Shown here: positions 1 to 64,000 of the stretch, piece after piece
Layout of the letters: each line of letters begins with the position of its first letter
How positions within the stretch are numbered: position 1 is the stretch's first letter
Source of the DNA: Candidatus Portnoybacteria bacterium
GTDB taxonomy: Bacteria; Patescibacteriota; Minisyncoccia; Portnoybacterales; GWB1-42-6
NCBI GenBank assembly: GCA_016208745.1
Contig: JACQXN010000020.1
Coordinates: 9,062-73,061 of the forward strand
Length of the DNA stretch: 64,000 bases
Direction: 5' to 3'
Notes under the pieces: model-generated
Seen by the model: only the letters and a program-made list of their open reading frames with translations
The model's database searches: none
What the model was told of the DNA's origin: nothing
Translations under genes and position numbers: made by a program

Positions 1-1
1 G

Positions 2-1438
2 ACGAGCCTGGAGGTTGCCCTTTGGAATTATCTTAAAGAAAAAAATGAGTTTGACCATAAAAAAATTCCCGAGCTTTATCCCCGTCTTTTTGAGGAGCCT
101 TTTGATAGCGAGAAAAAATATTCTATGACCATTAATCAGGTTGACGGGCATAAAATGGCTTTGATCCTGGGAGCGCCAGAAATTGTTTTGTCTTTTTGTG
201 ATATCGGAGCCGAGCAAAAAACCCAAGCTTTGGCCAAAATTGACAACTGGGCTGAGCAGGGATTAAGGGTTTTGGGCGTGGCTTTCAAGGAAAAAGAAGA
301 TTTAAGAGAAAAAATAAATTATTCCTGGGTGGGGTTGGTTGGGATTGAAGACCCGATCAGAGAATCAGCCAAAGAAACGATTTTAAAAACGCAGGAAGCG
401 GGCATAAAAATAAAAATTGTTACGGGCGACTATAACAAAACCGCCCAGAATGTTGCTAGGCGTCTTGGTTTTAAAATAAATCCGGAAAATATTATGGAGG
501 GGGCGGAGCTTGAAAAAATAAGTCAAGATGAGCTAGAACAAAAAATCGACAACATTTTTTTATTTGCCAGAGTTCTACCCCATCAGAAATTAAAAATTGT
601 TAAAGCCTTACAGGCCAAAGGAGAAACAGTCGCTATGACTGGTGACGGCGTTAATGACGCGCCAGCGCTTAAAGCGGCTGATATCGGGGTGGCAGTTGGC
701 AGTGGTTCGGAAGTGGCCAAAGAGGCTGGCGATTTGATTTTGCTTGATAATAATTTTAAAACGATTGCCGCAGCAGTAGAAGAAGGCCGGTTAATTTATG
801 CCAACATTAAAAAAGTGGTCGGTTATGTATTATCTAATTCATTTGTTGAAATTATTTTAATTTTTGGCGCGATAATGGCTGGTCTGCCTGCGCCTTTAAC
901 CATTGTCCAGATTTTATGGATTCATTTAATTTGCGATGGGCCGCCTGATATTATGCTTGGTTTTGAGCACAAAGAAAAAGGGCTCATGCAGGAAAAACCA
1001 AAAGACATAAAAAAGGACGAGATTTTATCAGGTTACATGAAATTTTTAATTTTCAGTATTAGTTTGACGGCTGGTTTGGCAGCGCTAATGTTTTTCTGGT
1101 ATTTTATGGATAAAACCGGCAATTTAGAGTTAGCCCGAACTATTGCCTTTGCCACAATTGCTACGGTGGATCTGGTCTATGTTTTTTCTTTCAAAAATCT
1201 TAAAAGTTCGCTTATCAAAGCAGGAAAATTCTTTGACAATAAATTATTGATATTGGGAGTGATATACGGTTTTATTTTGATCTTTGCTGCTATTTATTTG
1301 CCCTTTCTTAATCGGATTTTGGGGACGACGCCGATTTTGGCCTGGCATTGGTTAATTGTTTTTGGCGTGGCCTTTGGCGTTACAGCAATGATAGAAATAG
1401 TTAAAGCGCTGGCTAATAATAATGCAAACCATCATTGA
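2..1438 (+). CDS. Cation-transporting P-type ATPase (type II, Ca2+-like), 5'-truncated by window edge
   Basis: Frame open from base 2; EPFDSEKK, VTGD, FARVLP and MTGDGVNDAPAL motifs; C-terminal TM helices. Confidence 0.93.
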   Translation, partial: TSLEVALWNYLKEKNEFDHKKIPELYPRLFEEPFDSEKKYSMTINQVDGHKMALILGAPEIVLSFCDIGAEQKTQALAKIDNWAEQGLRVLGVAFKEKEDLREKINYSWVGLVGIEDPIRESAKETILKTQEAGIKIKIVTGDYNKTAQNVARRLGFKINPENIMEGAELEKISQDELEQKIDNIFLFARVLPHQKLKIVKALQAKGETVAMTGDGVNDAPALKAADIGVAVGSGSEVAKEAGDLILLDNNFKTIAAAVEEGRLIYANIKKVVGYVLSNSFVEIILIFGAIMAGLPAPLTIVQILWIHLICDGPPDIMLGFEHKEKGLMQEKPKDIKKDEILSGYMKFLIFSISLTAGLAALMFFWYFMDKTGNLELARTIAFATIATVDLVYVFSFKNLKSSLIKAGKFFDNKLLILGVIYGFILIFAAIYLPFLNRILGTTPILAWHWLIVFGVAFGVTAMIEIVKALANNNANHH

Positions 1439-1495
1439 TTTTTAAAATAAAAAAAATACATCAGATAGCTATTTTATCATTAGGCAGTCAAAAAA

Positions 1496-2053
1496 ATGCC
1501 AAAGCAAAAAAATAATAATATAGTGCGGGATCTTATACTGATTACTTTAAGCGTTATTATTGCTGTTATTCTGGCTAAAACCGGAGCGCTGGAAGGCTTT
1601 TTGGCCGGCGCAAAAGAATACGGATTTTTAGGCAGTCTGATAGCGGGCATGTTTTTTGTTTCAATATTCACTGCGGCGCCAGCAGGCGTTGTTCTTTTTG
1701 AGATTGCTGCTGCTGGTTCTATGTGGGAAGTGGCGCTTTTGGGCGCAATAGGCGCCATGATCGGCGATCTTTTGATTTTCCGATTTATCAAAGTCAGAAT
1801 ATCTAAAGATGTCAGCTGGCTTATCAGAAAAACGAAACAAGAACGATTGGCCTCTATATTTAGGCTTAAGCTTTTTAGGTGGCTGGTGCCGTTTTTTGGC
1901 GCCTTGATTATTGTTTCTCCATTACCAGACGAATTAGGGCTGGCTATGATGGGGCTGTCAAAGATGAAAACAGCGATATTTATGCCAATGTCATTTGTGC
2001 TAAATTTTTTGGGGATACTGATAATTGGTTTGTTTGCCAAAGATCTGCTTTAA
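1496..2053 (+). CDS. Conserved hypothetical multi-pass membrane protein (VTT/DedA-like)
   Basis: 185 aa, hydrophobic helices, GAIGAMIGD and SPLPDELG motifs. Confidence 0.7.
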   Translation: MPKQKNNNIVRDLILITLSVIIAVILAKTGALEGFLAGAKEYGFLGSLIAGMFFVSIFTAAPAGVVLFEIAAAGSMWEVALLGAIGAMIGDLLIFRFIKVRISKDVSWLIRKTKQERLASIFRLKLFRWLVPFFGALIIVSPLPDELGLAMMGLSKMKTAIFMPMSFVLNFLGILIIGLFAKDLL

Positions 2054-2077
2054 TTTTCTCTGTTGATAACTTTCCCC

Positions 2078-2105
2078 TTGACAAGCTTTTTGGATTTTAT
2101 ATAAT
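2078..2105 (+). promoter_or_regulatory. Sigma70-type promoter
   Basis: TTGACA-16-TATAAT. Confidence 0.6.
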
Positions 2106-2303
2106 AGAAGTAGTTAGATTCTTTCTAACATCAAAAAAAGCGACACCTTAGTGTCAAAAATCATATAGCTCTTTCTCCATCAACCCATTCAAAAGCCCAT
2201 ACCTCGGTATGGGCTTCAATCTTTTTACAGATCTTTATAGTTATTTTTTGTTTGTAGTTTTCAAAGTTTATTACAACGTTGTTATATTGTTGCATTGAAT
2301 TTA

Positions 2304-2403
2304 ACCCGGCATCCAGAAAAACAAATCTGGATTCCGGCTGGAGTTTACCCTCGATCTGGATTCCTGCTTTCGCAGGAATAACAGAGTCGGGGCGGGAATG
2401 ACA
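2304..2403. repeat. Palindromic repeat family B (TGTCATTCCCG...CGGGAATGACA type), composite copy
   Basis: CTGGATTCCTGCTTTCGCAGGAATAACA nested within CTGGATTCC...GGGAATGACA; matches 52780-52849. Confidence 0.8.
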
Positions 2404-2493
2404 GAAAGGGGAAGCATTCTGCAGAGCCTTATCATAACGATTGCTGACGCTATTTAATCGCCATCTGGGCGGTTTTTTGTTAGAATAAAATAT

Positions 2494-3177
2494 ATGACCC
2501 AGTTGTCTTATCAATATGCCTATATTATTGCCTGTTTAATCCTCCTTATTTTTTGGCTCTTTATATTTCTAAAACGCAAGGATTTGCGAAAAGAAATGAT
2601 TTGGGCAAGTTTAGCTGGCCTGCCCTTTGGTTTTATTGACTGGTTTTTGGTGCCAGTTTATTGGCATCCAGAATCTCTGTTTGATTTAATAAAAAAATAC
2701 GGTGTGGGGATTGAGAGCTTTGTTTTCTTTTTCGCCATGGCCGGCATTGCGGCGGTGGCTTATGAATTTACTGAAAAAAGAAAGATAAAAAGGATAGGCC
2801 GGAGTAAAAAATTGCATCTTCTGCCTTTTTTTCTGGCTTTGGTTTCCTTTCTGATATTAACCATCGCTTCTCCTGAAAAAGCGGTTTATAATCTTATGGC
2901 TTCTGGCGCTATTGGCACTTTTTTAATAATTTTTTTCCGCCGCGATCTTTTAGAGCAGATTTTGGGGAGTGCTTTTATTTTTAGCTTTTTTTATTTTGTC
3001 GCCCTGTTTTTGGTCGGTCGGATTTTTAACGGGGTGATTGAAAGTTTCTATAACCTTTCAAGCATTTGGGGGATATTTATTGCCGGCGTGCCGCTGGAAG
3101 AAATATTGGTGGCATTTTTTGCCGGCGCTTTTTGGTCATGTGCCTATGAATACGCCAAGTCGTATCAAGAAAGATAA
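2494..3177 (+). CDS. Lycopene-cyclase-domain-like integral membrane protein
   Basis: Two hydrophobic halves ending GVGIES and GVPLEE, like the PLEE motif of the membrane lycopene cyclase domain. Confidence 0.65.
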   Translation: MTQLSYQYAYIIACLILLIFWLFIFLKRKDLRKEMIWASLAGLPFGFIDWFLVPVYWHPESLFDLIKKYGVGIESFVFFFAMAGIAAVAYEFTEKRKIKRIGRSKKLHLLPFFLALVSFLILTIASPEKAVYNLMASGAIGTFLIIFFRRDLLEQILGSAFIFSFFYFVALFLVGRIFNGVIESFYNLSSIWGIFIAGVPLEEILVAFFAGAFWSCAYEYAKSYQER

Positions 3178-3193
3178 TTAAGCCAGTTTAGCT

Positions 3194-3805
3194 ATTATAG
3201 AACTCCCTGTCTATAAAACCCAAGGCATTATTTTAGAAAAGACCGATCTTTCGCCAACTGATCGGCTTTTGACTATTTACACTAAAAGCTTTGGCAAAAT
3301 TTTAGTTAGAGCCAAGGGGGTTGGCAAAAAAGAATCAAAGCTTAAATCTTTTCTGGAGCCGTTTAATTTATGCGAATTTTTACTGGCCAGAAGCAAAACC
3401 ATTGATGTTTTAACTGGCGTTGAATGTTTAAAAGAATTTATTCATTTGCGAAGCAATCTTGAGTCTCTGGCGCTCGCTTTTTATTTTTCGGAACTGATTG
3501 ATAAATTAGTTGTGGCGCCAGAACGAGATGAAAAAATTTGGACGTTATTGACAAGGGCGATGGAGGCGTTGGAAAAAGCATCATCCACAGAAGCAGAGCC
3601 AAAATTTTACCCTTCGACAAGCTCAGGGAATAAAATTTTAGCTCCAGGTTTACTCAAATTAAAATCAGCTTTTGAGGAAAAGCTGATTGAGTTTCTGGGA
3701 TATAAAATTGAAAAACCAAAAGATAATTTACGCTATATTCAATCTTTGGCTGGCGAAGAAATAAAATCAGCTAGATTTTTAAGGTCATTAAGTTTAAGCA
3801 AATAA
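3194..3805 (+). CDS. recO: DNA repair protein RecO (start codon uncertain)
   Basis: YKTQGIILEK..DRLLTIYTKSFGKI..AKGVGKKESKLKSFLEPF; homology extends upstream of the TTG at 3269; no ATG after the stop at 3179. Confidence 0.85.
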   Translation: MIELPVYKTQGIILEKTDLSPTDRLLTIYTKSFGKILVRAKGVGKKESKLKSFLEPFNLCEFLLARSKTIDVLTGVECLKEFIHLRSNLESLALAFYFSELIDKLVVAPERDEKIWTLLTRAMEALEKASSTEAEPKFYPSTSSGNKILAPGLLKLKSAFEEKLIEFLGYKIEKPKDNLRYIQSLAGEEIKSARFLRSLSLSK

Positions 3806-5001
3806 GTCTCTTGGGCGTTTCTGGCTTTTAGTTCCATTGAGCTTTTGTCTAACGATTTTTGCGAAATAACAATTCGCCAAGGAATGCCGATTAAATCCGC
3901 TTCAGCAAATTTTTTGCCGGCAGTGGCGTCTCGGTCGTCATATAAAACAGCATATCCGCGGCTTATCAGTTTTTCATAAAGGGCCTCCGCCTCTTTTTTT
4001 ATTTTTTCATCTTCACCTAAAGCTAGAAGATGAATATCAAATGGCGCGACTTCTTTGGGCCAAATAAGGCCTTTTTCATCGTGCCAGACTTCGGCTATGG
4101 CGCCCATGATTCTGGCTGGGCCCATGCCATAGCAACCCATAATGACTAATTTCTCTTGGCCGTCTTTGTCGCGGAATTTTAAATCAAACGGCTCGGAATA
4201 CTTTGTTTTTAGTTTAAAGATATTGGCGATTTCAACGGCTTTGACTTCTTTGAAATCATTACTGCCGCAGTCAGGGCAAGTTGGATTTTCTGGTTTTATT
4301 TCTTCATTAATTGCTAAGTCGCATTGCTGGCAAATATGGATTTTATCCTCGCCGCCTTCGGTTATGGTTTGGAATTCATGGGAATATTTGGAAAAACTGC
4401 CGCCCGAAGCCGCAGTTAAATAAGTTTGTTCATCTAATCCGCAGCGCTCAATGATTTTAAAATAAGCATCGGTTATTTTTTCGTAATAGCTATCAAGGTC
4501 TTTTTCGTCGGCATGAAAGGAATAAAGATCTTTCATGGAAAATTCGCGGGTGCGCAAGAGGCCGGATTTGGCGCGGATTTCATTGCGGAATTTGGTTTGA
4601 ATCTGAAAAATATATAGCGGGAGATCCTTGTAAGATAAAATAAATTTTTGCGCCAAAGGCACAACAATTTCTTCGTGTGTCGCGCCAAGCGCATATTCTT
4701 TTTCATCAGCCCCTTTTATTTTAAAAAGCGCATCAAAATTCTCCCAGCGGCCGGTTTTCTGCCAGTTTTCTTTGGGGTTTAACGCCGGCATCAAAATTTC
4801 TTGTCCGTCAACCGCAACCATTTCCTCACGGACAATGTTTTCTATTTTCCGCAAAACTTTCAAGCCCAGTGGCAGAAAAGAAAAAATTCCAGCTGAAAGC
4901 TTGTCAATAAAACCGCCCCGCGTTAGCAATTTGGCATTGACGCTTATTTCGTCTTTGGGCGCCTCTTTTTGAGTTTTGGTAAAAAGTTGCGATTGATGCA
5001 T
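3739..5001 (-). CDS. proS: Prolyl-tRNA synthetase (short form, no INS editing domain)
   Basis: GATHEE, QIQTKFRNEIR..GLLRTREF, MGCYGMG; likely start MHQSQLF at 5001; 3' end overlaps recO convergently. Confidence 0.96.
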   Translation of the reverse strand: MHQSQLFTKTQKEAPKDEISVNAKLLTRGGFIDKLSAGIFSFLPLGLKVLRKIENIVREEMVAVDGQEILMPALNPKENWQKTGRWENFDALFKIKGADEKEYALGATHEEIVVPLAQKFILSYKDLPLYIFQIQTKFRNEIRAKSGLLRTREFSMKDLYSFHADEKDLDSYYEKITDAYFKIIERCGLDEQTYLTAASGGSFSKYSHEFQTITEGGEDKIHICQQCDLAINEEIKPENPTCPDCGSNDFKEVKAVEIANIFKLKTKYSEPFDLKFRDKDGQEKLVIMGCYGMGPARIMGAIAEVWHDEKGLIWPKEVAPFDIHLLALGEDEKIKKEAEALYEKLISRGYAVLYDDRDATAGKKFAEADLIGIPWRIVISQKSLDKSSMELKARNAQETYLLKLNDLKNLADFISSPAKD

Positions 5002-5097
5002 TAACTTTAGTATAATAGCTGAAAGTCTATTTTGCAATAATCCGATTTTATTGTAGAATACAGAAAGGAGGGTTTTTAGTTTTAAACTTCTAATAAT

Positions 5098-8275
<3,178 letters not shown>

Positions 8276-8302
8276 TTCTTATTATTGGTATTTATACGAA
8301 AT

Positions 8303-8455
8303 AAAAAAGCGCCGTTTTATTAGCGCTTAAAGAGATGGGCGCGACAGAGAAAGGAAAGGAGAAATAGTTTTTTGCAGTTGGGGCCGGTTTCCCCTTCTGC
8401 AAAATCCTACCCTGTCGCGCCCGGCAAATTGGAAATTAGAAATTAGGGTACTATA
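8303..8455 (-). ncRNA. Candidate small structured RNA with its own promoter and terminator
   Basis: Minus-strand TTGACA(8489-8484)-17-TATTAT; 11-bp stem GGGCGCGACAG/CTGTCGCGCCC; AAGCGC/GCGCTT+T6 terminator; no ORF in the ORF track. Confidence 0.55.
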
Positions 8456-8565
8456 TTGCAATAATAGGTTAACTCAAATAACTTGTCAAGAGACAGGCGA
8501 AATATTATACTAAGTTTAGTTATCGTAGCAGATTTTTACGTTTTTTGATTATTTAACTTTCAACC

Positions 8566-8643
8566 ATGCAAGAAAACAATCTTATGGATAAAATAGTGAG
8601 TCTTTGTAAAAGGCGGGCCGCCCCTTTGGCGAGCCTCGCCTGA
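8566..8643 (+). pseudogene. Short diverged duplicate of the GlyRS N-terminus (25-codon ORF)
   Basis: MQENNLMDKIVSLCKRRAAPLASLA* versus GlyRS ...MDKIVSLCKRRGF. Confidence 0.75.
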
Positions 8644-8654
8644 CTTTTTAACAT

Positions 8655-9968
8655 ATGAAAGAAAATAATACAAACAATCAATCTGTGATGGATAAAATAG
8701 TAAGTTTATGCAAAAGGCGGGGTTTTATTTTTCCGGGTTCGGAAATTTATGGCGGTTTGGCCAATACTTATGATTATGGTCCGCTTGGCGTTGAACTTAA
8801 AAATAATATCAAGAATCTTTGGTGGAAATATTTTGTTCAGACTCGAGATGACATGGTTGGTTTGGACGGCGGGATAATTTCTAATGCCAAAATATGGGAA
8901 GCTTCAGGCCATATTAAAAATTTTAAAGACCCATTGGTAGAATGCAAAAAATGTCATCATCGCTTCCGGCCTGATAAATTAATAGATCCTTCAAAATGTC
9001 CTGACTGCGGCGGAGAATTTACCGAATCAAAAATGTTTAGCGGTTTATTCAAAACAACCATTGGGCCAGTTGAAGAAGAAGGAGAAATTGCTTATTTGCG
9101 GCCTGAAACCGCCCAGAATATGTTTGTGAATTTTAAAAATATTCTTGATTCATCGGGCAAAAAATTGCCGTTTGGCATTGGGCAAATGGGCAAGGCGTTT
9201 CGCAACGAAATAACGACCGGCAATTTTATTTTTCGGACTTTAGAATTTGAGCAAATGGAAATAGAATATTTCATTGCGCCCCAAAGCGATTGGAATAAAA
9301 TTTTTGAAAGTTGGCTGGAATATATTTATGGCTACGCTGATTTAATCGGGCTGGCGCGCGATAATTTCTTTAACCACGAAATTCCGGATGAAGAACGCGC
9401 TTTTTATTCCAAAAGAACAATTGACATAGAATATAAATTTCCTTTCGGCCAAGATGAACTTTGGGCAATTGCCTATCGGACAGATTATGATTTATCAGCG
9501 CATCAAAAAGCATCAAGCAGGAATCTTGAATATTTTGATGAAGAAACTAAGAAAAGATTTATTCCCCATGTGATTGAGCCGACTTTTGGCGTTGATAGAA
9601 CACTACTAGCTCTTTTATCAGAAAGTTACAGCGAAGAAGAAGGTAGAGTTGTTCTAAAGTTAAATCCTAAAGTCGCGCCATATAAAGCGGCGATATTTCC
9701 ATTATTGGCCAATAAGCCGCAATTGGTTGAGTCGGCACGTAAAATTTATGAGGATTTGCGGAAAGAATTTAATGTGGCTTTTGACGATCGCGGCAATATT
9801 GGCAAGCGTTATTTTTCTCAAGATGAAATCGGAACGCCTTTTTGTATTACAATTGATTTTGATAGCCTAGAGAAAAGCGATGTCACAGTACGCGATAGAG
9901 ATACAATGAAGCAGGAAAGGATTAAGATAGAGGACTTGAAGAGTTATTTTGAGAAGAAGCTGAATTAA
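8655..9968 (+). CDS. glyQS: Glycyl-tRNA synthetase, alpha2 type
   Basis: YDYGPLG, LRPETAQ, GKAFRNEI, EFEQMEIE, VIEPTFGVDR. Confidence 0.97.
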   Translation: MKENNTNNQSVMDKIVSLCKRRGFIFPGSEIYGGLANTYDYGPLGVELKNNIKNLWWKYFVQTRDDMVGLDGGIISNAKIWEASGHIKNFKDPLVECKKCHHRFRPDKLIDPSKCPDCGGEFTESKMFSGLFKTTIGPVEEEGEIAYLRPETAQNMFVNFKNILDSSGKKLPFGIGQMGKAFRNEITTGNFIFRTLEFEQMEIEYFIAPQSDWNKIFESWLEYIYGYADLIGLARDNFFNHEIPDEERAFYSKRTIDIEYKFPFGQDELWAIAYRTDYDLSAHQKASSRNLEYFDEETKKRFIPHVIEPTFGVDRTLLALLSESYSEEEGRVVLKLNPKVAPYKAAIFPLLANKPQLVESARKIYEDLRKEFNVAFDDRGNIGKRYFSQDEIGTPFCITIDFDSLEKSDVTVRDRDTMKQERIKIEDLKSYFEKKLN

Positions 9969-9978
9969 TTTTCTTTAA

Positions 9979-10158
9979 GCCACTTTTTGTGCCGACAAAA
10001 AGTGGCCAAAAAACTCTCGCCACGCGTAAAAAATAAAGAAAAATCGGGCTCGCTTCGCTAAATTTGCTATGCCCAGCGCTTCGCGCTGACAACCACAACA
10101 CGCAAATTTTTAACGCTCGGCTCGTCTCGATTTTCTAGTTATTTTTTCGCGATGGCGA
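9979..10158 (+). repeat. ~185-nt structured intergenic repeat (family F), copy 1
   Basis: Hairpin GCCACTTTTTGT/ACAAAAAGTGGC, CAAAAAACT linker and a long stem; similar copies at 24955 and 46201. Confidence 0.85.
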
Positions 10159-10172
10159 ATAAATTTTAGGCC

Positions 10173-11441
10173 ATGTTTAAAAAATATACTTTACCAAATG
10201 GTTTGAGAATTATTACGGCGCCGATTGAAGGAAGTAAATCGGTGACGGTTTTAGTTTTGGTTGGAACCGGCTCAAAATATGAGACAAAAGAGAATAATGG
10301 CTTATCTCATTTTTTAGAACACATGTTTTTTAAGGGGACAAAAAAGCGGCCGACCACCTTGGAAATTTCTTCTGATTTAGACGCGGTTGGCGGATCATAC
10401 AATGCCTTTACTTCAAAAGAGATGACTGGTTATTGGGCTAAGGTTGATGCTTCCCATTTTGATCTGGCGCTTGATTGGGTCTCAGATATATTTTTAAATT
10501 CAAAATTAGAAGAAGAAGAAATTGAGCGGGAAAAAGGCGTGATTTTGGAAGAAGTTAATATGTATTTGGATACGCCAATGACCGATATCTGGCATATTTG
10601 GGAGAAACTTTTATACGGCGATCAGCCAGCCGGTTGGCTGACGCTTGGCGAAAGAGAAATTATAAAATCAATGCGGCGCGAGCAGTTTTTGCAGTATCTT
10701 AAAAATCAATATGTCGCTAAAAACACAATGGTCGTTGTGGCCGGAAGCGAAAAAATAATTCAAAATTCAAAATCTAAAATTCAAAATTGTTTCAAAGATA
10801 TAAGAAAAGGGAGTTTTAAAAATAAACAAAAGGCCGTTGAGAAACAAAAAACACCGCAGGTTTTAATCCGTTTTAAAGAAACCGACCAGACACATTTAGT
10901 TTTGGGCGGGCGAAGTTATGATATTTTTCATAGAGACAGATTTGCTGCGGCTCTTTTAAATACGATCCTTGGCGGCTATATGAGTTCGCGTTTATGGATT
11001 GAAATTAGGGAGCGCCGGGGTCTAGCTTATTATGTCCGTTCAATCAATGAGACATATACTGACACAGGATATTTAGTGGCCAACGCCGGGCTTGATATTT
11101 CAAGAATCGACGAAGCGATAAAGGTTATTTTGGGAGAATTTAAAAAAATTAAAGAAGAGAAAGTTCCCGATAAGGAGCTTAAGAAAGCTAAAGATCATAT
11201 TAGGGGCGCGACTTTATTGGCTTTGGAATCATCTGATGAAATGGCCTCATATTTGGGCATGCAAGAAGTGATCAAAAAACAAATCTTGACACCAGAGCAA
11301 TTTTTCAGTAAAATAGAGAAAGTAACTCCTAATGATTTACAGCGAGTGGCTAAAGAAATTTTCCGACCTGAAAAATTAAATTTGGCCTTAATCGGGCCAT
11401 TTAAAGATAAGCAGAAGTTTGAGCGGTTGATTAAGATCTAA
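10173..11441 (+). CDS. M16 family zinc peptidase
   Basis: HFLEHMFFKGT (HxxEH), NAFT, IRERRGLAY. Confidence 0.95.
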   Translation: MFKKYTLPNGLRIITAPIEGSKSVTVLVLVGTGSKYETKENNGLSHFLEHMFFKGTKKRPTTLEISSDLDAVGGSYNAFTSKEMTGYWAKVDASHFDLALDWVSDIFLNSKLEEEEIEREKGVILEEVNMYLDTPMTDIWHIWEKLLYGDQPAGWLTLGEREIIKSMRREQFLQYLKNQYVAKNTMVVVAGSEKIIQNSKSKIQNCFKDIRKGSFKNKQKAVEKQKTPQVLIRFKETDQTHLVLGGRSYDIFHRDRFAAALLNTILGGYMSSRLWIEIRERRGLAYYVRSINETYTDTGYLVANAGLDISRIDEAIKVILGEFKKIKEEKVPDKELKKAKDHIRGATLLALESSDEMASYLGMQEVIKKQILTPEQFFSKIEKVTPNDLQRVAKEIFRPEKLNLALIGPFKDKQKFERLIKI

Positions 11442-11462
11442 AAAGTAGCGTAAAATTGTTCG

Positions 11463-11567
11463 GTAGAAATAATCATATTTTTCCGCACGCCTCTGTTATA
11501 TTGGCGCTCGCGCCAAAATCAATGAACCCACGGCCAGCCCGATGCAGAAAAATATGATTATTTCCAC
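11463..11567. repeat. Long intergenic inverted repeat
   Basis: GAAATAATCATATTTTTC / GAAAAATATGATTATTTC perfect 18-bp arms. Confidence 0.75.
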
Positions 11568-11578
11568 GCCTTAAAGCG

Positions 11579-12598
11579 ATGAATCAAACAATAAATATTT
11601 CAAGTTCTACTATCTGGCGCGCTATTTTCATAGTGATTTTTATTTTGCTTCTCTATTTTGTGCGCGATATTTTAATCTTGGTTTTCACTTCTTTAATTTT
11701 GGCGGCAGCGCTTGACCGGCCGATTGATCGTCTGCAAAAACATAAAATTCCCCGTGCTTTGAGCGCAATTTTAATATATGTTATCGCCCTCTCTGTTTCA
11801 GGCTTGATTATCTATTTAATAGTTCCGCCTCTGGTTTCTGAGGTTAAGGCTTTTGCTTCCAATTACTCTTTCTATCTTGATAAAATTAGCGATTGGTCAA
11901 AAAATACAGCTTCAATTGATTTTAGCGGTTTGTTAAAAGATTTGCCCGGCCAGCTGGCCGGCGGAGTGCAACCGGTTTTGACGGTGATTTCTAATATTTT
12001 TGGCGGGTTTGTTTCTTTTATCGTTATTTTCTTTTTGGCGCTATTTTTCAATATTCAAGAAAACGGCGTTAAAAAATTTATTTATTATTTAACGCCCAAT
12101 AAAAACCGCGAATATATTTTGGAGCTTTTCGGAAAAATCCAGCAAAAGATGAGCGCTTGGCTCTGGGGAAAAATTCTAATTGCTTTTTCTTTGGCGATTT
12201 TAACTTCAGCCGGATTGTATTTTATGGGAATAAAATACGCCCTGACTTTGGGCGTTTTGGCTGGTTTGCTAAATTTTATTCCTTATATCGGCGTGATTAT
12301 CGCCGCCATTCCGGCCATATTTTTGGGATTAGTTGAATCGCCTTTAATGGCATTAATCGTGGCGGCTTTTTATACTTTTCTTAACGCGGTGGTGGAGTCT
12401 TTTTTCTTAACGCCGCTTTTAATGAGAAAGGTGACCGGGCTTAATGCCGGGCTTTTGATATTAGTTGTTTTAATCGGCGCCAAACTCGCGGGAGTTTTGG
12501 GCATTATTTTGGCAATTCCTACAGCGGTTATTGTTTCTGTCTTAATTGATGAGTATATCAGAGGAAAACAGGTTGTCGGGAAAGAAACTGAACTCTAG
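11579..12598 (+). CDS. AI-2E family transporter
   Basis: Multi-TM; LNFIPYIG and GxLGxxLAIP signatures. Confidence 0.9.
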   Translation: MNQTINISSSTIWRAIFIVIFILLLYFVRDILILVFTSLILAAALDRPIDRLQKHKIPRALSAILIYVIALSVSGLIIYLIVPPLVSEVKAFASNYSFYLDKISDWSKNTASIDFSGLLKDLPGQLAGGVQPVLTVISNIFGGFVSFIVIFFLALFFNIQENGVKKFIYYLTPNKNREYILELFGKIQQKMSAWLWGKILIAFSLAILTSAGLYFMGIKYALTLGVLAGLLNFIPYIGVIIAAIPAIFLGLVESPLMALIVAAFYTFLNAVVESFFLTPLLMRKVTGLNAGLLILVVLIGAKLAGVLGIILAIPTAVIVSVLIDEYIRGKQVVGKETEL

Positions 12599-12633
12599 TT
12601 AACGTTTGCGCTTTCCAATCAGGCGATTAGAGA

Positions 12634-13107
12634 TTAATTTAAGGAAAAAAGCAACGCGATAGTAATAATCGTTACAGATGTTTGAAAGACCAGGCCGAAC
12701 CAATTGGGGCCCGGTTTTTCTTTTTGAAGATGAACAGTTTCGTGTATAAGCGCCAATACCTTAAGAATTTTTTGTTTTGGCATGCGCCAGTATAAAAATG
12801 TGAGTCCGTCAGGGATTATTGATCCAAGCATTGCCCAAGTTATCGGTGAATTTAAAGAAGGCGTGCCAAGAATCCAGAAAACAATGACTACGCCTGCGGC
12901 CAAATCCAAGAAGACTTTTAGCATTTGGGACAGAAATTTTTCATTGAATTTTGAATTGACCCTTTTTAAATAATAGATGGGATAATCGTAATGAGGAAAT
13001 AGATCCAAGAAATAATGTCCCAAAACACCAAGGGCAAAAGCGGTCGCGCTTGAACTAACTTGCGAGCCAATTAGTGCACCGGCAAGAATATGGGGGGCTA
13101 GAGTCAT
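12634..13107 (-). CDS. Membrane protein, putative metal-dependent hydrolase
   Basis: PHILAG, HYFLDLFPH and IIPD motifs with TM helices. Confidence 0.65.
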   Translation of the reverse strand: MTLAPHILAGALIGSQVSSSATAFALGVLGHYFLDLFPHYDYPIYYLKRVNSKFNEKFLSQMLKVFLDLAAGVVIVFWILGTPSLNSPITWAMLGSIIPDGLTFLYWRMPKQKILKVLALIHETVHLQKEKPGPNWFGLVFQTSVTIITIALLFSLN

Positions 13108-13151
13108 AAAACGACTTTAAACTTTAAACTTGTTACTTTATACTTCATAAT

Positions 13152-13835
13152 ATGGGTATATTATACATTATTGCGACGCCCATTGGCAATTTGGAGGATT
13201 TAAGCTTTCGGGCTTTGCGGGTCTTAAAGGAGGTTGATTTAATTGTTTGCGAAGATACGCGCCAGACTATAAAATTATTAAATCATTATAATATCCAAAA
13301 ACCGCTGGTTAGTTATTTTCAGCATAGTAAATTATCAAAAATAGAATATATCGGGGAACAGTTGGCGCAGGGCAAAAATATCGCGCTTGTTACAGATGCT
13401 GGCACGCCCGGGATTTCGGATCCAGGAGGCATGCTAGTTAACAAGTTAACAGGTGAACAGGTGAACAAGGAAGAATTTAAAATCGTGCCAATTCCTGGTC
13501 CAAACGCAGCGATTGCGGCTTTAAGCATTTCTGGCTTACCGGCTGACAAATTTATTTTTATGGGTTTCCCGCCGCACAAAAAGGGGAGAAATAAATTTTT
13601 TGATGAAGTCTTAGCTGCAAAATACACGGTCGTATTTTACGAATCAACGCATCGGATTTTGAAAACATTGGGACAATTGAATAAAGTCGCGCCGCAAAAA
13701 AATATTGTAGTTTGTCGTGAGCTAACCAAGCAATTTGAATCTATATATCGGGGTAGTGCACAAGAAATAATTAAAATTTTGGAAAGCGATAAAAATAATT
13801 TAAAAGGGGAATTTGTGATTGTAATCGGGAAATAA
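13152..13835 (+). CDS. rsmI: 16S rRNA C1402 2'-O-methyltransferase
   Basis: ATPIGNLED, EDTR, DAGTPGISDPG, RELTK. Confidence 0.96.
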   Translation: MGILYIIATPIGNLEDLSFRALRVLKEVDLIVCEDTRQTIKLLNHYNIQKPLVSYFQHSKLSKIEYIGEQLAQGKNIALVTDAGTPGISDPGGMLVNKLTGEQVNKEEFKIVPIPGPNAAIAALSISGLPADKFIFMGFPPHKKGRNKFFDEVLAAKYTVVFYESTHRILKTLGQLNKVAPQKNIVVCRELTKQFESIYRGSAQEIIKILESDKNNLKGEFVIVIGK

Positions 13836-13894
13836 AAAAAGCAGAGCGTTTAATTTGCTCTGCCATTAGGATAGGATGTAATAGGTGGTGGTTG

Positions 13895-14251
13895 CTATTT
13901 CTTTTGAGTTTCGCCGCCGATGTCGATATTTTTGACAATTTTTGGCGGCCGGTCGTCGTCAAGAAGGACCAACGCGTATTTCTCTTCGCCTTTCTTTTTG
14001 TATATTATTTCATGAACGATTACGGAGCTTTCTTCTGTGATCATGGGGTTGCTTCCTCCTATAAATGGATCATTTGGCGTATCAATGGCCCTGCCAGAAC
14101 GGATATTCAGGTACTGGATTATTCTGTCACAGTCGGAGAGCGAAGACACCACAAACCTAGCTTCCTCTTCGGAAGAACTCTGTAAGTTGGTGCATGCCAA
14201 AATTAAAGCAGAAAGCGATAGTAATACAATAAAAAGTGCTATCTTTTTCAT
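13895..14251 (-). CDS. Orphan predicted lipoprotein
   Basis: Signal peptide ending LILA-C; GGAGG SD upstream; hairpin plus T-tract downstream (13834-13864). Confidence 0.7.
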   Translation of the reverse strand: MKKIALFIVLLSLSALILACTNLQSSSEEEARFVVSSLSDCDRIIQYLNIRSGRAIDTPNDPFIGGSNPMITEESSVIVHEIIYKKKGEEKYALVLLDDDRPPKIVKNIDIGGETQKK

Positions 14252-14320
14252 TCCATCCTCCCTATTTTCATTATTCCGCTAGAATTCGCGGTTAAATTAA
14301 TATAGTATATATAGATAAAA

Positions 14321-15775
14321 ATGTCAAAATTTTATATCACCACAACCCTGCCTTATATCAACGCTGACCCGCATATCGGTTTTGCGATGGAAATAATTCA
14401 AGCGGATGTTTTGGCGCGGTTTTATCGAAAACAAGGCGCTGAAGTTTTTTTTAACACTGGCACAGACGAGCACGGTTTAAAAGTTTTTCGCAAAGCGCAG
14501 GAATTGGGCATCGAGCCGCAGGTATATTGTGATCAAAAAGTTGAGGTCTGGAAAAACTTAAAAGAGCTTTTAAATTTAAGCTTTGATAATTTTATTAGGA
14601 CAACCGATAAGCATCATATAGAAGCGGCGCAGGAACTTTGGCGGCGCTGTAAGCAAAACGGTTATCTTGATAAGAAAAAGTACAAAATTAAATATTGCGT
14701 TGGCTGTGAATTGGAAAAAACAGAGTCGGAATTAATTAATGGCTGCTGCCCTTTGCATCCCGACCAAAAACTTGAAATTATTGAAGAGGAAAATTATTTT
14801 TTCGCTTTTTCCAAATTTCAAAAAGAGCTCCTTTCTCTTTATGAGGCAAATCCATCTTTTGTTTATCCGCCTAAAAAATTTAACGAGATAAAAAAATTTG
14901 TCCAAATGGGGCTGGAAGATTTTAGCGTCTCACGTCTTAAAGCTAAGATGCCTTGGGGCATTGACGCGCCAGATGACAAGGAGCACGTAATGTATGTTTG
15001 GTTTGATGCGCTGGTTAATTATATTTCCGCCCTTGGCTGGCCAAAAGATTTGGAAAACTTTAACCAATGGTGGCCGGGAAGCCAAATCGCCGGCAAGGAT
15101 AATTTAAGACAGCAGACAGCTATGTGGCAAGCAATGCTTTTGGCCGCTGGCTTGCCAAATTCAAAGCAGATTTTTATCGGCGGCTTTATCACCGTCGCTG
15201 GCCAGAAAATGAGCAAAAGTCTGGGAAATGTTATCAGCCCCAAAGATATGGTGGATAAATTTGGCGCAGACGGCACGCGTTATTTACTCTTAACTTTGGG
15301 AGCTTTTGGCGAAGATGTGGATGTGACAATGGAAAGATTAACGGAAAAATATAATGCCGATTTGGCGAATGGACTAGGAAACTTAATTTCGCGGGTGATA
15401 AAATTGTCTCAAAATTATTCTTCGACCAAGCTCCGACCGAAGGTCGGAGCGCGTGGAGAAGTTCTCGACTCGTCCCGCTTGGCGGGACTCGCTCGAACAA
15501 TAAATGAAAGAATGCGGGAAATGAAATTTAAAGAAATTTTAGATGAAATCTGGGCGCAAGTGGCTTGGGCGAATAAATATATTGAGGAGAAAAAATTGTG
15601 GGAATTGGTAAAAAATGATCCGGAAGAAGGAGAGAAGGTTTTAGCAGAGTTACTTTCTTTAATTTCTGAAATTTCAGATGCCCTTACTCCTTTTATGCCC
15701 GAAACCGCGGAGAAAATTAAAAATATTTTATCTGGCGGCGAGTCGGGAGAAATATTATTTCCGAGGGTAAAATAA
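14321..15775 (+). CDS. metG: Methionyl-tRNA synthetase (short form)
   Basis: PYINADPHIG, GTDEHG, YVWFDAL, KMSKS. Confidence 0.97.
   Translation: MSKFYITTTLPYINADPHIGFAMEIIQADVLARFYRKQGAEVFFNTGTDEHGLKVFRKAQELGIEPQVYCDQKVEVWKNLKELLNLSFDNFIRTTDKHHIEAAQELWRRCKQNGYLDKKKYKIKYCVGCELEKTESELINGCCPLHPDQKLEIIEEENYFFAFSKFQKELLSLYEANPSFVYPPKKFNEIKKFVQMGLEDFSVSRLKAKMPWGIDAPDDKEHVMYVWFDALVNYISALGWPKDLENFNQWWPGSQIAGKDNLRQQTAMWQAMLLAAGLPNSKQIFIGGFITVAGQKMSKSLGNVISPKDMVDKFGADGTRYLLLTLGAFGEDVDVTMERLTEKYNADLANGLGNLISRVIKLSQNYSSTKLRPKVGARGEVLDSSRLAGLARTINERMREMKFKEILDEIWAQVAWANKYIEEKKLWELVKNDPEEGEKVLAELLSLISEISDALTPFMPETAEKIKNILSGGESGEILFPRVK
15417..15501. repeat. Palindromic insertion in-frame inside metG
   Basis: GCTCCGACC-GAA-GGTCGGAGC and TCCCGC-TTG-GCGGGA hairpins in a GC-rich stretch of the anticodon-binding domain. 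Confidence 0.8.
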
Positions 15776-15811
15776 TAAATATAAGCGTCATGGATTGCAG
15801 GAGTTAATAAT

Positions 15812-16330
15812 ATGGATGTAAAATCATATTTGTCGCCCAAAATAAAAATAGGCCAAAGCAAGGTACAGGGGCTTGGGTTGTTTGCGGTCGAAAATATAAA
15901 AAAAGACGAAATTATTGGTATAAAAGCGGGGTATATAATTAATAGAGAAACCCTAGAGAGAATAGGAGGATTAAAGAGCGATATAGGGCAAAGTATGCTG
16001 CAGGTTAGCGATGAATTTTTCATCGGTCCGTTAACCGCGGATGATATTGGAGATAGCATGATGTATGTTAATCACTCATGCGAGCCCAATATTGGAATGC
16101 TGGGCGATGTCATTAATGTAGCGATGAGAGACATAGTTATAGGTGAGGAGTTAACCGCGGATTATGCCGTTGCATTGATCCATCCCTCTCTTTTAATGGA
16201 ATGCAATTGTGGGGCTATAAATTGCCGTAAGATAATTACTGGCGAAGATTGGAAGCGACCAGAATTACAAGGCAGATATAAAGGATATTTTTCGGCTTAT
16301 ATTCAAAAAAAGATAAAGGAAGAAAAATGA
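15812..16330 (+). CDS. SET domain protein
   Basis: GLGLFA, NHSCEPN, GEELTADY, post-SET CNCGAINC. Confidence 0.92.
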   Translation: MDVKSYLSPKIKIGQSKVQGLGLFAVENIKKDEIIGIKAGYIINRETLERIGGLKSDIGQSMLQVSDEFFIGPLTADDIGDSMMYVNHSCEPNIGMLGDVINVAMRDIVIGEELTADYAVALIHPSLLMECNCGAINCRKIITGEDWKRPELQGRYKGYFSAYIQKKIKEEK

Positions 16331-16331
16331 C

Positions 16332-16598
16332 ATGGCAACCATTAAGAAAAAAATTTGGCCGGAATATTTTGATGATGTAGCTTCGGGGAAAAAGAAATAC
16401 GAGCTACGTTTAAATGATTTTAAAGTTAAAGAAGGGGATACATTAATCCTTGAAGAATGGGATCCAAGAACTAAAAAATATACAGGCAGAAAAACTGAGA
16501 AGAAAGTAACTTATGTCGGGAAATTTAAGGTTGATAGATTATTCTGGCCGGAAGAAGAGATAAAAGAAAAAGGAATACAGATTATATCATTGGAATAA
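16332..16598 (+). CDS. ASCH/DUF3850 domain protein
   Basis: KIWPEYF..V.SGKKKYELR.ND....GD.LILEEW. Confidence 0.88.
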   Translation: MATIKKKIWPEYFDDVASGKKKYELRLNDFKVKEGDTLILEEWDPRTKKYTGRKTEKKVTYVGKFKVDRLFWPEEEIKEKGIQIISLE

Positions 16599-16602
16599 TT
16601 TT

Positions 16603-17259
16603 ATGAGTTTTGAATCTAGCAAAGAAAATATAAAAGAGTCGGAGAAAGAGATAAAGTGGCGCCAGGCCGAACAAGAAATTGAGGGTATCGGAGACAAGCG
16701 GAGGAAAGGAATTGATGAGGGGATAAAATTTACAGTGGTTTCTCTTAGGGTAAATGGTTTTGGAACTACGGCCTCCTGCGAGGGTCATTTAGATCGTGGC
16801 CTCCCTTGGCCATGGGTTGATGTGGAGTCTAAATTAGCGGAAAGTTTGATTGGCAGTCCCCATTATAATGAATTACGAGAAAAGGCCGGAAGCATGTTAA
16901 GGAGAGAAGGGAAAATGATTGAGGAAGAGAAATCAGAATACCAGAGTTTAGTTAGCGCGCAAATAGAAGAGAACGAGAAAGAATATAGGCGGCTTAGCGG
17001 TTTACTGGAAGAGTTTTACGGGCAAGAATCTCAAAAAAAAGAAGAGGGTCTTGTGGGGGTCGCTCATCTAAAAATCAAAAAATTTCCGTGGAACCAAAGC
17101 CGGCTTCAACCGGAAGACGTTCCTGAAAATTTAATGCCGCGGGAAGCCTAGAAATTATGGACCAAGGAAGAAAAATCAAAAAAACTTATGGTATACAGAC
17201 AAGAGATGGAAAGATTTGCCGATTTTCTTAAAGAGAAATTTTTAACGCAGGGAGTATAA
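16603..17259 (+). CDS. Hypothetical protein with in-frame TAG at 17149-17151 (possible pseudogene or sequence error)
   Basis: T..SCEGH motif; frame stays open 35 codons past the TAG to TAA at 17259. Confidence 0.6.
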
Positions 17260-17307
17260 ATGATGCTTCAAAGCGCAGGGGCAGATAATTAGTAAGTAAG
17301 TAATTCT

Positions 17308-17847
17308 ATGGACATCTTTTCTCACGGCCTTTGGGCCGGTGCGCTTTATAAGGCGATAAATTTAAAGAAGGAAAAGCCTAAATTGAAGGTTTGGCTGGCG
17401 GCTCTTTGGTCAGTGGCGCCGGATATTTTTTCTTTCGCGCCTGTTTTTATATGGGTTTTTGCGGGTGTCATTTTTGGCGGAATGAGTTTTTCTGATTTGC
17501 CGGGCCCTGATTCAGTTGAGCCAATGGCCAGAAATTCGCTGGCAATTTTTCGGTTCACCGACACGCTTTATAATATCACGCACAGCTTAACGATTTTTCT
17601 TATCGCCGCTGGCTTGGTTGGCTTTTTTGGCAAACGCATTCCTTGGGAAGCAGGCGGTTGGCTATTCCATATTCTAATTGATATTCCAACCCATTCTTAT
17701 AAATTCTATCCAACGCCATTTTTATGGCCTTTTTCTGAATGGAAATTTGACGGATTCGCTTGGGGAAATTGGTGGTTTATGATAATTAATTATTCTTTGT
17801 TAATTTTGGTTTTTTTGGCGTTGAGGTCGGCGCGTAAAAAAGGTTAA
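17308..17847 (+). CDS. Membrane-bound metal-dependent hydrolase (YdjM/YbcI-like)
   Basis: SHGLW, APD, THSL, HILID..TH motifs. Confidence 0.75.
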   Translation: MDIFSHGLWAGALYKAINLKKEKPKLKVWLAALWSVAPDIFSFAPVFIWVFAGVIFGGMSFSDLPGPDSVEPMARNSLAIFRFTDTLYNITHSLTIFLIAAGLVGFFGKRIPWEAGGWLFHILIDIPTHSYKFYPTPFLWPFSEWKFDGFAWGNWWFMIINYSLLILVFLALRSARKKG

Positions 17848-17932
17848 TTGTGCAACCGGTAACTTGATCAATCGTTGCACAGTCTATTAAATCTCCCCTA
17901 GCCCCTCCTAAAGGAGGGGAATTACTCCTTAT

Positions 17933-18763
17933 ATGCTTATTGATACTCACGCTCACATTAACTTTATTGCCTACAAAGAAGATGGCGGGGAAGTTATAAA
18001 AAGGGCATTAGAAAATAATACCTGGATAATTAATGTCGGCTCGCAATGGGATACTAGCCGCCGGGCAGTTGAATACGCCAAAAAATATGAAGAAGGCATA
18101 TTTGCGGCTGTGGGCTTGCATCCTATTCATTTAAGAAGCATAAAAATAAAAGAGGAATTTGATGAACAGGAATTATTAGAATTTGAAACGCAGGAAGAAA
18201 AATTTGATTATGAAAAATATAAAACATTAGCCAGTGAGTCGGGCGCCATAGCTATAGGCGAAACAGGATTGGACTATTACCGTATTAATGAGGAAGACAA
18301 GGAAAATCAAATAAAACTTCAAAAAGAAAATTTTTTAGCGCATATTAAATTGGCGCAAGAAATTAGCAAACCTTTGATTGTCCATTGCCGCGAGGCGCAT
18401 AACGAGGTTTTGGAAATATTAAAGTCGCAAGTGACAAGTGACAAGTTGCAAGGAGTAATTCATTCTTTCTCGGGCCGGTTGAGCCAGGCAGAGCAATATT
18501 TAGAAATGGGATTTTATTTAGGATTTAATGGTATCATTACTTTTGCGCGGGATTATGATAAAGTAATAAAGGAAATACCGCTTGAGAGAATTTTGGTTGA
18601 AACCGACTGCCCTTATTTAACGCCGATTCCTTTCCGCGGAAAAAGAAACGAGCCTTTATATGTTAAATATGTGGCGGAGAAGATAGCGGAAATAAAAGGA
18701 GTTTCGTTTGATGAGGTGTCAGAAGTGACAACGGATAATGCGAGAGGACTATTCTATATATAA
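17933..18763 (+). CDS. tatD: TatD family nuclease
   Basis: DTHAH, GLHP, IGETGLDY, HCREA, HSF, ETDCPYL. Confidence 0.95.
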   Translation: MLIDTHAHINFIAYKEDGGEVIKRALENNTWIINVGSQWDTSRRAVEYAKKYEEGIFAAVGLHPIHLRSIKIKEEFDEQELLEFETQEEKFDYEKYKTLASESGAIAIGETGLDYYRINEEDKENQIKLQKENFLAHIKLAQEISKPLIVHCREAHNEVLEILKSQVTSDKLQGVIHSFSGRLSQAEQYLEMGFYLGFNGIITFARDYDKVIKEIPLERILVETDCPYLTPIPFRGKRNEPLYVKYVAEKIAEIKGVSFDEVSEVTTDNARGLFYI

Positions 18764-18784
18764 TGCAAATATCATGCGAATCTT

Positions 18785-19180
18785 ATGCAAATGCCGCAAA
18801 TAGATAAGATGATCTATCCGGAATTATCATATAAGGTCTGTGGTCTATGTTTTTATATTCATAACCGACTGGGTCGATATAGGAACGAAAAGCAATATGG
18901 CGATGCACTAGAAGTTGCTTTTGATGAAGCGGGCATCATTCACAAAAGAGAAAAAAGGTTGCCAGCATCTTTTGTCGGAGAGAAAAGCTATAGGAATATA
19001 CCGGACTTTATCATTGAAGATAAGCTGATTGTTGATTTGAAAGCCAAAACCATAATCACAAAAGATGATTATTTCCAGATGAGGCGCTATCTAGTCTCTT
19101 ATAAAAAGAGGCTGGGTCTCATTATTAATTTCCGTCAAAAATATTTGAGACCAAAAAGAATCCTAAATAAATTTGCTTGA
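18785..19180 (+). CDS. GxxExxY protein (PD-(D/E)XK nuclease-like)
   Basis: LGRYRNEKQY motif; PDFIIEDK..VDLKA; GLIINF. Confidence 0.88.
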   Translation: MQMPQIDKMIYPELSYKVCGLCFYIHNRLGRYRNEKQYGDALEVAFDEAGIIHKREKRLPASFVGEKSYRNIPDFIIEDKLIVDLKAKTIITKDDYFQMRRYLVSYKKRLGLIINFRQKYLRPKRILNKFA

Positions 19181-19228
19181 TTTATTCGCATCATTTGAAT
19201 ATCATTCGCATTTATTTGAATTATATTT

Positions 19229-19705
19229 ATGCTTGAGATCAAAAAATACGGCGAGCCGATTTTAAGGAAAAAAGCTAAACCGGTTGGAAAAATAGACCCG
19301 GAGATTTTGAAATTGATAGATTATATGATTCAGGCCATGCGGCAGAATCAGGGAGTCGGCGTGGCGGCAAATCAAATTGGCATTGATTTGAGAATCGCGG
19401 TTGTCGACGCGGGCAATGGTTTAAAAATTTTAATTAATCCCGAAATTATTAAAGCAAGGGGAAAAAGCGTTAAGGATGAAGGATGTTTGAGTTTCCCGGG
19501 AATATATTTTAAAATCGCGCGGCCAGAAATCGTGGAAATGAAAACTTTAAATAAAAAAGGCGAGGAGGTTATTTTAAAAGCCCAGGGCTTGGAAGCCCGG
19601 GCTTTTTGTCATGAGATAGACCATTTAAACGGGAAATTAATTATAGACCATTTAAGTTTTTGGCAGAAATTAAAGTTTAAAAAGGGTCGGCTATCTAATC
19701 GTTGA
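19229..19705 (+). CDS. def: Peptide deformylase
   Basis: GVGVAANQ, EGCLS, HEIDH. Confidence 0.97.
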   Translation: MLEIKKYGEPILRKKAKPVGKIDPEILKLIDYMIQAMRQNQGVGVAANQIGIDLRIAVVDAGNGLKILINPEIIKARGKSVKDEGCLSFPGIYFKIARPEIVEMKTLNKKGEEVILKAQGLEARAFCHEIDHLNGKLIIDHLSFWQKLKFKKGRLSNR

Positions 19706-19723
19706 TAAAGGTAAGCAAAAAGA

Positions 19724-19746
19724 AAAAGGGCATAGCGCCCTTTTTA
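19724..19746. terminator. Bidirectional intrinsic terminator
   Basis: AAAAAGGGC-ATAGC-GCCCTTTTT between convergent genes. Confidence 0.7.
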
Positions 19747-19766
19747 AGTTTGAGATTTAATCTCCT

Positions 19767-20198
19767 TCATCTTTTCTCCCTGTATATTAGTCGCAAGACG
19801 AAGAACGTTACCCCAATTACAACCAGAGAAAAAACTAATTCTGCTGCGCTATTTACTATCAAAGATTTCCACCCTATTTTTCGTGAGAGATCCAAAACAA
19901 AGCCTGCCAATCCAAAAGACATATTTGCTATCAGGATTGTAATTGCCCAGAGCGCCAATTTTTGATTGAGGTCCATTTTATTTCTTTCGTTTCTTTTTGT
20001 CGCTTTATTAAGAAGTCGCGCTCCGAAGAAGGCGAGGATGCAGGCTGCAATAGCGCAGATCAGGATATCTGTTTTTGAAATAAGCGGTATAGTTTGATAA
20101 TTTCCGGTCGCGGCTAATGCGTTTAAGAATATAAGCATAAACCACATACAAAATATGGGTAATGCTTTTTCAAAGCGGGTCAATTCCATTTCTGCCAT
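19767..20198 (-). CDS. Orphan 4-TM membrane protein
   Basis: Hydrophobic ORF with AGGAGG SD. Confidence 0.65.
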   Translation of the reverse strand: MAEMELTRFEKALPIFCMWFMLIFLNALAATGNYQTIPLISKTDILICAIAACILAFFGARLLNKATKRNERNKMDLNQKLALWAITILIANMSFGLAGFVLDLSRKIGWKSLIVNSAAELVFSLVVIGVTFFVLRLIYREKR

Positions 20199-20228
20199 AA
20201 GCCCCCTCCTTTTTTAAGATAAAATTTG

Positions 20229-20423
20229 TTAGTATTTTCTAATGTAAATGAACTTCCATAGCTGTTTATACTCTCTTGGTTCAACAAATCCACCTTTCAT
20301 TGCTCGCCGGTCAAGCCACGGGTTAATAACGAATGCCCATGCCATATCAGCGATAATCGCTGTCAGAATTAAAGGCCACCATTCTTTCAGAAATCCCATC
20401 ATTAATTCTATCAAGGCAATCAC
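20229..20423 (-). CDS. Small orphan membrane protein
   Basis: One TM, GAGGGG SD-like site; start uncertain. Confidence 0.45.
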   Translation of the reverse strand: MIALIELMMGFLKEWWPLILTAIIADMAWAFVINPWLDRRAMKGGFVEPREYKQLWKFIYIRKY

Positions 20424-20438
20424 CCCCTCAATATTTTT

Positions 20439-21236
20439 TTATAACCATCCTCCCAACATAACAATTCCCAAGCCAATTAATATTACGCCGGCGATTAAAT
20501 GCAGAAGCCGGATTTTTTGTTTACGCCAATTTTCAGCGCGCTCTGGAGCAAGGCCCCAATACATCGCAAAAACTATAACTAACATTGGTAAAACAAAAAT
20601 TAAGTTGTAAATAATAAGATATAAAATCGCTTTGATAAACGAAACCTTGCTGGCTAGCATTCCAAGAATTACTACATAGGGCCCAGAAGTGCAGGGCAGT
20701 AAAAACAGGCTGATTAAAAGACCAATGGCAAATGCGCCAACGGGATTGGTTACCCTTTTTATCATGGATTTCATTTTTGGCCGCCAGCTTTGCGGAACTT
20801 CCATTAAAAAACCCTTGCCATACCAAAAATAATCCTTGATATTTAAAAGCCCAATAATTATGGCTAAAATGCCAATAACTTTATAAAAAACTCCTGAAAA
20901 AGAAAGAGTATATTGCCGGATAACAGCGAAAAGCCCGACGCCCATTAGGAAATAGGCAAGAAAAATTGCTGTGGTAAACGCCAGCCCCGCCCAAAGCGCC
21001 TTTTTCCTATTACTTTCATCAATTAGCATCGAGGCCATTAAAAGTATTAAAATAGCAAATTCACAGGGATTAATTGCATCAACCGCCGCGCCACAAATAA
21101 CTGCCACAGGCGTTAAATGCAGCGATTGAAGGCCTGTATGGCAGGCGGCTTCATCCGCAGAGGCAAATTCAGGCAATAAAAAAACAGCTGCAATAAGTAT
21201 TGATAAAGCTATCTTTACGGCTAAGTGTTTATTCAT
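20439..21236 (-). CDS. CcdA/DsbD-like transmembrane thiol-redox protein
   Basis: DAINPC and LPCTSGPY Cys motifs in TM helices. Confidence 0.85.
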   Translation of the reverse strand: MNKHLAVKIALSILIAAVFLLPEFASADEAACHTGLQSLHLTPVAVICGAAVDAINPCEFAILILLMASMLIDESNRKKALWAGLAFTTAIFLAYFLMGVGLFAVIRQYTLSFSGVFYKVIGILAIIIGLLNIKDYFWYGKGFLMEVPQSWRPKMKSMIKRVTNPVGAFAIGLLISLFLLPCTSGPYVVILGMLASKVSFIKAILYLIIYNLIFVLPMLVIVFAMYWGLAPERAENWRKQKIRLLHLIAGVILIGLGIVMLGGWL

Positions 21237-21298
21237 ATAGTCTTTGGATATAGTAGATCATATTTGAAAAAAAAGCAAAATTGAGGTAGAGTAAAATA

Positions 21299-21373
21299 AA
21301 AATCCACCCCGACCCTCCTTTTCCAAAGGAGGGGATATTCCTTCTTTCGAAAAAGGGAGGCCAAGATGGATTT
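21299..21373. repeat. Family A twin-hairpin repeat
   Basis: AATCCACCCC..CCCTCCTTT/AAAGGAGGG..AAAAAGGGAGG..GGATTT. Confidence 0.85.
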
Positions 21374-21380
21374 GGAATAT

Positions 21381-23987
21381 ATGGATAAATATGACCCGAA
21401 AAAAGTAGAGCCCAAATGGCAGAAGTTTTGGGAGGAACATCCCGAGCTTTTTTCAGCCAAAGAAGATTCCAAGGGAAAAAAGGAATAGATTTTGGATATG
21501 TTTCCATATCCTTCAGGCGATGGTTTGCATACCGGGCATGTTGAAAGCTATACCGCAACAGATATCATTTCCCGTTATTGGCGTATGAAGGGAAAAAATG
21601 TTTTGCATCCGCAGGGCTTTGACGCTTTTGGTTTGCCGGCAGAAAACTTTGCCATTAAAACAAAGATTCATCCTTCGCAAACCACTCAAAAAGCAATTGC
21701 CACTTTCAAGCAGCAAATGAATATGCTCGGATTTTCCTATGATTGGTCGCGGGAAGTTAATTCGTCTGACCCAAAATATTATAAGTGGACACAATGGTTT
21801 TTTCTTTTACTTTACAAAAATGGTCTGGCATATAGGGGTAAAGCAAAAGTTAATTGGTGCAATTCTTGTCAAACGGTTTTGGCCAACGAACAGGCCGAAG
21901 GCGGAGTTTGCGAGCGATGCGGCAGTCCGGTTGTGCAAAAGGATTTGGAGCAGTGGTTTTTTAAAATTACTGATCTTATTGAATCCAAGGGCGCTACTTC
22001 CGGATTGCTACAGGGTCTTGATAAAATTGACTGGCCAGAATCAACCAAAGCCGGCCAGCGCAACTGGATAGGGAAGTCAGAGGGAGCGCAGTTTAAAATG
22101 GAAATTATAACCAGTACCACCCCGGCCTCCGGCCACCCCTCCTCAGCTGAGGAGGGGACGAAAGGGGAGGTGTTGGATTATATTGAAGTTTTTACAACGC
22201 GATTGGACACGGTTTTTGGGATGACTTTTGCCCTTATCGCTCCGGAACATAAGATTATCAACGAGCTTAAATCGCAAATTGAGAATTGGAGTGAGGTTGA
22301 AAAATATATTGAAGAGGCCAGGAAAAAATCAGAGTTGCAAAGAATTTCTGAAACCAAAGAAAAAACAGGAGTGGAAATAAAAGGCGTAAAAGTTATTAAT
22401 CCTTTTACCGAGCAGGAAATTCCGGTTTTTATTTCCGACTTTGTTTTAGCGCATTATGGAACAGGCGCTGTTATGGCCGTTCCCGGACACGACCAGCGCG
22501 ATTACGAATTTGCTAAAAAATTTAACCTGCCGATTATTGAAGTGATAAAAAGCGAGGACAGAAAATCATCAATTGAAAAGGAGGCATTTATAGAAGATGG
22601 GGTATTGGCTAATTCGCGCGAATACGACAATACAACTTCTGCAAAAGCACGCGAAAAATTAATTGAGTGGATCCAGAAAAATAATCTGGGCGAAAAGAAA
22701 ATTAATTACAAAATGCGCGATTGGTTGGTTTCGCGGCAAAGATATTGGGGCGCGCCAATCCCGATAATTTATTGTCCGCAATGTTGTCATTCCCGCCCCG
22801 CATCGCAGTACGGGGCGAATCTAGAAAACGAAAAATCTGGATCCCGGATCAAGTCCGGGATGACAGAATTTGAAATTACAGAGATTGACGGAAAAAAATA
22901 TGCGATGGTCCCCATTCCAGAAAAAGATTTACCAGTGCTTTTGCCTGATGATGTTGATTTTATGCCGCATGGCGAATCCCCTCTTTCAAAATCAAAAAAA
23001 TTTCACGATGTTTCGTGTCCAAAATGCGGAGAGAAGGCGAAAAGGGAGTCAGACACAATGGACACATTTGTCTGTTCCTCCTGGTATCATTTCCGTTATG
23101 CTGATCCGAAAAACGAAAAAGAATTTGCCAGCAAAGAGAAAATAGAGAAATGGTTGCCAGTTGATTTGTATGTTGGGGGCGCGGAGCATACGGTTTTACA
23201 TCTTTTGTATTCCCGTTTTTTTACCAAGGCCTTGCATAATCTCGGCTACATTGATTTTGACGAGCCGTTTTTAAAAATGCGGCATCAAGGAATAATTTTG
23301 GCTGAAGACGGCCAAAAAATGTCAAAGTCGCTCGGCAATGTTATCAATCCTGATTCGGTGGTGGCACAATATGGCGCCGATGCCTTACGGATGTTTGAAA
23401 TGTTTATGGGGCCGCTGGAAGATGCAAAACCTTGGAATACTAAGGGGATCACCGGGATCTATAGGTTTTTGGAGAAAGCATGGAGGATAAGCTTAAAGTT
23501 TAAAGTTAAAAGTGAAAAGTCAGGGCTAGAAGTTAAAAGTTTAATACATAAAACAATTAAGAAAGTTAGTGAAGACATAGAAAAATTAAAATTTAATACA
23601 GCTATCAGCGCATTAATGGTTTTGCTAAATGAGATTGAAAAAAACGAAGAAATGCCCATCGAGGTTTTTGAAAAGTTTTTAATTCTCCTTTCGCCCTTTG
23701 CGCCGCATATCTCAGAGGAGATTTGGTCACAGTTAGGTCATGAAGAAAGTATTTTTAAAGAAAAATGGCCTGAATATAATCCCGAATTAATTAAAGAAGA
23801 GATAATTGAGTTGATCATTCAGATTAACGGCAAGGTGCGCGATACGATTTCTGTGGCGGTTGATATTTCGGAAACTGACGCTAAAAAACTCGCGCTTGAA
23901 AGCGAGAAGATAAAAAAATATCTTTTGGGCAGAGAGCCAAAGAAAATTATTTTTGTTAAAGAGAAACTAATAAATATTGTATTGTGA
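21381..23987 (+). CDS. leuS: Leucyl-tRNA synthetase, with in-frame TAG at 21486-21488
   Basis: MDKYDPKKVEPKWQKFW N-terminus in frame with MFPYPSG..HTGH; GAVMAVP, SRQRYWG, KMSKS. Confidence 0.93.
22116..22170. repeat. Family A-like hairpin in-frame inside leuS
   Basis: CCCCTCCTCAGCTGAGGAGGGG palindrome, compare 58381 and 62719. Confidence 0.85.
22785..22865. repeat. Family B palindrome in-frame inside leuS
   Basis: TGTCATTCCCG...CCGGGATGACA, 81 bp. Confidence 0.88.
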
Positions 23988-24302
23988 TTTTCAGTTTTTT
24001 ATATAAAAAGATTGACTTTAAAGTGCTATTGCGATAGATATAACATAAAGGGAGCAAAAATCGGTATCTGTTGCATGGGGCGTGTGGAAATAAGCAAAAT
24101 GAGAAGTCCCGGGCTAGTATCGTTTTGCAAAACTTCCATAATCTTGCTGGAGGCCAGGCGCATTTATTGCGGCTGTTGCCGAAAAAAAGAGTGCATGAAA
24201 GATTTTGCCGGTTAATCTCCTCTCTCCCTTCCCCCTTGCATCAACAAGGGGGATTTTCATTTGTATTTTTAGCGAGATTGAGGATATAATTGATTTAAAG
24301 AT

Positions 24303-24947
24303 ATGGACGTTATTAAAATCAACCCCGAAAATTTAAGGCCTTCGCGATACGGCATAGAAAAAGCCGCCGAAATTATTTTGCGCGGCGGGGTAGTTGTAAT
24401 TCCTACAGACACTGTTTATGGTTTGGCGGCTGACGCGACAAAAGAGTATGCTGTCAAAAAGATTTTTAAAATAAAAAAAAGACCGGAAACCAAGCCTGTG
24501 CCTTTGATTGTCCGCGACTTAGAAATGGCAAAAAAACTGGCGTTTGTCGATAAAAGGCTTGAAAGAATTTTAAACCTTATCTGGCCGGGCGCCATCACGG
24601 CTATTTTGCAAAAAAAATTTAATTTGCCAGAAATTGTGACAGCCGGGAAAAGAACGATTGGCCTGCGGATTCCAGATTATAAACTAATTCATTTTTTGAT
24701 TGAAGAGATTGGCCGGCCTCTTACTGCCACTTCCGCTAATATTTCCAGTCAGCCGCCATCAAATAAAATTGAGGATGTTTTAAGCCAATTTCGAAACGAA
24801 TTTTTTCGGCCGGATTTGGTTTTGGATGCTGGCGATTTGAAATGTTGTGAACCTTCAACTGTTCTTGATTTATCAACTGATCAGCCAAAAATTATCAGAA
24901 TTGGGCCAGCTAGCCCTAAGAAGTTGATGGAGATACTTTCAATATGA
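24303..24947 (+). CDS. tsaC: Threonylcarbamoyl-AMP synthase (YrdC/Sua5 domain)
   Basis: PTDTVYGL, K.RP..KP, WPG, TSANIS. Confidence 0.93.
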   Translation: MDVIKINPENLRPSRYGIEKAAEIILRGGVVVIPTDTVYGLAADATKEYAVKKIFKIKKRPETKPVPLIVRDLEMAKKLAFVDKRLERILNLIWPGAITAILQKKFNLPEIVTAGKRTIGLRIPDYKLIHFLIEEIGRPLTATSANISSQPPSNKIEDVLSQFRNEFFRPDLVLDAGDLKCCEPSTVLDLSTDQPKIIRIGPASPKKLMEILSI

Positions 24948-24954
24948 TTTTCAT

Positions 24955-25146
24955 GCCGCTTTTTTGGCAGCAAAAAAGCGGCGGAAAAAACTGCGCCCAG
25001 AGCGTAAAAATTTAATAAAATCGGATTCGCCTCGCTAAATTTGCTATCCACAACGCCCCAACCTTACGGTCGGGGCCCCACCACAGCACGCAAATTTTAC
25101 GCTTGGCTCATCGCGATTTTATTAATAAATTTTTCGCTATAGGCGG
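24955..25146 (+). repeat. Family F structured repeat, copy 2
   Basis: GCCGCTTTTTTG/CAAAAAAGCGGC plus long stem with TCGCTAAATTTGCTAT...CACGCAAATTTT. Confidence 0.85.
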
Positions 25147-25154
25147 TGAATTAA

Positions 25155-25697
25155 TTGGATTATTTAATCTTTCAGTATTTCAACAATCTTGCTGGGCAAT
25201 ATAAGATAGTCGCTGATTTGGCGATTTTTTTTGCTCGCTTTTTCCAATATTTTTTAATTGGCGGAGCGATTCTATTTTTGCTGGCGAGGAAAAATAAACT
25301 AGGCAGGATAAAAAGTTTTAAAATTATCATTTTGTCTTTTGCGGCGGCCTTAGTTTCCCGTTTTATTTTCGCCGAAATTATTCATCTTTTTTGGTCTAGG
25401 CCCCGACCATTTTTAAGCCACGAAGTTTATAAATTAATTCCTGTTTTAACGGACGTCTCTTTTCCTTCGGGCCATATGTCGTTTTTATTCGCTTTTAGCG
25501 TTGCCGCATATTTATTAATTAAAAAAACCGACCCCTCAATTAAATGGGTCGGCTGGCTGCTTTTTTCAGGCAGTTTTTTAATCGGCATTGCCAGAATTTT
25601 TTCTGGAGTCCACTATCCTTCAGATATTCTAGCAGGCATTATTTTAGGGATTCTGGTGGGGTGGGGAAGCTATGTAATATTCAAAAAATGGTGGTAG
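25155..25697 (+). CDS. PAP2 family phosphatase (BcrC-like undecaprenyl-PP phosphatase)
   Basis: RPRPF, SFPSGH, ARIFSGVHYPSD. Confidence 0.92.
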   Translation: MDYLIFQYFNNLAGQYKIVADLAIFFARFFQYFLIGGAILFLLARKNKLGRIKSFKIIILSFAAALVSRFIFAEIIHLFWSRPRPFLSHEVYKLIPVLTDVSFPSGHMSFLFAFSVAAYLLIKKTDPSIKWVGWLLFSGSFLIGIARIFSGVHYPSDILAGIILGILVGWGSYVIFKKWW

Positions 25698-25717
25698 GGG
25701 ATTAATATGTTAGCTTT

Positions 25718-26863
25718 CTATCCAAAGAGTAACTTTTTCAAAATAACATCCGGCCTGAGCCGTTTTTTTAATTCAAAAAATGTTTTATCGCCTCGAATCA
25801 CCCGGCAGAATGTATTCCAGGAGCGATCGTTATTTTTTAAGACATTAAAGACAAACGAAGATATAGGCATAAGTATTCCAGAAAGTTTTTTTGAAGCTTT
25901 AAGTTCCGGCATAATCTGTTGGTTGATGTCGGTTTCGTAATCCCCGATAGCTTTTTTATGTCCTTCAAAAAATCTTTTTATTTGTTTGGCCGCGATTTTG
26001 GCGCTTTTAATAGCATAAAAAATTCCTTCGCCCGTCCAATAATCTACTAACCCCGCTGCTTCGCCAACCAAAAGCGCCTGTTTGGCAGTAATGGGTTTTC
26101 CGCTTGTGCGGTGATTAAATAAGTGGCCAGTTAGATTCAGGTTATCCGTTTTGACTCCTAGATATTTTAATAGTTCAAAAAGATACAATTTTAATTGCTG
26201 GCCGGAAGTTATTGGTCCGCCAACGCCAATTGAGAATAAATCGCTTTTTGGAAATACCCAGCCATAGCAATGCTTTATGGTCCCCAAATCAAGGAAAATC
26301 GTTTGGGCGTTAAGGGCAGAATAATTTTTTGCTAGACTGGCCGGAATTTCAACCTGGATGGCCACTCCCATAAAATCAATTGGGTTTAACCCAATGTTTT
26401 TGGCAACGAAACTATCTGCGCCGTCAGCGCCAACTAAAATTTTTCCTTGAAAAAAGTTAGTAGATGTGTTTATTTGCCAATTATCTTTTTCAAAAAATAT
26501 GTTTTCTATCCTCTGGCCATCAAAAAATTCAGCACCAGCCTCTTTTGCCTTTTGAACTAAAAAATCATCAAATTTTTCCCGTTTAATCATAGCAACCAGG
26601 CGCTTATCGTAGCTTCTTGTAAATTCTTTTTTAAGGCCATGAGCTAGGGTAATTTTGGAAATTTCGCATTCAATAATCGAGCTAATATCAAAGGGGAGGA
26701 CACTAAAGACCCTGTTGCTTAATCCGCCGGCGCAAACTTTTTTTCTCGGAAATTTTTCTTCATCAATAAGCGCGACTTTGAGTTTTGATTGCGCGAGATA
26801 AAAAGCCAGCGAAGATCCTGCTGGCCCAGCGCCGACGATTACTATGTCGTAATTTTTGTCCAT
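25718..26863 (-). CDS. Geranylgeranyl reductase family FAD oxidoreductase
   Basis: GAGPAGS, FPR.K.CAGG, GADG, YGWVFPK, GEAAG...GEGI. Confidence 0.9.
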   Translation of the reverse strand: MDKNYDIVIVGAGPAGSSLAFYLAQSKLKVALIDEEKFPRKKVCAGGLSNRVFSVLPFDISSIIECEISKITLAHGLKKEFTRSYDKRLVAMIKREKFDDFLVQKAKEAGAEFFDGQRIENIFFEKDNWQINTSTNFFQGKILVGADGADSFVAKNIGLNPIDFMGVAIQVEIPASLAKNYSALNAQTIFLDLGTIKHCYGWVFPKSDLFSIGVGGPITSGQQLKLYLFELLKYLGVKTDNLNLTGHLFNHRTSGKPITAKQALLVGEAAGLVDYWTGEGIFYAIKSAKIAAKQIKRFFEGHKKAIGDYETDINQQIMPELKASKKLSGILMPISSFVFNVLKNNDRSWNTFCRVIRGDKTFFELKKRLRPDVILKKLLFG

Positions 26864-26879
26864 TGAGGAATGAAGCTAG

Positions 26880-26963
26880 TGCCGCTGGTCGGAGTCGAAC
26901 CGACATGAGCTTGCGCTCACAGCATTTTGAGTGCTGCGTGTCTGCCAGTTTCACCACAGCGGC
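26880..26963 (-). tRNA. tRNA-Leu(CAA)
   Basis: GCCGCTG acceptor stem; anticodon arm CAGCA-CTCAAAA-TGCTG; long variable arm; GGTTCGACTCC T-arm; CCA not encoded; upstream TTGACA-17-TAAGAT. Confidence 0.96.
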
Positions 26964-27039
26964 GCGACCTTCTTTAGATTTATCTTATTTGGATAACTGC
27001 TATTTGTCAATTTGGATAGTTGAAGTATAATAGACTTAA

Positions 27040-27804
27040 ATGGCCAAAATTATTTCATTTATCAATCAAAAGGGAGGCGTTGGGAAAACGACCTCGGCTG
27101 TTAATTTGGCAAGTTATTTAGCCGCGCTTGGTAAATATGTTTTGTTAGTTGATTTAGATCCGCAAGCCAATGCTACAGCTGGTCTTGGTTTTGAGCCAGA
27201 AAGCCTGGAAAGAAGTCTTTATCATAGCTTGCTTGGCCAGGCACACCCTTTGGAATTAGTTAAAAAGACCAATCTTTTCGGTTATGAGTTGATGCCTTCT
27301 TCTTCGGATTTGGCCGGAGCGGCAGTGGAGCTAGTTTCTATTCCCAATCGAGAGTTTAGGCTTTACGAACTTTTAAATAGCATCCGGACTAACTATGATT
27401 ATATAATAATTGATTCGCCGCCAAGTCTGGGACTTTTAACAATTAATGGTTTGGTAGCGGCAGATGAGGTTATCGTTCCGGTGCAGTGCGAATATTATGC
27501 TTTGGAAGGGTTAGGGCAACTTTTAAAAACCGTTAATTTAATTCAGGAAAATTTAGGCAAGGATTTAAAGATTAAGGGCGCGCTCTTAACGATGTTTGAT
27601 AAACGTAATAAACTTGCTCAACAAGTAGCTAAAGAAGTGCGTTTGCATTTTCCCGGCTATGTTTTTGAATCAGTTATTCCCCGTTGTATCAGACTGACCG
27701 AAGCGCCGAGTTTTGGCCGAACAATCCTGCAATACGATCCATCTTCCAAGGGCGGAAAAGCATATAGGCAACTAGCAGAAGAATTTTTGAGAATGGAAAG
27801 TTAA
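27040..27804 (+). CDS. parA: Chromosome partitioning ATPase ParA/Soj
   Basis: NQKGGVGKTT, DLDPQANAT, VQCEYYALEG. Confidence 0.96.
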   Translation: MAKIISFINQKGGVGKTTSAVNLASYLAALGKYVLLVDLDPQANATAGLGFEPESLERSLYHSLLGQAHPLELVKKTNLFGYELMPSSSDLAGAAVELVSIPNREFRLYELLNSIRTNYDYIIIDSPPSLGLLTINGLVAADEVIVPVQCEYYALEGLGQLLKTVNLIQENLGKDLKIKGALLTMFDKRNKLAQQVAKEVRLHFPGYVFESVIPRCIRLTEAPSFGRTILQYDPSSKGGKAYRQLAEEFLRMES

Positions 27805-27810
27805 ATTTTG

Positions 27811-27963
27811 CTACGGAATACAGATAAGTACAGATATACGGATAAAAACAAAATCCACCCCGCCCCTCCTTTAAAAAGGAGGGAGATTCCTCCCTTTGAA
27901 AAAGGGAGGGTAGGAGGGATTTGGATTTAATCTGTATATCTGTAATAAATCCATAATCCGTAG
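27811..27963. repeat. Family C periodic inverted arms (ACAGAT/ATCTGT) enclosing a family A repeat (27851-27922)
   Basis: CTACGGAATACAGAT...ATCTGTA..ATCCGTAG. Confidence 0.85.
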
Positions 27964-27970
27964 AGAAATC

Positions 27971-28867
27971 ATGCAAAATATCGGCAAAGGCCTTCATTCA
28001 TTAATTCCGCCAAAATCAGCTTCCGGCGAAGTTTCTTTTCCGAAAATCTCCCAGCCTCTAAGGTCAAAAAAAGAGAGCGTTTTTAATGTCGAAACGAATA
28101 AAATTAAACCTAATCCCATGCAGCCGCGTCAGGAAATGGACAGAGAAGATTTGCAGGATTTAGCGGAATCAATAAAAGAACACGGCATTTTGCAGCCTTT
28201 GATTGTTACCAAATCTGTCAAGGATTTAGCCAAGGGGCAAGACGTTGAGTATACATTAATTGCCGGCCACAGGCGATGGGAGGCGGCTAAAATGATCGGT
28301 TTGCCGCATGTGCCAGTTATTATCAGGGACTCCACGGAGCAGCAAAAATTAGAATTGGCTTTAGTTGAAAATCTACAAAGGAGCGATCTAAATGGCCTTG
28401 ATAAGGCCAAAGCATTTAAGCGCTTAAGCGAGGAATTTGATTTAACGCATCAGGAAATCGCGCAGAAAGTTGGCAAAAGCCGAGAGCTGGTAACAAATAC
28501 CATCAGGCTTTTAAATCTTCCCCAGGAGATTAAAGATGGAATGATGGCGGGAAAAATTTCCGATGGTCATGCCAGAACCCTAGCTGGCATAAAAAGCCCG
28601 CAAGCGCAGAAGGCGCTTTATGACGAGATTATCAAAAACAATATGAATGTCAGGCAGGTTGAGCAGAGAGTGAGAGAAATTTCCGTTAAAGCTCATAGGC
28701 GGAAAGTATTTTTGGACCCGGAAATTAAAAAAATCGCCGGGGAATTAACGGCGTTTTTGGGAAACAAAACTGAAGTTAGGCGGGCGGGTATTGGCGGGAA
28801 AATAGTTATTGAATTTTCAGATAAAGGGGACTTAGAAAAAGTGATTAAAAAGATTTTAAAATCGTAG
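27971..28867 (+). CDS. parB: Chromosome partitioning protein ParB
   Basis: PNPMQPR, GILQP, AGHRRW, ENLQRSDL, HTH. Confidence 0.96.
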   Translation: MQNIGKGLHSLIPPKSASGEVSFPKISQPLRSKKESVFNVETNKIKPNPMQPRQEMDREDLQDLAESIKEHGILQPLIVTKSVKDLAKGQDVEYTLIAGHRRWEAAKMIGLPHVPVIIRDSTEQQKLELALVENLQRSDLNGLDKAKAFKRLSEEFDLTHQEIAQKVGKSRELVTNTIRLLNLPQEIKDGMMAGKISDGHARTLAGIKSPQAQKALYDEIIKNNMNVRQVEQRVREISVKAHRRKVFLDPEIKKIAGELTAFLGNKTEVRRAGIGGKIVIEFSDKGDLEKVIKKILKS

Positions 28868-28971
28868 AAGCCAATTCACGCAAGGCCGAATTCTAGAAGC
28901 CAATTCACGCCAAATTGGCGTTTCGTCTGGCTTATAGTATTTTATTTTGGCGTTTTGTTTATTGGCCTCTA

Positions 28972-30714
28972 CTATTTCCTCCACGACACCGGAATTAATC
29001 TTTCGGTGTTTTTTAGCTTTTTGATATTTGAACAGCTGATTTTGTGGACGGATATGCCGCGGTTTAAGGTTATATAACCAATTATTTCGTCGCCTACTTG
29101 AGGATGGCAGCATTTAGCAAAATTGGTTAAGATTCTTGTCTCGCCTTTGATTTCAACGGCTTGCAGAGGAAGTCTTTTTTTGCGAATGGGCGGCGGTTGA
29201 ATAATTTTAGGCGTTGGTTTAGCTTCTTCTATTTCTGGCTCCTGTAGCCCAATTATTTCGACTCTATTTCTCTTAAACCAATTTTTTATTTTGTTTCTGG
29301 CAAAATTTGTTTTAACAAAATTTAGCCAGTCGCGAGAGGGCTTTTCTTTGTTTTGGGTAACAATTTCCACAACCTGTCCATTATTAAGCGGCTGGTCTAA
29401 AGAAACAAGCTTTCCTTCAATTTTTGCGCCGACACACCGATGGCCAATGGCTGTATGGACGCGATAGGCAAAATCAATCGGCGTGGCTCCTTCTGGCAAA
29501 TCAATCAGGTCGCCCTTGGGGGTAAAAACAAAAATCTGGTCTTTGAATAAATCAATTTTTAGCGATTGAATAAATTGGGGGTCGGCTTCCTGCTCTTTCT
29601 GCCACTCCTGCAATTCCTTTACCCAAGTGAGCTCCTTTTCGGGCGGTTTATAAAAAAGCCGTTTGATATAAGCCATAAGCCCCTTTTGCTCTGAATAATA
29701 CCAATGAGCGGCGATGCCGTATTCGGCTTCTTTGTGCATTTCGGGCGTTCTAATTTGAAATTCCGTAATTTTTCCGCCCGGACAAAAGACGGTTGTGTGA
29801 AGCGATCGATAGCCATTCGGTTTTGGCAGAGCAATATAATCTTTTATTCTGCCGGGCAACGGCCGCCATAATTTATGGATAACGCCAAGCGCGGCATAGC
29901 AGTCATCTATATCTTTGACAAGAATTCGCAGCGCCACTAAATCATATATTTTATTTAAATCCATATCATAGCGCTGGAGTTTTTTAAAAAGACTAAAATA
30001 TCTCTTGGCGCGGGAATGAATTTCCAGCGGTACAACATTAATTTTTTCAAGCTCCCTTTTAATTATTGGCATCAATCTATTCAAATATCTATCCCGTTCT
30101 TGATATTTGTCTTTCACCTGATTAAGCAGCCATTTGTATTCCTGCGGGTAGACCAAAGGAAAAGCCGCATCTTCCAGCTCGCCGGAAATTTTCCGCATAC
30201 TTAAGCGGTAGGCAATAGGTGCATAAATTTCCAATGTCTCCTGGGCCAGCCTTCTTTGCTTTTCTTTATCAAAAACTGAAATTGTCTTTAAGCCATGCAG
30301 CCGATTAATTAATTTAATAATCACCACCCGGATATCTTTGGCGGTGGCCAAAAACAATTTTCTTAAATTTTCCATGCTGCGCTTAACTCCTTTATGCTCA
30401 ACCTTCCCAACATTGGTTACGCCCTCAACTAAAAACACAACTTCTTCTCCAAACTCTTTTTTTAGTTCCAGCCGGTTGACATCAGTTTTTTCCAAGGCTT
30501 CGTGAAGAAGGCCGGTTATGACAGAGGGAGAGCCTAAATTTATTTCTGCTAATTCCAAAGCGATTTCAGCACAATGGTCAATCATAGTTTGTCCGGAGAG
30601 CCTTTTTTTCTCATTGTAGATTTTTTTGGCATAATTAAAAGCCCGGCCGAGCTGGTCTTTGCTAAGCCTGGGATTTATCTGCTCTATTCGCATTAAAAAT
30701 TCTTCTTTTTCCAT
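28972..30714 (-). CDS. RelA/SpoT family (p)ppGpp synthetase
   Basis: YAPIAYRL, DLVALR, KDYIA.PKPNGYRSLHT, EFQIRT, TGS domain, CC..C region; no ACT domain. Confidence 0.93.
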   Translation of the reverse strand: MEKEEFLMRIEQINPRLSKDQLGRAFNYAKKIYNEKKRLSGQTMIDHCAEIALELAEINLGSPSVITGLLHEALEKTDVNRLELKKEFGEEVVFLVEGVTNVGKVEHKGVKRSMENLRKLFLATAKDIRVVIIKLINRLHGLKTISVFDKEKQRRLAQETLEIYAPIAYRLSMRKISGELEDAAFPLVYPQEYKWLLNQVKDKYQERDRYLNRLMPIIKRELEKINVVPLEIHSRAKRYFSLFKKLQRYDMDLNKIYDLVALRILVKDIDDCYAALGVIHKLWRPLPGRIKDYIALPKPNGYRSLHTTVFCPGGKITEFQIRTPEMHKEAEYGIAAHWYYSEQKGLMAYIKRLFYKPPEKELTWVKELQEWQKEQEADPQFIQSLKIDLFKDQIFVFTPKGDLIDLPEGATPIDFAYRVHTAIGHRCVGAKIEGKLVSLDQPLNNGQVVEIVTQNKEKPSRDWLNFVKTNFARNKIKNWFKRNRVEIIGLQEPEIEEAKPTPKIIQPPPIRKKRLPLQAVEIKGETRILTNFAKCCHPQVGDEIIGYITLNRGISVHKISCSNIKKLKNTERLIPVSWRK

Positions 30715-30953
30715 GGCATATTAATAGTGTAAAATTCTTAACCTGCCCGCTAAAGCTTGTTTGGCGCATGCGGGCGAGTTCGCCCATGCGAATAAAATCC
30801 GAGTCATCCGGGTGTAATCCGGATAATCAGGGTCGCCTTGAAAAACATTGACAATCTTGACGAAAAGCCTATAATTATATGATAAAAGAGAGTCAGTTCC
30901 TTTCAAAAAACTTAAAAATTGCTGATAAAGAAGTATAACACGGAGGTGTAAAA

Positions 30954-31469
30954 ATGGGCAAAGAAAGGGTTTCTGCTGCTCCTGTGGCAGTAGGATTTAT
31001 TAGAAATCCCAAAAGCGAATTATTGCTTGTTGGAAGATTGAATTTATTAACGCTTCCGACCGGCCATATGAAGCCGGGCGAAAAAAGCTTAAAAGAAACA
31101 CTCGTGCGGGAAATGGTTGAAGAACTAAGCATAAAACCTGATCAGATTAAAATTACAGAATCTCTCGGAACACTCTTTCGTGACAATGGCAGTGGACTAA
31201 AGGTCTTTGAGATTTTTTCTTGTAAAATAGGGCAAGGAACAGCGGATGAGGTTAGATACAAGGAAGATGGAGAAGTAATTCATATGTGGCTGACTCCGGC
31301 ACAAGCTATAAGATCTAGCGCATTAGATCCGCTGGCAAGAGAAGCCATCAGTATGTTTATCAAGAAATATCCAAGATACACAGGTCCGCAGAGCAATAAG
31401 GAGGGGTCATGGAGAAAGAGAGATTTACAAGATCAGGGAGCAAGAGGCCAGAGAGCCGTCAATTTTTAA
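30954..31469 (+). CDS. NUDIX hydrolase-like orphan cassette
   Basis: Nudix box G.....GE......LVREMVEEL; own TTGACA-16-TATAAT (30848-30875), GGAGG SD, terminator 31491-31525. Confidence 0.75.
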   Translation: MGKERVSAAPVAVGFIRNPKSELLLVGRLNLLTLPTGHMKPGEKSLKETLVREMVEELSIKPDQIKITESLGTLFRDNGSGLKVFEIFSCKIGQGTADEVRYKEDGEVIHMWLTPAQAIRSSALDPLAREAISMFIKKYPRYTGPQSNKEGSWRKRDLQDQGARGQRAVNF

Positions 31470-31520
31470 AACTTTATCAGCAAAAAACAGGGCCTCGATT
31501 AATTTTAAAATCGAGGCCTT

Positions 31521-33557
31521 TTATTTTTCTTCTTTTTGGATAAAGCCGCATTCTTTGTTTGAGCATTTAATTCGGCCTTTTTTATCAGAGATCAACAGGG
31601 AGCCGCATTTGGGGCAGGTTTCGCCGGTTGGCTTGTCCCAGAGAGCGAATTTGCAGTCGGGATAATTTGAGCAAGCATAGAAAATTTTTCCCTTTCTGGT
31701 TCTTTTTTCATTGATTTTTCCCTGTTTACATTCCGGGCAAGTCACGCCGGTTGAATTGGCAATGTTTTCAGTATAACGGCATTCAGGAAAACCGGAGCAA
31801 GCATAGAATTTTCCAAAACGGCTGGTCCTAATTACTAGCGGCTTGCCGCATTGGGGGCAAGTTTTGTCTGTCGGCTCAACAGGCGCTTTTTGTTTTTTTA
31901 CTTCTTCGTATTTTTGGTCTAAGTTTTCTTTAAAGGGATCATAAAATTCTTTAATAACTGGTTGCCATTTTATTTGGCCTTCAGCTATTTTGTCTAAATC
32001 CTCTTCCATATGCGCGGTGAATTTTAAATCAACAATTACGGGAAAATGTTCAACTAATAAATCGTTAACCGTAAAACCAATATCAGTCGGGAAAAATTTT
32101 CGCGCCTCATCTTTTTGGATATAATTTCGGTCTTGGATGGTGGAAATAATCGGCGCATAGGTTGATGGCCGGCCAATGCCGTCTTCTTCCAAAGCCTTAA
32201 TCAGTGTTGCTTCTGAGTATCTTGGCGGTGGTTGGGTGAAATGCTGGCTAGAAATTAATTTTATCAATTCCAAAATTTCTTTTTCTTGGAGCGACGGCAA
32301 ATCCATTTCTTGAAATTTTATCGGATAGACCCTTAGAAAGCCATCAAATTTCATCATTGAACCATTGGCGCGGAAAATGTGATTATTCGCTTCAATATCA
32401 ATACTAGTTGAATCAAAAATTGCGCTTGACATCTGGGAAGCCAAAAATCGCGACCAGATAAGTTGATAGAGTTTTGCTTGGCTTGCATCTAGTTTAAGAT
32501 TCTCCGGCTCAGCTTCCGGAGAAGTTGGCCTAATTGCTTCGTGCGCTTCCTGCGCGCCTTTTGATTTTGTTTTGTATGTTTTAGAAAACCCCGGCCAATA
32601 AGTAGCCCCAAATTTTTCTAAAATAAATTTTTTAGCAGCGTCCAAAGCTATTTGGGAAATATTTAAAGAATCGGTTCGGTGATAAGTTATATGACCTTCT
32701 TCATAGAGTCTTTGCGCCAAACTCATTGTCATCTTGGCCGAAAAATGGAATTTTTGCCAAGCAGCCTGTTGAAGAGTGCTGGTGGTAAATGGCGGCAGGG
32801 GATTTCTCTTCGTTTCTTTTTTCTCTATTTTTGCAATCTGATATTTTGCACCTTCAAGATCTTTTAAAATTTTATCGGCGTTTTCCTTAGTTCCAATATC
32901 AAGCTTGCCGATTGGTATTTCTCCTCTTTTGATAAGGGTCGCGGTGAATTCTTTTTCCGACTCAGCTTTTTTAAGCAGCGCTTCTATGCTCCAGTATTCT
33001 TCCGGTTTAAAATTTTGGATTTCCCGTTCTCTCTCAACAATTAAGCGCACAGCCACTGATTGCACTCGTCCAGCTGAAAGGCCCTTGGCTATTTTACGCC
33101 ATAAAAAAGGCGAAAGCTGATAGCCAACAATTCTATCTAAAATTCTGCGCGCTTGCTGGGAATCAACCAAATCCATATCTATTCTTCGGGGATTTTTGAG
33201 CGCCTCTTGAATCGCACTTTTGGTTATTTCATGAAAAACAATTCTGTCTGATTTTTCGGCATCCAGTTTTAAGGCCTGCGTTAAATGCCAGGCAATGGCT
33301 TCGCCTTCGCGGTCTTCGTCAGTTGCCAGAATAACTTTGTCTGCTTTCTCTAAAGATTTTTTTATCGGCGTCAACTTTTTTCTGGATAGCATTGGCACAA
33401 CATATTTTGGCTCAAAATTATTTTCAATATCAATGCCGAGCTCCTTTTTTGGCAGATCGCGGATATGGCCAAAAGAAGACACGACCGAATATTCCTTGTT
33501 CAGGAATTTTTGGATTGTTCGGGCTTTAGTTGGGGATTCAACGATGATAAGATCCAT
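31521..33557 (-). CDS. topA: DNA topoisomerase I
   Basis: IVESPTKA, ATDEDREGE, SAGRVQS, ITYHRTDS, three C4 zinc ribbons. Confidence 0.97.
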   Translation of the reverse strand: MDLIIVESPTKARTIQKFLNKEYSVVSSFGHIRDLPKKELGIDIENNFEPKYVVPMLSRKKLTPIKKSLEKADKVILATDEDREGEAIAWHLTQALKLDAEKSDRIVFHEITKSAIQEALKNPRRIDMDLVDSQQARRILDRIVGYQLSPFLWRKIAKGLSAGRVQSVAVRLIVEREREIQNFKPEEYWSIEALLKKAESEKEFTATLIKRGEIPIGKLDIGTKENADKILKDLEGAKYQIAKIEKKETKRNPLPPFTTSTLQQAAWQKFHFSAKMTMSLAQRLYEEGHITYHRTDSLNISQIALDAAKKFILEKFGATYWPGFSKTYKTKSKGAQEAHEAIRPTSPEAEPENLKLDASQAKLYQLIWSRFLASQMSSAIFDSTSIDIEANNHIFRANGSMMKFDGFLRVYPIKFQEMDLPSLQEKEILELIKLISSQHFTQPPPRYSEATLIKALEEDGIGRPSTYAPIISTIQDRNYIQKDEARKFFPTDIGFTVNDLLVEHFPVIVDLKFTAHMEEDLDKIAEGQIKWQPVIKEFYDPFKENLDQKYEEVKKQKAPVEPTDKTCPQCGKPLVIRTSRFGKFYACSGFPECRYTENIANSTGVTCPECKQGKINEKRTRKGKIFYACSNYPDCKFALWDKPTGETCPKCGSLLISDKKGRIKCSNKECGFIQKEEK

Positions 33558-33683
33558 AAATAGTTAGAAGGTTTAAGTTAAAAGTTCAAAGTCAAAGTTG
33601 AAAGTTTAAAATTTATTGCGCAAAGCGCGATGCCAAAATTTTTCATTTTCAACTTTTAATTTTTAACTTAGTTCTTTCGAGAT

Positions 33684-34778
33684 CTATCTTGAAAGAACGT
33701 AATTCATTCCTCCTAAATTTCTAATCTTTCCTTTTATCTCCATCAAGGCAATCGTGGCGTTAATTGTCGCGGTGTCTATTTTAGTTTCAATTACGATTTT
33801 GTCAATATGCGTTGGCTCGTCTCCGAGTATTTCTAAAATTTTTGCCTCCTCTTCGTTGTCAGGCAGAATTTGTCGAATTTCAATCTGCTCAGTTAGCGCT
33901 TTCAGGTTTAATTCTTCTAAAATATCATTGGTGCCAAGAACTAGCTTTGCCCCCATTTTTATTAAGTTATTTGGCCCAATTGAAGTTTGAGAATATATGG
34001 GGCCGGGGATAGCAAAGACTTCGCGGTTTTGTTCTAAAGCATGCTTGGCAGTAATTAAGGCGCCGGATTTTTCTTTTGCTTCAATAACTAATGTGCCAAG
34101 CGATAAACCACTGATAATGCGATTTCGGGCATGAAAATGGTGTTTCAAAGCCGGCGTGCCGGGCGGATATTCTGAAATCACCGCGCCGTTTTCTGAAATT
34201 TGCTGGGCTAATCGGCGATTTGATGGCGGATAAACGCTCTGTTCGTCAATGCCAGAGCCGACAACTGCGATTGTCCGTTTTTTATCCTGCAGGGCCGCCA
34301 TATGCGCCAGTGAATCAATTCCGCGCGCCAGGCCCGAAACAATAGTTAAACTAGCTTGGCTTATTTGATTAGCTAAATGCGAAGCAACCTGTTGGCCATA
34401 GAGAGTCGGTATTCTTGTTCCGACTATTGCCAGCGCCCTTTCGTCTTGAGGCATAATTTTCCCTCTAACATATAATAGCGGAGGCGGGTCGTAGATTTCT
34501 TTTAAAAGCGAGGGATAGTTTTCGTCTGAAATTGTAATAACATCAATGTTGTGCGCTTTTAATTCTTCAAGTTTTTTATCCGGATTAATAGTTATCCTTC
34601 GGCTGCAAAATTCTTTGATAATATTTTCATCAAGCCCGGCGTTTAAAAGCTCCAATTCTTCTGCTTTCCAGGCGTTTTCCAAATTTCCAAAATAATTCAA
34701 TAGCCGCTTGATTCTTTGCGGCCCGATTTTTTCGTGGAATTGGTTGAAGGCGATAAAGTATTTTGTTTGGTCGCTCAT
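33684..34778 (-). CDS. dprA: DNA processing protein DprA
   Basis: IVGTR, VSGLARGID, ARNRIISG, SGALITA. Confidence 0.96.
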   Translation of the reverse strand: MSDQTKYFIAFNQFHEKIGPQRIKRLLNYFGNLENAWKAEELELLNAGLDENIIKEFCSRRITINPDKKLEELKAHNIDVITISDENYPSLLKEIYDPPPLLYVRGKIMPQDERALAIVGTRIPTLYGQQVASHLANQISQASLTIVSGLARGIDSLAHMAALQDKKRTIAVVGSGIDEQSVYPPSNRRLAQQISENGAVISEYPPGTPALKHHFHARNRIISGLSLGTLVIEAKEKSGALITAKHALEQNREVFAIPGPIYSQTSIGPNNLIKMGAKLVLGTNDILEELNLKALTEQIEIRQILPDNEEEAKILEILGDEPTHIDKIVIETKIDTATINATIALMEIKGKIRNLGGMNYVLSR

Positions 34779-34783
34779 CCTTT

Positions 34784-34856
34784 TGTCATTCTGGGCCCCT
34801 ACCCGTCCGGCAGACGGGAACCCGCAATCTAGATTCCCGTTTTCACGGGAATGACA
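34784..34856. repeat. Family B palindrome with nested GC hairpin
   Basis: TGTCATT...CTAGATTCCCGTTTTCACGGGAATGACA. Confidence 0.82.
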
Positions 34857-34979
34857 GAATAGAAATTAAACAACTTGTATTTAATATAACACTTAGAATA
34901 AATCGCGACAAATTTGACAGATTAACGGCCCAGCTGTATATTAAAATTAAAATTTGTTTTTTAAAAAAAGGAGGCAGTT

Positions 34980-35441
34980 ATGTTCCCGAATATTTCTGAA
35001 AAGCAAAAGAATACCCTTGGATCGTTTGTTGAGCTTTTATGCCTGTATTTTAAAGGAAAAGAGATCCCTCTAAAATATTACATGGATAGATCTTGGTTTA
35101 TTGAGAATCGACAGCGAATTGGGTGTTTGCCTAATACTCCTGGCGCAGAAGAAAAGTTCGGCGGTTGGTTTAATTCTTTGGAGAAAGGCGACAAGAATAT
35201 TTGGGCTCGGTTCCTCGGCGATCTTTCGGACGCCGGGGTAAGCGAACATATGTATGCAGAAGTAAAAAAATATTCGCCCTTTGCAGATGAGCTTATTGTT
35301 GTCAAGCGAGGCGCAGGCGAAATTTATTTGTCTAAGCACGAGGGGCATGCGTTGATGAAAAATGTTTTTCCTGTTGAGTGCGGAGAAACATTTTTGGTTT
35401 TTTCAATCGATAGACGACAGATTATCTATCCAAGGCCATGA
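34980..35441 (+). CDS. Orphan hypothetical protein cassette
   Basis: TTGACA-17-TATATT (34914-34942), AGGAGG SD, hairpin plus T-tract at about 35452-35485. Confidence 0.7.
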   Translation: MFPNISEKQKNTLGSFVELLCLYFKGKEIPLKYYMDRSWFIENRQRIGCLPNTPGAEEKFGGWFNSLEKGDKNIWARFLGDLSDAGVSEHMYAEVKKYSPFADELIVVKRGAGEIYLSKHEGHALMKNVFPVECGETFLVFSIDRRQIIYPRP

Positions 35442-35501
35442 TTAAGGTTATAAGCCCGAGCCATTTTTAGGATTCGGGTTTTTTATTTCTTCATTTCCTC
35501 C

Positions 35502-35606
35502 ACCCCGTTAGAAATTACTGCGATTAATCGTATGAGGCAAAATTATCTTTTTGCGTTATAAGTATACTTATTTATGTTTATACGTTCTCATAATTTCTAA
35601 CGAGGT
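35502..35606. mobile_element. MITE-like 105-bp element inserted in the mfd 3' end
   Basis: TIRs ACCCCGTTAGAAATTA / TAATTTCTAACGAGGT; TCCACC at both junctions; removal restores EAVEEMKK*. Confidence 0.75.
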
Positions 35607-37695
35607 CCACCGCTTCATTCAGCATCTGGATATATAGATTAAGCCCCACGGCGTTGATTTGGCCTGATTGTTCGCGGCCCAAGATATTGCCTGCCCCGCG
35701 GATTTCCAAATCGCGCAGAGCGATTTGATAGCCAGAACCAAGCGCTTGCGCTTCTTTTAGCGCGTCTAATCTTTGTTGCGCAATGTCGGTCAGATTTTTT
35801 TCATTATACAAAAAATAGGCATAGGCCTGTTTATCAGAGCGCCCAATTCTGCCTCGCAATTGATAGCTTTGGGCCAGGCCAAGTTTTGTCGCGTTTGCAA
35901 CAATTAGAGTATTAACATTGGGAAAATCCAAGCCGTTTTCAATAATTGTTGTGGCCACTAGAATATCAATCTTTTTTTCGCCAAAATCATCCATCACTTT
36001 TATCAATTGTTTTTCGTTCATGCGGCCGTGAGCAATAGCAATATAAATTTTCCCCCCCTCCTTTTTAAAGCCTGCCTGTCCGGTAGGCAGGGAGGGGTGG
36101 GGTGGATTTTTTGAATTATCTCCATCCGTAGAATAAATCCCTCCCAGCCTCCCTTTAAAAAGGGAGGAGTTTTTTAGTAATTTCTCAATCTGCTTCTTTG
36201 CCAGTTCAATTGTTTCAATCCGATTATGCAGATAATAAATTTGTCCGCCTCGCTTTAATTCAAATTCAATCGCTTTTTTAATTGTTTTTGGTGAATAGGG
36301 TTCAATAAATGTTTTAACTGCCAATCGGCCGGGCGGCGCGGTTTGAATTAAACTGATATCGCGCAAGCCGGTTAAAGATAAATGCATTGTTCTTGGGATA
36401 GGCGTGGCGCTCAAACTTAAAATATCTATGTTGGCGCGCATTTCTTTAAATCGCTCTTTTTGTTTAACGCCAAATCTTTGTTCCTCATCTATTATAACTA
36501 GTCCAAGACTTGGAAACTCTACGTCTTTTTGAATGAGACGATGGGTGCCAATAACAATATCAGTCTGGCTGTCTTTAATTTGTTTTATGGTTTGAGCCTG
36601 ATTCTTTTTTGATTCCAATCTTGAAAGCAGCGCGATATTAATTGGAAATTTTTTAAGCCGGTTTAAAAAATTATGATAATGCTGGTGGGCTAAAATGGTT
36701 GTTGGCGTGATTAAAGCTACCTGTTTGCCAGCAGTTACTGCTTTAAAAGCCGCGCGCAAAGCGATCTCTGTTTTGCCAAAACCAACATCCCCGCAAATTA
36801 ATCTGTCCATTGGTTTTTCCGATTCCATATCTTTTTTAACGTCTCTCATAGCAGACAATTGATCTTCGGTTTCAATATATAAAAAAGAATCTTCCAGCTC
36901 TTTTTGCAAAGCGTCATCTGGCGGAAATTTAAAACCAGAAACTGCTGCGCGCTTGGCATAAATCTCCAATAATTCTTTAGCCAGATTCAAGGCGCTTTCT
37001 TTGATTTTTCTTTTGGTTTTATACCAGAGCGTTCCGCCAAGGCGATGCACAATCGGCGTTTCAAAGCCAATGTATCTGGTTAATTTTTCTTCCAGTTCAA
37101 GCGGCACATAAAGCCGGTCATTTTTGGCGTATTCTAAAACGAAATATTTTTCTTGACTCTCGGGCGTCGGCGAGTTAAAAGAAAGCTCGCCACCTAGTTC
37201 TTTGGCAAAGCCCTTAAAAATGCCAATGCCATGGTCCAGATGAACCAGATATTCATTCGGTTTTAAATTTGCCAGAAGTTGCGAAGGCGCTTGTTTTTTA
37301 AGGGCTTTCTTGATTGTTTCTGGCTTTTCGTCGATTTTAATTTCAAGAGAAAAAATTTCAGCCAGCTCATTGCCGGAAAATTCAAGGCGCAAGGCCGAAT
37401 CCATATTTATCGGAAAAATATCTAAGATCCCGCCGCGTTGGGAGAGCTCGCCGGGTCTAGCCAATGTTTGCACGCGCTCATAACCAAAATTAGTCAGTTT
37501 TCTTAATAGCTCAAATAGATTTATTCTCTGATTTTTTTCTAAAAAGATCGTATTATCCTTCCACCAGATCTGGGTTTTAGCTACTTCTTCTATTTTTTTT
37601 TGGTTTTCGGAGAACCAAAAGATATCCCGATCTAGGAAATACGGCGACAAGCTTGCAATTAGAATTTTAGTTGGATTTTTACTTTCTGATATCAT
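35578..37695 (-). CDS. mfd: Transcription-repair coupling factor, shortened
   Basis: QRGGILDIFP, VHLDHGIG (RID), GDVGFGKTE, DEEQRFG, SATPIPRT, QLRGRIGR, DLEIRGAG; no C-terminal TRCF domain. Confidence 0.93.
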   Translation of the reverse strand: MISESKNPTKILIASLSPYFLDRDIFWFSENQKKIEEVAKTQIWWKDNTIFLEKNQRINLFELLRKLTNFGYERVQTLARPGELSQRGGILDIFPINMDSALRLEFSGNELAEIFSLEIKIDEKPETIKKALKKQAPSQLLANLKPNEYLVHLDHGIGIFKGFAKELGGELSFNSPTPESQEKYFVLEYAKNDRLYVPLELEEKLTRYIGFETPIVHRLGGTLWYKTKRKIKESALNLAKELLEIYAKRAAVSGFKFPPDDALQKELEDSFLYIETEDQLSAMRDVKKDMESEKPMDRLICGDVGFGKTEIALRAAFKAVTAGKQVALITPTTILAHQHYHNFLNRLKKFPINIALLSRLESKKNQAQTIKQIKDSQTDIVIGTHRLIQKDVEFPSLGLVIIDEEQRFGVKQKERFKEMRANIDILSLSATPIPRTMHLSLTGLRDISLIQTAPPGRLAVKTFIEPYSPKTIKKAIEFELKRGGQIYYLHNRIETIELAKKQIEKLLKNSSLFKGRLGGIYSTDGDNSKNPPHPSLPTGQAGFKKEGGKIYIAIAHGRMNEKQLIKVMDDFGEKKIDILVATTIIENGLDFPNVNTLIVANATKLGLAQSYQLRGRIGRSDKQAYAYFLYNEKNLTDIAQQRLDALKEAQALGSGYQIALRDLEIRGAGNILGREQSGQINAVGLNLYIQMLNEAVDLVRNYENV
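36049..36170. repeat. Family A repeat with nested 21-bp palindrome, in-frame inside mfd
   Basis: CCCCTCCTTT..AAAG[CCTGCCTGTCCGGTAGGCAGG]GAGGGG. Confidence 0.9.
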
Positions 37696-37980
37696 AGCGA
37701 AAGGGATATCTTTTCAGAAGGGGCGACGGGGAAACTGGGTGTTTCCCCGTGGTGGAAATATTAAAACCGCAAGGTTTTAAGGAGTGAGCCTAAAAAGGCG
37801 AACGACAAAATATCCCGCTCTAAAAAATAGGGGGTAAGGCTGGCAATTAAAATTTTTTCTTTTTCACTTGACAAGCCCATTAAACCAGATAATAATAACC
37901 TATTCTGGATAAATGGTCAAAAAGCATCCGAATAGCGCAAAATTCTACACGAATGCGTCCATACGAATAAAAATTCTTTC

Positions 37981-38102
37981 TACCATCCTATCTGTGAGTG
38001 GCCAAAGCCAAAGTTAACCCTCCTAAACTTTGGTGAGTAACCTCAAGTATCAAGGGCGAATCCTTTTGGAATCTGCTCTTGTCACTCGCAGGTAGGATGG
38101 TG
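37981..38102 (+). ncRNA. Candidate structured leader RNA/ncRNA
   Basis: CCATCCTATCTGTGAGTGGC pairs with GTCACTCGCAGGTAGGATGG around a multibranch core; TTGACA at 37868 upstream. Confidence 0.5.
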
Positions 38103-38137
38103 GATGGGATTAAGTTCTTTTAAAAAGGAGAAGTTTG

Positions 38138-38344
38138 ATGAGCAAAATTTTTAAGCATTTCTCTGCATTCGGGCTATTTTTGCTTCTGTGTTTAGGAAGT
38201 TACTCGTTTTCGGATCTAATCCAAGCAATAATAGGAATAGTTGTTGGACTTTTCTTGACTTTTTGTTTTTTACCTTCCGGGTATTTGATAAAAAAGGGTT
38301 CTTCATGTGGGGGAGAGAAGCTCTTAAAAAAAGGAGAATTCTGA
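38138..38344 (+). CDS. Small orphan membrane protein
   Basis: AAGGAG SD, two TM, TGATG overlap with next ORF. Confidence 0.55.
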   Translation: MSKIFKHFSAFGLFLLLCLGSYSFSDLIQAIIGIVVGLFLTFCFLPSGYLIKKGSSCGGEKLLKKGEF

Positions 38345-38757
38345 TGGGTTTTAAAATTTTTGGAGCGATCTCTATTGTCATCGGATTATTGCTGGTATGG
38401 TATTGGTGTGCGAATCGCGAAGCGATAAAGGGGGGTTCGTCAATGAATTCGTTTTTATTTTTAAGCAGTCCTCTGCTGGCCATAATAGCCGGGATTATTT
38501 TTATTGTCTCCTCGCCATCGTATTGGTTAAACTTGTTTGCTGCGAACAATTTAAAGAGTGGCAGTGTGACGCTTGGCGAAGCTATGAGCGCTACACTATT
38601 CTTTGCCACGTCGGTATTTTTAGCAGGATCGCTTTTCTGCGTGGTCTGGAAACGGATTTTCAAAGAAGACAGAAGAAGATTCGCGGTTATCGTTGGGTCG
38701 TCTACCTTCTTTGCTGTTACGATTATTCTCTGGCTGAAATATTTTAAGGTGTTTTGA
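38344..38757 (+). CDS. Orphan membrane protein
   Basis: AAGGAG SD before ATG 38344; four hydrophobic segments. Confidence 0.6.
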   Translation: MGFKIFGAISIVIGLLLVWYWCANREAIKGGSSMNSFLFLSSPLLAIIAGIIFIVSSPSYWLNLFAANNLKSGSVTLGEAMSATLFFATSVFLAGSLFCVVWKRIFKEDRRRFAVIVGSSTFFAVTIILWLKYFKVF

Positions 38758-38813
38758 CCAATTGGTGGGCAAGGATGGTGGATGGGACTAAGTTCTTTAA
38801 AAAGGAGGTTTGT

Positions 38814-39053
38814 ATGAGGCCGGAAGCATATTCTGTACTCGCTACTATAGCTGTTTGGGCCGTAATTTTAATCTTTATGTATATTTTTCGCCCCATGGCT
38901 TTTTGGTGTTTGCGTGGATTATTAGAGCAGAGGGAATTGGAAGACGCCGTAAATGCAGTGCAGGTATTTTCATTAGTAACCCTACACGCCGTTTTTTTCT
39001 TAACGTTGATCGGTATAGGGGTATATTATCAAATACTAATACAGGTTAATTAA
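38814..39053 (+). CDS. Small orphan membrane protein
   Basis: AAGGAGG SD, two TM. Confidence 0.6.
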   Translation: MRPEAYSVLATIAVWAVILIFMYIFRPMAFWCLRGLLEQRELEDAVNAVQVFSLVTLHAVFFLTLIGIGVYYQILIQVN

Positions 39054-39100
39054 ACCGATTCGCGGTTTAATTAAAAACAAGTTCTTTATAAGGAGGAAAT

Positions 39101-39328
39101 ATGAAGCTAGCAGTGAGTGGCGGTATACAATCGGTTGGCGGTAAAATTATGGGAGATTCTTTTGATATAATCCCGGACGATCCCATGGCTCCTGTAGTTC
39201 TCTATTTGCACCCGGGCGAACATCTAGAGGTGGCTTATGAGCTTGACGGAAGAGGGGCAAAGAAATGCATTTTTATTGATGAGAATAGCAATCTTGTAAT
39301 GGCAAATAAATTTCCCGGCCAAGATTAA
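39101..39328 (+). CDS. Small orphan soluble protein
   Basis: TAAGGAGG SD; 75 aa. Confidence 0.6.
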   Translation: MKLAVSGGIQSVGGKIMGDSFDIIPDDPMAPVVLYLHPGEHLEVAYELDGRGAKKCIFIDENSNLVMANKFPGQD

Positions 39329-39912
39329 TTAAATCGATTCATCGCGGATTCAATGCCGCTTTCGCATGCCGTCTCAATCGCTTGAGCGGCTTTTTTTATT
39401 GTTTCTTGAACCGCCGGTATTTCCTCTTTTGAAAAATTTTTGAGAACGAATTTTTCAAGCGATGTAATTTTTTGCATTATAGTTGAAATGAAAGTTTTTC
39501 CAATAGGATGGATACCAAGACGGAAGCGGATAAATTCTTTATTGCCAAGAGCCTCAATAATTGATTTAACGCCATTATGGCCGCCGCCAGAAGAATTTTT
39601 ACTGATTCTAATGAGTCCCAAAGGCAAATCAAAATCATCATGGATTATCCAAATATCTTCTGGCTGCGTTCTGTAAAAATCAGCTAATTCTTTGACTGCG
39701 GAACCAGAAAGATTCATAAAAGTCTGGGGTTTGGCTAGAATGATTTGCTCGCCTTTTATCTGGCCTTCGGCGATTTGAGATTTGTCTTTTTCCCGCCAAC
39801 CAGAAAATCCGCCCAGATTTTTCTGGATATAATCTAGAGCCATAAAACCAAAATTATGGCGCGTCCTTTCGTATTTTTGGCCCGGATTGCCAAGACCGAA
39901 GATAATTTTCAT
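39325..39912 (-). CDS. pth: Peptidyl-tRNA hydrolase
   Basis: GLGNPG, TRHNFG, KPQTFMNLSG, GGHNG. Confidence 0.97.
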   Translation of the reverse strand: MKIIFGLGNPGQKYERTRHNFGFMALDYIQKNLGGFSGWREKDKSQIAEGQIKGEQIILAKPQTFMNLSGSAVKELADFYRTQPEDIWIIHDDFDLPLGLIRISKNSSGGGHNGVKSIIEALGNKEFIRFRLGIHPIGKTFISTIMQKITSLEKFVLKNFSKEEIPAVQETIKKAAQAIETACESGIESAMNRFN

Positions 39913-39914
39913 AA

Positions 39915-40052
39915 TTTCTAATTGATCTAATTGCTCTAATTAACCTAATCAATACTCAATGCCCAACGGCAAAATTATTAAAAATTTTTAGACATTGGAT
40001 ATTCAAAAAATTGGGATTTGATTAGAAATTAGGAATTAGAAATTAGATATTT
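39915..40052. repeat. Periodic inverted repeat (CTAAT/ATTAG units)
   Basis: TTTCTAATT-type units left, ATTAGAAATT units right; related copies at 48146-48295 and 57602-57735. Confidence 0.75.
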
Positions 40053-41138
40053 CTATTGGTTTTTATCAATAAATTCCTGTATCTCCTCATAGTTTTCCAA
40101 TCCCGCTTTCGGTTTTAAAATTGATGCCTGTTCGTTGCCTAGCCAAATTTGTCCGGAGGCTAGCAGGTTATTTTCGTCTCTGTCAATTACAATATTTTTA
40201 ATATTATCCGGCGAAATATTTTTGGCGATTTGCCAAAATTGCGGCACTTCTGTTAAGGGGAGATTGGTTTTTGTCTGGCTCCAAATATTATTTAAAACCT
40301 TTAGCAACGAAGGCAAATCCCAAACAGGATGGAGGCCAGCCACTTTTTGTTTTAAAGCTTCAAGCACTTGTTGTTGGCGTCCGATTCGGTCGAAATCTCC
40401 AGCGACGCTGTGCCTTGTCCGGACATATTTTGAGGCGGTTTCGCCGTCCATATACCGCCAGCCAGCCTGAATTTGGAAAGTTTGATAAGAATGATTCGGA
40501 CCGGGAAATTGCGGGTCGTAGATATCTTTTTCCACCCAGACATTAATTCCGCCCAAACTATCAATCACTTTTTTGACAACCGACAAATCAACAAAAACAT
40601 AATAATCAATTTTTTGGCCGGTTATCTCTTCTACTTCTTGTTTTACAAGTTCTAGTCCATAATTTTCATCTTTGGAGTTTTTCCCTAAAGCATACAGCGA
40701 GTTAATTTTAGCATAAAAATTAGTTTCTGGAACTTTAACCCAAAGATCGCGGGGGATTGAAATTAAGGTGGCGTCGTTTGAGGAGCTGGGATTAATTTTT
40801 GCCAGAACAATTGTATCAGTCAAATCCGGCGCGTCATTGCCCGGACCAGCCGCGCCCAAAAGCAAAATGTTAATTTCTTCTTGAGACGACGAAAAACTGG
40901 ATGGCAGAAAAGAGGCCGCTAATTTTTTAAAACTTGTCTGGCTAGCCTTTTCTTTGTTGGCGAGGTTCTTTCCTTGTGATCGAGAAACGTCTTTAACGAA
41001 AAATTTTGGCAGAAAGAAAAATAGAGCGACAAGAGTAATAAAGACAAGAAGCCAGAGCCAGATTTTTTTGGATTTGGTCGATTGGCTTCCTAGGTCGCCT
41101 TGTACTATTTGATTAAATTGGTTTAGATAATCAGCCAT
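40053..41138 (-). CDS. LCP (LytR-CpsA-Psr) family protein
   Basis: N-terminal TM; NILLLG, TDTI, ISIPRD, YVRTR...GDFDR..RQQ. Confidence 0.94.
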   Translation of the reverse strand: MADYLNQFNQIVQGDLGSQSTKSKKIWLWLLVFITLVALFFFLPKFFVKDVSRSQGKNLANKEKASQTSFKKLAASFLPSSFSSSQEEINILLLGAAGPGNDAPDLTDTIVLAKINPSSSNDATLISIPRDLWVKVPETNFYAKINSLYALGKNSKDENYGLELVKQEVEEITGQKIDYYVFVDLSVVKKVIDSLGGINVWVEKDIYDPQFPGPNHSYQTFQIQAGWRYMDGETASKYVRTRHSVAGDFDRIGRQQQVLEALKQKVAGLHPVWDLPSLLKVLNNIWSQTKTNLPLTEVPQFWQIAKNISPDNIKNIVIDRDENNLLASGQIWLGNEQASILKPKAGLENYEEIQEFIDKNQ

Positions 41139-41250
41139 TGGTTCTATTATAAATAATATTGCGGATTTTAGAAACAGGCCGCTCTAGATTCGGGCTTGAC
41201 AGCGCGGGTAGCAAACGTTATGCTTTTTATAAAAAACGAGGAGGGAAAAT

Positions 41251-41835
41251 ATGTTTAGTTCTCTAAAAAAAGAAAATAAAAAAACAGAAGGGGAAACCCA
41301 GAGAGCGGTTCTTAGCCTAGTTAGGCCAATTGCTTCTTTGCCCAAAACAGAGAATGCGCCGCTGGATGATTACGAAGCTCTCGCAGGAGAATTGGGCTTC
41401 AGGCCTGCGCAGCTTTTAAAAGAGCAGGTATTGCGATTTTTGGCCGAGCAAGGGATTCCAATTTTTGATTATGGCGAAGTTGATCGATATTTAACCAACA
41501 CAGTCAAGCAGACAGAAGAGAACTGGATTTGGAGGCCGCTTCGTGAACAGGACAAGCTGGAACATGGATGGAGCGGCCATTGCCCCGAGGGTACTATTCT
41601 TACGCGTGGTCACGGAAGCTATCATAATGAATGGGGATACCGCCCCTACGATAAGGCGGTGCCACTGCCTATTTTGAAGCAAGTTAAAACTATTCAAGAT
41701 CGCTTAGGGGATCAAGTCTCATTCTTTGTCAGCGACTATGCTGCTGTGAATCCTGATCCTTTCATTATGCTCACCGCTGTTGACTTGGGAATAATCGTCT
41801 TCGGCGTTTGGGACGAGCCGGGATTTGGAGTATAG
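41251..41835 (+). CDS. Orphan hypothetical protein cassette
   Basis: TTGACA-17-TATGCT (41196-41224), GAGGAGG SD, downstream hairpin GCCGCTTAG/CTAGGCGGC. Confidence 0.72.
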   Translation: MFSSLKKENKKTEGETQRAVLSLVRPIASLPKTENAPLDDYEALAGELGFRPAQLLKEQVLRFLAEQGIPIFDYGEVDRYLTNTVKQTEENWIWRPLREQDKLEHGWSGHCPEGTILTRGHGSYHNEWGYRPYDKAVPLPILKQVKTIQDRLGDQVSFFVSDYAAVNPDPFIMLTAVDLGIIVFGVWDEPGFGV

Positions 41836-41967
41836 GGGGTCGCTTGCTCCCGTGTGTTAAGTTGAATATTCTTTATCGCCGCTTAGATTTCCTAGGCGGC
41901 TCTTTTATTTAAAATTGGGAGACAGGACTAGCTTAAAAGCCTTTCTACTGATAAAATAAACGAATAT

Positions 41968-42570
41968 ATGACAAATCAAATATTCCAAAAAATAGTTAAA
42001 GAATCTCAGTCAATATTAGAGGGGCTCGCCAAGAAAAACGGTTGGTCGTGGTTTATTAATATGCATCAGAAAGAAGTGATAAAGTATGCAAGTAGACTAT
42101 TGAAAATTTATAAAAAAGCAGACAGGAAAATAGTTTTAATTTCATGTTGGTTGCATGATATCGCCCATTTATATGCTAAAGATGGTGAAGAAATTACAAT
42201 GGTTAAAAAGGATCATCATATAAATAGCGCTAAAATAGCCGAACAAATTTTAAAAAAATACAATATTGAGGAGAAGGAAATCGACAGAATTAAAAATTGT
42301 ATTTTAAGACATAGAAACGCAGGTTTGCATAAGGCAAGAAGTTTAGAGGAAAAAGTTGTTGCTGTAGCCGATACTTTATCGCATTTTGGAAGCATTTTTT
42401 ATTTTACCTATTTTAAATTTCATCCCCATCGTTCCCTAGAGAGAATGGTGAAAGACGACCTGGCAAAATTGGAGAGGGATTGGCGGGATTTACAGCTTTT
42501 GCCGGGCGCAAGGGAGTTGGTTGAGGCTGAATACAAAGTCTTAAAAAGACTGCTAGGAAATTATAAGTAA
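41968..42570 (+). CDS. HD domain protein
   Basis: H...LHDI...HH...H...AD metal ligands. Confidence 0.88.
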   Translation: MTNQIFQKIVKESQSILEGLAKKNGWSWFINMHQKEVIKYASRLLKIYKKADRKIVLISCWLHDIAHLYAKDGEEITMVKKDHHINSAKIAEQILKKYNIEEKEIDRIKNCILRHRNAGLHKARSLEEKVVAVADTLSHFGSIFYFTYFKFHPHRSLERMVKDDLAKLERDWRDLQLLPGARELVEAEYKVLKRLLGNYK

Positions 42571-42682
42571 AATAGTCCTAATCTATTTGTGAATCATAGT
42601 CTCGATTAAATAGATGACCCCTTGCGGCAAGCCTAAAAATGTTTTAATATATATTTAATCCGTTTAATGCTAATATTATTTT

Positions 42683-43231
42683 ATGAAAACCTTTGGACTT
42701 TTTGTGTGGGAAATATTTAAGATAGTGATTATTTCTTTGGCGATCATTATCCCGATTCGTTATTTTTTGGTTCAGCCGTTTTTCGTCAAAGGCGCCTCAA
42801 TGGAGCCAAATTTTGAGGATAATCAGTATCTGCTAATTGATGAGATATCGTATAGGTTTAGAGAGCCGCAGAGAGGAGAAGTGGTAGTTTTTAAATACCC
42901 GCTTAAGCCATCGGAATTTTATATCAAAAGAATTATTGCTTTGCCCGGAGAATCAGTCCAGATAAAAGATAGCAAGATTTCTGTTTACAACAAAGAACAT
43001 CCGGATGGTTTTTCCCTAGATGAATCCAGCTACCTTGGGACTATTCCTATGTCTGACGAGCCCAAAATTACCTTAAAGGAAAATGAGTTTTTCGTTTTGG
43101 GCGACAATCGCCAAGCCAGTTATGATTCAAGGCGCTGGGGGCCTTTGCCCCGCGAAGATTTAATCGGGCGAGTTTGGATAAGAGTTTGGCCACTAGCCCA
43201 AGCGCAGGCGATCGGAGCGCCGGCATATTAA
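42683..43231 (+). CDS. lepB: Signal peptidase I
   Basis: GASMEP, YIKRIIALPGE, LGDNR..SYDSR. Confidence 0.95.
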   Translation: MKTFGLFVWEIFKIVIISLAIIIPIRYFLVQPFFVKGASMEPNFEDNQYLLIDEISYRFREPQRGEVVVFKYPLKPSEFYIKRIIALPGESVQIKDSKISVYNKEHPDGFSLDESSYLGTIPMSDEPKITLKENEFFVLGDNRQASYDSRRWGPLPREDLIGRVWIRVWPLAQAQAIGAPAY

Positions 43232-43342
43232 TAAATTAAAAATTAAAATTTAAGAATTAAAAACGACATTTAAAAAATAAAAACAGAAAAATCCTAATTT
43301 TTTACTTTTTCATTTTTACTTTTTAAATTGAGCGGAGCGAAC

Positions 43343-44644
43343 GTGCCGCGAAAAAAAACAAAACTTTTGCAGGCGCCGCGAGGCACCTACGATATTCTAC
43401 CCGAAGACCAAATTTATTGGGAGCGGGTTTTTCGGGTGGTTAAAGAATTAGCCAATGATTATGGTTTTGAAAAAATTGACACGCCTATTATTGAAGACAC
43501 AGAGCTTTTTATTAAAGGCACAGGCCAGACGACCGATATAGTTGAAAAGCAAATGTACACTTTAAAAACAAAAGGCGGCTCCAGCCTTACCCTGCGGCCC
43601 GAAGGCACGCCGGGCATTATCCGCGCGTATCTTCAAAACGGCCTTTTTAACCTTCCTCAACCCTTAAAGCTTTTTTATTTTGGTCCGATGTTTCGCCATG
43701 AGCATCCTCAAGCCGGCCGCTTCAGGCAGTTTTATCAATTTGGTTTTGAAACGATTGGCGGGACCGAACCGGTTTTGGATGTTCAGATCTTGCAGCTTTT
43801 TTTGCATATTTTAAAAGACTTAGGCCTAAAGAAGATAGGTGTCCAAATCAATAGCCTCGGCTGTCCCAAATGCCGACCAGCTTTCAGGCGCGCTTTAATA
43901 GACTATTATAAAAACAAAAAACAGAAAATTTGTCCGGATTGCGAGCGGCGTCTAAAAATAAATCCATTGCGCCTGCTTGATTGCAAAGAAGAAAAATGCC
44001 AGCCGATTAAAGTCGGCGCGCCTTTATTTCTTGATTATTTATGCCAAGAATGCCATAATCATTTCAAAAGCGTCTTGGAATTTCTGGATGAGTTGGAAAT
44101 GCCGTATTTTTTAAATAATCATCTGGTTCGGGGATTGGATTATTACACTAAGACGGTTTTTGAGGTTTGGTTTGACGAGAAAAAAGATGAGGCTTCTCAA
44201 GCCCCTCTTGCTTTGGGCGCTGGCGGCCGTTACGATGATTTGGTAAAGCAGCTGGGCGGCAAAGCAACGCCGGCAGTAGGCATGGCAGCTGGCATTGAGC
44301 GGATAATTGCTTTAATGAAAGAGCAAGAAGTTAAAATTTCTCCTCGTTTGGCCCCGAAAGTATTTTTAGTTCAGCTTGGCGAGCTTGGCCAGAGAAAAGT
44401 CCTAAAGCTTTTTGAAGAATTGCATCAGGCAAATATCTCGGTCGCCGAATCAATTAGCAAGCCCAGCATTAAATCGCAATTAAAAATCGCTGATCGGCTC
44501 GGCTCTAAATTTTCTTTGATTTTGGGCCAGCAGGAAGCACTTGATGGCTCGGTGATAATCAGAGATATGGAGAGCGGCGTTCAGGAAACACTGCCTAAAG
44601 ATAGGGTTATTAATGAACTTAAAAAGAGATTAGCGAAGAAGTAA
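43343..44644 (+). CDS. hisS: Histidyl-tRNA synthetase
   Basis: LRPEGT, MFRHEHPQAGRFRQF, RGLDYY, GGRYD; GTG 43343 or TTG 43328 start. Confidence 0.97.
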   Translation: MPRKKTKLLQAPRGTYDILPEDQIYWERVFRVVKELANDYGFEKIDTPIIEDTELFIKGTGQTTDIVEKQMYTLKTKGGSSLTLRPEGTPGIIRAYLQNGLFNLPQPLKLFYFGPMFRHEHPQAGRFRQFYQFGFETIGGTEPVLDVQILQLFLHILKDLGLKKIGVQINSLGCPKCRPAFRRALIDYYKNKKQKICPDCERRLKINPLRLLDCKEEKCQPIKVGAPLFLDYLCQECHNHFKSVLEFLDELEMPYFLNNHLVRGLDYYTKTVFEVWFDEKKDEASQAPLALGAGGRYDDLVKQLGGKATPAVGMAAGIERIIALMKEQEVKISPRLAPKVFLVQLGELGQRKVLKLFEELHQANISVAESISKPSIKSQLKIADRLGSKFSLILGQQEALDGSVIIRDMESGVQETLPKDRVINELKKRLAKK

Positions 44645-44656
44645 TTATAGAAAATA

Positions 44657-44859
44657 GCTACAGAATACAGATTTTATACAGATATACGGATAAATGCCGA
44701 CTGGCGGTTAAGATTACGAGGCTCGTTTTGCCAAGCGGTTAGGTTTTACGTCTTTTTGACGAATGACGCTTGACGCTAAACGATACGAGCTTTGTAACCG
44801 ATAGACGTTAAACGAATGACCAAGTATCTGTATATCTGTACTTATCTGTAATCCGTAGC
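44657..44859. repeat. Family C periodic inverted arms enclosing an unrelated ~120-nt hairpin
   Basis: Right arm TATCTGTATATCTGTACTTATCTGTAATCCGTAG is the reverse complement (2 mismatches) of the left arm at 27811. Confidence 0.85.
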
Positions 44860-44865
44860 CAGATC

Positions 44866-45216
44866 ATGGCTTGTATTTTTTGCAAAATCGCCAGCAAAGA
44901 AATCCCGGCCGATATTTTATATGAGGACGAATTAGTAGTGGCATTTAAAGATGCTAAACCCATTGCGCCGGTGCATATTTTAGTTATTCCCAAAGAGCAC
45001 ATAGAGAGTGTCGCGGATTTGAAAGATAATCACGAAGTATTAGCTGGCCGAATGATTATGGTTGCCAGGAGATTGGCCGAGGAATTAGGAATTTCAGAAA
45101 ACGGCTACAAATTGCTTTTTAGAGTGAGAAAATATGGTGGCCAAGAAGTGCCGCATATTCATTTGCATCTTTTGGGCGGGGCGAGATTGAGCGAGAATAT
45201 TAAACCAGTAGAATAA
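44866..45216 (+). CDS. HIT family (Hint) protein
   Basis: CIFCKI, HILVIPK, HIHLHLLGG. Confidence 0.95.
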   Translation: MACIFCKIASKEIPADILYEDELVVAFKDAKPIAPVHILVIPKEHIESVADLKDNHEVLAGRMIMVARRLAEELGISENGYKLLFRVRKYGGQEVPHIHLHLLGGARLSENIKPVE

Positions 45217-45312
45217 TAGGGCGGCCCGCCTTCGCCCCGCAAATGCGGGGCTTCGGCGAGGCGCTAAATTTTCTAACAAAATTAAAATTTTGAGAAAATT
45301 TGCGAAAGGAGG

Positions 45313-45585
45313 TTGATTATATTGGCAATTGAAGTAAGAAAAAAACAAAAAGAATCAACAGGATCATTATTAAGACGCTTTTCAAGGCGAGTCCAGCAAA
45401 GCGGGGTTTTGTTGCGTGCCAGACGCCAGAGATTTTACAAAAAGCCAAAAACCAAACTTCAGGAAAAACAAAGCGCCCTGCGCGCTACGCAGCTGCGCCG
45501 GCAAAGAGTAAAATTGATGAAGCTGGGGCTGCTTGAAGAGGGCCAGCTGATTCCAAAGGAATTATTAAAGTTTGAGAAAAAATAA
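45313..45585 (+). CDS. rpsU: Ribosomal protein bS21-like
   Basis: VRKK..ES..SLLRRF.RRVQQSG.L...R..RFY.KP; next to yqeY. Confidence 0.75.
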   Translation: MIILAIEVRKKQKESTGSLLRRFSRRVQQSGVLLRARRQRFYKKPKTKLQEKQSALRATQLRRQRVKLMKLGLLEEGQLIPKELLKFEKK

Positions 45586-45667
45586 ATTTTCAGCTGCAAG
45601 AAGAAATTAAAAATCAGGCATCAGAATTTTTATTTTTTACTTCTGATTTTTTACTTTTAACTTTTTT

Positions 45668-46159
45668 ATGACTCTTCGCGAAAAAATTGATCAAGATTTC
45701 AAGGAAGCGTTTAAGGCCCAGAAAGAGGCGCAGGTTTCAACCTTGCGTCTTCTTTTGTCGTCTATAAAAAACAGAGAGGTTGAGAAAAGAACAAAATTGA
45801 GCAAGACAGAAGCAGCAGAAAAATTAGAAGAGTTAAGTAAGCTTGGCGACGAGGAAATCATAGGGGTTATTTCTTCAGAAGTTAAAAAACGAAAGGATTC
45901 AGCCGAGCAATATAAGGCAGGCAATCGCAATGAACTAGCCGAGAAAGAAGAAGCAGAAATCAAAATTCTATCAGTCTATCTGCCCGAGCAATTGGGCGAA
46001 GATGAAATCCGAAAAATGGTCAAGGAAGCAATTCAAAAATCAGGCGCGCAAAGCCAGAAAGAAATGGGAAAAGTGATGGGAATTTTAGCGCCGCAGATAA
46101 AAGGCAAGGCGGATGGCGGCTTGGTGAGTGGGATTGTTAAAGAAGAACTTTACGGTTAG
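45668..46159 (+). CDS. GatB/YqeY domain protein
   Basis: KKRKDS..QY...NR.ELA.KE..E...L..YLP.QL; MGKVMG. Confidence 0.93.
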   Translation: MTLREKIDQDFKEAFKAQKEAQVSTLRLLLSSIKNREVEKRTKLSKTEAAEKLEELSKLGDEEIIGVISSEVKKRKDSAEQYKAGNRNELAEKEEAEIKILSVYLPEQLGEDEIRKMVKEAIQKSGAQSQKEMGKVMGILAPQIKGKADGGLVSGIVKEELYG

Positions 46160-46200
46160 CACTTTTATTTTTCGGCATATCCCTTAGTGAATTTTTTAAA

Positions 46201-46388
46201 CCTACTTTTTGTACCGACAAAAAGTAGGCAAAAAACTCTCGCCAAGCATAAAATTTTGATAAAATCAGACTCGGCTCGCTAAAATTGCTATGCACCCCGC
46301 ATTCTGCGGGGCCCAAAGGCACAGCACGCAATTTTTTAACGCTCGTCTTGCCTCGATTTTATTGCAAAATTTTTGCTATGGCGAAGAG
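46201..46388 (+). repeat. Family F structured repeat, copy 3
   Basis: CCTACTTTTTGT/ACAAAAAGTAGG, CAAAAAACTCTCGCCA...TGGCGA. Confidence 0.85.
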
Positions 46389-46423
46389 GGTATTAAAAAT
46401 GCAGAGGCCTGAACTCTAGATTT

Positions 46424-46816
46424 ATGTTGGAAATCACCAATCTTACAAGGCATAAGATATATGGACGGGAATTAATAGAGGTAGCTCAAAAAGTTTTAAA
46501 AATTGTTGGCAGCGAAAATCTTAAAGAGATTAGCCTGGTTTTCGTTGACGAGAAAAAGATTCAGGAAATCAATAAAAAATACCGCCGTAAAAATAAGCCG
46601 ACTGATGTTTTAAGCTTTGAGGGTTTAAATGAAGTTTTCATTTGTCCTCAGGTAGTCGCAAAACAAGCGCGAGAGCTTGGAGTTAGTTTTGAAAGTGAAT
46701 TGATGAGAGTTTTGGTTCATGGTATATTACATTTAATAGGGCATGACCACGAAAAAAGCGCGAAAGAAGCGGAGAAGATGAGAAAAATAGAAGAGAAAAT
46801 TTTGAGACAGGATTAA
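46424..46816 (+). CDS. ybeY: rRNA maturation RNase YbeY
   Basis: PTDVLSF, HGILHLIGHDH. Confidence 0.95.
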   Translation: MLEITNLTRHKIYGRELIEVAQKVLKIVGSENLKEISLVFVDEKKIQEINKKYRRKNKPTDVLSFEGLNEVFICPQVVAKQARELGVSFESELMRVLVHGILHLIGHDHEKSAKEAEKMRKIEEKILRQD

Positions 46817-46878
46817 TGATGGTAAGCTAATTTTTTAATTTCTTCGCCCACTAAGATAGGCGGGCTGAAATTTTTTTG

Positions 46879-48141
46879 ATGTCCAGACAAAAAATCATCG
46901 TGGGCCTTGATATAGGCTCATCTAATATTAAAGTGGCGGTAGCTCAGCAAAGAGAGCAGGCAGAGCAGGCTTTTCAGATTTTAGGCGTGGGGCAGGCAAA
47001 ATCTTCTGGCATAAGGCGGGGGGTGGTGGTTGATTTGGAAGAAACGATAAGAAATATTAGAGAAGCCGTTATTTGCGCTGAGCGAACCAGCGGCATGCAG
47101 ATTGAAAACGCCATCATCAGTCTTGGCGGCGGTCATTTGGGTTGTCGCCAGAGCAAGGGCGTGATTGCTGTTTCCAGAGCCGATGGGGAAGTTTCAAGAG
47201 AAGATACAGACAGGGCAGTTAGCGCGGCTTCGGCCATTTCTTTGGGCGCTAATCGCGAAATCATTCAGATTATTCCCAAGCAATTTAATGTTGACAATCA
47301 GGGCGCGATAAAAGACCCGGTTGGAATGAGCGGGGTCAGGCTTGAGGTAGATGTTTTAATTGTTGACGGCTCAACGCCTTTTATCAAAAATTTAGTTAAA
47401 TGCCTTTCTGAGGCGGAGGTTGGGATTGAAGGTTTGGTGCCTTCTTCCTTGGCGGCTGCCCGTTCGGTTTTGGATAGACGCCAAAAGGAACTTGGCGTTT
47501 TAGTTTTGGATTTAGGCGGCGGCACGACCGGTTTTACGGTTTTTGAAGAAGGAGAGGTTTTGGATACCTGCGTTTTGCCGGTGGGTTCCGGCCATATAAC
47601 TAATGATTTGGCTATCGGCCTTAGAACTTCTATTGATGTGGCTGAAAAGATTAAATTAGAATACGGTTCTGTTTTGCCTGAGGAAATCAATAAAAGGGAA
47701 ATGATAAATTTAGAAAAATTAGGCGGTGAAGCAGGAGAAATTTCCCGCCAGAAGGTGGCGGAAATTATTGAAGCCAGGATCAGCGAAATTTTTGATTTAG
47801 CGTTGAAGCGCCTAAAGCAAATTGACCGGGCGGGACTTTTGCCGGCTGGCGTTGTCTTGGTTGGCGGCGGAGCTAAATTGCCCGGCTTGGTTGATTTGGC
47901 AAAAGAGAAGTTGAGGCTGCCGGCTCAGGTTGGTTTTCCGATTCAATTTGAAGGGATAGTTGAGCAAATAGATGATCCAAGCTTTGCGACAGTTTTGGGT
48001 TTAGTTTTGTGGAGCGAGGATGAAAGCGGCGAATTTAAAGCGCCAAAAATGCCTTTGGCAAATTTGTCGCGCAATCTTTCAAAAAAGATGAGTCCGCTGA
48101 TGAAAAAATTTAGAAGTTTGATTAAGGGAATAATACCGTAG
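46879..48141 (+). CDS. ftsA: Cell division protein FtsA
   Basis: GLDIGSS, DPVGMSGVRLE, DLGGGTT, AEKIKLEYG. Confidence 0.96.
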   Translation: MSRQKIIVGLDIGSSNIKVAVAQQREQAEQAFQILGVGQAKSSGIRRGVVVDLEETIRNIREAVICAERTSGMQIENAIISLGGGHLGCRQSKGVIAVSRADGEVSREDTDRAVSAASAISLGANREIIQIIPKQFNVDNQGAIKDPVGMSGVRLEVDVLIVDGSTPFIKNLVKCLSEAEVGIEGLVPSSLAAARSVLDRRQKELGVLVLDLGGGTTGFTVFEEGEVLDTCVLPVGSGHITNDLAIGLRTSIDVAEKIKLEYGSVLPEEINKREMINLEKLGGEAGEISRQKVAEIIEARISEIFDLALKRLKQIDRAGLLPAGVVLVGGGAKLPGLVDLAKEKLRLPAQVGFPIQFEGIVEQIDDPSFATVLGLVLWSEDESGEFKAPKMPLANLSRNLSKKMSPLMKKFRSLIKGIIP

Positions 48142-48437
48142 AATTTTTAATTAACCTAATTATTCTAATTTCTAATCAAATCCCAAAATCCCAATACCTA
48201 ATTTAATTTTAAAACAGGGATATCCGGTATTTTATTAGAAATTGGAATTTGGGAATTATTTAGGTCAATTAGAAATTAGGTTAATTAGAAATTCTCCTCC
48301 TGCCTCTTGACAGCTTTCGCCCTTTTGACCTATCCTGATATAATCTTTACATAAAGAAAAATTTCTCAATTTTTTCAAAATCTTTCCCTTCGACAAGCTC
48401 GGGGCAAACTAAGCCCGGGGTATAATTATAAAATATT

Positions 48438-49568
48438 ATGGCGCAAATTAAACCAAACATAGAAACATTTGCTAAAATAAAAGTAGTGGGAGTTGGCGGC
48501 GGCGGCGGCAATGCGGTTTCGCGAATGGCCGATTGCAAAATTCAAGGCGTGGAATTAATTGCTATTAATGCCGACGCGCAGGATTTGCATAGCTGTCTTG
48601 CTCCTCAAAAAGTTCTTATCGGAAAAAATTTAACCAGAGGTCTTGGCGCGGGAATGAATCCAGACATCGGCCGCCAGGCAGCTGAAGAAAACCGCGATGA
48701 AATCCACGAAGTTGTTAAAGGCGCGGATTTGGTTTTTGTTACCTATGGTTTGGGCGGCGGTGTTGGCACAGGAGCCGGGCCGGTGGTGGCCGAAGCAGCC
48801 AGAGATGCAAGCGCTTTAACTGTTGGCGTTGTTACCAGGCCTTTTTCTTTTGAAGGAAATCAGAGGTCTCGTTTAGCTGAAGAGGGCTTAAAGTCGCTGG
48901 CTGATAAGGTTGATGCTTTAATCACTATCCCCAATGACAAACTTCTTTCTATAATTGACCGCAACACTTCTTTATTGGATGCGTTCAAGGTGGTTGATGA
49001 TGTTTTGCGACAAGGCGTTCAGGGGATTTCCGATATAATCGTTACGCCCGGAATTGTTAATGTTGACTTTGCTGATTTGAAGGCGATATTGCAGGGAGCC
49101 GGCTCCGCGCTTATGGGCATTGGATTTGGTTCGGGCGACGATAGAGCAGCCGAAGCCGCGCGTCAGGCAGTAAATTCTCCTTTGCTTGAGGCTTCAATTG
49201 AGGGGGCAAGGGGAGTCGTGTTTAATGTTAGCGGCGGTTCTGATTTAACAATGGCTGAAATCAACGAAGCAGCTAAAATTATTACAGATGCTATTGACCC
49301 GCAGGCCAAAGTCATTTTTGGCGCGGTGACAGATGATAAATTAAAGAAAGGCGAAATAAAGATAACGGTTATTGCGGCTGGTTTTGGCGAACGCCAGGCC
49401 AAAAAAGAGGAAGCGACAACGCGTCTGCCGCTTGATGAAAGAATGATGTCTGCGGCAGCAAAAACTAAAAAACAGCCCGCTTTCACCACATCTCAGGTGA
49501 ATCCTACAGAAGGTCAGGAAGAAGACGAATGGGATATACCGGCTTTTATTAGGAAGAAGATGAAATAA
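48438..49568 (+). CDS. ftsZ: Cell division protein FtsZ
   Basis: GVGGGGGNA, GLGGGVGTG, NVDFAD, DIPAFIRK. Confidence 0.98.
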   Translation: MAQIKPNIETFAKIKVVGVGGGGGNAVSRMADCKIQGVELIAINADAQDLHSCLAPQKVLIGKNLTRGLGAGMNPDIGRQAAEENRDEIHEVVKGADLVFVTYGLGGGVGTGAGPVVAEAARDASALTVGVVTRPFSFEGNQRSRLAEEGLKSLADKVDALITIPNDKLLSIIDRNTSLLDAFKVVDDVLRQGVQGISDIIVTPGIVNVDFADLKAILQGAGSALMGIGFGSGDDRAAEAARQAVNSPLLEASIEGARGVVFNVSGGSDLTMAEINEAAKIITDAIDPQAKVIFGAVTDDKLKKGEIKITVIAAGFGERQAKKEEATTRLPLDERMMSAAAKTKKQPAFTTSQVNPTEGQEEDEWDIPAFIRKKMK

Positions 49569-49586
49569 TCCCAATCCATTTTTTAA

Positions 49587-49615
49587 AAAAGAGCCCATAA
49601 TTACAGGGCTCTTTT
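49587..49615 (+). terminator. Intrinsic terminator after ftsZ
   Basis: AAAAGAGCCC-ATAATTACA-GGGCTCTTTT. Confidence 0.75.
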
Positions 49616-49798
49616 AGTTTTTAATCTCAGTTTTAGCATTAACTGGTTTAATTTATGAGGCATTATCTCTTTTTGCCTCAGTAATATCAGGCGTTCTTTG
49701 AGCCTTGAGAAGATAAAAATATTGACAAACTATCTATTATGTGGTAGCCTAAATAATCCAAAAATAAGGGGGAAAATCCCTTTAACCTACCCATAAAT

Positions 49799-50842
49799 AT
49801 GAGAATTTCTATTCTGATTCCTTGCCACAACGAAGAGCGGTCAATAGAAAGATGCGTCAAATCGTGTTTGGAGCAGACGAGAAAACCCGATGAGATTATC
49901 GTTGTGAACGACGGCAGCACCGATAAAACCGCCCAGATTCTGGCGGGTTTTGGCGACCAAATAAAAGTGGCTAATATTGAAAAGGCGACCGGCAATAAAA
50001 GCTATGCCCAGGAATTTGGGTTGCAATTTATAACCGGCGACATATTTATTGCCACAGACGGGGACACTTTTCTAGACAAAGATTTTGTCAAAACGATTGA
50101 GGAAGATTTTCTTGCCGAGCCCAAGCTGGCGGCAGTTGGTGGCTATGTCAGAAGTTTAAAGTATAATTGGTTGACCGCCTGTCGGGAAATGGATTATATC
50201 CTTGGGCAGGATTTATATAAAGTGGCCCAGGCAAGCATTGATTTCCTTTTTGTTATTCCCGGATGCGCCGGCGCTTTTAAGACGGATATTTTCAGACAAT
50301 ATATTAAATTTGATCACGACACCCTAACCGAAGATTTGGATTTTACATACAAGCTTCATCTTAATTATTTCAAGATTAAATATAACAAAAAGGCGATTTG
50401 CTATACGCAAGACCCCTTTACGCTTGGAGCCTATATTAATCAGATGAGGCGCTGGTTTGGCGGCGGCTGGCAGAATTTGATTAAGAACTTTCGGATTGCT
50501 AACCGGCCGGCCAACGCGCTTGAGCTTTCTTTAATGTATATTGAGGGGCTCATCTTTTCTTCCTGCCTCTTTATTTTCCCTTTGGTTAATATCCTCTTTT
50601 TTGAGCGGTTTATGAGCGCCTATTGCGTTTTTGTGCTTATGCTGGGTCTTTACTGCTCAATTAAAAGAAAAAGAATTGATCTTCTGCTTTTCTCCCCGCT
50701 TTATCTTGTTTTGGTTTTTATAAATTCATGGGTGTTTTTAGAGCAGTTTGTTAAAGAAGTTGTCTTGGGGCGAAAAAATCTGGATTGGTTTAAGCCGGAG
50801 AGATTTAAAAACGAGGAAATGAATCTAGCGCAGAAAATTTAA
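49799..50842 (+). CDS. Processive GT2 glycosyltransferase (PgaC/IcaA/NodC-like)
   Basis: NDGSTD, DGD, TED, QMRRW (D,D,D,QxxRW) and C-terminal TMs. Confidence 0.88.
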   Translation: MRISILIPCHNEERSIERCVKSCLEQTRKPDEIIVVNDGSTDKTAQILAGFGDQIKVANIEKATGNKSYAQEFGLQFITGDIFIATDGDTFLDKDFVKTIEEDFLAEPKLAAVGGYVRSLKYNWLTACREMDYILGQDLYKVAQASIDFLFVIPGCAGAFKTDIFRQYIKFDHDTLTEDLDFTYKLHLNYFKIKYNKKAICYTQDPFTLGAYINQMRRWFGGGWQNLIKNFRIANRPANALELSLMYIEGLIFSSCLFIFPLVNILFFERFMSAYCVFVLMLGLYCSIKRKRIDLLLFSPLYLVLVFINSWVFLEQFVKEVVLGRKNLDWFKPERFKNEEMNLAQKI

Positions 50843-50861
50843 TTTTAAAGGGCAAACTTAT

Positions 50862-51347
50862 ATGCTTCCAAACGGATTATCGCTTATCGTGCATTTACTG
50901 ATTTTATTTTTAGTCTTTCTTAAAAGAACGATTGATTTGGCTATTCAAAAATTAGGATGGTATATTTTAAGATTTAAAATAAGTTTCTGGTTTAGAAAAA
51001 AATTGATTGTTTTTTTAATTGGCCAGCCGGGGAATATATTGTCCAGAAAAATCCTTTCTTATGCGATAGTGCTGTTTGTTTTTTCCGCTATTTCTTCTTT
51101 GATGATAATTTCAATGTGGCCGCGCTTAAGCACAGATTCAAACATAGAGCTTGTTGGGAGCGTATTAAAAAATAATTTTGCGGTTGCTGATGAAAGGGCC
51201 GCGGAAGTCTTTATCAAAGATGATTTTGATGTGGAGTATATCAATGTTTTGCCTTCATCTGATGACATTTCTTATCCGGAGCAAGACGTTTTTGTAGCGC
51301 TCCTGCCGGTTTCTGAAGATATCAAAGAGCCGATTAATAATAATTAA
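50862..51347 (+). CDS. Hypothetical membrane protein
   Basis: Hydrophobic N-half, acidic C-half; in operon position. Confidence 0.5.
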   Translation: MLPNGLSLIVHLLILFLVFLKRTIDLAIQKLGWYILRFKISFWFRKKLIVFLIGQPGNILSRKILSYAIVLFVFSAISSLMIISMWPRLSTDSNIELVGSVLKNNFAVADERAAEVFIKDDFDVEYINVLPSSDDISYPEQDVFVALLPVSEDIKEPINNN

Positions 51348-51393
51348 ACCAACGCTCAAGCCCGGCGCTAGACGCTAATCAACTGACCAAAAA

Positions 51394-52749
51394 ATGAAAA
51401 AAATTTATTTAATTCCAATTTATATCCTCTGTGTAAGCCTAATCTTTTCGCCGCTTAATTTCTTGTTGGCGGCCGATAAAGTTGATTTGGCCGGATACGC
51501 AATGAGCCGTTTGAGCGGTCTGTCTTTTGGCTTGTTTAATCAAGACCAAAATCAGTCAGAAGAACTAATCTTGTTAGACGGGGATATCTCTGAAGAATTT
51601 TCCTTGCTTTCGCCCGGCGCGCCATTTGGCCCCAATCTTATTAAAAATCCCTCGCTGGAGACAGCCGGCCTTTTAAGCGGTTTGCCGGAGTTTTGGTCCC
51701 ACGGAAGTTGGGACAAAAATAATCCAGTTCCAAGCTACCCGGTTTCTGGATTTGACGAAGAAAGAGCGGTTAGGATAGATATTGATAAATACGTTGGCGG
51801 AGACAGCAAATGGTATTTTGAAGACGTGGAGATTGCCGCTGGCAAGCATTATCTTTTTTCGGATTCATTTAAGTCTACAATTCCCAGCGTTTTAACTGCC
51901 AGATTCCTTTTAGCCGATAATACTTATCGATATTTTGATGTTGCTAATTTGCCTGCTTCATTTATTTGGCAGACAGCCTCGCAAATGATAACCGCGCCTT
52001 ATAACGCAAAATCGCTGACAATTTTCCATTCAATAAGAGGTAATGGTTCGTTGACTACTGATAACTTTTCTTTAAGAGAAATACCGGTCAGCGGCGGATT
52101 TTCTCAAGGTTTTGTTTCTTTGGATTTTGATGATGGTTGGGCGCTTACCTATAAAAACGCTTTGCCGATTTTAAACAAAGCGGGTCTAAAAAGCACGCAG
52201 AGCATAATCAGCGGTAGCATAAAAGATTGGCATTATGTTAATAAATCTCAGATTTTAGATATGCAAAATTCCGGACACGAAATTGCTTCGCATACAAAAA
52301 CGCACGCAGACTTAACTCGATTTTCAGCGAGCCGGGTGAAAGATGAAGTAGCCGGCTCAAAGAAAGCTTTATTATCGCTTGGCGTGGAGGCAATCAATTC
52401 ATTTGTGTATGCTCACGGAAAATACAATAACCAAGCAGAGGAAGCCGTAAAGGATGCTGGCTTCATAAATGCAAGAACCATTGATATTGGTTACAATACA
52501 AAAACATCCAATCCATATTTATTGAAAAGTCAGGTAATCGCATTAAACACTAGTTTTGATGAAGTAAAATTCTGGATTGACAGAGCGATTGCCGATAAAA
52601 CTTGGGTGATTTTGGTTTTTCATCAGATAGATTATAGCGGTCAAACATATAGCGCTACCCCAGAAATGTTGCAGCAAATTGTTGATTATCTAGTTTTACA
52701 GAATGTTTCGGTTTTGACCAATTCGCAAGGCGCGGCATTGCTTGAATAG
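51394..52749 (+). CDS. Secreted CBM-like + CE4 polysaccharide deacetylase
   Basis: Signal peptide; NLIKNPSLE domain; FDDG, SHTKTH, LVFH. Confidence 0.9.
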   Translation: MKKIYLIPIYILCVSLIFSPLNFLLAADKVDLAGYAMSRLSGLSFGLFNQDQNQSEELILLDGDISEEFSLLSPGAPFGPNLIKNPSLETAGLLSGLPEFWSHGSWDKNNPVPSYPVSGFDEERAVRIDIDKYVGGDSKWYFEDVEIAAGKHYLFSDSFKSTIPSVLTARFLLADNTYRYFDVANLPASFIWQTASQMITAPYNAKSLTIFHSIRGNGSLTTDNFSLREIPVSGGFSQGFVSLDFDDGWALTYKNALPILNKAGLKSTQSIISGSIKDWHYVNKSQILDMQNSGHEIASHTKTHADLTRFSASRVKDEVAGSKKALLSLGVEAINSFVYAHGKYNNQAEEAVKDAGFINARTIDIGYNTKTSNPYLLKSQVIALNTSFDEVKFWIDRAIADKTWVILVFHQIDYSGQTYSATPEMLQQIVDYLVLQNVSVLTNSQGAALLE

Positions 52750-52779
52750 TTTTTGAATTGAATCATAGGCTCTGTTATT

Positions 52780-52849
52780 TGTCATTCCCGCGAAAGCGGG
52801 AATCCAGGCTCTTTTTTGAATCTAGATTCCCGCTTTCGCGGGAATGACA
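52780..52849. repeat. Family B palindrome (cleanest copy)
   Basis: TGTCATTCCCGCGAAAGCGGGAATCC...GATTCCCGCTTTCGCGGGAATGACA. Confidence 0.92.
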
Positions 52850-52923
52850 AGACTGAGTATTATGTAATTCAAGCAGGAAGTTTTTTAAAAACAAAATAAA
52901 ACAAAAACATAAGGAGGCAAAAG

Positions 52924-54162
52924 ATGAAAGCAAGATTGAACGGTGTTTTTTTGGTGGCTTGTGCGGTTTTTTTCTTATTAACCTTAACCAGCGCGAGTTT
53001 CGCGTATGAACTGCCAAAGATGGTCGGCATTACCTGTGATGACGGGCAAGCCGATTCTTTGGAAAGAATGCTGTCTGTCACGATCCCTCTTGGGCTCAAG
53101 GTTGACCTTTTTTTGGTTACTGATTTCCTTGATGAAGGGGATTGGTCTATTGACTGGGCCAGGGCGAAAGAGCTCCAAACTCTTTATCCCGGCCTAGTTA
53201 AAATCAATAGTCACTCAAGGACTCATCCCTACTTTACGTCGCTTACCAATGCGCGATTGATTGATGAGACGCGCGGCTCAAAGCTTCAGTTCTCGGCTCA
53301 CGGCATTAATACAGATGACATGGGGATCGCCACGCCGTATGGCGACTTCAACCTTAAGGTCTTGTCTTTTGTGGCAAGATATTATCCTTGGCATCGGGCG
53401 GCTTGGGATTATGATGGTGATGGCGTGATCAACAAATGGCCTTTAAATGATTGTCAGTTGGAGATCTTTGAGCCGACACCGAATATGCCGGGCGAAGAAG
53501 TGATTGCCCGGGTCCAAGAAGACATAGCGCAAGGTGGACTTCCATTGCTTTTATTCCACGAATTTACGCCGGCTGGCGTTGTGCCGGGAGATTGGCAATA
53601 TCCAATTGAGGAATTCAAAAAAATTGTAAATTGGATTGCCGCAAACAGTGACACGATTAAATCTGTCACGATTTCGGAGGCACTGCATCTAACCGACGCC
53701 CCAAATTTGGTGAAAAACTATTCTTTTACTAACCGGAATGTTAATGGTTGGGCGAAGAATTGGTCGCGGAGCGGCGCGGGAGTTACGATCAATACGGCTC
53801 ACCAGGGCAATTTTCCTGAATTTACAAACAGCTTGCGAATTGTCGGTGGTTCTGTGGAGCGCAAAGCCTGGAACGATCAGGTGCCAGTGGATGAGGGCTC
53901 CGAATACATTATCAAGATGTATCAGAGCTGCCAGAATTGGGTCGCGGGCGGTTGGTGCGTCTGGGTTGATGAATTTAACTTAGACGGATATTATATTGGC
54001 GGCCAACGGTTAGGAGGCAACTACTGGAACTTCGTTGGCTGGCGGTATTATCAATATCAGCCTTCACCCGGAACCGCCAAAGCTTCTATCCAACCTTATG
54101 TAGAGGCGGGCAGTCGGTTGACTCTGTTCGTTGATTCAGTGGAGATGAGGAAGCTGCCATAG
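52924..54162 (+). CDS. Secreted CE4 polysaccharide deacetylase + CBM-like domain
   Basis: Signal peptide; CDDG, SHSRTH, ATPYG, LLFH; NLVKNYSF domain. Confidence 0.88.
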   Translation: MKARLNGVFLVACAVFFLLTLTSASFAYELPKMVGITCDDGQADSLERMLSVTIPLGLKVDLFLVTDFLDEGDWSIDWARAKELQTLYPGLVKINSHSRTHPYFTSLTNARLIDETRGSKLQFSAHGINTDDMGIATPYGDFNLKVLSFVARYYPWHRAAWDYDGDGVINKWPLNDCQLEIFEPTPNMPGEEVIARVQEDIAQGGLPLLLFHEFTPAGVVPGDWQYPIEEFKKIVNWIAANSDTIKSVTISEALHLTDAPNLVKNYSFTNRNVNGWAKNWSRSGAGVTINTAHQGNFPEFTNSLRIVGGSVERKAWNDQVPVDEGSEYIIKMYQSCQNWVAGGWCVWVDEFNLDGYYIGGQRLGGNYWNFVGWRYYQYQPSPGTAKASIQPYVEAGSRLTLFVDSVEMRKLP

Positions 54163-54170
54163 ATAATTAT

Positions 54171-54293
54171 TTCCCCCTTTATAAAAGGGGGATTCAGGGG
54201 GATTTTTAAAATCCCTCCCAGCCTCCTTTTTTCAAGGGAGGAGTAAGAAAACAAATACACCCGACGCAAAATAAAGCGTCGGGTTTTTAATTT
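54171..54293. repeat. Family A repeat plus terminator (ACCCGACGC/GCGTCGGGT-T5)
   Basis: Same block recurs at 55635-55720. Confidence 0.85.
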
Positions 54294-54397
54294 TAGCAGC
54301 ACAAAAAACTTGACAACATTATTGTTGTGTGTTAGATTGGTTGATTCAAAGAGTGAGGAGAAATTCCTTAAAAACAAAACAAAAACGGAGGTAAAAA

Positions 54398-55621
54398 ATG
54401 GAAACAAGAAAGGTAGTAAGTATTTGGATGATTATTTTAGCGGTAACTTTTATGGTAACCGCGAATTCGGCCGCTTATGAGCCGCCGGCCAAGTGTACAA
54501 TCTTTTTTGATGATGGTCAGAGGTCAATTTATGACATCGCCTTGCCTATAATGGCGGCGAGAAACCTTAAGGCCGTAATTTGCCCTAGGGCCGATTGGAT
54601 GGGTTTGGGAGAAGGCTGGGTGATGAACTGGGAAGAGGTCTCGACTCTGAAGACGCAATATAAGTGGGAAGTTACCAGCCATGGAATAGACCATCCAGAT
54701 TTCACCACATTGTCAGACCCGGATCTGGAATGGCAGATGATAGGTTCCAAGGATGCATTTGCCGACCACAATATTATTGTTAGGGGCATCGCAACGCCTT
54801 TTGGTGCTTACAATGGCAAGGTTTTGTCGGCTATCGCCAGAAACTATTTTTGGCATCGCACAGCAGACGCAGGGGTGGATTCTTGGCCCTATAATGACTA
54901 TATGCTTAAGGTTATAGAGCCAAAAAGGGACACGCCGCCTGAAGATGTAATTACGCAACTTCAGGACGCCTTTGCTCAAGGCCAATGGCCTAAGCTTTTG
55001 TTTCACAATCTCGTGGATGGGGTGCCGTTGGATTATCAATACAACTCGGCGGACTTCGCCCAGATTATGGACTTTATCCAAGCAGAGAGAGACCGGGGAG
55101 CCGTTAAGGTTGTGACGGTTACGCAAGGTTTGAGGTTGCCTGCTGGCAACAACTTGGTGCCAAACAGCAGCTTTGAGAATTTAAAACCCAACGGTTGGCC
55201 AAAAAATTGGTGGCTGAATGATGGGGCTGATTCAAGCAAAGTCTTCTTGGACAACGCTAATCACGGTAATTTTCCAAAGCCGAAAAACTCCATCAAGATT
55301 ATTGGTGATGCTCTGCCGCAAGGCATCCAATCAGCCAAAATCGCAGTCAGCAGTAATTCTGAGTATATCGTCAAGATGTTTCAGAATGTTCAAGATCTTG
55401 TTGCTGGTGGTTGGAGCGTCCATGTAGACGAATTTGACTCATCTGGCGCTTATATCGGGACTCGGTGCCTTGGCAACAACTGGGATAATTTCTTTGACTG
55501 CCGGTATTATGAATATCAGCCATCTGTCAAAGCCGTGAAAACGGCTATCATAATTTCAACTTGGGAAAACAGCGAGTTGACGCTACGTGTTGACTCGGTT
55601 GAATTCCGGAGATTAAATTAG
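54398..55621 (+). CDS. Secreted CE4 deacetylase + CBM-like domain, paralog of 52924-54162
   Basis: FDDG, SHGIDH, GIATPFG, LLFH; shared HGNFP, VAGGW...VDEF, VDSVE. Confidence 0.88.
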   Translation: METRKVVSIWMIILAVTFMVTANSAAYEPPAKCTIFFDDGQRSIYDIALPIMAARNLKAVICPRADWMGLGEGWVMNWEEVSTLKTQYKWEVTSHGIDHPDFTTLSDPDLEWQMIGSKDAFADHNIIVRGIATPFGAYNGKVLSAIARNYFWHRTADAGVDSWPYNDYMLKVIEPKRDTPPEDVITQLQDAFAQGQWPKLLFHNLVDGVPLDYQYNSADFAQIMDFIQAERDRGAVKVVTVTQGLRLPAGNNLVPNSSFENLKPNGWPKNWWLNDGADSSKVFLDNANHGNFPKPKNSIKIIGDALPQGIQSAKIAVSSNSEYIVKMFQNVQDLVAGGWSVHVDEFDSSGAYIGTRCLGNNWDNFFDCRYYEYQPSVKAVKTAIIISTWENSELTLRVDSVEFRRLN

Positions 55622-55743
55622 CAAAAAGGGGAATAAATCCACCCCACCCCTCCTTTTTCAAAGGAGGGAGTAAAAAAACAAATATACCCGGCGCAAAGCA
55701 ATGCGTCGGGTTTTTAATTTGTCCGGCCTTTATTTTCAGGAAG

Positions 55744-55796
55744 TTATCCACAATAAACTTTTGACGTCTTGACAGCATTTTACTATTTGCTAAACT
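55744..55796 (+). promoter_or_regulatory. DnaA-box consensus plus sigma70 promoter
   Basis: TTATCCACA 55744-55752; TTGACA-16-TAAACT. Confidence 0.55.
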
Positions 55797-55867
55797 AATA
55801 TAACGCCTTAAAAAGGCGCTAAAAAACCATAGATTAAAATTAGAAAACAAAATTAGAATTTAGATTT

Positions 55868-56137
55868 AAACCACCTACGGAGGGTAGCGAGAATCGTAAT
55901 GCAAGAGCCCGATAAGCTCACACATTACATACTGATTGACTAGAAGGGTGGTTTTTTTATTTTCTCGTCAAAAATTTCAAGTGTTAACGCAGAAATTTTT
56001 GTAACGAGAAAATAACCCCGCATTTATTCTTACCAAAGGGCAAGAAGACCAGTAAACGAAGGCGCAGGTCTCAAGGCCGGAGCCGTTTCGCGCAATAATA
56101 CAGAAATAGATAAACTTGGCTGGAATAAGTGCGGGGT
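55868..56137 (+). ncRNA. Conserved structured leader, copy 1
   Basis: Three stems shared, with compensatory changes, with 62948-63202. Confidence 0.72.
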
Positions 56138-56321
56138 TGAAAACAGAATTTATTGTCCGCATACCCGCCGTCGCCAAGGCTTTGGCGGGCAGGCGCGGGA
56201 GATTCTTCTCCGTCCGCAAATGCGGACGGAGAAGAATGACAGAAGAAAGTTAATCCAAATTTTAACATCCGATTGTTAATCTGGCGCATAGGGGGCGAAG
56301 TTCTATAAATAATTTTTTTAT

Positions 56322-56394
56322 AAATCCCTCCCAACCTCCCCTAAAGGGGAGGAGTAAAAAATTCCCCTCCTTTAGGAGGGGTTAGGGGAGATTT
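56322..56394. repeat. Family A repeat
   Basis: TTCCCCTCCTTTAGGAGGGGTTAGGGGAGATTT identical at 61489-61521. Confidence 0.85.
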
Positions 56395-56548
56395 AGTAAA
56401 AGGTCGACATTGCCTGCTTTCCGCTTTTAGCGGTTTTCTGCCAAAAGCAGGGCAGTGAACTAGCACATTTTAAAAATAAAGGCAGAAAACAGATATTAAC
56501 GAATTGCGGATTAACGAATTTTAACGCGTTAGTTCGTTAATTCATAAA

Positions 56549-57412
56549 ATGATACAAAAATCTATGAAAAAAGTTTTCGTTACCTTAACAGTTTTATCGT
56601 TAATGGTATTGACGGCGGCTCCTGCTTTGGCTGGTCATCGTCCTTCAAGACACCAAATGCCAGCTAATGACAGCGATATCACAATTAATATTGATAATGA
56701 GGCGACTGTTACCAACATCGTTTCTGTCGGAGCTTACACCGGCGGCAATACCTCTAAAGGCGATGACGGCGGCGACGGCGGCGACAGCGGCGAAGCAGAA
56801 GTTGAAGGAGCTAAAGGCACTGCCACTTCCGGCGACGGCGGCGACGGCGGCGACGGCGGCAATGGCGGCACAATCACCTCTGGTGATGCAGATGCGAGCG
56901 CCTATATTGCTAACGTAGTTAATACCAATTTGACTTCAGTTGATGCTTGCGGTTGCGAAGAAGGAGAAGAGGAAGATGGCTGTGGATGTGAAGATCCTTG
57001 CGGCTGTCAGTCTCGCTGCGGCGGCTCTCAACAAGGGGATGACTGTGGTTGCATTGATGACATCAAAGTTGACATAGAAAACAAAAAGACTGATGTTAAC
57101 AACAATGCAGGAGTTATGGCCGACACAGGTTTAAATGAATCCAAAGGCGATGACGGCGGCAATGGCGGCGACAGCGGCGAAGCAGAAGTTGAAGACCAAG
57201 ACAAAGACAGAGACAACAGATGGCATCGCGGCGGCTGCAATACTTGCGGCAGTGATTCAGAAGACAGCGAATGCTGCCCTGAAGCCACTTCAGGTGATGC
57301 AGGCGATGGCGGCGACGGCGGCAATGGTGGTGAAATCACCAGCGGCGCAGCTGCGGCTACAGCCAAAGTATTTAATCTGGTTAACACCACTGTTACCAGA
57401 GTTCGCAGATAA
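56549..57412 (+). CDS. Secreted Gly/Asp/Cys-rich protein with two TGxN...TSGxA repeats
   Basis: Signal peptide (APALA), (GGD)n tracts, CGC clusters, internal DNA duplication 56756/57143; start may be ATG 56564. Confidence 0.8.
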   Translation: MIQKSMKKVFVTLTVLSLMVLTAAPALAGHRPSRHQMPANDSDITINIDNEATVTNIVSVGAYTGGNTSKGDDGGDGGDSGEAEVEGAKGTATSGDGGDGGDGGNGGTITSGDADASAYIANVVNTNLTSVDACGCEEGEEEDGCGCEDPCGCQSRCGGSQQGDDCGCIDDIKVDIENKKTDVNNNAGVMADTGLNESKGDDGGNGGDSGEAEVEDQDKDRDNRWHRGGCNTCGSDSEDSECCPEATSGDAGDGGDGGNGGEITSGAAAATAKVFNLVNTTVTRVRR

Positions 57413-57478
57413 CTATTTTTTGCGAAACGAGCAGGAGAAGCTTTCGGGCTTCTCCTCTCGGATAAGCTCTTAATTTAT

Positions 57479-57563
57479 TTCCCCCTTTTTAAAGGGGGAT
57501 AAAGGGGGATTTAAAAAGACAAATCTAAATCCACCCCTCCCCTCCTTTAAAAAGGAGGGGAGG
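57479..57563. repeat. Family A repeat
   Basis: TCCCCCTTT-TT-AAAGGGGGA...CCCTCCTTTAAAAAGGAGGGG. Confidence 0.85.
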
Positions 57564-57737
57564 AATATCGATTGATAGCTTATGCGAGGGAAAAATGCCA
57601 GAATTTCTAATTACTCCGCCCAAGGCGGATCCGCCTCTGGCGGATAATTCAATCCCAATGCCCAATGTCAAGATTTAAAAATTAGACATTTGGGAACTAA
57701 ATATTTTATTGGAAATTAGGAATTATTTAAGAAATTT

Positions 57738-58346
57738 ATGGAGGTAAAGACGAGAAAAATTTTAAAAGTTATTTTACTTTTTTCATTAGTTTTGCCTCTG
57801 TCAGCCCAAGCGGCGTTGTTTGACGATTTTGTTAGCGGGATTGAAGATTGGGTTTCTGAACAAACAGGCAGTCAAACAAATAGTTCGGGCAATGTCCAGA
57901 TAAAAAACGAAGTAAAAGTTGAAGCTTCAACCGGCGGAAATTCTGTTGGTTCAGGCGGGGAAATTAAACAGGGCGAACAAAAAACCGAAATTGAAATAAA
58001 AAACATTATCAACGGACAGGAAATAGAGCCGGTTAATATTAATTCTTCAAGCAGCAAGGCAAAAGTGGAAATAAAAATAGAGGCCAATGATGGAAAAATT
58101 GAAGTTGAAAGAGAAATTGAAGTTGATTCGGAAAAAAGCGAGCAGAATTACCAGATTAATGCGGATAATCAAAATTCCCAAGATGATGCAAGCTCGCAAG
58201 AGTCTGCTGGCGCAGGCACAGATAGCGGCGTAGAAACGGAAAAGGAAAATATATTGGAAAAAACCGCAACAACAACTTCGGATTTCTTTTCAGCGATTTT
58301 TGAAAGCATAAAATCTTTTTTTGAAAATATATTTAGTATTTTTTAG
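57738..58346 (+). CDS. Secreted protein with one TGGN repeat
   Basis: Signal peptide (AQA); NEVKVEASTGGNS...IKQGE; amphipathic C-terminus. Confidence 0.75.
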   Translation: MEVKTRKILKVILLFSLVLPLSAQAALFDDFVSGIEDWVSEQTGSQTNSSGNVQIKNEVKVEASTGGNSVGSGGEIKQGEQKTEIEIKNIINGQEIEPVNINSSSSKAKVEIKIEANDGKIEVEREIEVDSEKSEQNYQINADNQNSQDDASSQESAGAGTDSGVETEKENILEKTATTTSDFFSAIFESIKSFFENIFSIF

Positions 58347-58377
58347 ATTCACTGAATCATAAAGCGGGCATTTTTTG

Positions 58378-58474
58378 CCTCCCCTCCTCAGATGAGGAGG
58401 GGAATTAAAGGGGTGGTGGTGACCTTAATAATTCAACACCCCACCCTACCCCTCCCCTCATCTGAGGGGAGGGA
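58378..58474. repeat. Family A repeat
   Basis: CCCCTCCTCAGATGAGGAGGGG...CCCTCCCCTCATCTGAGGGGAGGG. Confidence 0.85.
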
Positions 58475-58544
58475 AGACGCCTATTTTATAATTCAATGTT
58501 AAGCCAATATTTTAATCTAACTCCGGAGGGAAGTTATATCGGTT

Positions 58545-61349
58545 ATGAAAGCCAAACAGAGCAGGAGGGGAGATAATTGTTTTTTAACTAATTTAACTCG
58601 GGGAAAACAGAAAAACTTTATTTTAATTCCCTTACTGGTTATCAGTTTGGTGGTTTTTAATTTTCCCGCCATATCGGTTTTAGCCGAAGAAGTCCCGACT
58701 GACGCGCCAGCAGACACAACTTTAAGCCAAGATGCGCCAGCGCCTGCAGAAACTCCTGCGCCAACGGAAAATCCTGCTCCGCCGGAAGATGTGGTTATTG
58801 ACACCGGGGACGCCAATGGCGGCATTGAGGTTGAAAACTCTGTTAACACCAATATCGCCCAGCTTGGCGATCCGGCAGAAAGCCAGACAGACTGGTCAGA
58901 GCTTGAAGGAGAAGTCCAAGGACAGGCTGATGAAGCCGCTCAAACAGAGGCTGAAGAAACCGGTGAAACTGAAACTCAAGAGACCGCAGAAACTTTAGGC
59001 GACAATCCTCCAGCCGAGCCAGAAGAAGAATTGGCTCAAGGCGTTGACAATAGCAATGACGAGGAAAATAATGACGGCCAAAACACACTCGATATTACAA
59101 ATGATAATCAGGCTGATGTTGGAAACGACGTTGTTGGAGTCGGCTCAACCGGCGACAATCAAGCAGAGGGCGAAGCTTGCGACGTTGATATTAATACCGG
59201 CGCTGTCAATTTATACACCTATTTAATAAATATCGTTAACACCAATATTTTTGCCTCTGATTTCTCCCAGTTTTTGTTAAATCTTTTTGAGGGTTTGCAA
59301 GGCGATATTGATTTATCCAGCGAAATTGCTTCTTCGGCAGAAGGATGCCTAGGCGATGATTGCATAGACAATATTAATATCACCAATAATAACAACGGCA
59401 CAACGACCAACGATGTTTTGCTTGACGGCTCAAGCGGGGGAAACACCGCGCAAAGCAATGGCGGATCGGCAACTATTAACACCGGCGATGTTAATGTGGT
59501 GGCCAATGTTTTAAATATCTTAAACTCCAATATCGTTGGCGCAAACTGGACTCAATTTATCATCAATGTTTTTGGCGATTGGATGGGCGATTTGGTTTTG
59601 CCCGGCAAGGACCAGATGCAGGATCAATTTGGCAATAGCGGCTCTGCCTGCTGCGGCGATTTGTCCATTACCAATTCAAATCAAGGCCAGATAATAAATG
59701 ATGTTAGCGTTATTTCAGACACCGGTTTAAACACAACGCAAGGCGATGGCGGCTCAATTAACACCGGCGACGCGCAAGCGGATGTTAATGTTTTCAATAT
59801 CGCCAATACCAATATAACCGGCAATAATTTCTTTTTGATGAAGGTTAATAATTTTGGCGACTGGAACGGCAGTATTTTCAGTCTGCCGCCCGGATTTTTC
59901 ATTAGCCAAGACGGAATGGGCTTTGAAATTATAAACGCTGGTTCAAGCAGCGGCGTGGGAATTTCTGGCAGCGACTTAAATATCACCAACAATAACGCCG
60001 GCGCGATTATAAACAGAGTAATCATCAATGCCTTTACCGGCGGAAACACCGCTCAATCATCAGGCGGCTCTGCTTCAATTAATACCGGCGATGCCCAAGC
60101 GATAGTCAATTTGATGAATATTATGAATACCAATATCGTGGGCAATAATTTCCTTTTGGGCATGGTTAATATTTTTGGCAACTGGCAGGGCAATTTGGCC
60201 TTTGGCCGGCCAGACAACTGGATTGGTTCCTCTGCCGCCACCCTGCCTGATCCGGTCAGCCCGGGCGGCGAAATTGCCTATAACCTGGCCTACACTAACA
60301 AAGGCAATGCCGATGCGAGCAATGTTTTGGTCAAAGCCGGCTTCAATAAGGGGATTGTGGAAATCTTAAATAGCGGCGGCGGCTTTATTGACGAAGCAGC
60401 CGGCGAAATTATCTGGAATGTTGGCGATTTATCAATCGGCGAAACCGGCGCAGTTTCCTATGCTGTCCAGGTTAAAGATGATGTGCAAAATGACGTAAAA
60501 ACAATTGATACCACTTCTTCCATTTCAAGCCTTGAGAGCGACAATAACAGCCAAGACAACACAGACACTCTTTCGGTGGCTCTTTATCGCGGCAGTTCTT
60601 TGGGCGCTTTGGTTGGCGGGCCAAACGAAACTTTGCCGAATATGAAATTAACTCAAGCCAACAATGCTTATGATGGCGCCTGGCAAGGTGGCAGCATTAG
60701 TTTCTCTACCAAGCTTTTTAACGATAGTTCGGGCTCTTCTTATGACACGATTCTTTACAATAACATCCGATCAGTTTCTTCAACCGATATTCTAGACACC
60801 CAGCAATGGAATTTGGGCAAAGTTTTTCCCAATGAAGAGATAACAATTGATTTTGCCATTGTGGTTGGCGAAAATTTGCCGCCGGGCGAGTATCTAAGCT
60901 TTACCCAGGCGGCTGGCAAAGATGCTTCTGGCAACGCCAGCTATTCAACTATTGCTTCAAGCGTATTTAAAGTTGTAGAAGCTCCGGATACTGAAAATGT
61001 CGCGTCAGAAGAGGCAGCCGAGCTGAATGAAGAAGAGAATTCACAAAACAATATTGTGTCGGACATAAAAGATGTGGTTCAGGAAATATTAGCGCCTCTT
61101 AGACCAAAAACCATTAGCGCTTCGGATGAAAATGGGCCAGCAGTTGTTCGCGAAGTTTCAGCTTCAAACGAACAAGGTGGCGTTTTAGGGGATTTGCAAG
61201 AAGAGTCAAATAACAGACGCAGCTTAAATCTTTTTTCAGCGATTGGGTCTTTGGGCTGGTGGGGCTGGCTGATTATATTGGCTATCTTGGCAGCATTCTT
61301 GATTCTTCTGTTTTTGACAAAGAAAAGGAAAAAGGAAGAATCTTATTAG
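58545..61349 (+). CDS. Large surface protein: four TGxN...TGDA repeats, DUF11-like domains, C-terminal TM anchor
   Basis: Signal region; Asn-rich repeats; PGGEIAYNLAYTNKGNADA; WWGWLIIL...KKRKK tail. Confidence 0.82.
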   Translation: MKAKQSRRGDNCFLTNLTRGKQKNFILIPLLVISLVVFNFPAISVLAEEVPTDAPADTTLSQDAPAPAETPAPTENPAPPEDVVIDTGDANGGIEVENSVNTNIAQLGDPAESQTDWSELEGEVQGQADEAAQTEAEETGETETQETAETLGDNPPAEPEEELAQGVDNSNDEENNDGQNTLDITNDNQADVGNDVVGVGSTGDNQAEGEACDVDINTGAVNLYTYLINIVNTNIFASDFSQFLLNLFEGLQGDIDLSSEIASSAEGCLGDDCIDNINITNNNNGTTTNDVLLDGSSGGNTAQSNGGSATINTGDVNVVANVLNILNSNIVGANWTQFIINVFGDWMGDLVLPGKDQMQDQFGNSGSACCGDLSITNSNQGQIINDVSVISDTGLNTTQGDGGSINTGDAQADVNVFNIANTNITGNNFFLMKVNNFGDWNGSIFSLPPGFFISQDGMGFEIINAGSSSGVGISGSDLNITNNNAGAIINRVIINAFTGGNTAQSSGGSASINTGDAQAIVNLMNIMNTNIVGNNFLLGMVNIFGNWQGNLAFGRPDNWIGSSAATLPDPVSPGGEIAYNLAYTNKGNADASNVLVKAGFNKGIVEILNSGGGFIDEAAGEIIWNVGDLSIGETGAVSYAVQVKDDVQNDVKTIDTTSSISSLESDNNSQDNTDTLSVALYRGSSLGALVGGPNETLPNMKLTQANNAYDGAWQGGSISFSTKLFNDSSGSSYDTILYNNIRSVSSTDILDTQQWNLGKVFPNEEITIDFAIVVGENLPPGEYLSFTQAAGKDASGNASYSTIASSVFKVVEAPDTENVASEEAAELNEEENSQNNIVSDIKDVVQEILAPLRPKTISASDENGPAVVREVSASNEQGGVLGDLQEESNNRRSLNLFSAIGSLGWWGWLIILAILAAFLILLFLTKKRKKEESY

Positions 61350-61392
61350 TTTTTTGAGGCTGAGTTTGTCTAATAATAACTTGATTAGCCAC

Positions 61393-61521
61393 AAATCCTC
61401 CCTCGCCTCGCTTAAGCTCCGGCGAAGCGGGCCAGCCCTCCCCCGTATCAAGTACGGGGCAAGCTCTAAAGGGAGGGAGCAGGGATTATTCCCCTCCTTT
61501 AGGAGGGGTTAGGGGAGATTT
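61393..61521. repeat. Family A repeat with two nested GC palindromes
   Basis: TCGCC..GGCGA and CCCCGTA/TACGGGG interrupt the AAATCCTCCC..CCCTC..AAAGGGAGGG frame. Confidence 0.82.
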
Positions 61522-61691
61522 AGATTGGTGTAAGAGTTAATTAATTTCAGGAACCATCGCAGATTACATTATTATTCATTAAACCCTAGGCTATTATTTG
61601 TTTGACAGGATTCCTTGAGGCGGTAAAATGATAAATAAACATCGCTTTTTTTGCAGCGGGCGAGTTTTAATAATTATTAAAACTATAAAAA

Positions 61692-62504
61692 ATGAATAAA
61701 AAATCGCTTCTCAATAATTTAATTGTTTTGCTGGCGGCCTTTGCTTTGCTTTTAAGCCCGGTTTTGGCTAAAAACGACAATGCCATAGAAGTTGATATTC
61801 CAGACCAAGATGGGATATATGACGTGCCCGGCCATCAGGAACTTAAACTAAGAGTTATTGTCCACAAAGAGAAACCGGCAAAAACCGATCCAGAGGCTTT
61901 GCAATCTTTTGTCTGCACTCTCTCCGATCCTGATTCTCTGTCATTTATTGGCGCAACCGGCTGGTATTTGGCAACAACAACACCTTTCGTTTATACCTTA
62001 AATCCAAGCAGTGTGCCCGCTTCCATTGGCGCCAGCAACTTGCCAAAAATAGCGGAAAATTCATTTAAGGTTTGGACGGATGCGATTGGCAATAAGGTGA
62101 CTATTTCAAGAAACCCGATAAACACTTTAATCGCCAAAAAAGCTCTTGATGGCAAAAATATTATTGCCTGGAACAGATTGTCAAAATCAATTTTAGGCGT
62201 TACCTACACTTGGTATTACACGAGCACCGGTTTAGTAGCGGAGATTGATACCATAATGAATAAAAGCGTTGCTTGGAGCTGGTCTAATCCGACAACCTGG
62301 CCCCTGCCCTATATTTGCGCTGATAAATATTCTTATGACGCGCAGAATATCCTAACTCATGAAATCGGCCATTGGTTTGGCCTGATTGATAGATATGAGA
62401 CTGATTATGCCGCAAACACAATGTATGGTTATGGTTCAAAAATGGAAACAAAGAAGGATACTCTAACTGAAGGCGATATTTTGGGGGTAGAGGCGATTTA
62501 TTAA
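61692..62504 (+). CDS. Secreted matrixin (M10-like) metallopeptidase
   Basis: Signal peptide; HEIGHWFGL zinc motif; TMY Met-turn; promoter TTGACA-16-TAAAAT (61602-61629). Confidence 0.88.
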   Translation: MNKKSLLNNLIVLLAAFALLLSPVLAKNDNAIEVDIPDQDGIYDVPGHQELKLRVIVHKEKPAKTDPEALQSFVCTLSDPDSLSFIGATGWYLATTTPFVYTLNPSSVPASIGASNLPKIAENSFKVWTDAIGNKVTISRNPINTLIAKKALDGKNIIAWNRLSKSILGVTYTWYYTSTGLVAEIDTIMNKSVAWSWSNPTTWPLPYICADKYSYDAQNILTHEIGHWFGLIDRYETDYAANTMYGYGSKMETKKDTLTEGDILGVEAIY

Positions 62505-62527
62505 AACAGAGAAGTATTTATTTCAAA

Positions 62528-62563
62528 AACAGTCCGTTCGTAAAGGCGATCGGGCTGTTTTTT
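62528..62563 (+). terminator. Intrinsic terminator
   Basis: AACAGTCCG...CGGGCTGTTTTTT. Confidence 0.65.
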
Positions 62564-62574
62564 ATGTCTTTTTT

Positions 62575-62743
62575 CCTCCTCTCAGACTTGCCCCGTTCAG
62601 CGGGGTGAAGGAGAGGTAGGGTGGGGTGTTGAAAAGACAAATTTTACAATAATTCCCTCTCCTCAGTTGAGGAGAGGGGAAGGGTGAGGTGATGTTTTCA
62701 AATCAACACCACCCCCAACCCCTCCTCATCTGAGGAGGGGAGG
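62575..62743. repeat. Cluster of three family A hairpins
   Basis: CCCTCTCCTCAGTTGAGGAGAGGG and CCCCTCCTCATCTGAGGAGGGG. Confidence 0.85.
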
Positions 62744-62947
62744 AATCATTTTAGGGTTTTCCACAGATTTCTCCACATTTGGTTCACTTTTCATAAACAG
62801 CGCGATTTTGACGCTGTTTTTTTGTTTGGTTAAACTGATATAACGGGCTGGAAAAAGCGAGATTTTTTTCATCTGAAATTAATCTTTGTTATTTTAGAAT
62901 GCGATTGGGACATGATTATTTTATTTTAATTTTTTCAATTAGTTAAA

Positions 62948-63202
62948 AAACCACCTAATTATCAATAACTATGCTGAGGGAAAAACCCAAAATTGCATTT
63001 ATAGTTAGCTGAAAAGAAAGGGTGGTTTTTATTTGTTTGTCAAAATTTTAGAACTCGCCGCAGCGAGCGATAAAAATTTTATAACAAACAAATAACCCCG
63101 CACTTATTCTTACCAAAGAGCAAGAATGTCAAAGAACAAAGGCGTAGCCGTTTCGTGCGATAAGACGGAAATAAGAATACTTGGCTGGAATAAGTGCGGG
63201 GT
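62948..63202 (+). ncRNA. Conserved structured leader, copy 2
   Basis: See 55868-56137; promoter TTGACG-17-TAAACT at 62808-62836. Confidence 0.72.
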
Positions 63203-63409
63203 AACTCCCGATAAATAATTGCTCTCTCTATCAGAAAGTCCTTGATAGGTGGGGGAAAAGGTCGAAAAGTGGCTTCCCTTGGTTCTGCAGAAACGGAGCT
63301 AAGGCGAGCCACTTTAAGTAAAAAATTAATAAATTAGTCAATTAACGAATTAAAGAATTAACGAATTAAATCCGTTAATCCGTTAATGCGTTAATAAATA
63401 ATAATTAAT

Positions 63410-64000
63410 ATGAAGAAGATTATATTAAGTTTAAGCATTATCGCGGCGGCCGCGGCAGTGGTCATCGGCGTCACGACTTCATTTTTTTCCGACACCGAAA
63501 CTTCCAGCGGCAACACCTTTACCGCTGGCGACATTGATCTCCAGATTGATAATGAAAGTTATGTGACTAATGAAGACGGAATATTGGTTGCGAGCCCTAA
63601 TACGAGCTGGGATTTAGCAGATCTTACAATAGAAAAATTTTTTGATTTTGATGATCTAAAACCCGGCGACATTGGCGAGGATACAATTTCAATTCATATT
63701 GGCTCAAACGACGCATGGGTTTGCGCTGCGGCAAGAATTACCGCAGACGAAGATGTTACGTGTACTGAGCCAGAAGGCGATGACGATTCAAATTGCGCCG
63801 AGTCGGGCGCGGGGCTTGGAGAGTTAGATGAAGAAATAAATTTTGCATTTTGGGTAGACGATGGTGATAACGTGCTTGAGGATAATGAGGTTAGCTCTAT
63901 TTTTCTCGAAGGACCATTAAGCGGAATTGGCGCGCAGGGGCAAATTACCTTGGCGGATTTCGATGAATCGATTCTTCCAGACAAAGGTCCTATTCCGGGC
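63410..64000 (+). CDS. TasA/CalY-like protein with SipW-class signal peptide, 3'-truncated by window edge (absent from ORF track)
   Basis: MKKIILSLSIIAAAAAVVIGVTTSFFSDTETSSGNTFTAGDIDL...LKPGD; open to the window end. Confidence 0.88.
   Translation, partial: MKKIILSLSIIAAAAAVVIGVTTSFFSDTETSSGNTFTAGDIDLQIDNESYVTNEDGILVASPNTSWDLADLTIEKFFDFDDLKPGDIGEDTISIHIGSNDAWVCAAARITADEDVTCTEPEGDDDSNCAESGAGLGELDEEINFAFWVDDGDNVLEDNEVSSIFLEGPLSGIGAQGQITLADFDESILPDKGPIPG

Follow-up and report, generated by a model that had tools for sequence, protein, structure and literature searches.

How palindromic DNA repeats come to lie inside the reading frames of conserved enzymes, and what spreads them, are the questions raised by this 64,000-nucleotide stretch (the window) of a Patescibacteria genome, denoted G000. 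A preliminary description had reported six such repeats within recO, tgt, metG, leuS (two sites) and mfd; all six segments and their peptides are present as described, each in an open frame (Table 1).

Six repeats inside conserved genes

The inserts were measured as residues between fixed anchors in G000 and its relatives. Palindrome-free orthologs lack segments of equal length, and the alignments identify all six segments as insertions of 14 to 40 residues. The span in Tgt is 37 residues, against 10–22 in 18 of the 19 relatives with data and 35 in the other, 10 of the 29 loci having no anchor match and the related-locus search with the Tgt query having returned mostly distant bacteria. Mfd spans 69 residues (29–30 in 8 of 13 distinct genomes, 60–84 in 5) and RecO 52 (32–35 in 15 of 18 relatives, 44–63 in 3). 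LeuS site 1 spans 36 residues (17 in 17 of 28, 21–23 in 3, 33–230 in 8) and site 2 spans 55 (16 in 23 of 28, 22 in 1, 45–69 in 4). Of the 39 residues gained at site 2, about 13 are similar to an extension that three other genomes carry and that is not made of repeats. The contrast is weakest for MetG, at 60 residues against 45–48 in 15 of 23 and 50–57 in 8, where an element of about 29 codons yields a net gain of 14 residues. Site 1 inserts are scattered over a quick LeuS tree, a pattern that accommodates repeated gain and repeated loss alike. In these marker proteins, indels confined to one lineage should not be relied on as phylogenetic characters.

Table 1. Repeats and associated genes in the window, with lengths gained and the basis of each assignment.
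Feature	Position	Strand	Basis or remark
recO hairpin repeat, +20 aa	3596..3644	+	Anchors, folding, 19-nt exact match to flank of G000:C13:230-445
tgt two-unit repeat, DUF559-arm family, about +20 aa	7630..7714	+	28/29 identical to right arm
metG compound hairpin, +14 aa net	15414..15503	+	Anchor lengths, folding, copy search
GxxExxY (PD-(D/E)XK-type) gene	18785..19180	+	Own inverted short-word arrays on both sides
leuS, full length	21381..23987	+	TAG at 21486-21488 read TAT in contigs of three runs
leuS site 1 hairpin, second DUF559-arm subfamily, +19 aa	22112..22175	+	Anchors, arm comparison, model
leuS site 2 SRM (Ssn-related motif) dimer	22783..22866	+	Strict SRM match on minus strand; model
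Short heptamer-type array, third leuS loop, net length gain 0	23495..23520	+	G004 array at same site
tgt/mfd family, intergenic copy	27845..27922
tgt/mfd family, further intergenic copies	21294-21373, 54167-54250, 55629-55670, 57479-57562
mfd: DUF559-cassette left arm, spacer and right arm, +40 aa	36045..36172	-	34/35 identical to left arm
recO core, intergenic copy	48376..48404	+
SRM dimer, intergenic	52780..52850		Another at about 34785-34855
leuS site 1 family, intergenic copy	58371..58477		Another at 62709-62745

Folding is better than in dinucleotide shuffles for every insert but one (z −3.0 to −4.4); the exception is tgt (z −0.23), whose insert contains two local hairpins. The view that the same families also lie between genes is borne out for five inserts: tgt has 39 other matching loci in the genome (30 intergenic), mfd 43 (31), leuS site 1 16 (10), leuS site 2 9 (4) and recO 11 (6, among them the copy near 48386 already noticed). 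It does not extend to metG, with one other matching locus and no intergenic copy in the genome; its family recurs in relatives, in metG of G014, tgt of G006 and a locus of G015. The tgt and mfd inserts, taken earlier to derive from one element, do belong to a single family.

The expected placement in surface loops is supported for both proteins modelled, Tgt and LeuS: in AlphaFold models their inserts form loops of low confidence that connect elements of secondary structure. The Tgt insert lies between the helix of residues 170–195 and the strand of residues 224–229, with pLDDT below 50 at 199–204 and 212–218. The LeuS site 1 insert occupies the tip of the strand pair 195–207/227–235, and pLDDT in LeuS falls below 50 at 211–223 and 438–458. 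On these models the inserts are disordered loops; across the genome the repeats are likely to be translated into floppy surface loops. Conserved motifs are intact. As a set, the inserts chart which loops of tRNA and DNA-repair enzymes naturally tolerate insertion.

Genome-wide distribution and shared sites

Insertion in frame by several unrelated families at high density, as first proposed, holds across the genome: 57 well-supported intervals, each matching at least five other loci, lie within 43 intact genes. In total, 409 repeat intervals are intergenic, 84 gene-internal and 14 at gene ends, against one obtained with shuffled queries, and in several families about half of the copies are intragenic. 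The streamlined 0.86-Mb genome thereby holds about 500 repeat intervals (43 kb) and tolerates them in more than 40 enzymes. In its relative G008 hardly any repeats are detectable, with 75 intergenic and 7 internal.

The target genes encode mostly soluble core enzymes. Among core genes, density per 100 kb is 25.8 for those with soluble products and 4.3 for those with a hydrophobic segment; the corresponding values for non-core genes are 4.2 and 0, against 274 in intergenic DNA. The contrast between core and non-core genes is strong in G000 (p 4e-10) and weak in G004, a genome of a second genus (p 0.04–0.07). A special preference for nucleic-acid enzymes was rejected. Such enzymes make up 29 of 40 annotated targets (those of 49 with a usable G008 ortholog) and 14 of 50 random non-target core genes, with classes assigned by hand from annotations at different E-value cut-offs, and the overall difference (p 4e-5) is lost against 23 cytosolic non-targets (p 0.39). 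A called insertion of at least eight residues overlaps just 37 of the 75 core-gene intervals (4 of 36 in G004), so many repeats take the place of a loop instead of extending it. Inserted families are read on both strands and in several frames, with no conserved terminal residues; because of this varied reading, the peptides are likely to lack any function in themselves.

When all proteins of G008 and G004 served as queries for genes interrupted at a repeat, two candidates emerged and no true frame-breaking insertion: recO is in frame and had been missed in gene calling, and the break on contig C9 is a 215-base gap filled by contigs of all three runs. Since no such insertion was found, the repeats are likely to be translated rather than removed, and their retention in RNA and protein, judged from frame conservation, is likely. 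Among sequencing runs listed as containing this DNA, none was an RNA run.

G000 and G004 have 20 target genes in common, against 5.5 expected. In a comparison of these two genomes against one reference, 19 of 23 sites in shared genes coincide, against 5.1 expected and a maximum of 15 in 200,000 draws. The sequences at 13 of the 19 coinciding sites are dissimilar; the other six, being similar, may be inherited. Repeats also lie within repeats: judged by eye, one small hairpin has 7 of 7 copies inside other repeats and another 14 of 16. A 20-nt hairpin is nested at 22796–22815 in the SRM dimer of leuS site 2, and a 21-nt hairpin at 36071–36091 in the mfd insert.

Adjacent nuclease-like genes and known repeat families

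The preliminary description was right about the in-frame families but missed that they pair with small nuclease-like genes and that, in relatives, other families reuse the same sites. The tgt/mfd repeat forms both inverted arms of a DUF559 gene, and the leuS site 1 family, a second arm subfamily, likewise forms inverted arms of DUF559 genes. The SRM family of leuS site 2 flanks a GIY-YIG gene, the recO core lies upstream of a different GIY-YIG gene, and GxxExxY and four-helix-bundle genes are bordered by short-word arrays. The arms closely adjoin the start and stop codons, and each protein family has arms of its own. An arm motif occurs on at least one side of 25 of 29 DUF559 loci, compared with 32 of 841 control genes, and inverted GTCA-tagged arms flank both sides of 25 of 29 Ssn-like loci, compared with 6 of 841 controls. 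In a set of 40 relatives, DUF559 and the tgt/mfd pattern occur together in 12 and are both missing from 24, while DUF559 stands alone in 3 and the pattern in 1; taxonomy (families f1 and f5) confounds this co-occurrence. The leuS gene of G008 has an SRM-like insert, yet the genome gives no Ssn-like match at E 1e-18. We know of no strand-transfer step in GIY-YIG or PD-(D/E)XK enzymes, and of no four-helix-bundle protein that acts as a nuclease.

The intragenic repeats work like Rickettsia palindromic elements (RPEs), an already known phenomenon in which palindromes lie between genes and in frame within unrelated genes (Ogata et al. 2000, 2002, as summarised in PMC10969869 and PMC3733652). As far as those summaries describe them, the likeness covers palindromes between and inside genes (five of the six inserts, not metG), in-frame insertions absent from orthologs, and DNA-repair and tRNA-related genes among the targets. 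On the same footing, the present elements differ in their Patescibacteria host, in their length of 45–130 nt and often compound make-up, in the pairing of several families each with a candidate enzyme, and in being read on both strands and in several frames, in contrast to the one conserved peptide per family of the roughly 150-bp RPE (PMC10969869). Here unrelated families share sites across genera, whereas in PMC3733652 sites differ except for recB in two Xanthomonas species.

The leuS site 2 insert fits the published SRM pattern (Chenal et al. 2025, PMC11893778), as do two intergenic loci in the window; genome-wide there are 20 matches, against 3.0 in shuffles, and a single-domain 96-residue GIY-YIG gene (G000:C25:3926-4213) has strict SRM on both sides. 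Nine of the 20 matches are intragenic, compared with 2% in N. meningitidis (PMC11893778), and in most relatives the arms depart from the strict pattern, which 8 of 29 fit on one side. An NCBIfam search with the Ssn-like GIY-YIG protein returned no model. The main text of PMC11893778 mentions neither Patescibacteria nor CPR; SsnA lowers transformation there, and mobility is put forward merely as a hypothesis.

TMECO/BoxC elements (Holder et al. 2015, PMC4666352) share the C-rich stem, loop, G-rich stem and second G-rich tract, and the inverted pairs. They are described as intergenic, the main text mentions neither DUF559 nor an endonuclease, and strict membership was rejected, with no consensus-pattern match in G000, G004 or G008. 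REP/REPIN and CGTC-/GTAG-tagged REPs (Di Nocera et al. 2013, PMC3733652) resemble the present repeats in that their units consist of a hairpin and a tail, form dimers in either orientation and frame a small gene as its arms, with some copies inside genes for repair proteins and tRNA synthetases. They differ in their partner: the RAYT (Y1 transposase) domain PF01797 was not found in this 97.8% complete genome, so RAYT was rejected as mobiliser, and DUF559, GIY-YIG, GxxExxY and four-helix-bundle genes stand in its place. With respect to MITEs, what the comparison shows is a cassette that carries an ORF between inverted-repeat arms, PF01797 being the sole transposase family searched. Neither DUF559 pairing, shared slots nor a description in Patescibacteria was found in the literature covered, to which most subscription papers did not belong.

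Origin and spread of the repeats

Taken together, we consider it reasonably probable that these unrelated palindromic families are non-autonomous selfish elements, spread with the help of the small nuclease-like genes whose ends they form and translated as tolerated disordered loops, each part being likely in itself. Nuclease-driven mobility is our inference. The cognate protein would cut at or beside its own hairpin, an activity measured only for Neisseria and Wolbachia SsnA, after which repair or recombination could deposit copies of the arms at other sites. Selection would then remove insertions that break frames, disrupt folded cores or strike exported proteins, leaving a few loops in soluble enzymes. 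Because repeats insert into repeats, a loop once occupied may become a landing pad whose tenant changes between genera. Within a single species, filled and empty versions of a site were not encountered, nor was an empty allele close enough for a target duplication to be read. More tentatively, Patescibacteria may carry a guild of transposase-free cassettes (DUF559, GIY-YIG subgroups, GxxExxY, four-helix bundle), each nuclease-like protein copying its own arms into the repeats of other families, so that a fixed set of loops in core enzymes would act as rotating slots, exchanging their peptide from one lineage to the next. The pairing would offer candidate enzymes for families of unexplained spread (TMECO-like, SRM/RPE-like) and ready enzyme–target pairs, possibly including new sequence-specific single-strand nucleases.

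That the host itself spreads the repeats, through recombination between copies, template switching or slippage, with the nuclease-like genes as passengers and the slots as insertion-tolerant loops, is unlikely but deserves some weight. Slippage can lengthen heptamer arrays, slots vary in length even without repeats (tgt site B measures 38–45 residues in family f6), and no transposase chemistry is known to us for the partner proteins. It accounts poorly for arms that abut start and stop codons in a protein-family-specific manner, for the near-total nesting of two small hairpins, and for large soluble core genes unhit in both G000 and G004, although these long genes were picked post hoc.

It is rather improbable that the hairpins are domesticated DNA tags at which host nucleases cut incoming single-stranded DNA, controlling recombination of core genes during natural transformation, with the peptide a by-product. 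SsnA and its repeat do modulate transformation in Neisseria (PMC11893778), dprA is present in the window, repeat density is raised both within core genes and in the DNA separating them (2.9 versus 1.1 per kb), and the intragenic half of several families contrasts with the 2% of N. meningitidis. Against such tags stand the different tenants in different genera, the near absence of repeats from G008 and the avoidance of exported proteins, which suggests that the filter acts on protein rather than DNA.

Excision of the inserts from RNA or protein, as micro-introns, by ribosomal bypass or in an intein-like manner, is very improbable: the mRNA hairpins are strong, but every observed insertion is in frame although 82% of the frames of intergenic copies hold a stop (170 of 954 are stop-free), and the varied strands, frames and terminal residues also speak against it.

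Misjoining of repeats into genes during assembly, a reading already largely refuted, merits almost no credence: the assembly does contain errors in conserved genes (six in-frame stops and about seven frameshift-like breaks), but inserts occur at the same sites in relatives, and independently assembled contigs from DNA runs of the source study span the inserts of tgt, metG and leuS, the three genes to which this check was limited. Across contigs of four runs, all from one study and three of them possibly the source of the assembly, no joint skips an insert. The in-frame TAG of leuS reads TAT in contigs of three of the four runs, the fourth giving no cover, and is most likely an assembly error; recoding of the stop codon was rejected, as the contigs read TAT and the six internal stops mix TAA, TGA and TAG.

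Repeat inserts in the window genes

In the 859-kb genome (97.8% complete), whose contig C11 holds the window, Pfam identifies recO, tgt, metG, leuS and mfd. The preliminary description placed palindromic repeats in frame at six sites in these genes, and alignment to orthologues bears this out: the frames are open throughout, and each segment exceeds the homologous stretch of most relatives. In-frame palindromic repeats are a real feature here; the idea itself is 25 years old. All inserts except that in tgt fold better than shuffled sequences. The proposal that intergenic families also lie inside reading frames holds for five inserts, which have intergenic relatives in this genome; the metG insert has none there, and its element is also present in genes of three relatives (G006, G014 and G015).

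Inserts and other features of the window and other contigs. Positions without a contig are those of the window; brackets give the fraction of relatives with the stated length.
Feature	Position	Residues here	Residues in relatives
recO insert	3596–3644	52	32–35 (15/18)
tgt insert	7630–7714	37	10–22 (18/19 with data)
metG insert	15414–15503	60	45–48 (15/23)
leuS insert, site 1	22112–22175	36	17 (17/28)
leuS insert, site 2	22783–22866	55	16 (23/28)
mfd insert	36045–36172	69	29–30 (8/13)
recO start region	3179–3270		
DUF559 left-arm copy immediately upstream of leuS	21335–21381		
In-frame stop in leuS	21486–21488		
Other in-frame stops or frameshift-like breaks in conserved genes	C4:45509, C25:21853, C12:1541, C21:19347, C4:21707, C9:5336		
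Intergenic repeat family of ~200 bases, three copies	9969–10172, 24948–25154, 46160–46423		
Unannotated protein, tandem Gly/Asp-rich 9-base units	56549–57412		
Unannotated protein, tandem 118-base unit, three copies	58545–61349		
Small GIY-YIG genes adjoining tRNA-like sequence	C6:7333, C7:9153, C7:9512, C13:24505, C16:17446, C4:5506, C1:9839		
leuS of relative G013 (L017)	G013:C12:17050–20160		

Placement of the inserts in surface loops, as proposed earlier, agrees with AlphaFold models of Tgt and LeuS, in which they sit between structural elements or in loops. The Tgt insert is flanked by a helix (residues 170–195) and a strand (224–229), and the LeuS inserts occupy a hairpin tip and a loop (438–458). 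The Mfd insert coincides with an interruption (residues 507 to 551) of its alignment to solved Mfd. The centres of the Tgt and LeuS inserts have pLDDT values under 50, as expected for any segment absent from alignments, so the informative part is the position between elements. G, P, S and K are abundant in the insert peptides, and the repeats are probably translated into tolerated loops.

Window positions 7000–24000 are spanned by contigs from each of four DNA runs of a single study, with no joint bypassing any insert there. Both assembly stops or breaks compared with the runs (leuS and C9) are contradicted by run contigs, the leuS TAG being read as TAT in three of the four runs. At the start position of its relatives, recO carries ATA in place of ATG, GTG or TTG, which is either an assembly error or an unusual start codon.

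Genome-wide distribution and target genes

A simple hexamer model called 876 genes, and intergenic regions were searched against their own genome with shuffled queries as control. Repeat intervals numbered 409 in intergenic DNA, 84 inside genes and 14 at gene ends, compared with 1 for the shuffled control; some of the 84 are weak or miscalled (tRNA overlap, over-extended start, AT-rich matches). The corresponding counts are 246, 49 and 20 in relative G004, and 75, 7 and 1 in relative G008. Fifty-seven gene-internal intervals, spread over 43 genes, match at least five other loci, and 75 of the 84 lie within the 389 three-way orthologues (core genes) that make up 55% of coding length (P = 1e-11). 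Repeat-bearing genes, named via G008 orthologues, include trmD, miaB, miaA, gltX, ileS, argS, valS, cysS, tsaD, rnhB, ychF, dnaG, uvrA, uvrB, uvrC, recG, recR, priA, prfB, lepA, rsmA, rsmH, pnp, murC and murE; glycosyltransferases are hit as well.

Solubility is the clear filter on gene-internal repeats: soluble core genes carry 25.8 of them per 100 kb, against 4.3 for core genes encoding a hydrophobic segment (12.1 and 2.5, respectively, in G004). An added preference for nucleic-acid enzymes was non-significant against cytosolic controls alone. Gene-internal copies occupy both strands and several frames; among intergenic copies, only 18% of reading frames are stop-free, and an insert of random length would preserve the frame in one case out of three. 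Screening for genes disrupted by a repeat brought up two candidates; recO proved to be in frame, and the other gene is interrupted by an assembly gap of 215 bases.

Intergenic repeats become denser as the number of core-gene neighbours increases, from 1.1 through 1.7 to 2.9 per kb (0.7, 0.9 and 2.1 in G004), consistent with residence time. A block of 17 non-core genes on contig C21 (genes 626–642 of our gene call) has no gene-internal repeats and looks like an integrated element; it contains what we take to be recombinase-like N-termini.

Partner genes and their arms

Profile searches of the genome found one DUF559 gene and three genes each of the four-helix-bundle and GxxExxY types, along with 14 GIY-YIG matches, one being UvrC, and gave no match to a Y1 transposase. 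Inverted arms bracket the DUF559 gene. The mfd insert consists of left arm, spacer and right arm, matching the left arm at 34 of 35 bases; the same two arms, which form the shared element anticipated earlier, occur in reversed order in the tgt insert. The arm motif occurs on at least one side in 25 of 29 DUF559 loci of relatives (one extra locus being unaligned) versus 32 of 841 control genes. Arm subfamilies, among them the leuS site 1 family, track different protein N-termini, as judged by eye. In the DUF559 cassettes (L317–L346), the left arm terminates in a purine-rich tract immediately before the start codon, which may supply a ribosome-binding site.

The leuS site 2 repeat fits the pattern that Chenal et al. 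describe for the Ssn-related motif (SRM), and SRMs lie on both sides of a 96-residue GIY-YIG gene. Inverted GTCA-tagged arms flank 25 of 29 similar GIY-YIG loci versus 6 of 841 controls, the strict SRM pattern occurring in only 8. The recO core has a 19-base match upstream of another GIY-YIG gene, and inverted short-word arrays bracket the four-helix-bundle and GxxExxY genes; no partner gene was found for the metG element. As the earlier view held, several unrelated families insert in frame. Seven small GIY-YIG genes adjoin tRNA-like sequence, several of them flanked on either side by a partial copy of the tRNA (by eye), and resemble elements integrated in tRNA genes.

Within the accessible parts of the sources, the repeats behave like Rickettsia palindromic elements (PMC10969869, PMC3733652), one family satisfies the SRM pattern (PMC11893778), and the tgt/mfd family is similar to TMECO but departs from its strict pattern (PMC4666352). 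The repeats are not a REP/RAYT system. Among the papers that could be searched, none was found to describe such repeats in Patescibacteria, the DUF559 arms, or slots common to unrelated families.

Shared slots, nesting and a proposed mechanism

Among soluble core genes, 20 carry repeats in both this genome and G004, versus 5.5 expected by length, and 19 of 23 G004 sites in the shared genes fall at most 12 residues from a site in this genome, versus 5.1 expected. Sequences are dissimilar at 13 of the 19 coinciding sites; the trmD slot, for example, holds an SRM dimer in one genome versus a heptamer array in the other. At leuS site 1, eight relatives dispersed on a quick tree carry 33–230 residues of visibly different kinds, and 5 of 13 relatives have extra residues of differing kinds at the mfd site. 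Loop tolerance alone could concentrate repeats in slots. Small hairpins are nested in other repeats (7 of 7 and 14 of 16 copies by eye, with examples in mfd and at leuS site 2), which suggests that repeats also serve as targets; the comparison of two genomes fits either explanation.

Most likely, a cognate small protein would recognize and cut the cassette arms, and repair or recombination would then lay down arm copies; selection would remove all copies except those in frame within tolerant loops of soluble enzymes, and these would then be struck again by further insertions. Gene–arm pairing, conservation of the frame, insert position and the sharing of slots are observed, whereas we infer cutting, mobility and translation; in the accessible part of the source, SsnA proteins are the sole measured case of cutting beside a repeat (PMC11893778). 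Genome-wide counts, enzyme–arm pairs and slot sharing make mobility directly testable.

The LeuS of G013 has ~213 extra residues at site 1, a whole domain, and the LeuS frame on contig C19 of relative G007 is 1076 residues long.

What the first reader, a model, noticed from the sequence alone, without database searches (positions are those of the whole stretch)
18763..19221. GxxExxY nuclease gene bracketed by inverted periodic repeats: candidate autonomous partner of 'empty' elements
Seen: the left flank has ATGCAAAT, ATGCGAAT, ATGCAAAT, CCGCAAAT (18763-18801). The right flank has the approximate reverse complements ATTTGCT, ATTCGCAT, ATTTGAAT, ATTCGCAT, ATTTGAAT (19171-19221). The cassette is wedged between tatD and def. 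The same design without a gene occurs at 27811-27963, 44657-44859, 39915-40052, 48146-48295 and 33565-33672. Established: GxxExxY proteins have a PD-(D/E)XK-like fold and unknown function. Inference: a transposase-free mobile cassette, or an RNA stem that loops the gene out of the operon mRNA.
Basis: partly seen in the sequence, partly recalled or inferred. Interest (0 to 1): 0.75.

Follow-up and report, generated by a model that had tools for sequence, protein, structure and literature searches.

The report
Repeat-armed nuclease cassette at gene junctions
A small predicted-nuclease gene held between two mirror-image repeat arms fills the gap between one gene's stop codon and the next gene's start codon, and gene-less copies of such arms recur across this genome and its relatives, so it is likely a selfish element that spreads without any known transposase.

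Summary
Observation confirmed. A 131-aa GxxExxY (PD-(D/E)XK, Cas4/lambda-exonuclease-like) gene, 18785-19180, lies between inverted arms of 8-nt boxes running from the tatD stop to the def start (score 46; shuffle maximum 29). The design is general: 85 of 98 GxxExxY loci have such arms, at many operon junctions, none antisense to both neighbours, 12 in frame inside housekeeping genes. At tatD-def, 3 of 12 relatives carry GxxExxY, 8 carry other inserts or remnants, 1 is clean. Gene-less elements were copied whole between unrelated junctions (91-96% identical, no target duplication seen). Correction: the five listed empties are not this gene's partners; two match another GxxExxY paralogue, three match four-helix-bundle cassettes; this gene's own empty copy lies on contig C10. 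Best reading: a selfish cassette with non-autonomous copies, likely moved by its nuclease and tolerated because the paired arms keep stop and start close. Mobilisation by the nuclease is unshown; a G.U test for an mRNA stem was contradictory; obligatory splicing is unlikely. Not found in print in seven searches; this scan noted the class before on other DNA and in this genome.

The parts
17933..18763 (+). tatD, upstream host gene; its TAA (18761-18763) overlaps the first arm box
   Evidence: PF01026 264.6 bits; ORF
18755..18805 (+). left arm: four 8-nt boxes at 11, 11 and 9 nt spacing; the first three begin with ATG, one in each reading frame; the third is the start of the nuclease ORF
   Evidence: sequence; repeats I1, I2; fold
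18785..19180 (+). GxxExxY protein, 131 aa, PD-(D/E)XK fold with invariant E35, D74, K86, Q98, Y102, R125
   Evidence: TIGR04256 78 bits, cut-off 35; PF13366 82.8 bits; alignment of 88; model pLDDT 92 and fold searches
19171..19229 (+). right arm: five boxes complementary to the left arm, overlapping the nuclease stop and ending 0-3 nt before the def ATG
19229..19705 (+). def (peptide deformylase), downstream host gene
   Evidence: PF01327 162.4 bits
27811..27963 (+). gene-less element, TACGGAT/TACAGAT arm family (partner: GxxExxY paralogue on C4), parA-parB junction, loop filled by a separate G+C-rich hairpin repeat
44657..44859 (+). gene-less element, same family, hisS-hit junction; 91% identical over 202 nt, loop included, to a copy at the mreB-mreC-like junction on C28
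39915..40052 (-). gene-less element, CTAATT arm family (partner: four-helix-bundle gene on C25)
48146..48295 (+). gene-less element, CTAATT arm family, right after the ftsA stop
33565..33672 (-). gene-less element with 7-nt AAAGTT-type arms at dprA-topA; arms resemble four-helix-bundle cassettes of relatives; no filled partner found in this genome

Best explanation
The arm-gene-arm unit fills the tatD stop-to-def start gap and is likely a selfish mobile cassette whose predicted nuclease would move it, and its gene-less copies, between operon junctions. Shown: arms of repeated RCNRAW boxes flank nearly all GxxExxY genes examined; arm sequence follows the protein's tree; gene-less elements were copied whole between unrelated junctions, in the direction of transcription, without a visible target duplication; junction occupants differ among relatives. 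Inferred: the nuclease (Cas4/lambda-exonuclease-like) binds the box arrays, spaced about one helical turn apart, on paired arms (hairpin DNA or cruciform), cuts, and host recombination-repair pastes the unit in place of the short spacer between a stop and a start codon. Inferred: the promoterless gene rides on the host transcript, and the paired arms loop it out so that the upstream stop and downstream start stay within about 10 nt, which keeps the operon working; inside genes only in-frame insertions in surface loops survive. Odds by step: mobile unit with non-autonomous copies 0.85; its own nuclease is the mover 0.5; arm pairing in mRNA matters for tolerance 0.5.
For: Arms at 85 of 98 loci vs 143 of 1500 mismatched flank pairs, 8 of 98 direct-orientation and 14 of 599 control ORFs. 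Box RCNRAW 2.7 per arm vs 0.5 shuffled, spacing mode 10 then 8; arm similarity tracks protein similarity, 0 of 500 Mantel permutations; four-helix-bundle arms lack the box (0.48 per arm). Own arms match better than the nearest relative's arm in 69 of 98, worse in 28. Of 26 closest loci scanned upstream, 20 had a Pfam family, 17 different ones, none TatD. tatD-def in 12 relatives: 3 GxxExxY, 2 DUF559 with its own hairpins nested in leftover arms, 6 other inserts or remnants, 1 clean ATGA overlap. hisS-hit is clean (gaps -1, 1, 2, 5) in 4 of 14 relatives and holds different arm families in most others. Whole-element copies at unrelated junctions: 91% over 202 nt, 96% over 100 nt, 94% over 93 nt. 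45 of 48 junction-placed elements lie between co-directional genes; 21 of 21 orientable copies follow transcription, 4 of them against the inferred leading strand. Stem ends within 12 nt of both stop and start in 33 of 55 Patescibacteria-type loci. 10 of 98 genes are broken or truncated in my translation. Catalytic residues invariant; best Foldseek hits LHK exonuclease, lambda exonuclease, Cas4. No Y1 (RAYT) transposase in the genome.
Against: No cutting, binding or transposition was observed. Four-helix-bundle genes, not known as nucleases, use the same architecture (26 of 29), so a shared outside factor could move both. G.U versus A.C mismatches point opposite ways: 108:75 in filled loci, 41:65 in gene-less copies. 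My AT-duplication model for ATGA overlaps failed its +4 test (25 of 51 vs 47% background). One of five near-identical pairs is inverted relative to host direction. Position and orientation could come from selection after insertion alone. No joint skipping the cassette in four DNA runs of one study. The four tatD-def proteins need 3 changes on a quick tree but one origin is not ruled out. Loci are related and not independent.
Confidence: 0.5

Rival explanations
1. The unit is mobile, but the gene is a passenger: an outside enzyme (a HUH/RAYT-like transposase visiting the lineage, or host recombination acting on hairpins) moves any arm pair; the GxxExxY or four-helix-bundle protein binds its arms for self-regulation or addiction.
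For: Two unrelated cargo families share the layout; DUF559 and hairpin repeats nest inside old arms; TIR-flanked tyrosine transposases with matching repeat families exist (PMC3733652, passages); the TACGGAT family ends in GTAG.
Against: No PF01797 match in this 97.8% complete genome; arm motif is cargo-specific and follows the protein tree; catalytic residues stay invariant, also in in-frame fusions.
Confidence: 0.25
2. The arms act at the RNA level as an mRNA intervening sequence: the stem is cut by RNase III (or by the encoded nuclease), releasing the small gene's message and segmenting the operon, like 23S rRNA intervening sequences; spread is secondary and may pass through RNA.
For: Arms pair in the predicted fold; left-right co-variation; orientation follows transcription rather than replication in 4 informative cases; RNase III is present; the Coxiella IVS is a 28-bp terminal stem cut by RNase III (PMC4990558, passages); where a Shine-Dalgarno motif is used the stem tends to end further upstream (median 15.5 nt vs 2 nt).
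Against: 12 of 98 cassettes sit in frame inside lepA, leuS, recG, transketolase and a P-type ATPase gene, where cutting would destroy the message and splicing would not need an open frame; no case of two halves of one gene among 51 upstream and 50 downstream neighbours scanned; G.U test contradictory; closest folds are DNases.
Confidence: 0.17
3. The elements are domesticated spacers kept by the host to tune translational coupling in a genome that seldom uses Shine-Dalgarno sites; empties are in-place relics, and the nuclease has a cellular role.
For: Only 91 of 579 starts have an SD-like motif; stem-to-ATG distance is 4-9 nt in most copies; some occupants persist across genera (G000, G002 at tatD-def; G000, G013 at dprA-topA).
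Against: Same junctions are clean or differently filled in relatives; 4 of 16 family genomes gave no GxxExxY match; whole empties are duplicated at unrelated sites; several genes are broken.
Confidence: 0.08

Closest known systems
REPtrons / TIRtrons (RAYT or TIRYT tyrosine transposase flanked by REPs or TIRs, with gene-less repeat families); PMC3733652, passages read
   Same: An enzyme gene flanked by inverted repeats whose gene-less copies are scattered downstream of stop codons, some in frame in genes.
   Different: Enzyme is a PD-(D/E)XK nuclease, not a HUH transposase; arms are A+T-rich periodic boxes, not short G+C-rich palindromes; elements avoid convergent junctions (1 of 48) and abut the next start codon.
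ORF-bearing intervening sequences of 23S rRNA (S23p / PF05635; Coxiella, Leptospira); PMC4990558, passages read
   Same: Small ORF in the loop of a long terminal stem; sister cassettes in this genome carry PF05635 itself; origin and mobility of IVSs are called unclear in that paper.
   Different: Lies in mRNA junctions or inside protein genes, not rRNA; cargo is GxxExxY; excision not shown and disfavoured for in-frame copies.
Bacterial MITEs (Correia, ERIC, RUP) and their IS partners; PMC10969869 and PMC3733652, passages read
   Same: 70-300-nt gene-less elements with terminal inverted repeats, copied whole, co-transcribed.
   Different: No target-site duplication seen, no DDE transposase in the filled form, strong orientation and stop-start placement.
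Rickettsia palindromic elements (RPE); as summarised in PMC10969869 and PMC3733652
   Same: Palindromic elements kept in frame inside housekeeping genes.
   Different: Here the in-frame insert carries a whole nuclease domain (about 150-190 codons); RPEs have no known enzyme.
PDDEXK_3 / GxxExxY family (PF13366, TIGR04256); PMC3424549, table row read
   Same: The protein is a member; that table lists function unknown and multiple transfers.
   Different: The arms, empties and junction placement are not in the passages I read.

Membership tests
GxxExxY / PDDEXK_3 protein family | Score above curated cut-offs of TIGR04256 and PF13366 | tested here: met
   78 vs 35 bits; 82.8 vs 22 bits
PD-(D/E)XK nucleases | Restriction-like fold with conserved E, PD, (D/E)xK; QxxxY of the RecB/Cas4 group (motif name recalled) | tested here: met
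   E35, D74, K86, Q98, Y102 invariant in 88 sequences; Foldseek best E 5.3e-4 to LHK exonuclease; VIA Z 7.0-7.6, none at 8
PD-(D/E)XK nucleases | Nuclease activity and substrate | not testable with these tools
   needs purified protein
IS elements / MITEs | Terminal inverted repeats and whole-unit copies at unrelated sites | tested here: met
IS elements / MITEs | Target-site duplication | tested here: not met
   none in six aligned near-identical pairs; AT-duplication prediction failed; old copies could have lost it
IS elements / MITEs | Known transposase encoded by the filled element | tested here: not met
   only PF13366 / TIGR04256 match
REPtron / RAYT system | Y1 HUH transposase in the element or genome | tested here: not met
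   0 matches to PF01797 in G000, 97.8% complete
REPtron / RAYT system | GTAG or CGTC tag next to a short palindrome | tested here: inconclusive
   absent from this gene's arms; the TACGGAT family ends in GTAG
rRNA intervening sequence | Located in a 16S/23S rRNA helix | tested here: not met
   between tatD and def; Rfam finds only a tRNA in the window
rRNA intervening sequence | ORF in the loop of a terminal stem | tested here: met
   predicted fold
rRNA intervening sequence | Excision by RNase III | not testable with these tools
   enzyme present; no RNA holder listed
Self-splicing or enzyme-spliced intron | Intron RNA family match; interrupts genes regardless of frame | tested here: not met
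   no Rfam match; all 12 intragenic copies found are in frame, though my search favours in-frame cases
Homing endonuclease gene | One fixed cognate insertion site per enzyme clade | tested here: not met
   17 different upstream families among 20 annotated close loci; one clade occupies both lepA and leuS
Rickettsia palindromic elements | In-frame insertion into housekeeping genes | tested here: met
   12 of 98 related loci; not this copy
Rickettsia palindromic elements | Sequence homology to RPE families | not tested
   no RPE sequences were fetched

The most novel reading that the evidence does not exclude
A class of mobile element with no transposase, integrase or reverse transcriptase of its own: a minimal Cas4/RecB-like nuclease recognises box arrays on its paired arms and installs the unit, or gene-less copies, as a portable stop-to-start spacer, in the direction of transcription, carrying its own stop codon at one end and the leader up to the next ATG at the other; the 23S rRNA intervening sequences would be the rRNA-landed members of the sister four-helix-bundle branch.
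Probability: 0.35. Interest if true: 0.88.

Novelty: new variant of a known kind. Interest (0 to 1): 0.66.

Why it matters
It gives a role and a defined substrate to a widespread protein family listed as function unknown (PF13366), and makes the unexplained origin of ORF-bearing rRNA intervening sequences testable. If the nuclease is the mover, a 131-aa enzyme and two 45-nt arms would be among the smallest mobile systems, with placement that spares operons. It also explains odd in-frame nuclease domains in LepA, LeuS and RecG and much of the intergenic DNA of these small genomes (56 paired elements in four arm families here).

Tried and rejected
AT duplication at ATGA stop/start overlaps: fits tatD-def by eye but the base after the downstream ATG is A in 25 of 51 (background 47%); the base before the stop is A in 33 of 55 (background 44%, p 0.02); not adopted. 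G.U versus A.C test: opposite signs in filled and empty sets. Replication-strand locking: 4 informative copies follow the genes instead (leading strand inferred from GC skew only). Sequencing runs: no RNA holder listed; contigs of four DNA runs, one study, possibly the source, show no joint or variant; neither is evidence. Solved-structure sequence search: nothing below E 0.48. Rfam: no match at the element. Tree: the careful search and the one-clade test did not finish; only the quick tree is quoted. The genome's reverse transcriptase (C3) showed no nearby repeat pair or four-helix-bundle gene in my look, so I have no link to it. The ORF-based neighbour calls mislabelled 4 of 98 loci, corrected by hand. 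Blast seeds for two A-rich four-helix-bundle arm families gave mostly noise and were left out of the counts. Literature searches with no description of the element; the library lacks most subscription papers and no supplements were read.

Full report
Setting. The window is C11:9062-73061 of an 859-kb, 97.8% complete genome. The titled records nearest to the protein are Patescibacteria, so I treat the host as one; I did not test its finer placement.

Observation. The left arm starts at the tatD stop (TAA 18761-18763 overlaps the first box), the GxxExxY ORF starts in the third box (18785) and stops inside the first right-hand box (19180), and the right arm ends at the def ATG (19229). The first three left boxes each begin with ATG, 11 nt apart, one per frame. 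The inverted match scores 46, above all 2000 shuffles (max 29). RNAfold pairs the arms in both structures shown, while the whole stretch is only mildly stable (z -1.72).

The protein. It passes TIGR04256 and PF13366. In 88 intact homologues E35, D74, K86, Q98, Y102 and R125 are invariant; 10 of the 98 loci were dropped for stops, frameshifts or truncation. The model (pLDDT 92) is nearest to LHK and lambda exonucleases and Cas4 in Foldseek (best E 5.3e-4); VIA-align gives restriction-like folds at Z up to 7.6, a middling value. The QxxxY label as a RecB/Cas4 motif is recalled. PMC3424549 (table row read) lists the family as unknown, with multiple transfers.

Generality. From 73 loci of genome contigs, 30 of 35 family matches and three tatD-def loci, I removed 3 at contig edges and 5 duplicates, leaving 98. 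85 of 98 have an inverted flank score of 26 or more, against 143 of 1500 mismatched pairs, 8 of 98 in direct orientation and 14 of 599 own-genome ORFs. The arms are arrays of RCNRAW (2.7 per arm, 0.5 shuffled), spaced 8-11 nt with mode 10, and arm similarity follows protein similarity (Spearman 0.31, 0 of 500 permutations). A left arm matches its own right arm better than that of the nearest protein relative in 69 of 98, worse in 28, so the two arms evolve together, by pairing or by conversion between them. Four-helix-bundle genes have the same layout (26 of 29 fetched loci) with 7-nt units and without the box.

Sites. Neighbours are housekeeping operon genes: nusG-rplK, dprA-topA, gap-pgk, iscS-iscU, pheS-pheT, ligA-gatC and others (51 upstream and 50 downstream proteins scanned, the Omnitrophota-rich set not scanned). 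None of 98 is antisense to both neighbours. Twelve lie in frame inside lepA (6), leuS (2), transketolase (2), recG and a P-type ATPase gene, arms included; the lepA and leuS copies form one clade on the quick tree. This shows that the insert can simply be translated, and argues against obligatory removal from mRNA; my search does favour in-frame cases.

This junction. tatD and def are adjacent in 12 of the 15 family relatives I could read (three not fetched): GxxExxY in G001, G002 (frameshifted near its start) and G015; DUF559 with its own hairpins inside leftover arms of this type in G003 and G014; another periodic element in G011; other hairpin repeats in G009, G012, G013; 36-43-nt remnants in G004, G010; a clean ATGA overlap in G008. 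The same turnover holds, by eye, at parA-parB, hisS-hit (clean gaps of -1, 1, 2, 5 nt in 4 of 14) and dprA-topA (G010 filled with GxxExxY). The four tatD-def proteins need three changes on the quick tree, but well-supported branches do not exclude one origin.

The empties. The genome has 3 GxxExxY and 3 four-helix-bundle genes, all armed. Seeds from four of them find 56 paired elements: 23 TACGGAT, 20 CTAATT, 11 CACGCCAA, 2 of this gene's type. 27811 and 44657 belong with the C4 GxxExxY gene, which has an internal TAG; 39915 and 48146 with the C25 four-helix-bundle gene; 33565 resembles four-helix-bundle arms of G014 and G001 (scores 32-36). 45 of the 48 elements that I could place in a junction lie between co-directional genes (genome background 645 of 790), 1 between convergent ones; the stem ends 4-9 nt before the ATG in 29 of 45. 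Whole gene-less elements, loops included, recur at unrelated junctions: 44657 and C28:62829 (91% over 202 nt), C18:457 and C28:6440 (96%), C28:80430 and C28:78272 (94%). Shared sequence often reaches the TAG on the left and close to the ATG on the right; I saw no target duplication. Of the five pairs, four are co-oriented with their hosts and one is inverted. 21 of 21 copies with an orienting asymmetry follow transcription, four of them against the leading strand inferred from GC skew.

Mechanism. Shown: a self-contained unit that turns over at junctions, with non-autonomous copies that move whole. Inferred: the nuclease recognises its boxes and starts the move, host repair completing it by replacing the stop-start spacer; the arms pair in the transcript and keep the host operon working. 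For the last step: stem ends within 12 nt of both stop and start in 33 of 55 Patescibacteria-type loci, against 4 of 20 others, where the stem stays further from the start (median 15.5 nt) and SD motifs are visible in several; this genome rarely shows SD motifs (91 of 579). Against: the G.U test gives 108:75 in filled loci and 41:65 in empties. A terminating ribosome opening the stem base and exposing the next start is my own extrapolation from known translational coupling; papers were seen as listings only. Selection after insertion can explain placement and orientation without targeting. No Y1 transposase was found; RNase III is present.

Comparison. It works like a REPtron/TIRtron (PMC3733652, passages) in layout, like an ORF-bearing rRNA IVS (PMC4990558, passages) in shape, and like MITEs and RPEs (PMC10969869, passages) in its empties and in-frame copies, but fails a defining test of each. 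Seven searches of the held library found no description; no supplements were read, and subscription papers are mostly missing. Earlier notes of this scan describe the same class on other genomes and the 27811 empties of this window; my reading was recorded before I saw them, and they are not independent support. A word search for the in-frame nuclease insertions in those notes returned nothing.

Verdict. Real, non-ordinary, apparently undescribed in the literature searched; partner assignment corrected; enzyme role untested. Interest 0.66.

Noticed in passing
window 18422-18452: One-armed 7-nt periodic repeat read in frame inside tatD (KSQVTSDKLQG); the same loop of tatD in L013 holds a longer, different insert.
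   Followed up: partly
window 17889-17928 and loop of 27811-27963: G+C-rich hairpin repeat family with more than 20 genome matches each; the same hairpins flank the single DUF559 gene at G000:C13:26389-26712, a second filled/empty system.
   Followed up: partly
   Followed up: no
G000:C20:12485-14647: One open frame joins a sigma-70-like region (by eye) to a full RNase III domain; the genome has a second, ordinary RNase III.
   Followed up: no
G000, 14 places (e.g. C4:5506, C6:7333, C7:9153, C7:9512, C13:24505, C16:17446): 14 GIY-YIG matches, most small, many directly beside tRNA-like sequences or between duplicated tRNA-like ends, one (C25:3941) between palindromic repeats; a possible further cassette class.
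   Followed up: partly
G000:C3:5400-6500: A lone 367-aa reverse transcriptase inside a polysaccharide gene cluster, class not determined.
   Followed up: partly
G000:C15:16237-16364 and window 21492-23987: This genome's lepA and leuS carry short repeat-derived in-frame inserts in the same loops where other genomes carry whole GxxExxY cassettes.
   Followed up: partly
L081:402-1346: GxxExxY fused in frame to the front of an aconitase-C (leuD-like) domain.
   Followed up: no
L106/L115 (G011:C7) and L122 (G015:C4): Cassettes in tandem: neighbouring GxxExxY genes in G011, and a four-helix-bundle gene directly upstream of a GxxExxY gene in G015.
   Followed up: no

Follow-up and report, generated by a model that had tools for sequence, protein, structure and literature searches.

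Background

MITEs and other small interspersed repeats, as described by Delihas (2011; PMC3184786) and, for the BOX, RUP and SPRITE elements of Streptococcus pneumoniae, in PMC3049150, are the described systems that lie closest to the repeat reported here. Set against those descriptions, the repeat shares with MITEs its length (about 180-240 nt), its non-coding and multi-copy nature, its long stems, its intergenic location near terminators without a link to gene function, and its occurrence at both filled and empty sites; it shares with SPRITE an association with terminator-like sequence and the lack of a clear target duplication. It differs from MITEs in that two hairpins lie side by side in place of a single element bounded by terminal inverted repeats, in that its sense orientation is fixed, after a hairpin and U-run already in place, and in that its cognate nuclease is only a candidate, and its likeness to SPRITE, BOX and RUP is one of description.

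Chenal et al. (2025; PMC11893778) describe the Ssn nucleases, whose small GIY-YIG genes encode a single domain and have hairpin repeats (NTS/SRM) on their flanks; that paper describes cleavage rather than mobility, and its main text does not mention Patescibacteria or CPR. The present genome resembles the system described there in having 14 PF01541 matches, one of which lies between NTS-like repeats, and the ends of one hairpin of the repeat (stem 3) match those of GIY-YIG cassettes in relatives, but the degenerate SRM motif, which has 20 matches in the genome, matches neither of the two leaders studied here. These leaders resemble EAR and the RNA-based processive antiterminators, in the account given in PMC8191782, in being structured RNA ahead of a likely surface or matrix operon with a terminator-like hairpin inside; unlike the elements of that account, they have stems which come after the terminator, are not conserved with the operon and have no Rfam match. 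REP and REPIN sequences, in their general description, likewise form GC-rich mini-hairpins and are palindromes that lie outside genes, close to their ends. The present repeat differs from the REP/REPIN-RAYT arrangement in being longer and composite and in the absence of the Y1 transposase (PF01797) from four of the five carriers tested, all incomplete MAGs: no match in G000, G289, G013 and G009, and three in G036.

The locus lies in a window of 64,000 nt, the whole stretch of DNA that was analysed. A first-pass annotation had described one ordered layout common to the regions upstream of 56549 and 63410, and had interpreted it as a shared RNA regulator, either a riboswitch or an element analogous in role to EAR, which co-controls matrix protein genes. 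The explanation that we favour, with reasonable though far from complete confidence, is that the two regions are promoter-leader units which likely arose by local duplication, and that their stems 2 and 3 belong to a dispersed palindromic repeat of Patescibacteria, likely mobile, which lodges behind sites with a hairpin and a U-run.

Results and discussion

Relationship of the two leaders

Every motif named in the annotation was found at its position (Table 1). The duplication that it described also stands under alignment and folding: the two regions are 75% identical across 145 columns (blastn, E 1e-23), and both leaders fold stably (z -5.62 for leader 1 and -6.06 for leader 2), with minimum free energy structures that each include stems 1, 2 and 3. 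Segment by segment, the leaders are alike in stem 3 (z 17.3, with 91 of 107 positions identical), the promoter (z 7.6), stem 2 (z 6.0) and the tail hairpin (z 4.2), and the stem-1 arms are identical; there is no likeness in the sequence enclosed by stem 1 (z -0.2) or in two spacers, the AT-rich one on the 5' side (z 1.3) and the one that follows stem 3 (z 0.4). Stems 2 and 3 stand at 72-85% identity, the intervening spacers have no remaining likeness, and three compensatory pairs lie within the 11-bp base of stem 2, as had been claimed. The promoter form TAAACT.ATATAA occurs at only two sites in the genome, namely leaders 1 and 2. Because this form is shared and the segment z-scores are colinear, the relationship of the leaders to each other is still supported, and the regions are likely to be related promoter-leader units, probably produced by local duplication. 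The layout of a promoter followed by a terminator also appears in the leaders of homologous operons, as read by eye from printed sequences without a control count.

The two downstream proteins have in common only a 14-aa stretch (E 0.025), in keeping with the annotation, which had called their genes non-homologous. The 287-aa protein falls in hypothetical clusters of Minisyncoccota and has homologues in 12 of 300 other genomes of the class. The gene at 63410 is the first in a run of paralogues, which is followed beyond the window by a SipW-like peptidase (TIGR02228 above cut-off, C11:78809).

Table 1. Coordinates of the features of the two leaders and their downstream genes
Feature	Position	Strand	Evidence or remark
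TTATCCACA, DnaA-box-like 9-mer	55744..55752	+	26 genome copies
Leader 1 promoter, sigma-70-like, TTGACA-16-TAAACT (55769-55796) plus AATATAACG	55769..55806	+	28/38 identical to promoter 2
Leader 1 stem 1, terminator-type arms AAACCACC/GGTGGTTT (55868-55875/55947-55954), about 70 nt enclosed, then U-run; predicted attenuator	55868..55958	+	fold
Repeat copy 1 (stem 2 + stem 3)	55955..56137	+	R1: 55955-56034, 55.8 bits, E 3e-14
Stem 2	55958-56014 (leader 1), 63030-63094 (leader 2)	+	fold
Stem 3	56015-56137 (leader 1), 63095-63202 (leader 2)	+	fold
Further palindromes from stem 3 to AAAGGTCGA, including CCCTCC...GGAGG repeat 56318-56396	56160..56396	.	
Leader 1 tail, AAAAGGTCGA and hairpin, with weak likeness to leader 2 tail	56398..56463	+	R3 16.6 bits, E 0.13; z 4.2 vs copy 2
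Generic intergenic array of TAACGAATT/CGTTAA heptamers	56492..56546	.	5 genome sites, one between ribosomal protein genes
287-aa protein, N-terminal signal-like sequence, Gly/Asp-rich repeats	56549..57412	+	no Pfam/NCBIfam family
Leader 2 promoter TTGACG-17-TAAACT (62808-62836) plus GATATAACG	62808..62846	+	motif position
Leader 2 stem 1 (arms 62948-62955/63021-63028) with U-run; predicted attenuator	62948..63030	+	fold
Repeat copy 2 (stem 2 + stem 3)	63027..63202	+	R1: 63027-63114, 58.9 bits, E 4e-15
Small hairpin ending GATAGGTGGGGG	63219..63255	.	resembles right end of CCCC...GGGG elements, same spot in G009 (L160)
Leader 2 tail, AAAAGGTCGA with the conserved hairpin of model R3; candidate for cis-regulation of SipW-cognate operons at the RNA level	63256..63320	+	gene-linked, single-copy
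Heptamer array, generic	63338..63405	.	7 genome sites
564-aa protein (start), SipW-dependent-type signal peptide, TasA/camelysin-like N-terminus	63410..64000	+	TIGR04088 above cut-off

Other parts of the leaders, namely AAAGGTCG (33 genome occurrences), the heptamer arrays and the stem-1 arms (nine genome sites, seven of them short hairpins of 25-29 nt), are generic and not specific to the pair. TCCACA occurs 198 times in the genome, and TTATCCACA is similar to the DnaA-box consensus. Among the palindromes upstream of the leader 1 tail, the CCCTCC...GGAGG repeat is found at 34 genome sites and the two other hairpins at one and two sites. The genome has 27 CCCC...GGGG inverted repeats, mostly of about 100 nt; a contig variant skips the small hairpin of leader 2, with a joint at 63218-63256 (DNA runs X1 and X2 of one study, the intervening letters of which are not known). 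In DNA contigs of one study, the left arm of stem 2 has a match of 24 nt in another context, which is too short for use.

Stems 2 and 3 as a dispersed repeat

The unit formed by stems 2 and 3, of about 180 nt, was represented by R1, a covariance model made from 20 sequences that excluded the window copies, and R1 retrieves both of these copies at E of about 1e-14. A third copy lies behind the 16S gene, and two of the three copies in this 859-kb genome are 7 kb apart at equivalent positions. There are R1 matches in 18 of the 59 genomes of the order, with nine in G036, and 52 matches in G289. The next ORF lies on the same strand at 18 of 47 scored sites, on the opposite strand at 18 and is absent at 11, counts which were made mechanically, with shadow ORFs and some partial matches among them. 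The 75 ORFs that flank the repeat are unrelated to one another, include tsaE, rpsL, rplJ, nusA, PNPase, maf and MgtC, and contain no match to Peptidase_M73; several same-strand matches sit in leaders of ribosomal or transcription genes. At all 75 foreign homologue loci of the two gene families tested, the repeat is absent (E<0.01, and likewise with nhmmer).

Four comparisons of filled and empty states could be made at matching sites. The rplJ leader carries the repeat in 1 of 14 cases. The tsaE site is filled in G014, and in its congener G008, which has the same flanking genes, it is unfilled but retains a short remnant. The pilin site is filled in G004 and not in the congener G013, with upstream genes that differ between the two. 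On the 3' side of the 16S gene the repeat is present at 2 of 30 ends, with a clean empty site in G004; an origin of the repeat in the rRNA operon, considered in view of the third copy, was rejected on this count. Because the repeat lies beside many unrelated genes and one close relative may carry it where another does not, it is likely to be mobile DNA rather than a new riboswitch. The flanks of 20 stem-3 ends contain no constant target site duplication, and the left end of the unit merges into the U-run. Terminal inverted repeats are present on stem 3 alone and absent from the combined unit. The stem-3 ends CCCCGCAC/GTGCGGGG bracket PF01541 ORFs in loci L134 and L168 of relatives, so that the repeat and these GIY-YIG cassettes share 8-bp ends, and ends of this type were found around none of the 13 GIY-YIG ORFs checked in G000.

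Stem 2 of the family is paired in 94.6% of cells, a level reached in 0 of 500 shuffles, and has double changes in 7 of 14 pairs; this is covariation, as a palindromic repeat would also be expected to show. It is in the part of the leaders which bears the covariation that the gene context proves to be random and like that of a mobile repeat, and on this ground the proposal that stems 2 and 3 constitute a shared RNA regulator mostly fails. Because the interior of the window stem 3 (GCAAGAA, AGCCGTTTCG) is unlike the family core and a 19-mer of its right arm has no match in metagenome contigs, this variant is known only from the two leaders. The family pattern has no match in viral contigs, an exact-pattern scan gave 31 matches in genome contigs, most of them in unrelated taxa without stems, and the junction pattern is present in 70 of 401 genomes of the class, many without stems.

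This two-hairpin repeat family of Patescibacteria is uncatalogued. Among the papers covered, chiefly main texts outside the subscription journals, none deals with structured leaders in Patescibacteria, with these repeats or with the AAAGGTCGA motif; motif catalogues in supplements, and the genome lists of PMC11893778, could contain these elements.

Gene-linked hairpins

The hairpin that follows AAAGGTCGA in leader 2 is a better candidate regulator than stems 2 and 3. Its model, R3, has a single match per genome in 10 of 59 genomes, and in the four genomes with new matches the hairpin always lies 29-33 nt upstream of the ATG of a signal-peptide-like ORF, one of which exceeds the TIGR04088 cut-off. 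The hairpin covaries, G-U pairs included: 99.1% of cells are paired, and of 18 pairs nine vary on one side and four on both, in a set of only six related sequences. A conserved RNA hairpin linked to its gene, and a candidate regulator, is present in leader 2, and leader 1 matches it only weakly.

Relatives have a further uncatalogued hairpin with a C-rich loop that is complementary to a G-rich loop in the leader. Loop and target change together (TTTCCCC/GGGGAAA vs TTCCTCC/GGAGGAA), and the hairpin has no Rfam match; it was not found in the present genome (best E 0.62), and the window leaders have complements to it of just 4-6 nt. It resembles 6C, in the general description of that RNA, in being short with an unpaired C-rich loop complementary to a G-rich mRNA sequence. 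The C-rich-loop sRNAs RsaE and RoxS offer a similar likeness. The relatives' hairpin differs from all three in being encoded beside its putative target, with the G-rich loop near the 5' end of the transcript and before the leader terminator.

Proposed mechanism and alternative explanations

Under the favoured explanation, the transcripts would begin near 55803 and near 62843, and stem 1 together with its U-run would serve as a terminator within the leader, or attenuator, which needs read-through. Stems 2 and 3 would form solely on the read-through RNA, and would therefore be passenger hairpins which at most alter pausing or the stability of the RNA. The conserved signal proper would be the block of AAAGGTCGA plus hairpin by the start codon, with a likely effect on the initiation of translation or on how stable the RNA is. 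The repeat would likely spread via a folded single strand, with a small nuclease acting in trans, and the GIY-YIG cassettes that have the same 8-bp ends are the lead candidates for its source. Several observations tell against this explanation: the divergent stem-3 interior of the window pair, the retention of stems 2 and 3 next to spacers that have diverged, the lack of a constant target duplication, the absence of a Y1 transposase from four carriers, the GIY-YIG ORFs of G000 without stem-3-type ends, and the same-strand matches in ribosomal and transcription leaders.

The reading of stems 1-3 as one unit, a dedicated riboswitch or EAR-like antitermination RNA for the matrix genes, is scarcely credible, having been largely refuted by gene context. 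The stable fold, the terminator-like stem 1 and the position between a promoter and secreted-protein genes would suit it, and so would the finding of a single NusG, with a paralogue search that yielded no LoaP/RfaH-type protein for the job. Stems 2 and 3, however, lie past the U-run and are not yet transcribed at the moment of the termination decision, the stem-1 interiors, where an aptamer would be expected, are unrelated, and homologues occur in random contexts and are missing from homologous operons; nor do homologues of stems 1-3 lie consistently on the same strand 5' of functionally related genes. Searches of Rfam at gathering level, and at E<=1 on 11 loci, returned only tRNA/rRNA and chance miRNA-type matches, in agreement with the annotation, which had recognised no known riboswitch; likenesses to the consensus sequences of T-box, c-di-GMP and c-di-AMP RNAs were dropped for want of Rfam support. 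There is no EAR match, and the stems are not conserved within or upstream of homologous matrix operons. What survives of the original interpretation is the relatedness of the leaders, the promoter-then-terminator layout, the SipW-type gene and, in leader 2, a conserved hairpin linked to that gene; the dedicated regulatory role proposed for stems 2 and 3 largely gives way to a dispersed repeat.

It is also very improbable that no duplication took place, and that one local repeat subfamily entered, on separate occasions, two unrelated leaders whose promoter, terminator and AAAGGTCGA parts are generic. The generic nature of the stem-1 arms, AAAGGTCG and the heptamers, the unrelated spacers, and the acceptance of many different repeats at the site behind the leader U-run all point that way, but no third site in the genome has this promoter form, the two tail hairpins resemble each other, and two of the three genome copies lie only 7 kb apart at equivalent positions. 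A domesticated repeat, which entered an ancestral leader before the leader was duplicated, and of which stems 2 and 3 with a new interior were kept as a working RNA module co-controlling both operons in this lineage, is unlikely, though less so. Selection would explain, too, the retention of stems 2 and 3 despite the divergence of the spacers to chance level, and the identity in stem 3, the compensatory pairs in stem 2, the restriction of the variant interior to the pair, the same position of both copies behind identical stem-1 arms, and the better folding of the family on the sense strand (14 of 18 cases; G-U 7 vs A-C 2) are consistent with it. Against this, the comparison involves two sequences in one genome only, no homologous leader contains the repeat, and the family outside the window covaries equally well. 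Template switching can make hairpin arms in DNA match without selection on RNA, and the same pattern would result if the copies, which are 7 kb apart, had undergone conversion at a later time.

A broader and speculative scheme, which we regard as doubtful, is that an uncatalogued RNA circuit runs the SipW/TasA-type and Gly/Asp-rich surface-protein operons of Patescibacteria, in which a C-loop sRNA encoded nearby would open the G-rich 5' loop of an attenuator leader and a conserved start-codon hairpin would add to the control; in the present genome the sRNA would have been lost, and the two leaders would each have retained a captured mobile hairpin repeat that now serves as a new module of regulation.

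Conclusions

In Patescibacteria, a leader RNA that seems to covary can turn out to be a palindrome, probably mobile, which has settled after a terminator, and this is a trap for motif discovery in these bacteria. The repeat family defined here has two hairpins, is uncatalogued and occurs at sites that are filled in some genomes and empty in others. Two candidates for gene-linked RNAs also emerge, one being the hairpin close to the start codon and the other the C-loop/G-loop pair of relatives; both would be among the few leads on the control of likely attachment proteins in these reduced, regulator-poor bacteria.

Likeness between the two leaders

The leaders of genes 56549 and 63410 share an ordered layout that is real: each motif named in the first-pass annotation was found where it had been placed in the window, the leader cores are 75% alike over 145 columns (E 1e-23) with fold z scores of -5.62 and -6.06, and the downstream genes are, as claimed, non-homologous, their products having only 14 residues in common. 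By segment, the likeness between leaders reaches z values of 7.6 (promoter), 6.0 (stem 2), 17.3 (stem 3) and 4.2 (tail hairpin); the stem-1 arms are identical, but inside stem 1, as in the two spacers, the likeness is at chance level. A contig variant in the data of one study omits 63219-63255. The sole Rfam match in the window is a tRNA, and Rfam returned nothing relevant at E<=1 for 11 loci including both copies.

Several leader parts recur in the 859-kb genome (G000; 29 contigs): the heptamer arrays at 5-7 sites, the CCCTCC palindrome of leader 1 at 34, the stem-1 arms at 9 (7 as short hairpins), and AAAGGTCG at 33, of which 13 lie between ORFs and 11 of these upstream of a same-strand ORF. 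The promoter form TAAACT.ATATAA is exclusive to the two leaders (2/2 matches). Throughout G000 and in most leaders of homologues (relatives of the two genes), the motif AAAGGTCG(A) stands 40-290 nt upstream of numerous start codons, frequently those of genes for secreted proteins, and it is also present in the rplJ leader of another genome (G002); a literature search found no paper on it.

Stems 2 and 3 as a dispersed repeat

Stems 2 and 3 of the leaders are a dispersed repeat, of which a third copy in G000 lies directly behind the 16S rRNA gene. In relatives the repeat consists of a long hairpin, TATTTGTTTGTC...ACAAACAAATA, followed by CCCCGC...GGGG, which encloses a longer interior that has a conserved core of its own. 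A covariance model (R1) built from 20 copies of that build, the window copies being left out, matches copy 2 at 58.9 bits (E 4e-15) and copy 1 at 55.8 bits (E 3e-14), and has matches in 18 of the 59 genomes of the order. In the genome G289 it has 52 matches, of which at least one reads another in reverse. Because stem 2 covaries in the non-window copies (94.6% paired, double changes in 7 of 14 pairs), covariation belongs to the repeat itself. In some G289 copies (L081, L082, L084) other sequences are nested, among them a CCCCGTTAG...CTAACGGGG element within stem 3 and one 46-nt module within both stems.

The proposal that stems 2 and 3 form a dedicated shared regulator is contradicted by unrelated flanking genes, both ORF orientations and absence from homologous operons. 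Context was counted for 47 of the 110 listed R1 matches (E<1e-6 with flanking DNA; both window copies included): the ORF that follows is on the same strand at 18, on the opposite strand at 18 and missing at 11, the ORF calls being mechanical and including some shadow ORFs and partial hits. Most of these sites start about 10 nt or less from a hairpin with a U-run. The 75 scanned flanking ORFs include tsaE, rpsL, rplJ, nusA, PNPase, Maf, MgtC, a permease and a pilin, with no match to Peptidase_M73. Among 77 loci that represent the two gene families, R1 at E<0.01 matches only the two copies of G000, and nhmmer with the promoter-to-stem-3 region of either copy gave the same absence over 112 loci. 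A riboswitch or a homologue of the EAR element, as the latter is summarised in PMC8191782, was rejected for the repeat.

The repeat comes and goes between relatives. It occupies 1 of 14 rplJ leaders of the family, directly behind the leader hairpin and U-run, where the others have different repeats or nothing; upstream of tsaE it is present in G014, and a congener with the same flanking genes (G008) has a short remnant only; at a pilin-side terminator pair it is present in G004 and absent from its congener G013, the upstream genes differing. Behind 16S genes it occurs at 2 of 30 loci, near-identical in two genera (G000 and G013); it is absent there from congeners of G013, one of which, G004, has a clean empty site. 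The 16S gene at the repeat-bearing site is followed by a tRNA gene, not by 23S.

Features with positions or loci (L, loci examined; G, genomes; C, contigs)
Feature	Position or loci	Remark
16S-side repeat copy	G000:C24:13464-13690 (L015, L364); G013:C14 (L362)	right after 3' arm of predicted 16S processing stem
C-rich-loop hairpin	L101-L115, L137, L163, L168, L169, L178, L281, L290	upstream of homologue leaders
Second leader type	L171, L172, L188, L205, L207, L208	before SipW-cognate genes; GTGTCTT/AAGGCAC hairpin with GCGGGG loop, then a long hairpin
Repeated words AAGGACA/TGTCC(TT) and TTATCCAC	L101, L106, L131, L159, L173, L175, L183, L186	upstream of homologous-operon promoters
CCCC...GGGG elements, ~110 nt	G000:C1:22742, C24:23251, C24:30133	inserted into tRNA- or tmRNA-like sequence
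CCCCGCCG inverted repeats	L220:114-997 (G022)	perfect, 14 bp, on both sides of rpsC
GT2 glycosyltransferase and three polysaccharide deacetylase genes	window 49799-55621	directly upstream of surface-protein island

Probable mobility and classification

The repeat works like the interspersed repeats of MITE and SPRITE type described in PMC3184786 and PMC3049150. No constant target duplication is visible, however, and inverted ends are present on stem 3 but do not bound the unit of stems 2 and 3 as a whole; for these reasons it is not filed as a MITE, REP or SRM member. Neither leader matches the SRM pattern of Ssn nucleases given in PMC11893778. By its ends, stem 3 belongs to a CCCC...GGGG inverted-repeat class with 27 members in G000, mostly of about 100 nt. 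In relatives (L134, L168), units of about 300 bp with CCCCGCAC/GTGCGGGG ends enclose a GIY-YIG ORF of 86-87 aa, and a third such unit (L111) has the same ends bar one change. G000 has 14 GIY-YIG matches, none of the 13 checked lying between stem-3-type ends, and no Y1 transposase was found there. The repeat folds better on its sense strand (14 of 18 copies as RNA, 15 of 18 as DNA). Our best guess is that it would spread in single-stranded form, guided by its hairpins and helped by a small nuclease. One homologous SipW-cognate leader region (L160/L296, G009:C55) has grown to more than 2 kb and now contains GIY-YIG cassettes and several CCCC...GGGG elements, together with two small ORFs on the reverse strand that resemble a HicAB-type pair.

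Hairpins linked to the downstream genes

Gene 63410 encodes a SipW-dependent-type signal peptide and is followed by paralogues and then a SipW-like peptidase; no family was found for gene 56549. The genes at 49799-55621 may form a matrix-polysaccharide locus. Read by eye, homologue leaders mostly comprise, in this order, a promoter, a G-rich stretch, a terminator-like hairpin with a U-run, AAAGGTCG and the ATG. The hairpin that follows AAAGGTCGA in copy 2 is conserved. A model of it (R3), built from 6 leaders including copy 2, has a single match apiece in 10 of 59 genomes. Four of these matches are new (E 9e-7 to 0.008), and each is followed 29-33 nt downstream by an ORF whose start resembles a signal peptide; one of the ORFs scores above the TIGR04088 cut-off, two have no family match and one is cut by a contig end. 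In the stem of this hairpin 99% of positions pair, and nine changes are one-sided, mostly G-U, among six related sequences only. This gene-linked hairpin of leader 2 is a candidate cis-regulatory RNA; that both gene families have it is only hinted at, because R3 reaches E 0.13 on leader 1 and 0.014 on one 56549-family leader. In the second leader type the GCGGGG loop and adjacent CCGC are likely to form an H-type pseudoknot, and the repeated words upstream of promoters are possible transcription-factor sites.

In many homologous operons the G-rich leader motif is also preceded, at a distance of 70-500 nt, by a hairpin of 70-110 nt whose loop is C-rich and which has double changes in 18 of 24 pairs; in the same operons the 5' leader hairpin with the GGGGAAAC loop has them in 4 of 6. 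The C-rich-loop hairpin has no Rfam match. It often has a promoter-like site and a U-run, its loop complements the G-rich 5' leader loop, and it falls into two covarying sequence types. The leaders below it also have a downstream C-run, which could form a pseudoknot or an alternative helix. Its model (R2) found 4 further hairpins among homologue loci and 10 carriers among 151 genomes of the class, where four new matches comprised one before a 56549 homologue, two before other genes and one tRNA artefact. The C-loop and its downstream target match over at least 8 nt in 11 of 18 own pairs; for cross pairs the figure is 74 of 162 where the loop types agree and 10 of 144 where they differ. In this count the script picked the wrong C-run in three loci, and kin are not independent. 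In G000 the hairpin was not found (best R2 E 0.62), and the window leaders have complements to the C-loop of only 4-6 nt. Searches of the main texts of openly accessible papers found no description of the repeat, of AAAGGTCGA or of either gene-linked hairpin.

Origin and role of the leaders

Stems 2 and 3 could not decide termination at the stem-1 U-run, because they are located downstream of it; only one NusG was found in G000. It is conceivable, if improbable, that the repeat has been domesticated, so that stems 2 and 3 are now retained in both leaders as a working module. Set against a pure passenger, this is favoured by the 72-85% identity that the stems have kept while the spacers have lost all likeness, and by an interior variant of the window pair that was not found elsewhere. 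The simplest history is that one leader, which would have comprised a promoter, stem 1, the repeat behind its U-run and the AAAGGTCGA hairpin, was duplicated before two surface-protein operons and later filled with further repeats.

Follow-up and report, generated by a model that had tools for sequence, protein, structure and literature searches.

A family of two-strand repeats in three adjacent Patescibacteria genes, predicted to build a surface fibre

Three adjacent genes on the + strand of the window (the whole stretch of 64,000 nucleotides analysed, lying on contig C11 of a tiny symbiotic bacterium whose 859 kb genome is 97.8% complete) encode proteins with a common ~54-residue two-strand repeat. 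The repeat family is real, conserved and unnamed. From the structural models and gene order, the genes (termed A, B and C) probably form an operon for a curli/Fap-like cross-β surface fibre with the product of C as its membrane anchor, a reading to which we assign a probability of roughly 60%. The product of A is predicted to be the major fibre subunit, and that of C a membrane-anchored paralogue. All three would be exported by Sec. Once secreted, A is expected to fold into two β-arch rungs and to stack head to tail, both of its edges being open because there are two rungs only and no cap. The GGx segments of A, as polyglycine-II helices, are predicted to interleave between subunits beside the cross-β spine. 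C, in which the same rung is borne by an Ig-like stalk with a membrane helix, would serve as the tether or template of the fibre. Where B is present it might act as a cap, a starter or a membrane-surface adaptor, which is a guess. Judged from the lifestyle and the neighbouring genes, the role of the fibre is likely to be attachment to a host cell or to a matrix.

The repeat and the three proteins

The three ORFs lie where the first-pass annotation had placed them. Repeats were scored with a profile of 341 repeats from other genomes (loci L011–L049), the rows of which had been aligned to a profile that was initially seeded from C. With this profile C contains four full repeats (32.7–36.2 bits), preceded at the N-terminus by a second strand alone (residues 82–104, 15.1 bits); A contains four half-repeats (12.6–22.9 bits) split by Gly loops, and B one repeat (14.7 bits). 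These scores are well above those of shuffled sequences, where the top domain among 900 shuffles of A, B and C reached 5.3 bits. The earlier claim of a shared repeat is thus borne out, and the copy numbers it gave (two in A, one degenerate in B, four and a half in C) agree with the profile. Its unit of ~50 residues fits the shared core (~54 residues) but not the spacing of the rungs in C (96–104 residues). Profile–profile alignment relates the A family to the C repeats with a probability of 95% (E 3.6e-8), and the register of the rung core is kept between A and C. Across the 859 kb genome, translated as six-frame ORFs, the only repeat copies are those of A, B and C.

Neither Pfam nor NCBIfam has an entry over the repeat in A, B and C, and the same holds for seven repeat proteins from other genomes and for 76 members of the A family. 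A 134-row repeat profile gave no match to PDB sequences at E ≤ 10. Homologues are annotated as hypothetical or take their names from DUF11 or peptidoglycan-binding parts. Literature searches brought up no description of the family. The repeat is therefore unnamed, as had been proposed, and no closed known domain was found for it in Pfam, PDB sequence or fold searches.

Gene A (56549..57412, +, 287 aa) encodes a signal-like N-terminus (best 13-residue hydropathy 2.65) and two rungs, has no anchor, and ends on the last strand (..LVNTTVTRVRR). Rung 1 (56675..56938, +) comprises strand 1 (residues 43–69), a Gly-rich loop (70–108) and strand 2 (109–130); the GGx runs within it (56756..56872, +) are predicted polyglycine-II helices. 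After a Cys-rich, acidic linker with CGC motifs and low pLDDT (56939..57049, +) the chain continues as rung 2 (57059..57409, +), with strand 1 (171–198), a Gly loop containing an insert (199–262) and strand 2 (263–287) at the C-terminus. The second GGx set (57143–57334, +) surrounds this insert, which is variable, with Cys and charged residues. The loops had been taken as (GGD)n tracts; they are Gly-rich, but are really two GGx runs flanking a variable insert. The protein contains 13 Cys and has a net charge of −33. Gly loops are found in 61 of the 76 family members, a CxC/CxxC motif in 57 and a TR-type end in 58; loop-free natural homologues of 143–171 residues also exist (L022:9016-9444 and L055:5710-6222). 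Small repeat genes that stop on or just past the last strand make up 42 of 107 repeat ORFs.

Gene B (57738..58346, +, 202 aa) begins with a hydrophobic segment (best 13-residue hydropathy 2.56), followed by one truncated repeat (residues ~48–95) with a shortened strand 1 and a deviant strand 2, a β-rich segment, an acidic linker and an amphipathic Phe-rich C-terminal tail (58284–58343, +).

Gene C (58545..61349, +, 934 aa) encodes 4.5 repeats, an Ig-like region and a C-terminal transmembrane helix, after an N-terminus with a best 13-residue hydropathy of 3.21. The orphan second strand, a half rung (58788..58862, +), is modelled with a pLDDT of about 90 and passes into a disordered acidic linker. 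Four ~100-residue rungs follow (59082..60203, +), with shared cores at 59082-59255, 59367-59540, 59655-59822 and 59970-60143. The wide rung spacing is due to an additional hydrophobic lobe (FIINVFGDWxG type) after the shared core of every rung; this lobe is absent from A. The Ig-like region (60222..60980, +, approximate limits) gives a weak match to DUF7927 over residues 569–654 (24 bits, below the cut-off of 31). Most homologues of C have DUF11, DUF7507 is seen in homologues too, and peptidoglycan-binding domains also occur among them. The transmembrane helix (61254..61322, +, hydropathy 2.82) is followed by the basic tail KKRKK. Of the Ig-like domains and membrane anchor earlier ascribed to C, the anchor stands as this hydrophobic stretch and tail, and the Ig-like part as the below-cut-off DUF7927 match; the signal peptides ascribed to all three proteins correspond to N-terminal hydrophobic stretches, on hydropathy alone. 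A regular-expression search detected the orphan strand in 47 of 72 C homologues, with no association with the presence of B (Fisher p 0.45). The complete last rung of A is no obvious complement to this lone strand.

Gene order and distribution

The three genes are flanked on the 5′ side by a GT2 gene and three polysaccharide deacetylases, and on the 3′ side by a matrixin-like protease and a SipW-cognate (TasA-like) gene. No sortase is present in the genome, and the neighbourhoods examined share no conserved chaperone, anti-aggregation factor or export channel.

With the 134-row profile the repeat is found in 58 of 401 sampled Patescibacteria genomes, about one in seven, and a search with a four-row profile found it in 49 of the 401, the present genome being included in both counts. 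Among 40 close relatives a clear match over the repeat region occurs in one only. The family is assigned to the Patescibacteria from look-alike clusters and named homologues, and is likely to be restricted to them.

The gene order was compared in 120 loci (40 regions around matches, 79 around C homologues, drawn from the best 80 of 178 stretches, and our own), picked because they hold the repeat and including kin that are not independent. A large multi-repeat gene is present in 118 of them. In 100 of these 118 an anchorless multi-rung gene lies ≤2.5 kb upstream on the same strand, in agreement with the proposed co-occurrence of the genes elsewhere; the remainder comprise nine that end at a contig edge and nine others. 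This small-then-large order is common to both sequence classes. In the class of the A/B/C locus the order is A, optional B, C, with an A-type gene upstream in 67 of 80 loci. An ORF stands between A and C in 44 of the 80; after five of the 46 such ORFs were dropped as extra A-type paralogues or a fusion, 41 are B-like, and roughly half of the close loci have a B-like gene. Rungs of the other class possess an additional strand at the N-terminus; there the small subunit contains 2–4 rungs and lacks Gly loops, and it is followed by a third paralogue, small and membrane-anchored, of which 9 of 15 bear an LPxTG-like motif. Sortases occur in 19 of the 120 loci, in relatives, and some loci have two or three A paralogues in tandem. 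The three-gene synteny suggested earlier is therefore kept as the small-then-large order, but the A/B/C trio is one variant only and B is optional.

These data bear on an alternative that we consider unlikely, in which A polymerises and C is an independent surface adhesin, or a short capped solenoid outside the fibre, the genes being co-located through shared ancestry and regulation. The lobe that distinguishes the C rungs from those of A would be accommodated by this, as would an orphan strand without obvious fit to the end of A and the adhesin-typical Ig-like and peptidoglycan-binding domains of C homologues. Against this are the conservation of the order in both classes, in 100 of 118 loci, and the core register common to A and C. 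The distances of A and C also correlate (Mantel r 0.57, 999-shuffle maximum 0.21), which is weak evidence because kin are not independent.

Predicted fold and stacking of the rung

Covariation over 1152 repeats (effective number 1016) places the seven top pairs, and 19 of the top 35, at i+j = 62–66. The covarying pairs are mostly on one face (A11–V52 with z 10.5, A21–A42, I13–V52, N7–N55, N15–N50 and V17–V48), and positions 9, 15, 26, 50 and 53 of the repeat are near-invariant inward Asn. Between repeats, n+1 neighbours were not separated from n+2 neighbours. Covariation thus gives a β-rich repeat with Asn ladders, consistent with the alternating hydrophobic/Asn strands noted in the first-pass annotation. 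Taken with two predictors, it predicts that the repeat is a long β-arch with Asn and small hydrophobic residues directed inward. One ~54-residue repeat would form one rung, running as a strand of ~20 residues, a TGxN kink, a loop, an ITG kink and the return strand, and zipped by inward Ala, Val and Ile together with the Asn ladders.

An AlphaFold2 model of C (residues 79–563, 120 sequences) has a repeating strand pattern with pLDDT 83.5 and pTM 0.80, and the Atlas model of C superimposes on a distant cluster with TM 0.86 over 390 residues. As a monomer, A is modelled poorly (pLDDT 54, pTM 0.35). Fold matches are weak and non-significant, and are mostly to parallel β-solenoids (FapC, CsgA); with both models FapC heads the Foldseek list (E 0.28 and 0.09, TM about 0.1). 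AlphaFold2 is described as giving confident yet unrealistic solenoids for perfect repeats (PMC11795689). The repeats here are imperfect, and covariation and ESMFold2 are separate methods, but all three use overlapping alignments.

Three copies of A (residues 38–287, 76-row alignment) modelled with ESMFold2 score 0.66 against 0.00 for the best of three controls, which favours the self-stacking proposed for A; contact agreement between runs was at least 82% and partner pLDDT at least 69. In a calibration made with two copies and other alignments, which holds only roughly for three copies of A with its own alignment, 20 of 30 solved homo-pairs attained this score mark, as did 1 of 23 single chains. 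All 25 best contact pairs place rung 2 of one copy on rung 1 of the next, with offsets of 127–130 or 153–155 that correspond to the repeat register (N185 on N56, V278 on V124). The predicted stack of A is parallel, in register and head to tail, and would therefore be open-ended. Loop residues 89–109 and 198–212 contact the next copy at approximately every third position, which is the period of polyglycine-II, and the GGx tracts are predicted to form a polyglycine-II bundle. The closest known structures for these loops are the polyglycine-II/polyproline-II bundles of a springtail antifreeze protein (7JJV) and phage S16 gp38 (6F45).

Any open-edged β-solenoid may tend toward stacking in such models. 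The charge on A would oppose in-register stacking without cations.

It is quite improbable that the assembly is instead a finite hetero-oligomer or wall layer, where a few copies of A with B complete and cap the C solenoid, the product being a stalked adhesin or 2D coat with no long fibre. The half rung of C and the truncated rung of B do resemble end pieces, in several relatives there are also sortases and small paralogues with LPxTG, and a charge of −33 disfavours long stacks. The edges of A are mutually compatible in the trimer model, however, which points to an open-ended polymer, and tandem A paralogues fit variable fibre subunits, yet are compatible with finite oligomers too. That the repeats are antiparallel β-hairpins or mostly disordered low-complexity secreted segments, with solenoid and stacking as predictor artefacts, is very unlikely: the low confidence of the A monomer, the documented solenoid bias of AlphaFold2 (PMC11795689), the lack of a significant fold match and an i+j diagonal that a hairpin would also give are consistent with it, but Asn and small hydrophobic residues are strictly conserved on the one face that covaries, the second predictor concurs with consistent contacts, and the Atlas model of C agrees with a distant cluster.

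Relation to known fibres

The A/B/C system appears to be undescribed, curli/Fap-like and a member of neither; what connects it to curli and Fap is fold class and operon logic, and a detectable sequence link is absent. In CsgA, β-arch repeats stack head to tail with Asn/Gln ladders (PMC10192328). Curli (CsgA/CsgB; PF07012; PDB 8ENQ, 8C50) thus resembles the predicted A in its β-arch rungs, alternating inward hydrophobic residues, Asn ladders and parallel head-to-tail stacking, and resembles C in the half repeats at the ends of some members (PMC10192328). However, the repeat here is ~54 residues long, whereas the curlin repeat has about 23 with a QX10Q kernel. PF07012 has no match in A, C, the 76 A-family members or the genome (the E. 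coli control matches), and CsgG (PF03783) has none in the 97.8% complete genome (the control matches 4/14).

FapC has three imperfect repeats of one layer each, with variable linkers (PMC12392863). The Pseudomonas Fap amyloid (FapC/FapB; PDB 9U4U, 9NQD) is alike in its small secreted proteins, few long imperfect Asn-rich repeats, variable linkers and co-encoded paralogues (PMC12392863), but has three repeats where A has two and C 4.5 (PMC12392863, PMC12822426). FapC chains are present in the PDB set, yet gave no sequence match at E ≤ 10. Fap is also characterised by a Greek-key cross-section; in the fold comparison FapC is the best, though weak, Foldseek hit, at a TM of about 0.1. By comparison with fapABCDEF, the scanned neighbours are GT2, deacetylase, metalloprotease and SipW-cognate genes beside three genes of one family. 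The nucleator role of FapB is described as having been largely inferred (10.64898/2026.10.01.755530), and a templating role for C is accordingly to be taken with caution.

More tentatively, and at a little under even odds, the repeat proteins may be a third large bacterial β-solenoid amyloid family, so far in Patescibacteria only and unrelated in sequence to curli and Fap, with the widest rung to date and growth from an integral-membrane or sortase-anchored template that needs no channel or chaperone; one branch would have a continuous inter-subunit polyglycine-II bundle, forming a hybrid cross-β/PPII fibre that holds the host. Patescibacteria depend on attaching to host cells, and a predicted amyloid-type fibre operon in 58 of 401 genomes would add a new attachment or matrix system. 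Solenoid functional amyloids would then reach beyond curli and Fap, and a cross-β spine with an inter-subunit polyglycine-II bundle would, if true, be a new fibre architecture. The family would also offer cryo-EM groups sequences to match to unassigned filaments.

Type IV pili, together with the Ig-fold Pam pili, are the filament systems found described in Patescibacteria (PMC13278184; PMC11623550). Pam pili are similar in having a CPR-specific operon, secreted filament subunits and a C-terminally membrane-anchored base protein (PMC13278184). They are defined by an Ig-like pilin, donor-strand exchange and the PamC/PamD chaperones, and the pilins are presented there as two-domain Ig-like proteins with no repeat solenoid (PMC13278184). 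A is not a Pam pilin; it has no Ig domain and is modelled as repeat strands and PPII helices. Nor is it part of a sortase-assembled pilus, the genome being without a sortase and A without an anchor. In relatives, the LPxTG-like motifs sit on anchored paralogues.

Predicted second fibre system next to the repeat operon

A SipW-cognate (TasA/camelysin-like) gene, the first of four related genes on contig C11, occupies 63410–64000 and extends past the end of the window. Next comes a gene that groups with signal-peptidase-like open reading frames. Together these form a predicted second fibre system alongside the operon of genes A, B and C, which share the repeat. TasA-like genes are also present in eight repeat-bearing loci of other Patescibacteria genomes (L013, L021, L031, L033, L090, L097, L101 and L102).

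Other genes flanking the operon

Immediately upstream of the fibre genes lie a GT2 glycosyltransferase and three polysaccharide deacetylases (49799–55621), and together with the fibre genes these have the appearance of a surface or matrix island. Gene C is followed directly by a secreted, matrixin-like zinc metalloprotease (61692–62504). L031 and L035 carry homologues of this protease close to their repeat operons, and subtilase genes are located near the operon in nine other loci. In nine loci of the class with an extra N-terminal strand per rung (L012, L015, L016, L019, L024, L026, L030, L032 and L033) the operon is adjoined by a DUF4352-family gene, and two unnamed families flank it in nine and seven further loci. 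All three families are possible lineage-specific assembly factors.

Intergenic DNA

The approximately 930 bases upstream of A (55622–56548) contain no convincing gene. Hairpins occur at several places in this region, and a promoter-like site of the TTGACA type lies at 55769; a riboswitch was sought here and none was found. REP-like palindromes of the type CCCCTCC...GGAGGGG occupy intergenic positions at 55634–55673, 56330–56398, 57479–57567, 58378–58476 and 61488–61523, with a 36-nt copy identical at 56361 and 61488. None of those in the window matched an Rfam family.

Variant repeat proteins in other loci

In four proteins (L070:2179-4539, P0016, P0021 and P0023) two-rung modules resembling the anchorless gene A product are fused behind folded domains, one of which, on inspection by eye, looks like a von Willebrand A domain. 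These fusions are candidates for displaying cargo on the predicted fibre. L074, L082 and L095 encode very large anchored members (1746–2339 aa), each preceded by two small subunit genes, in which the repeat block is distant from the N-terminus.
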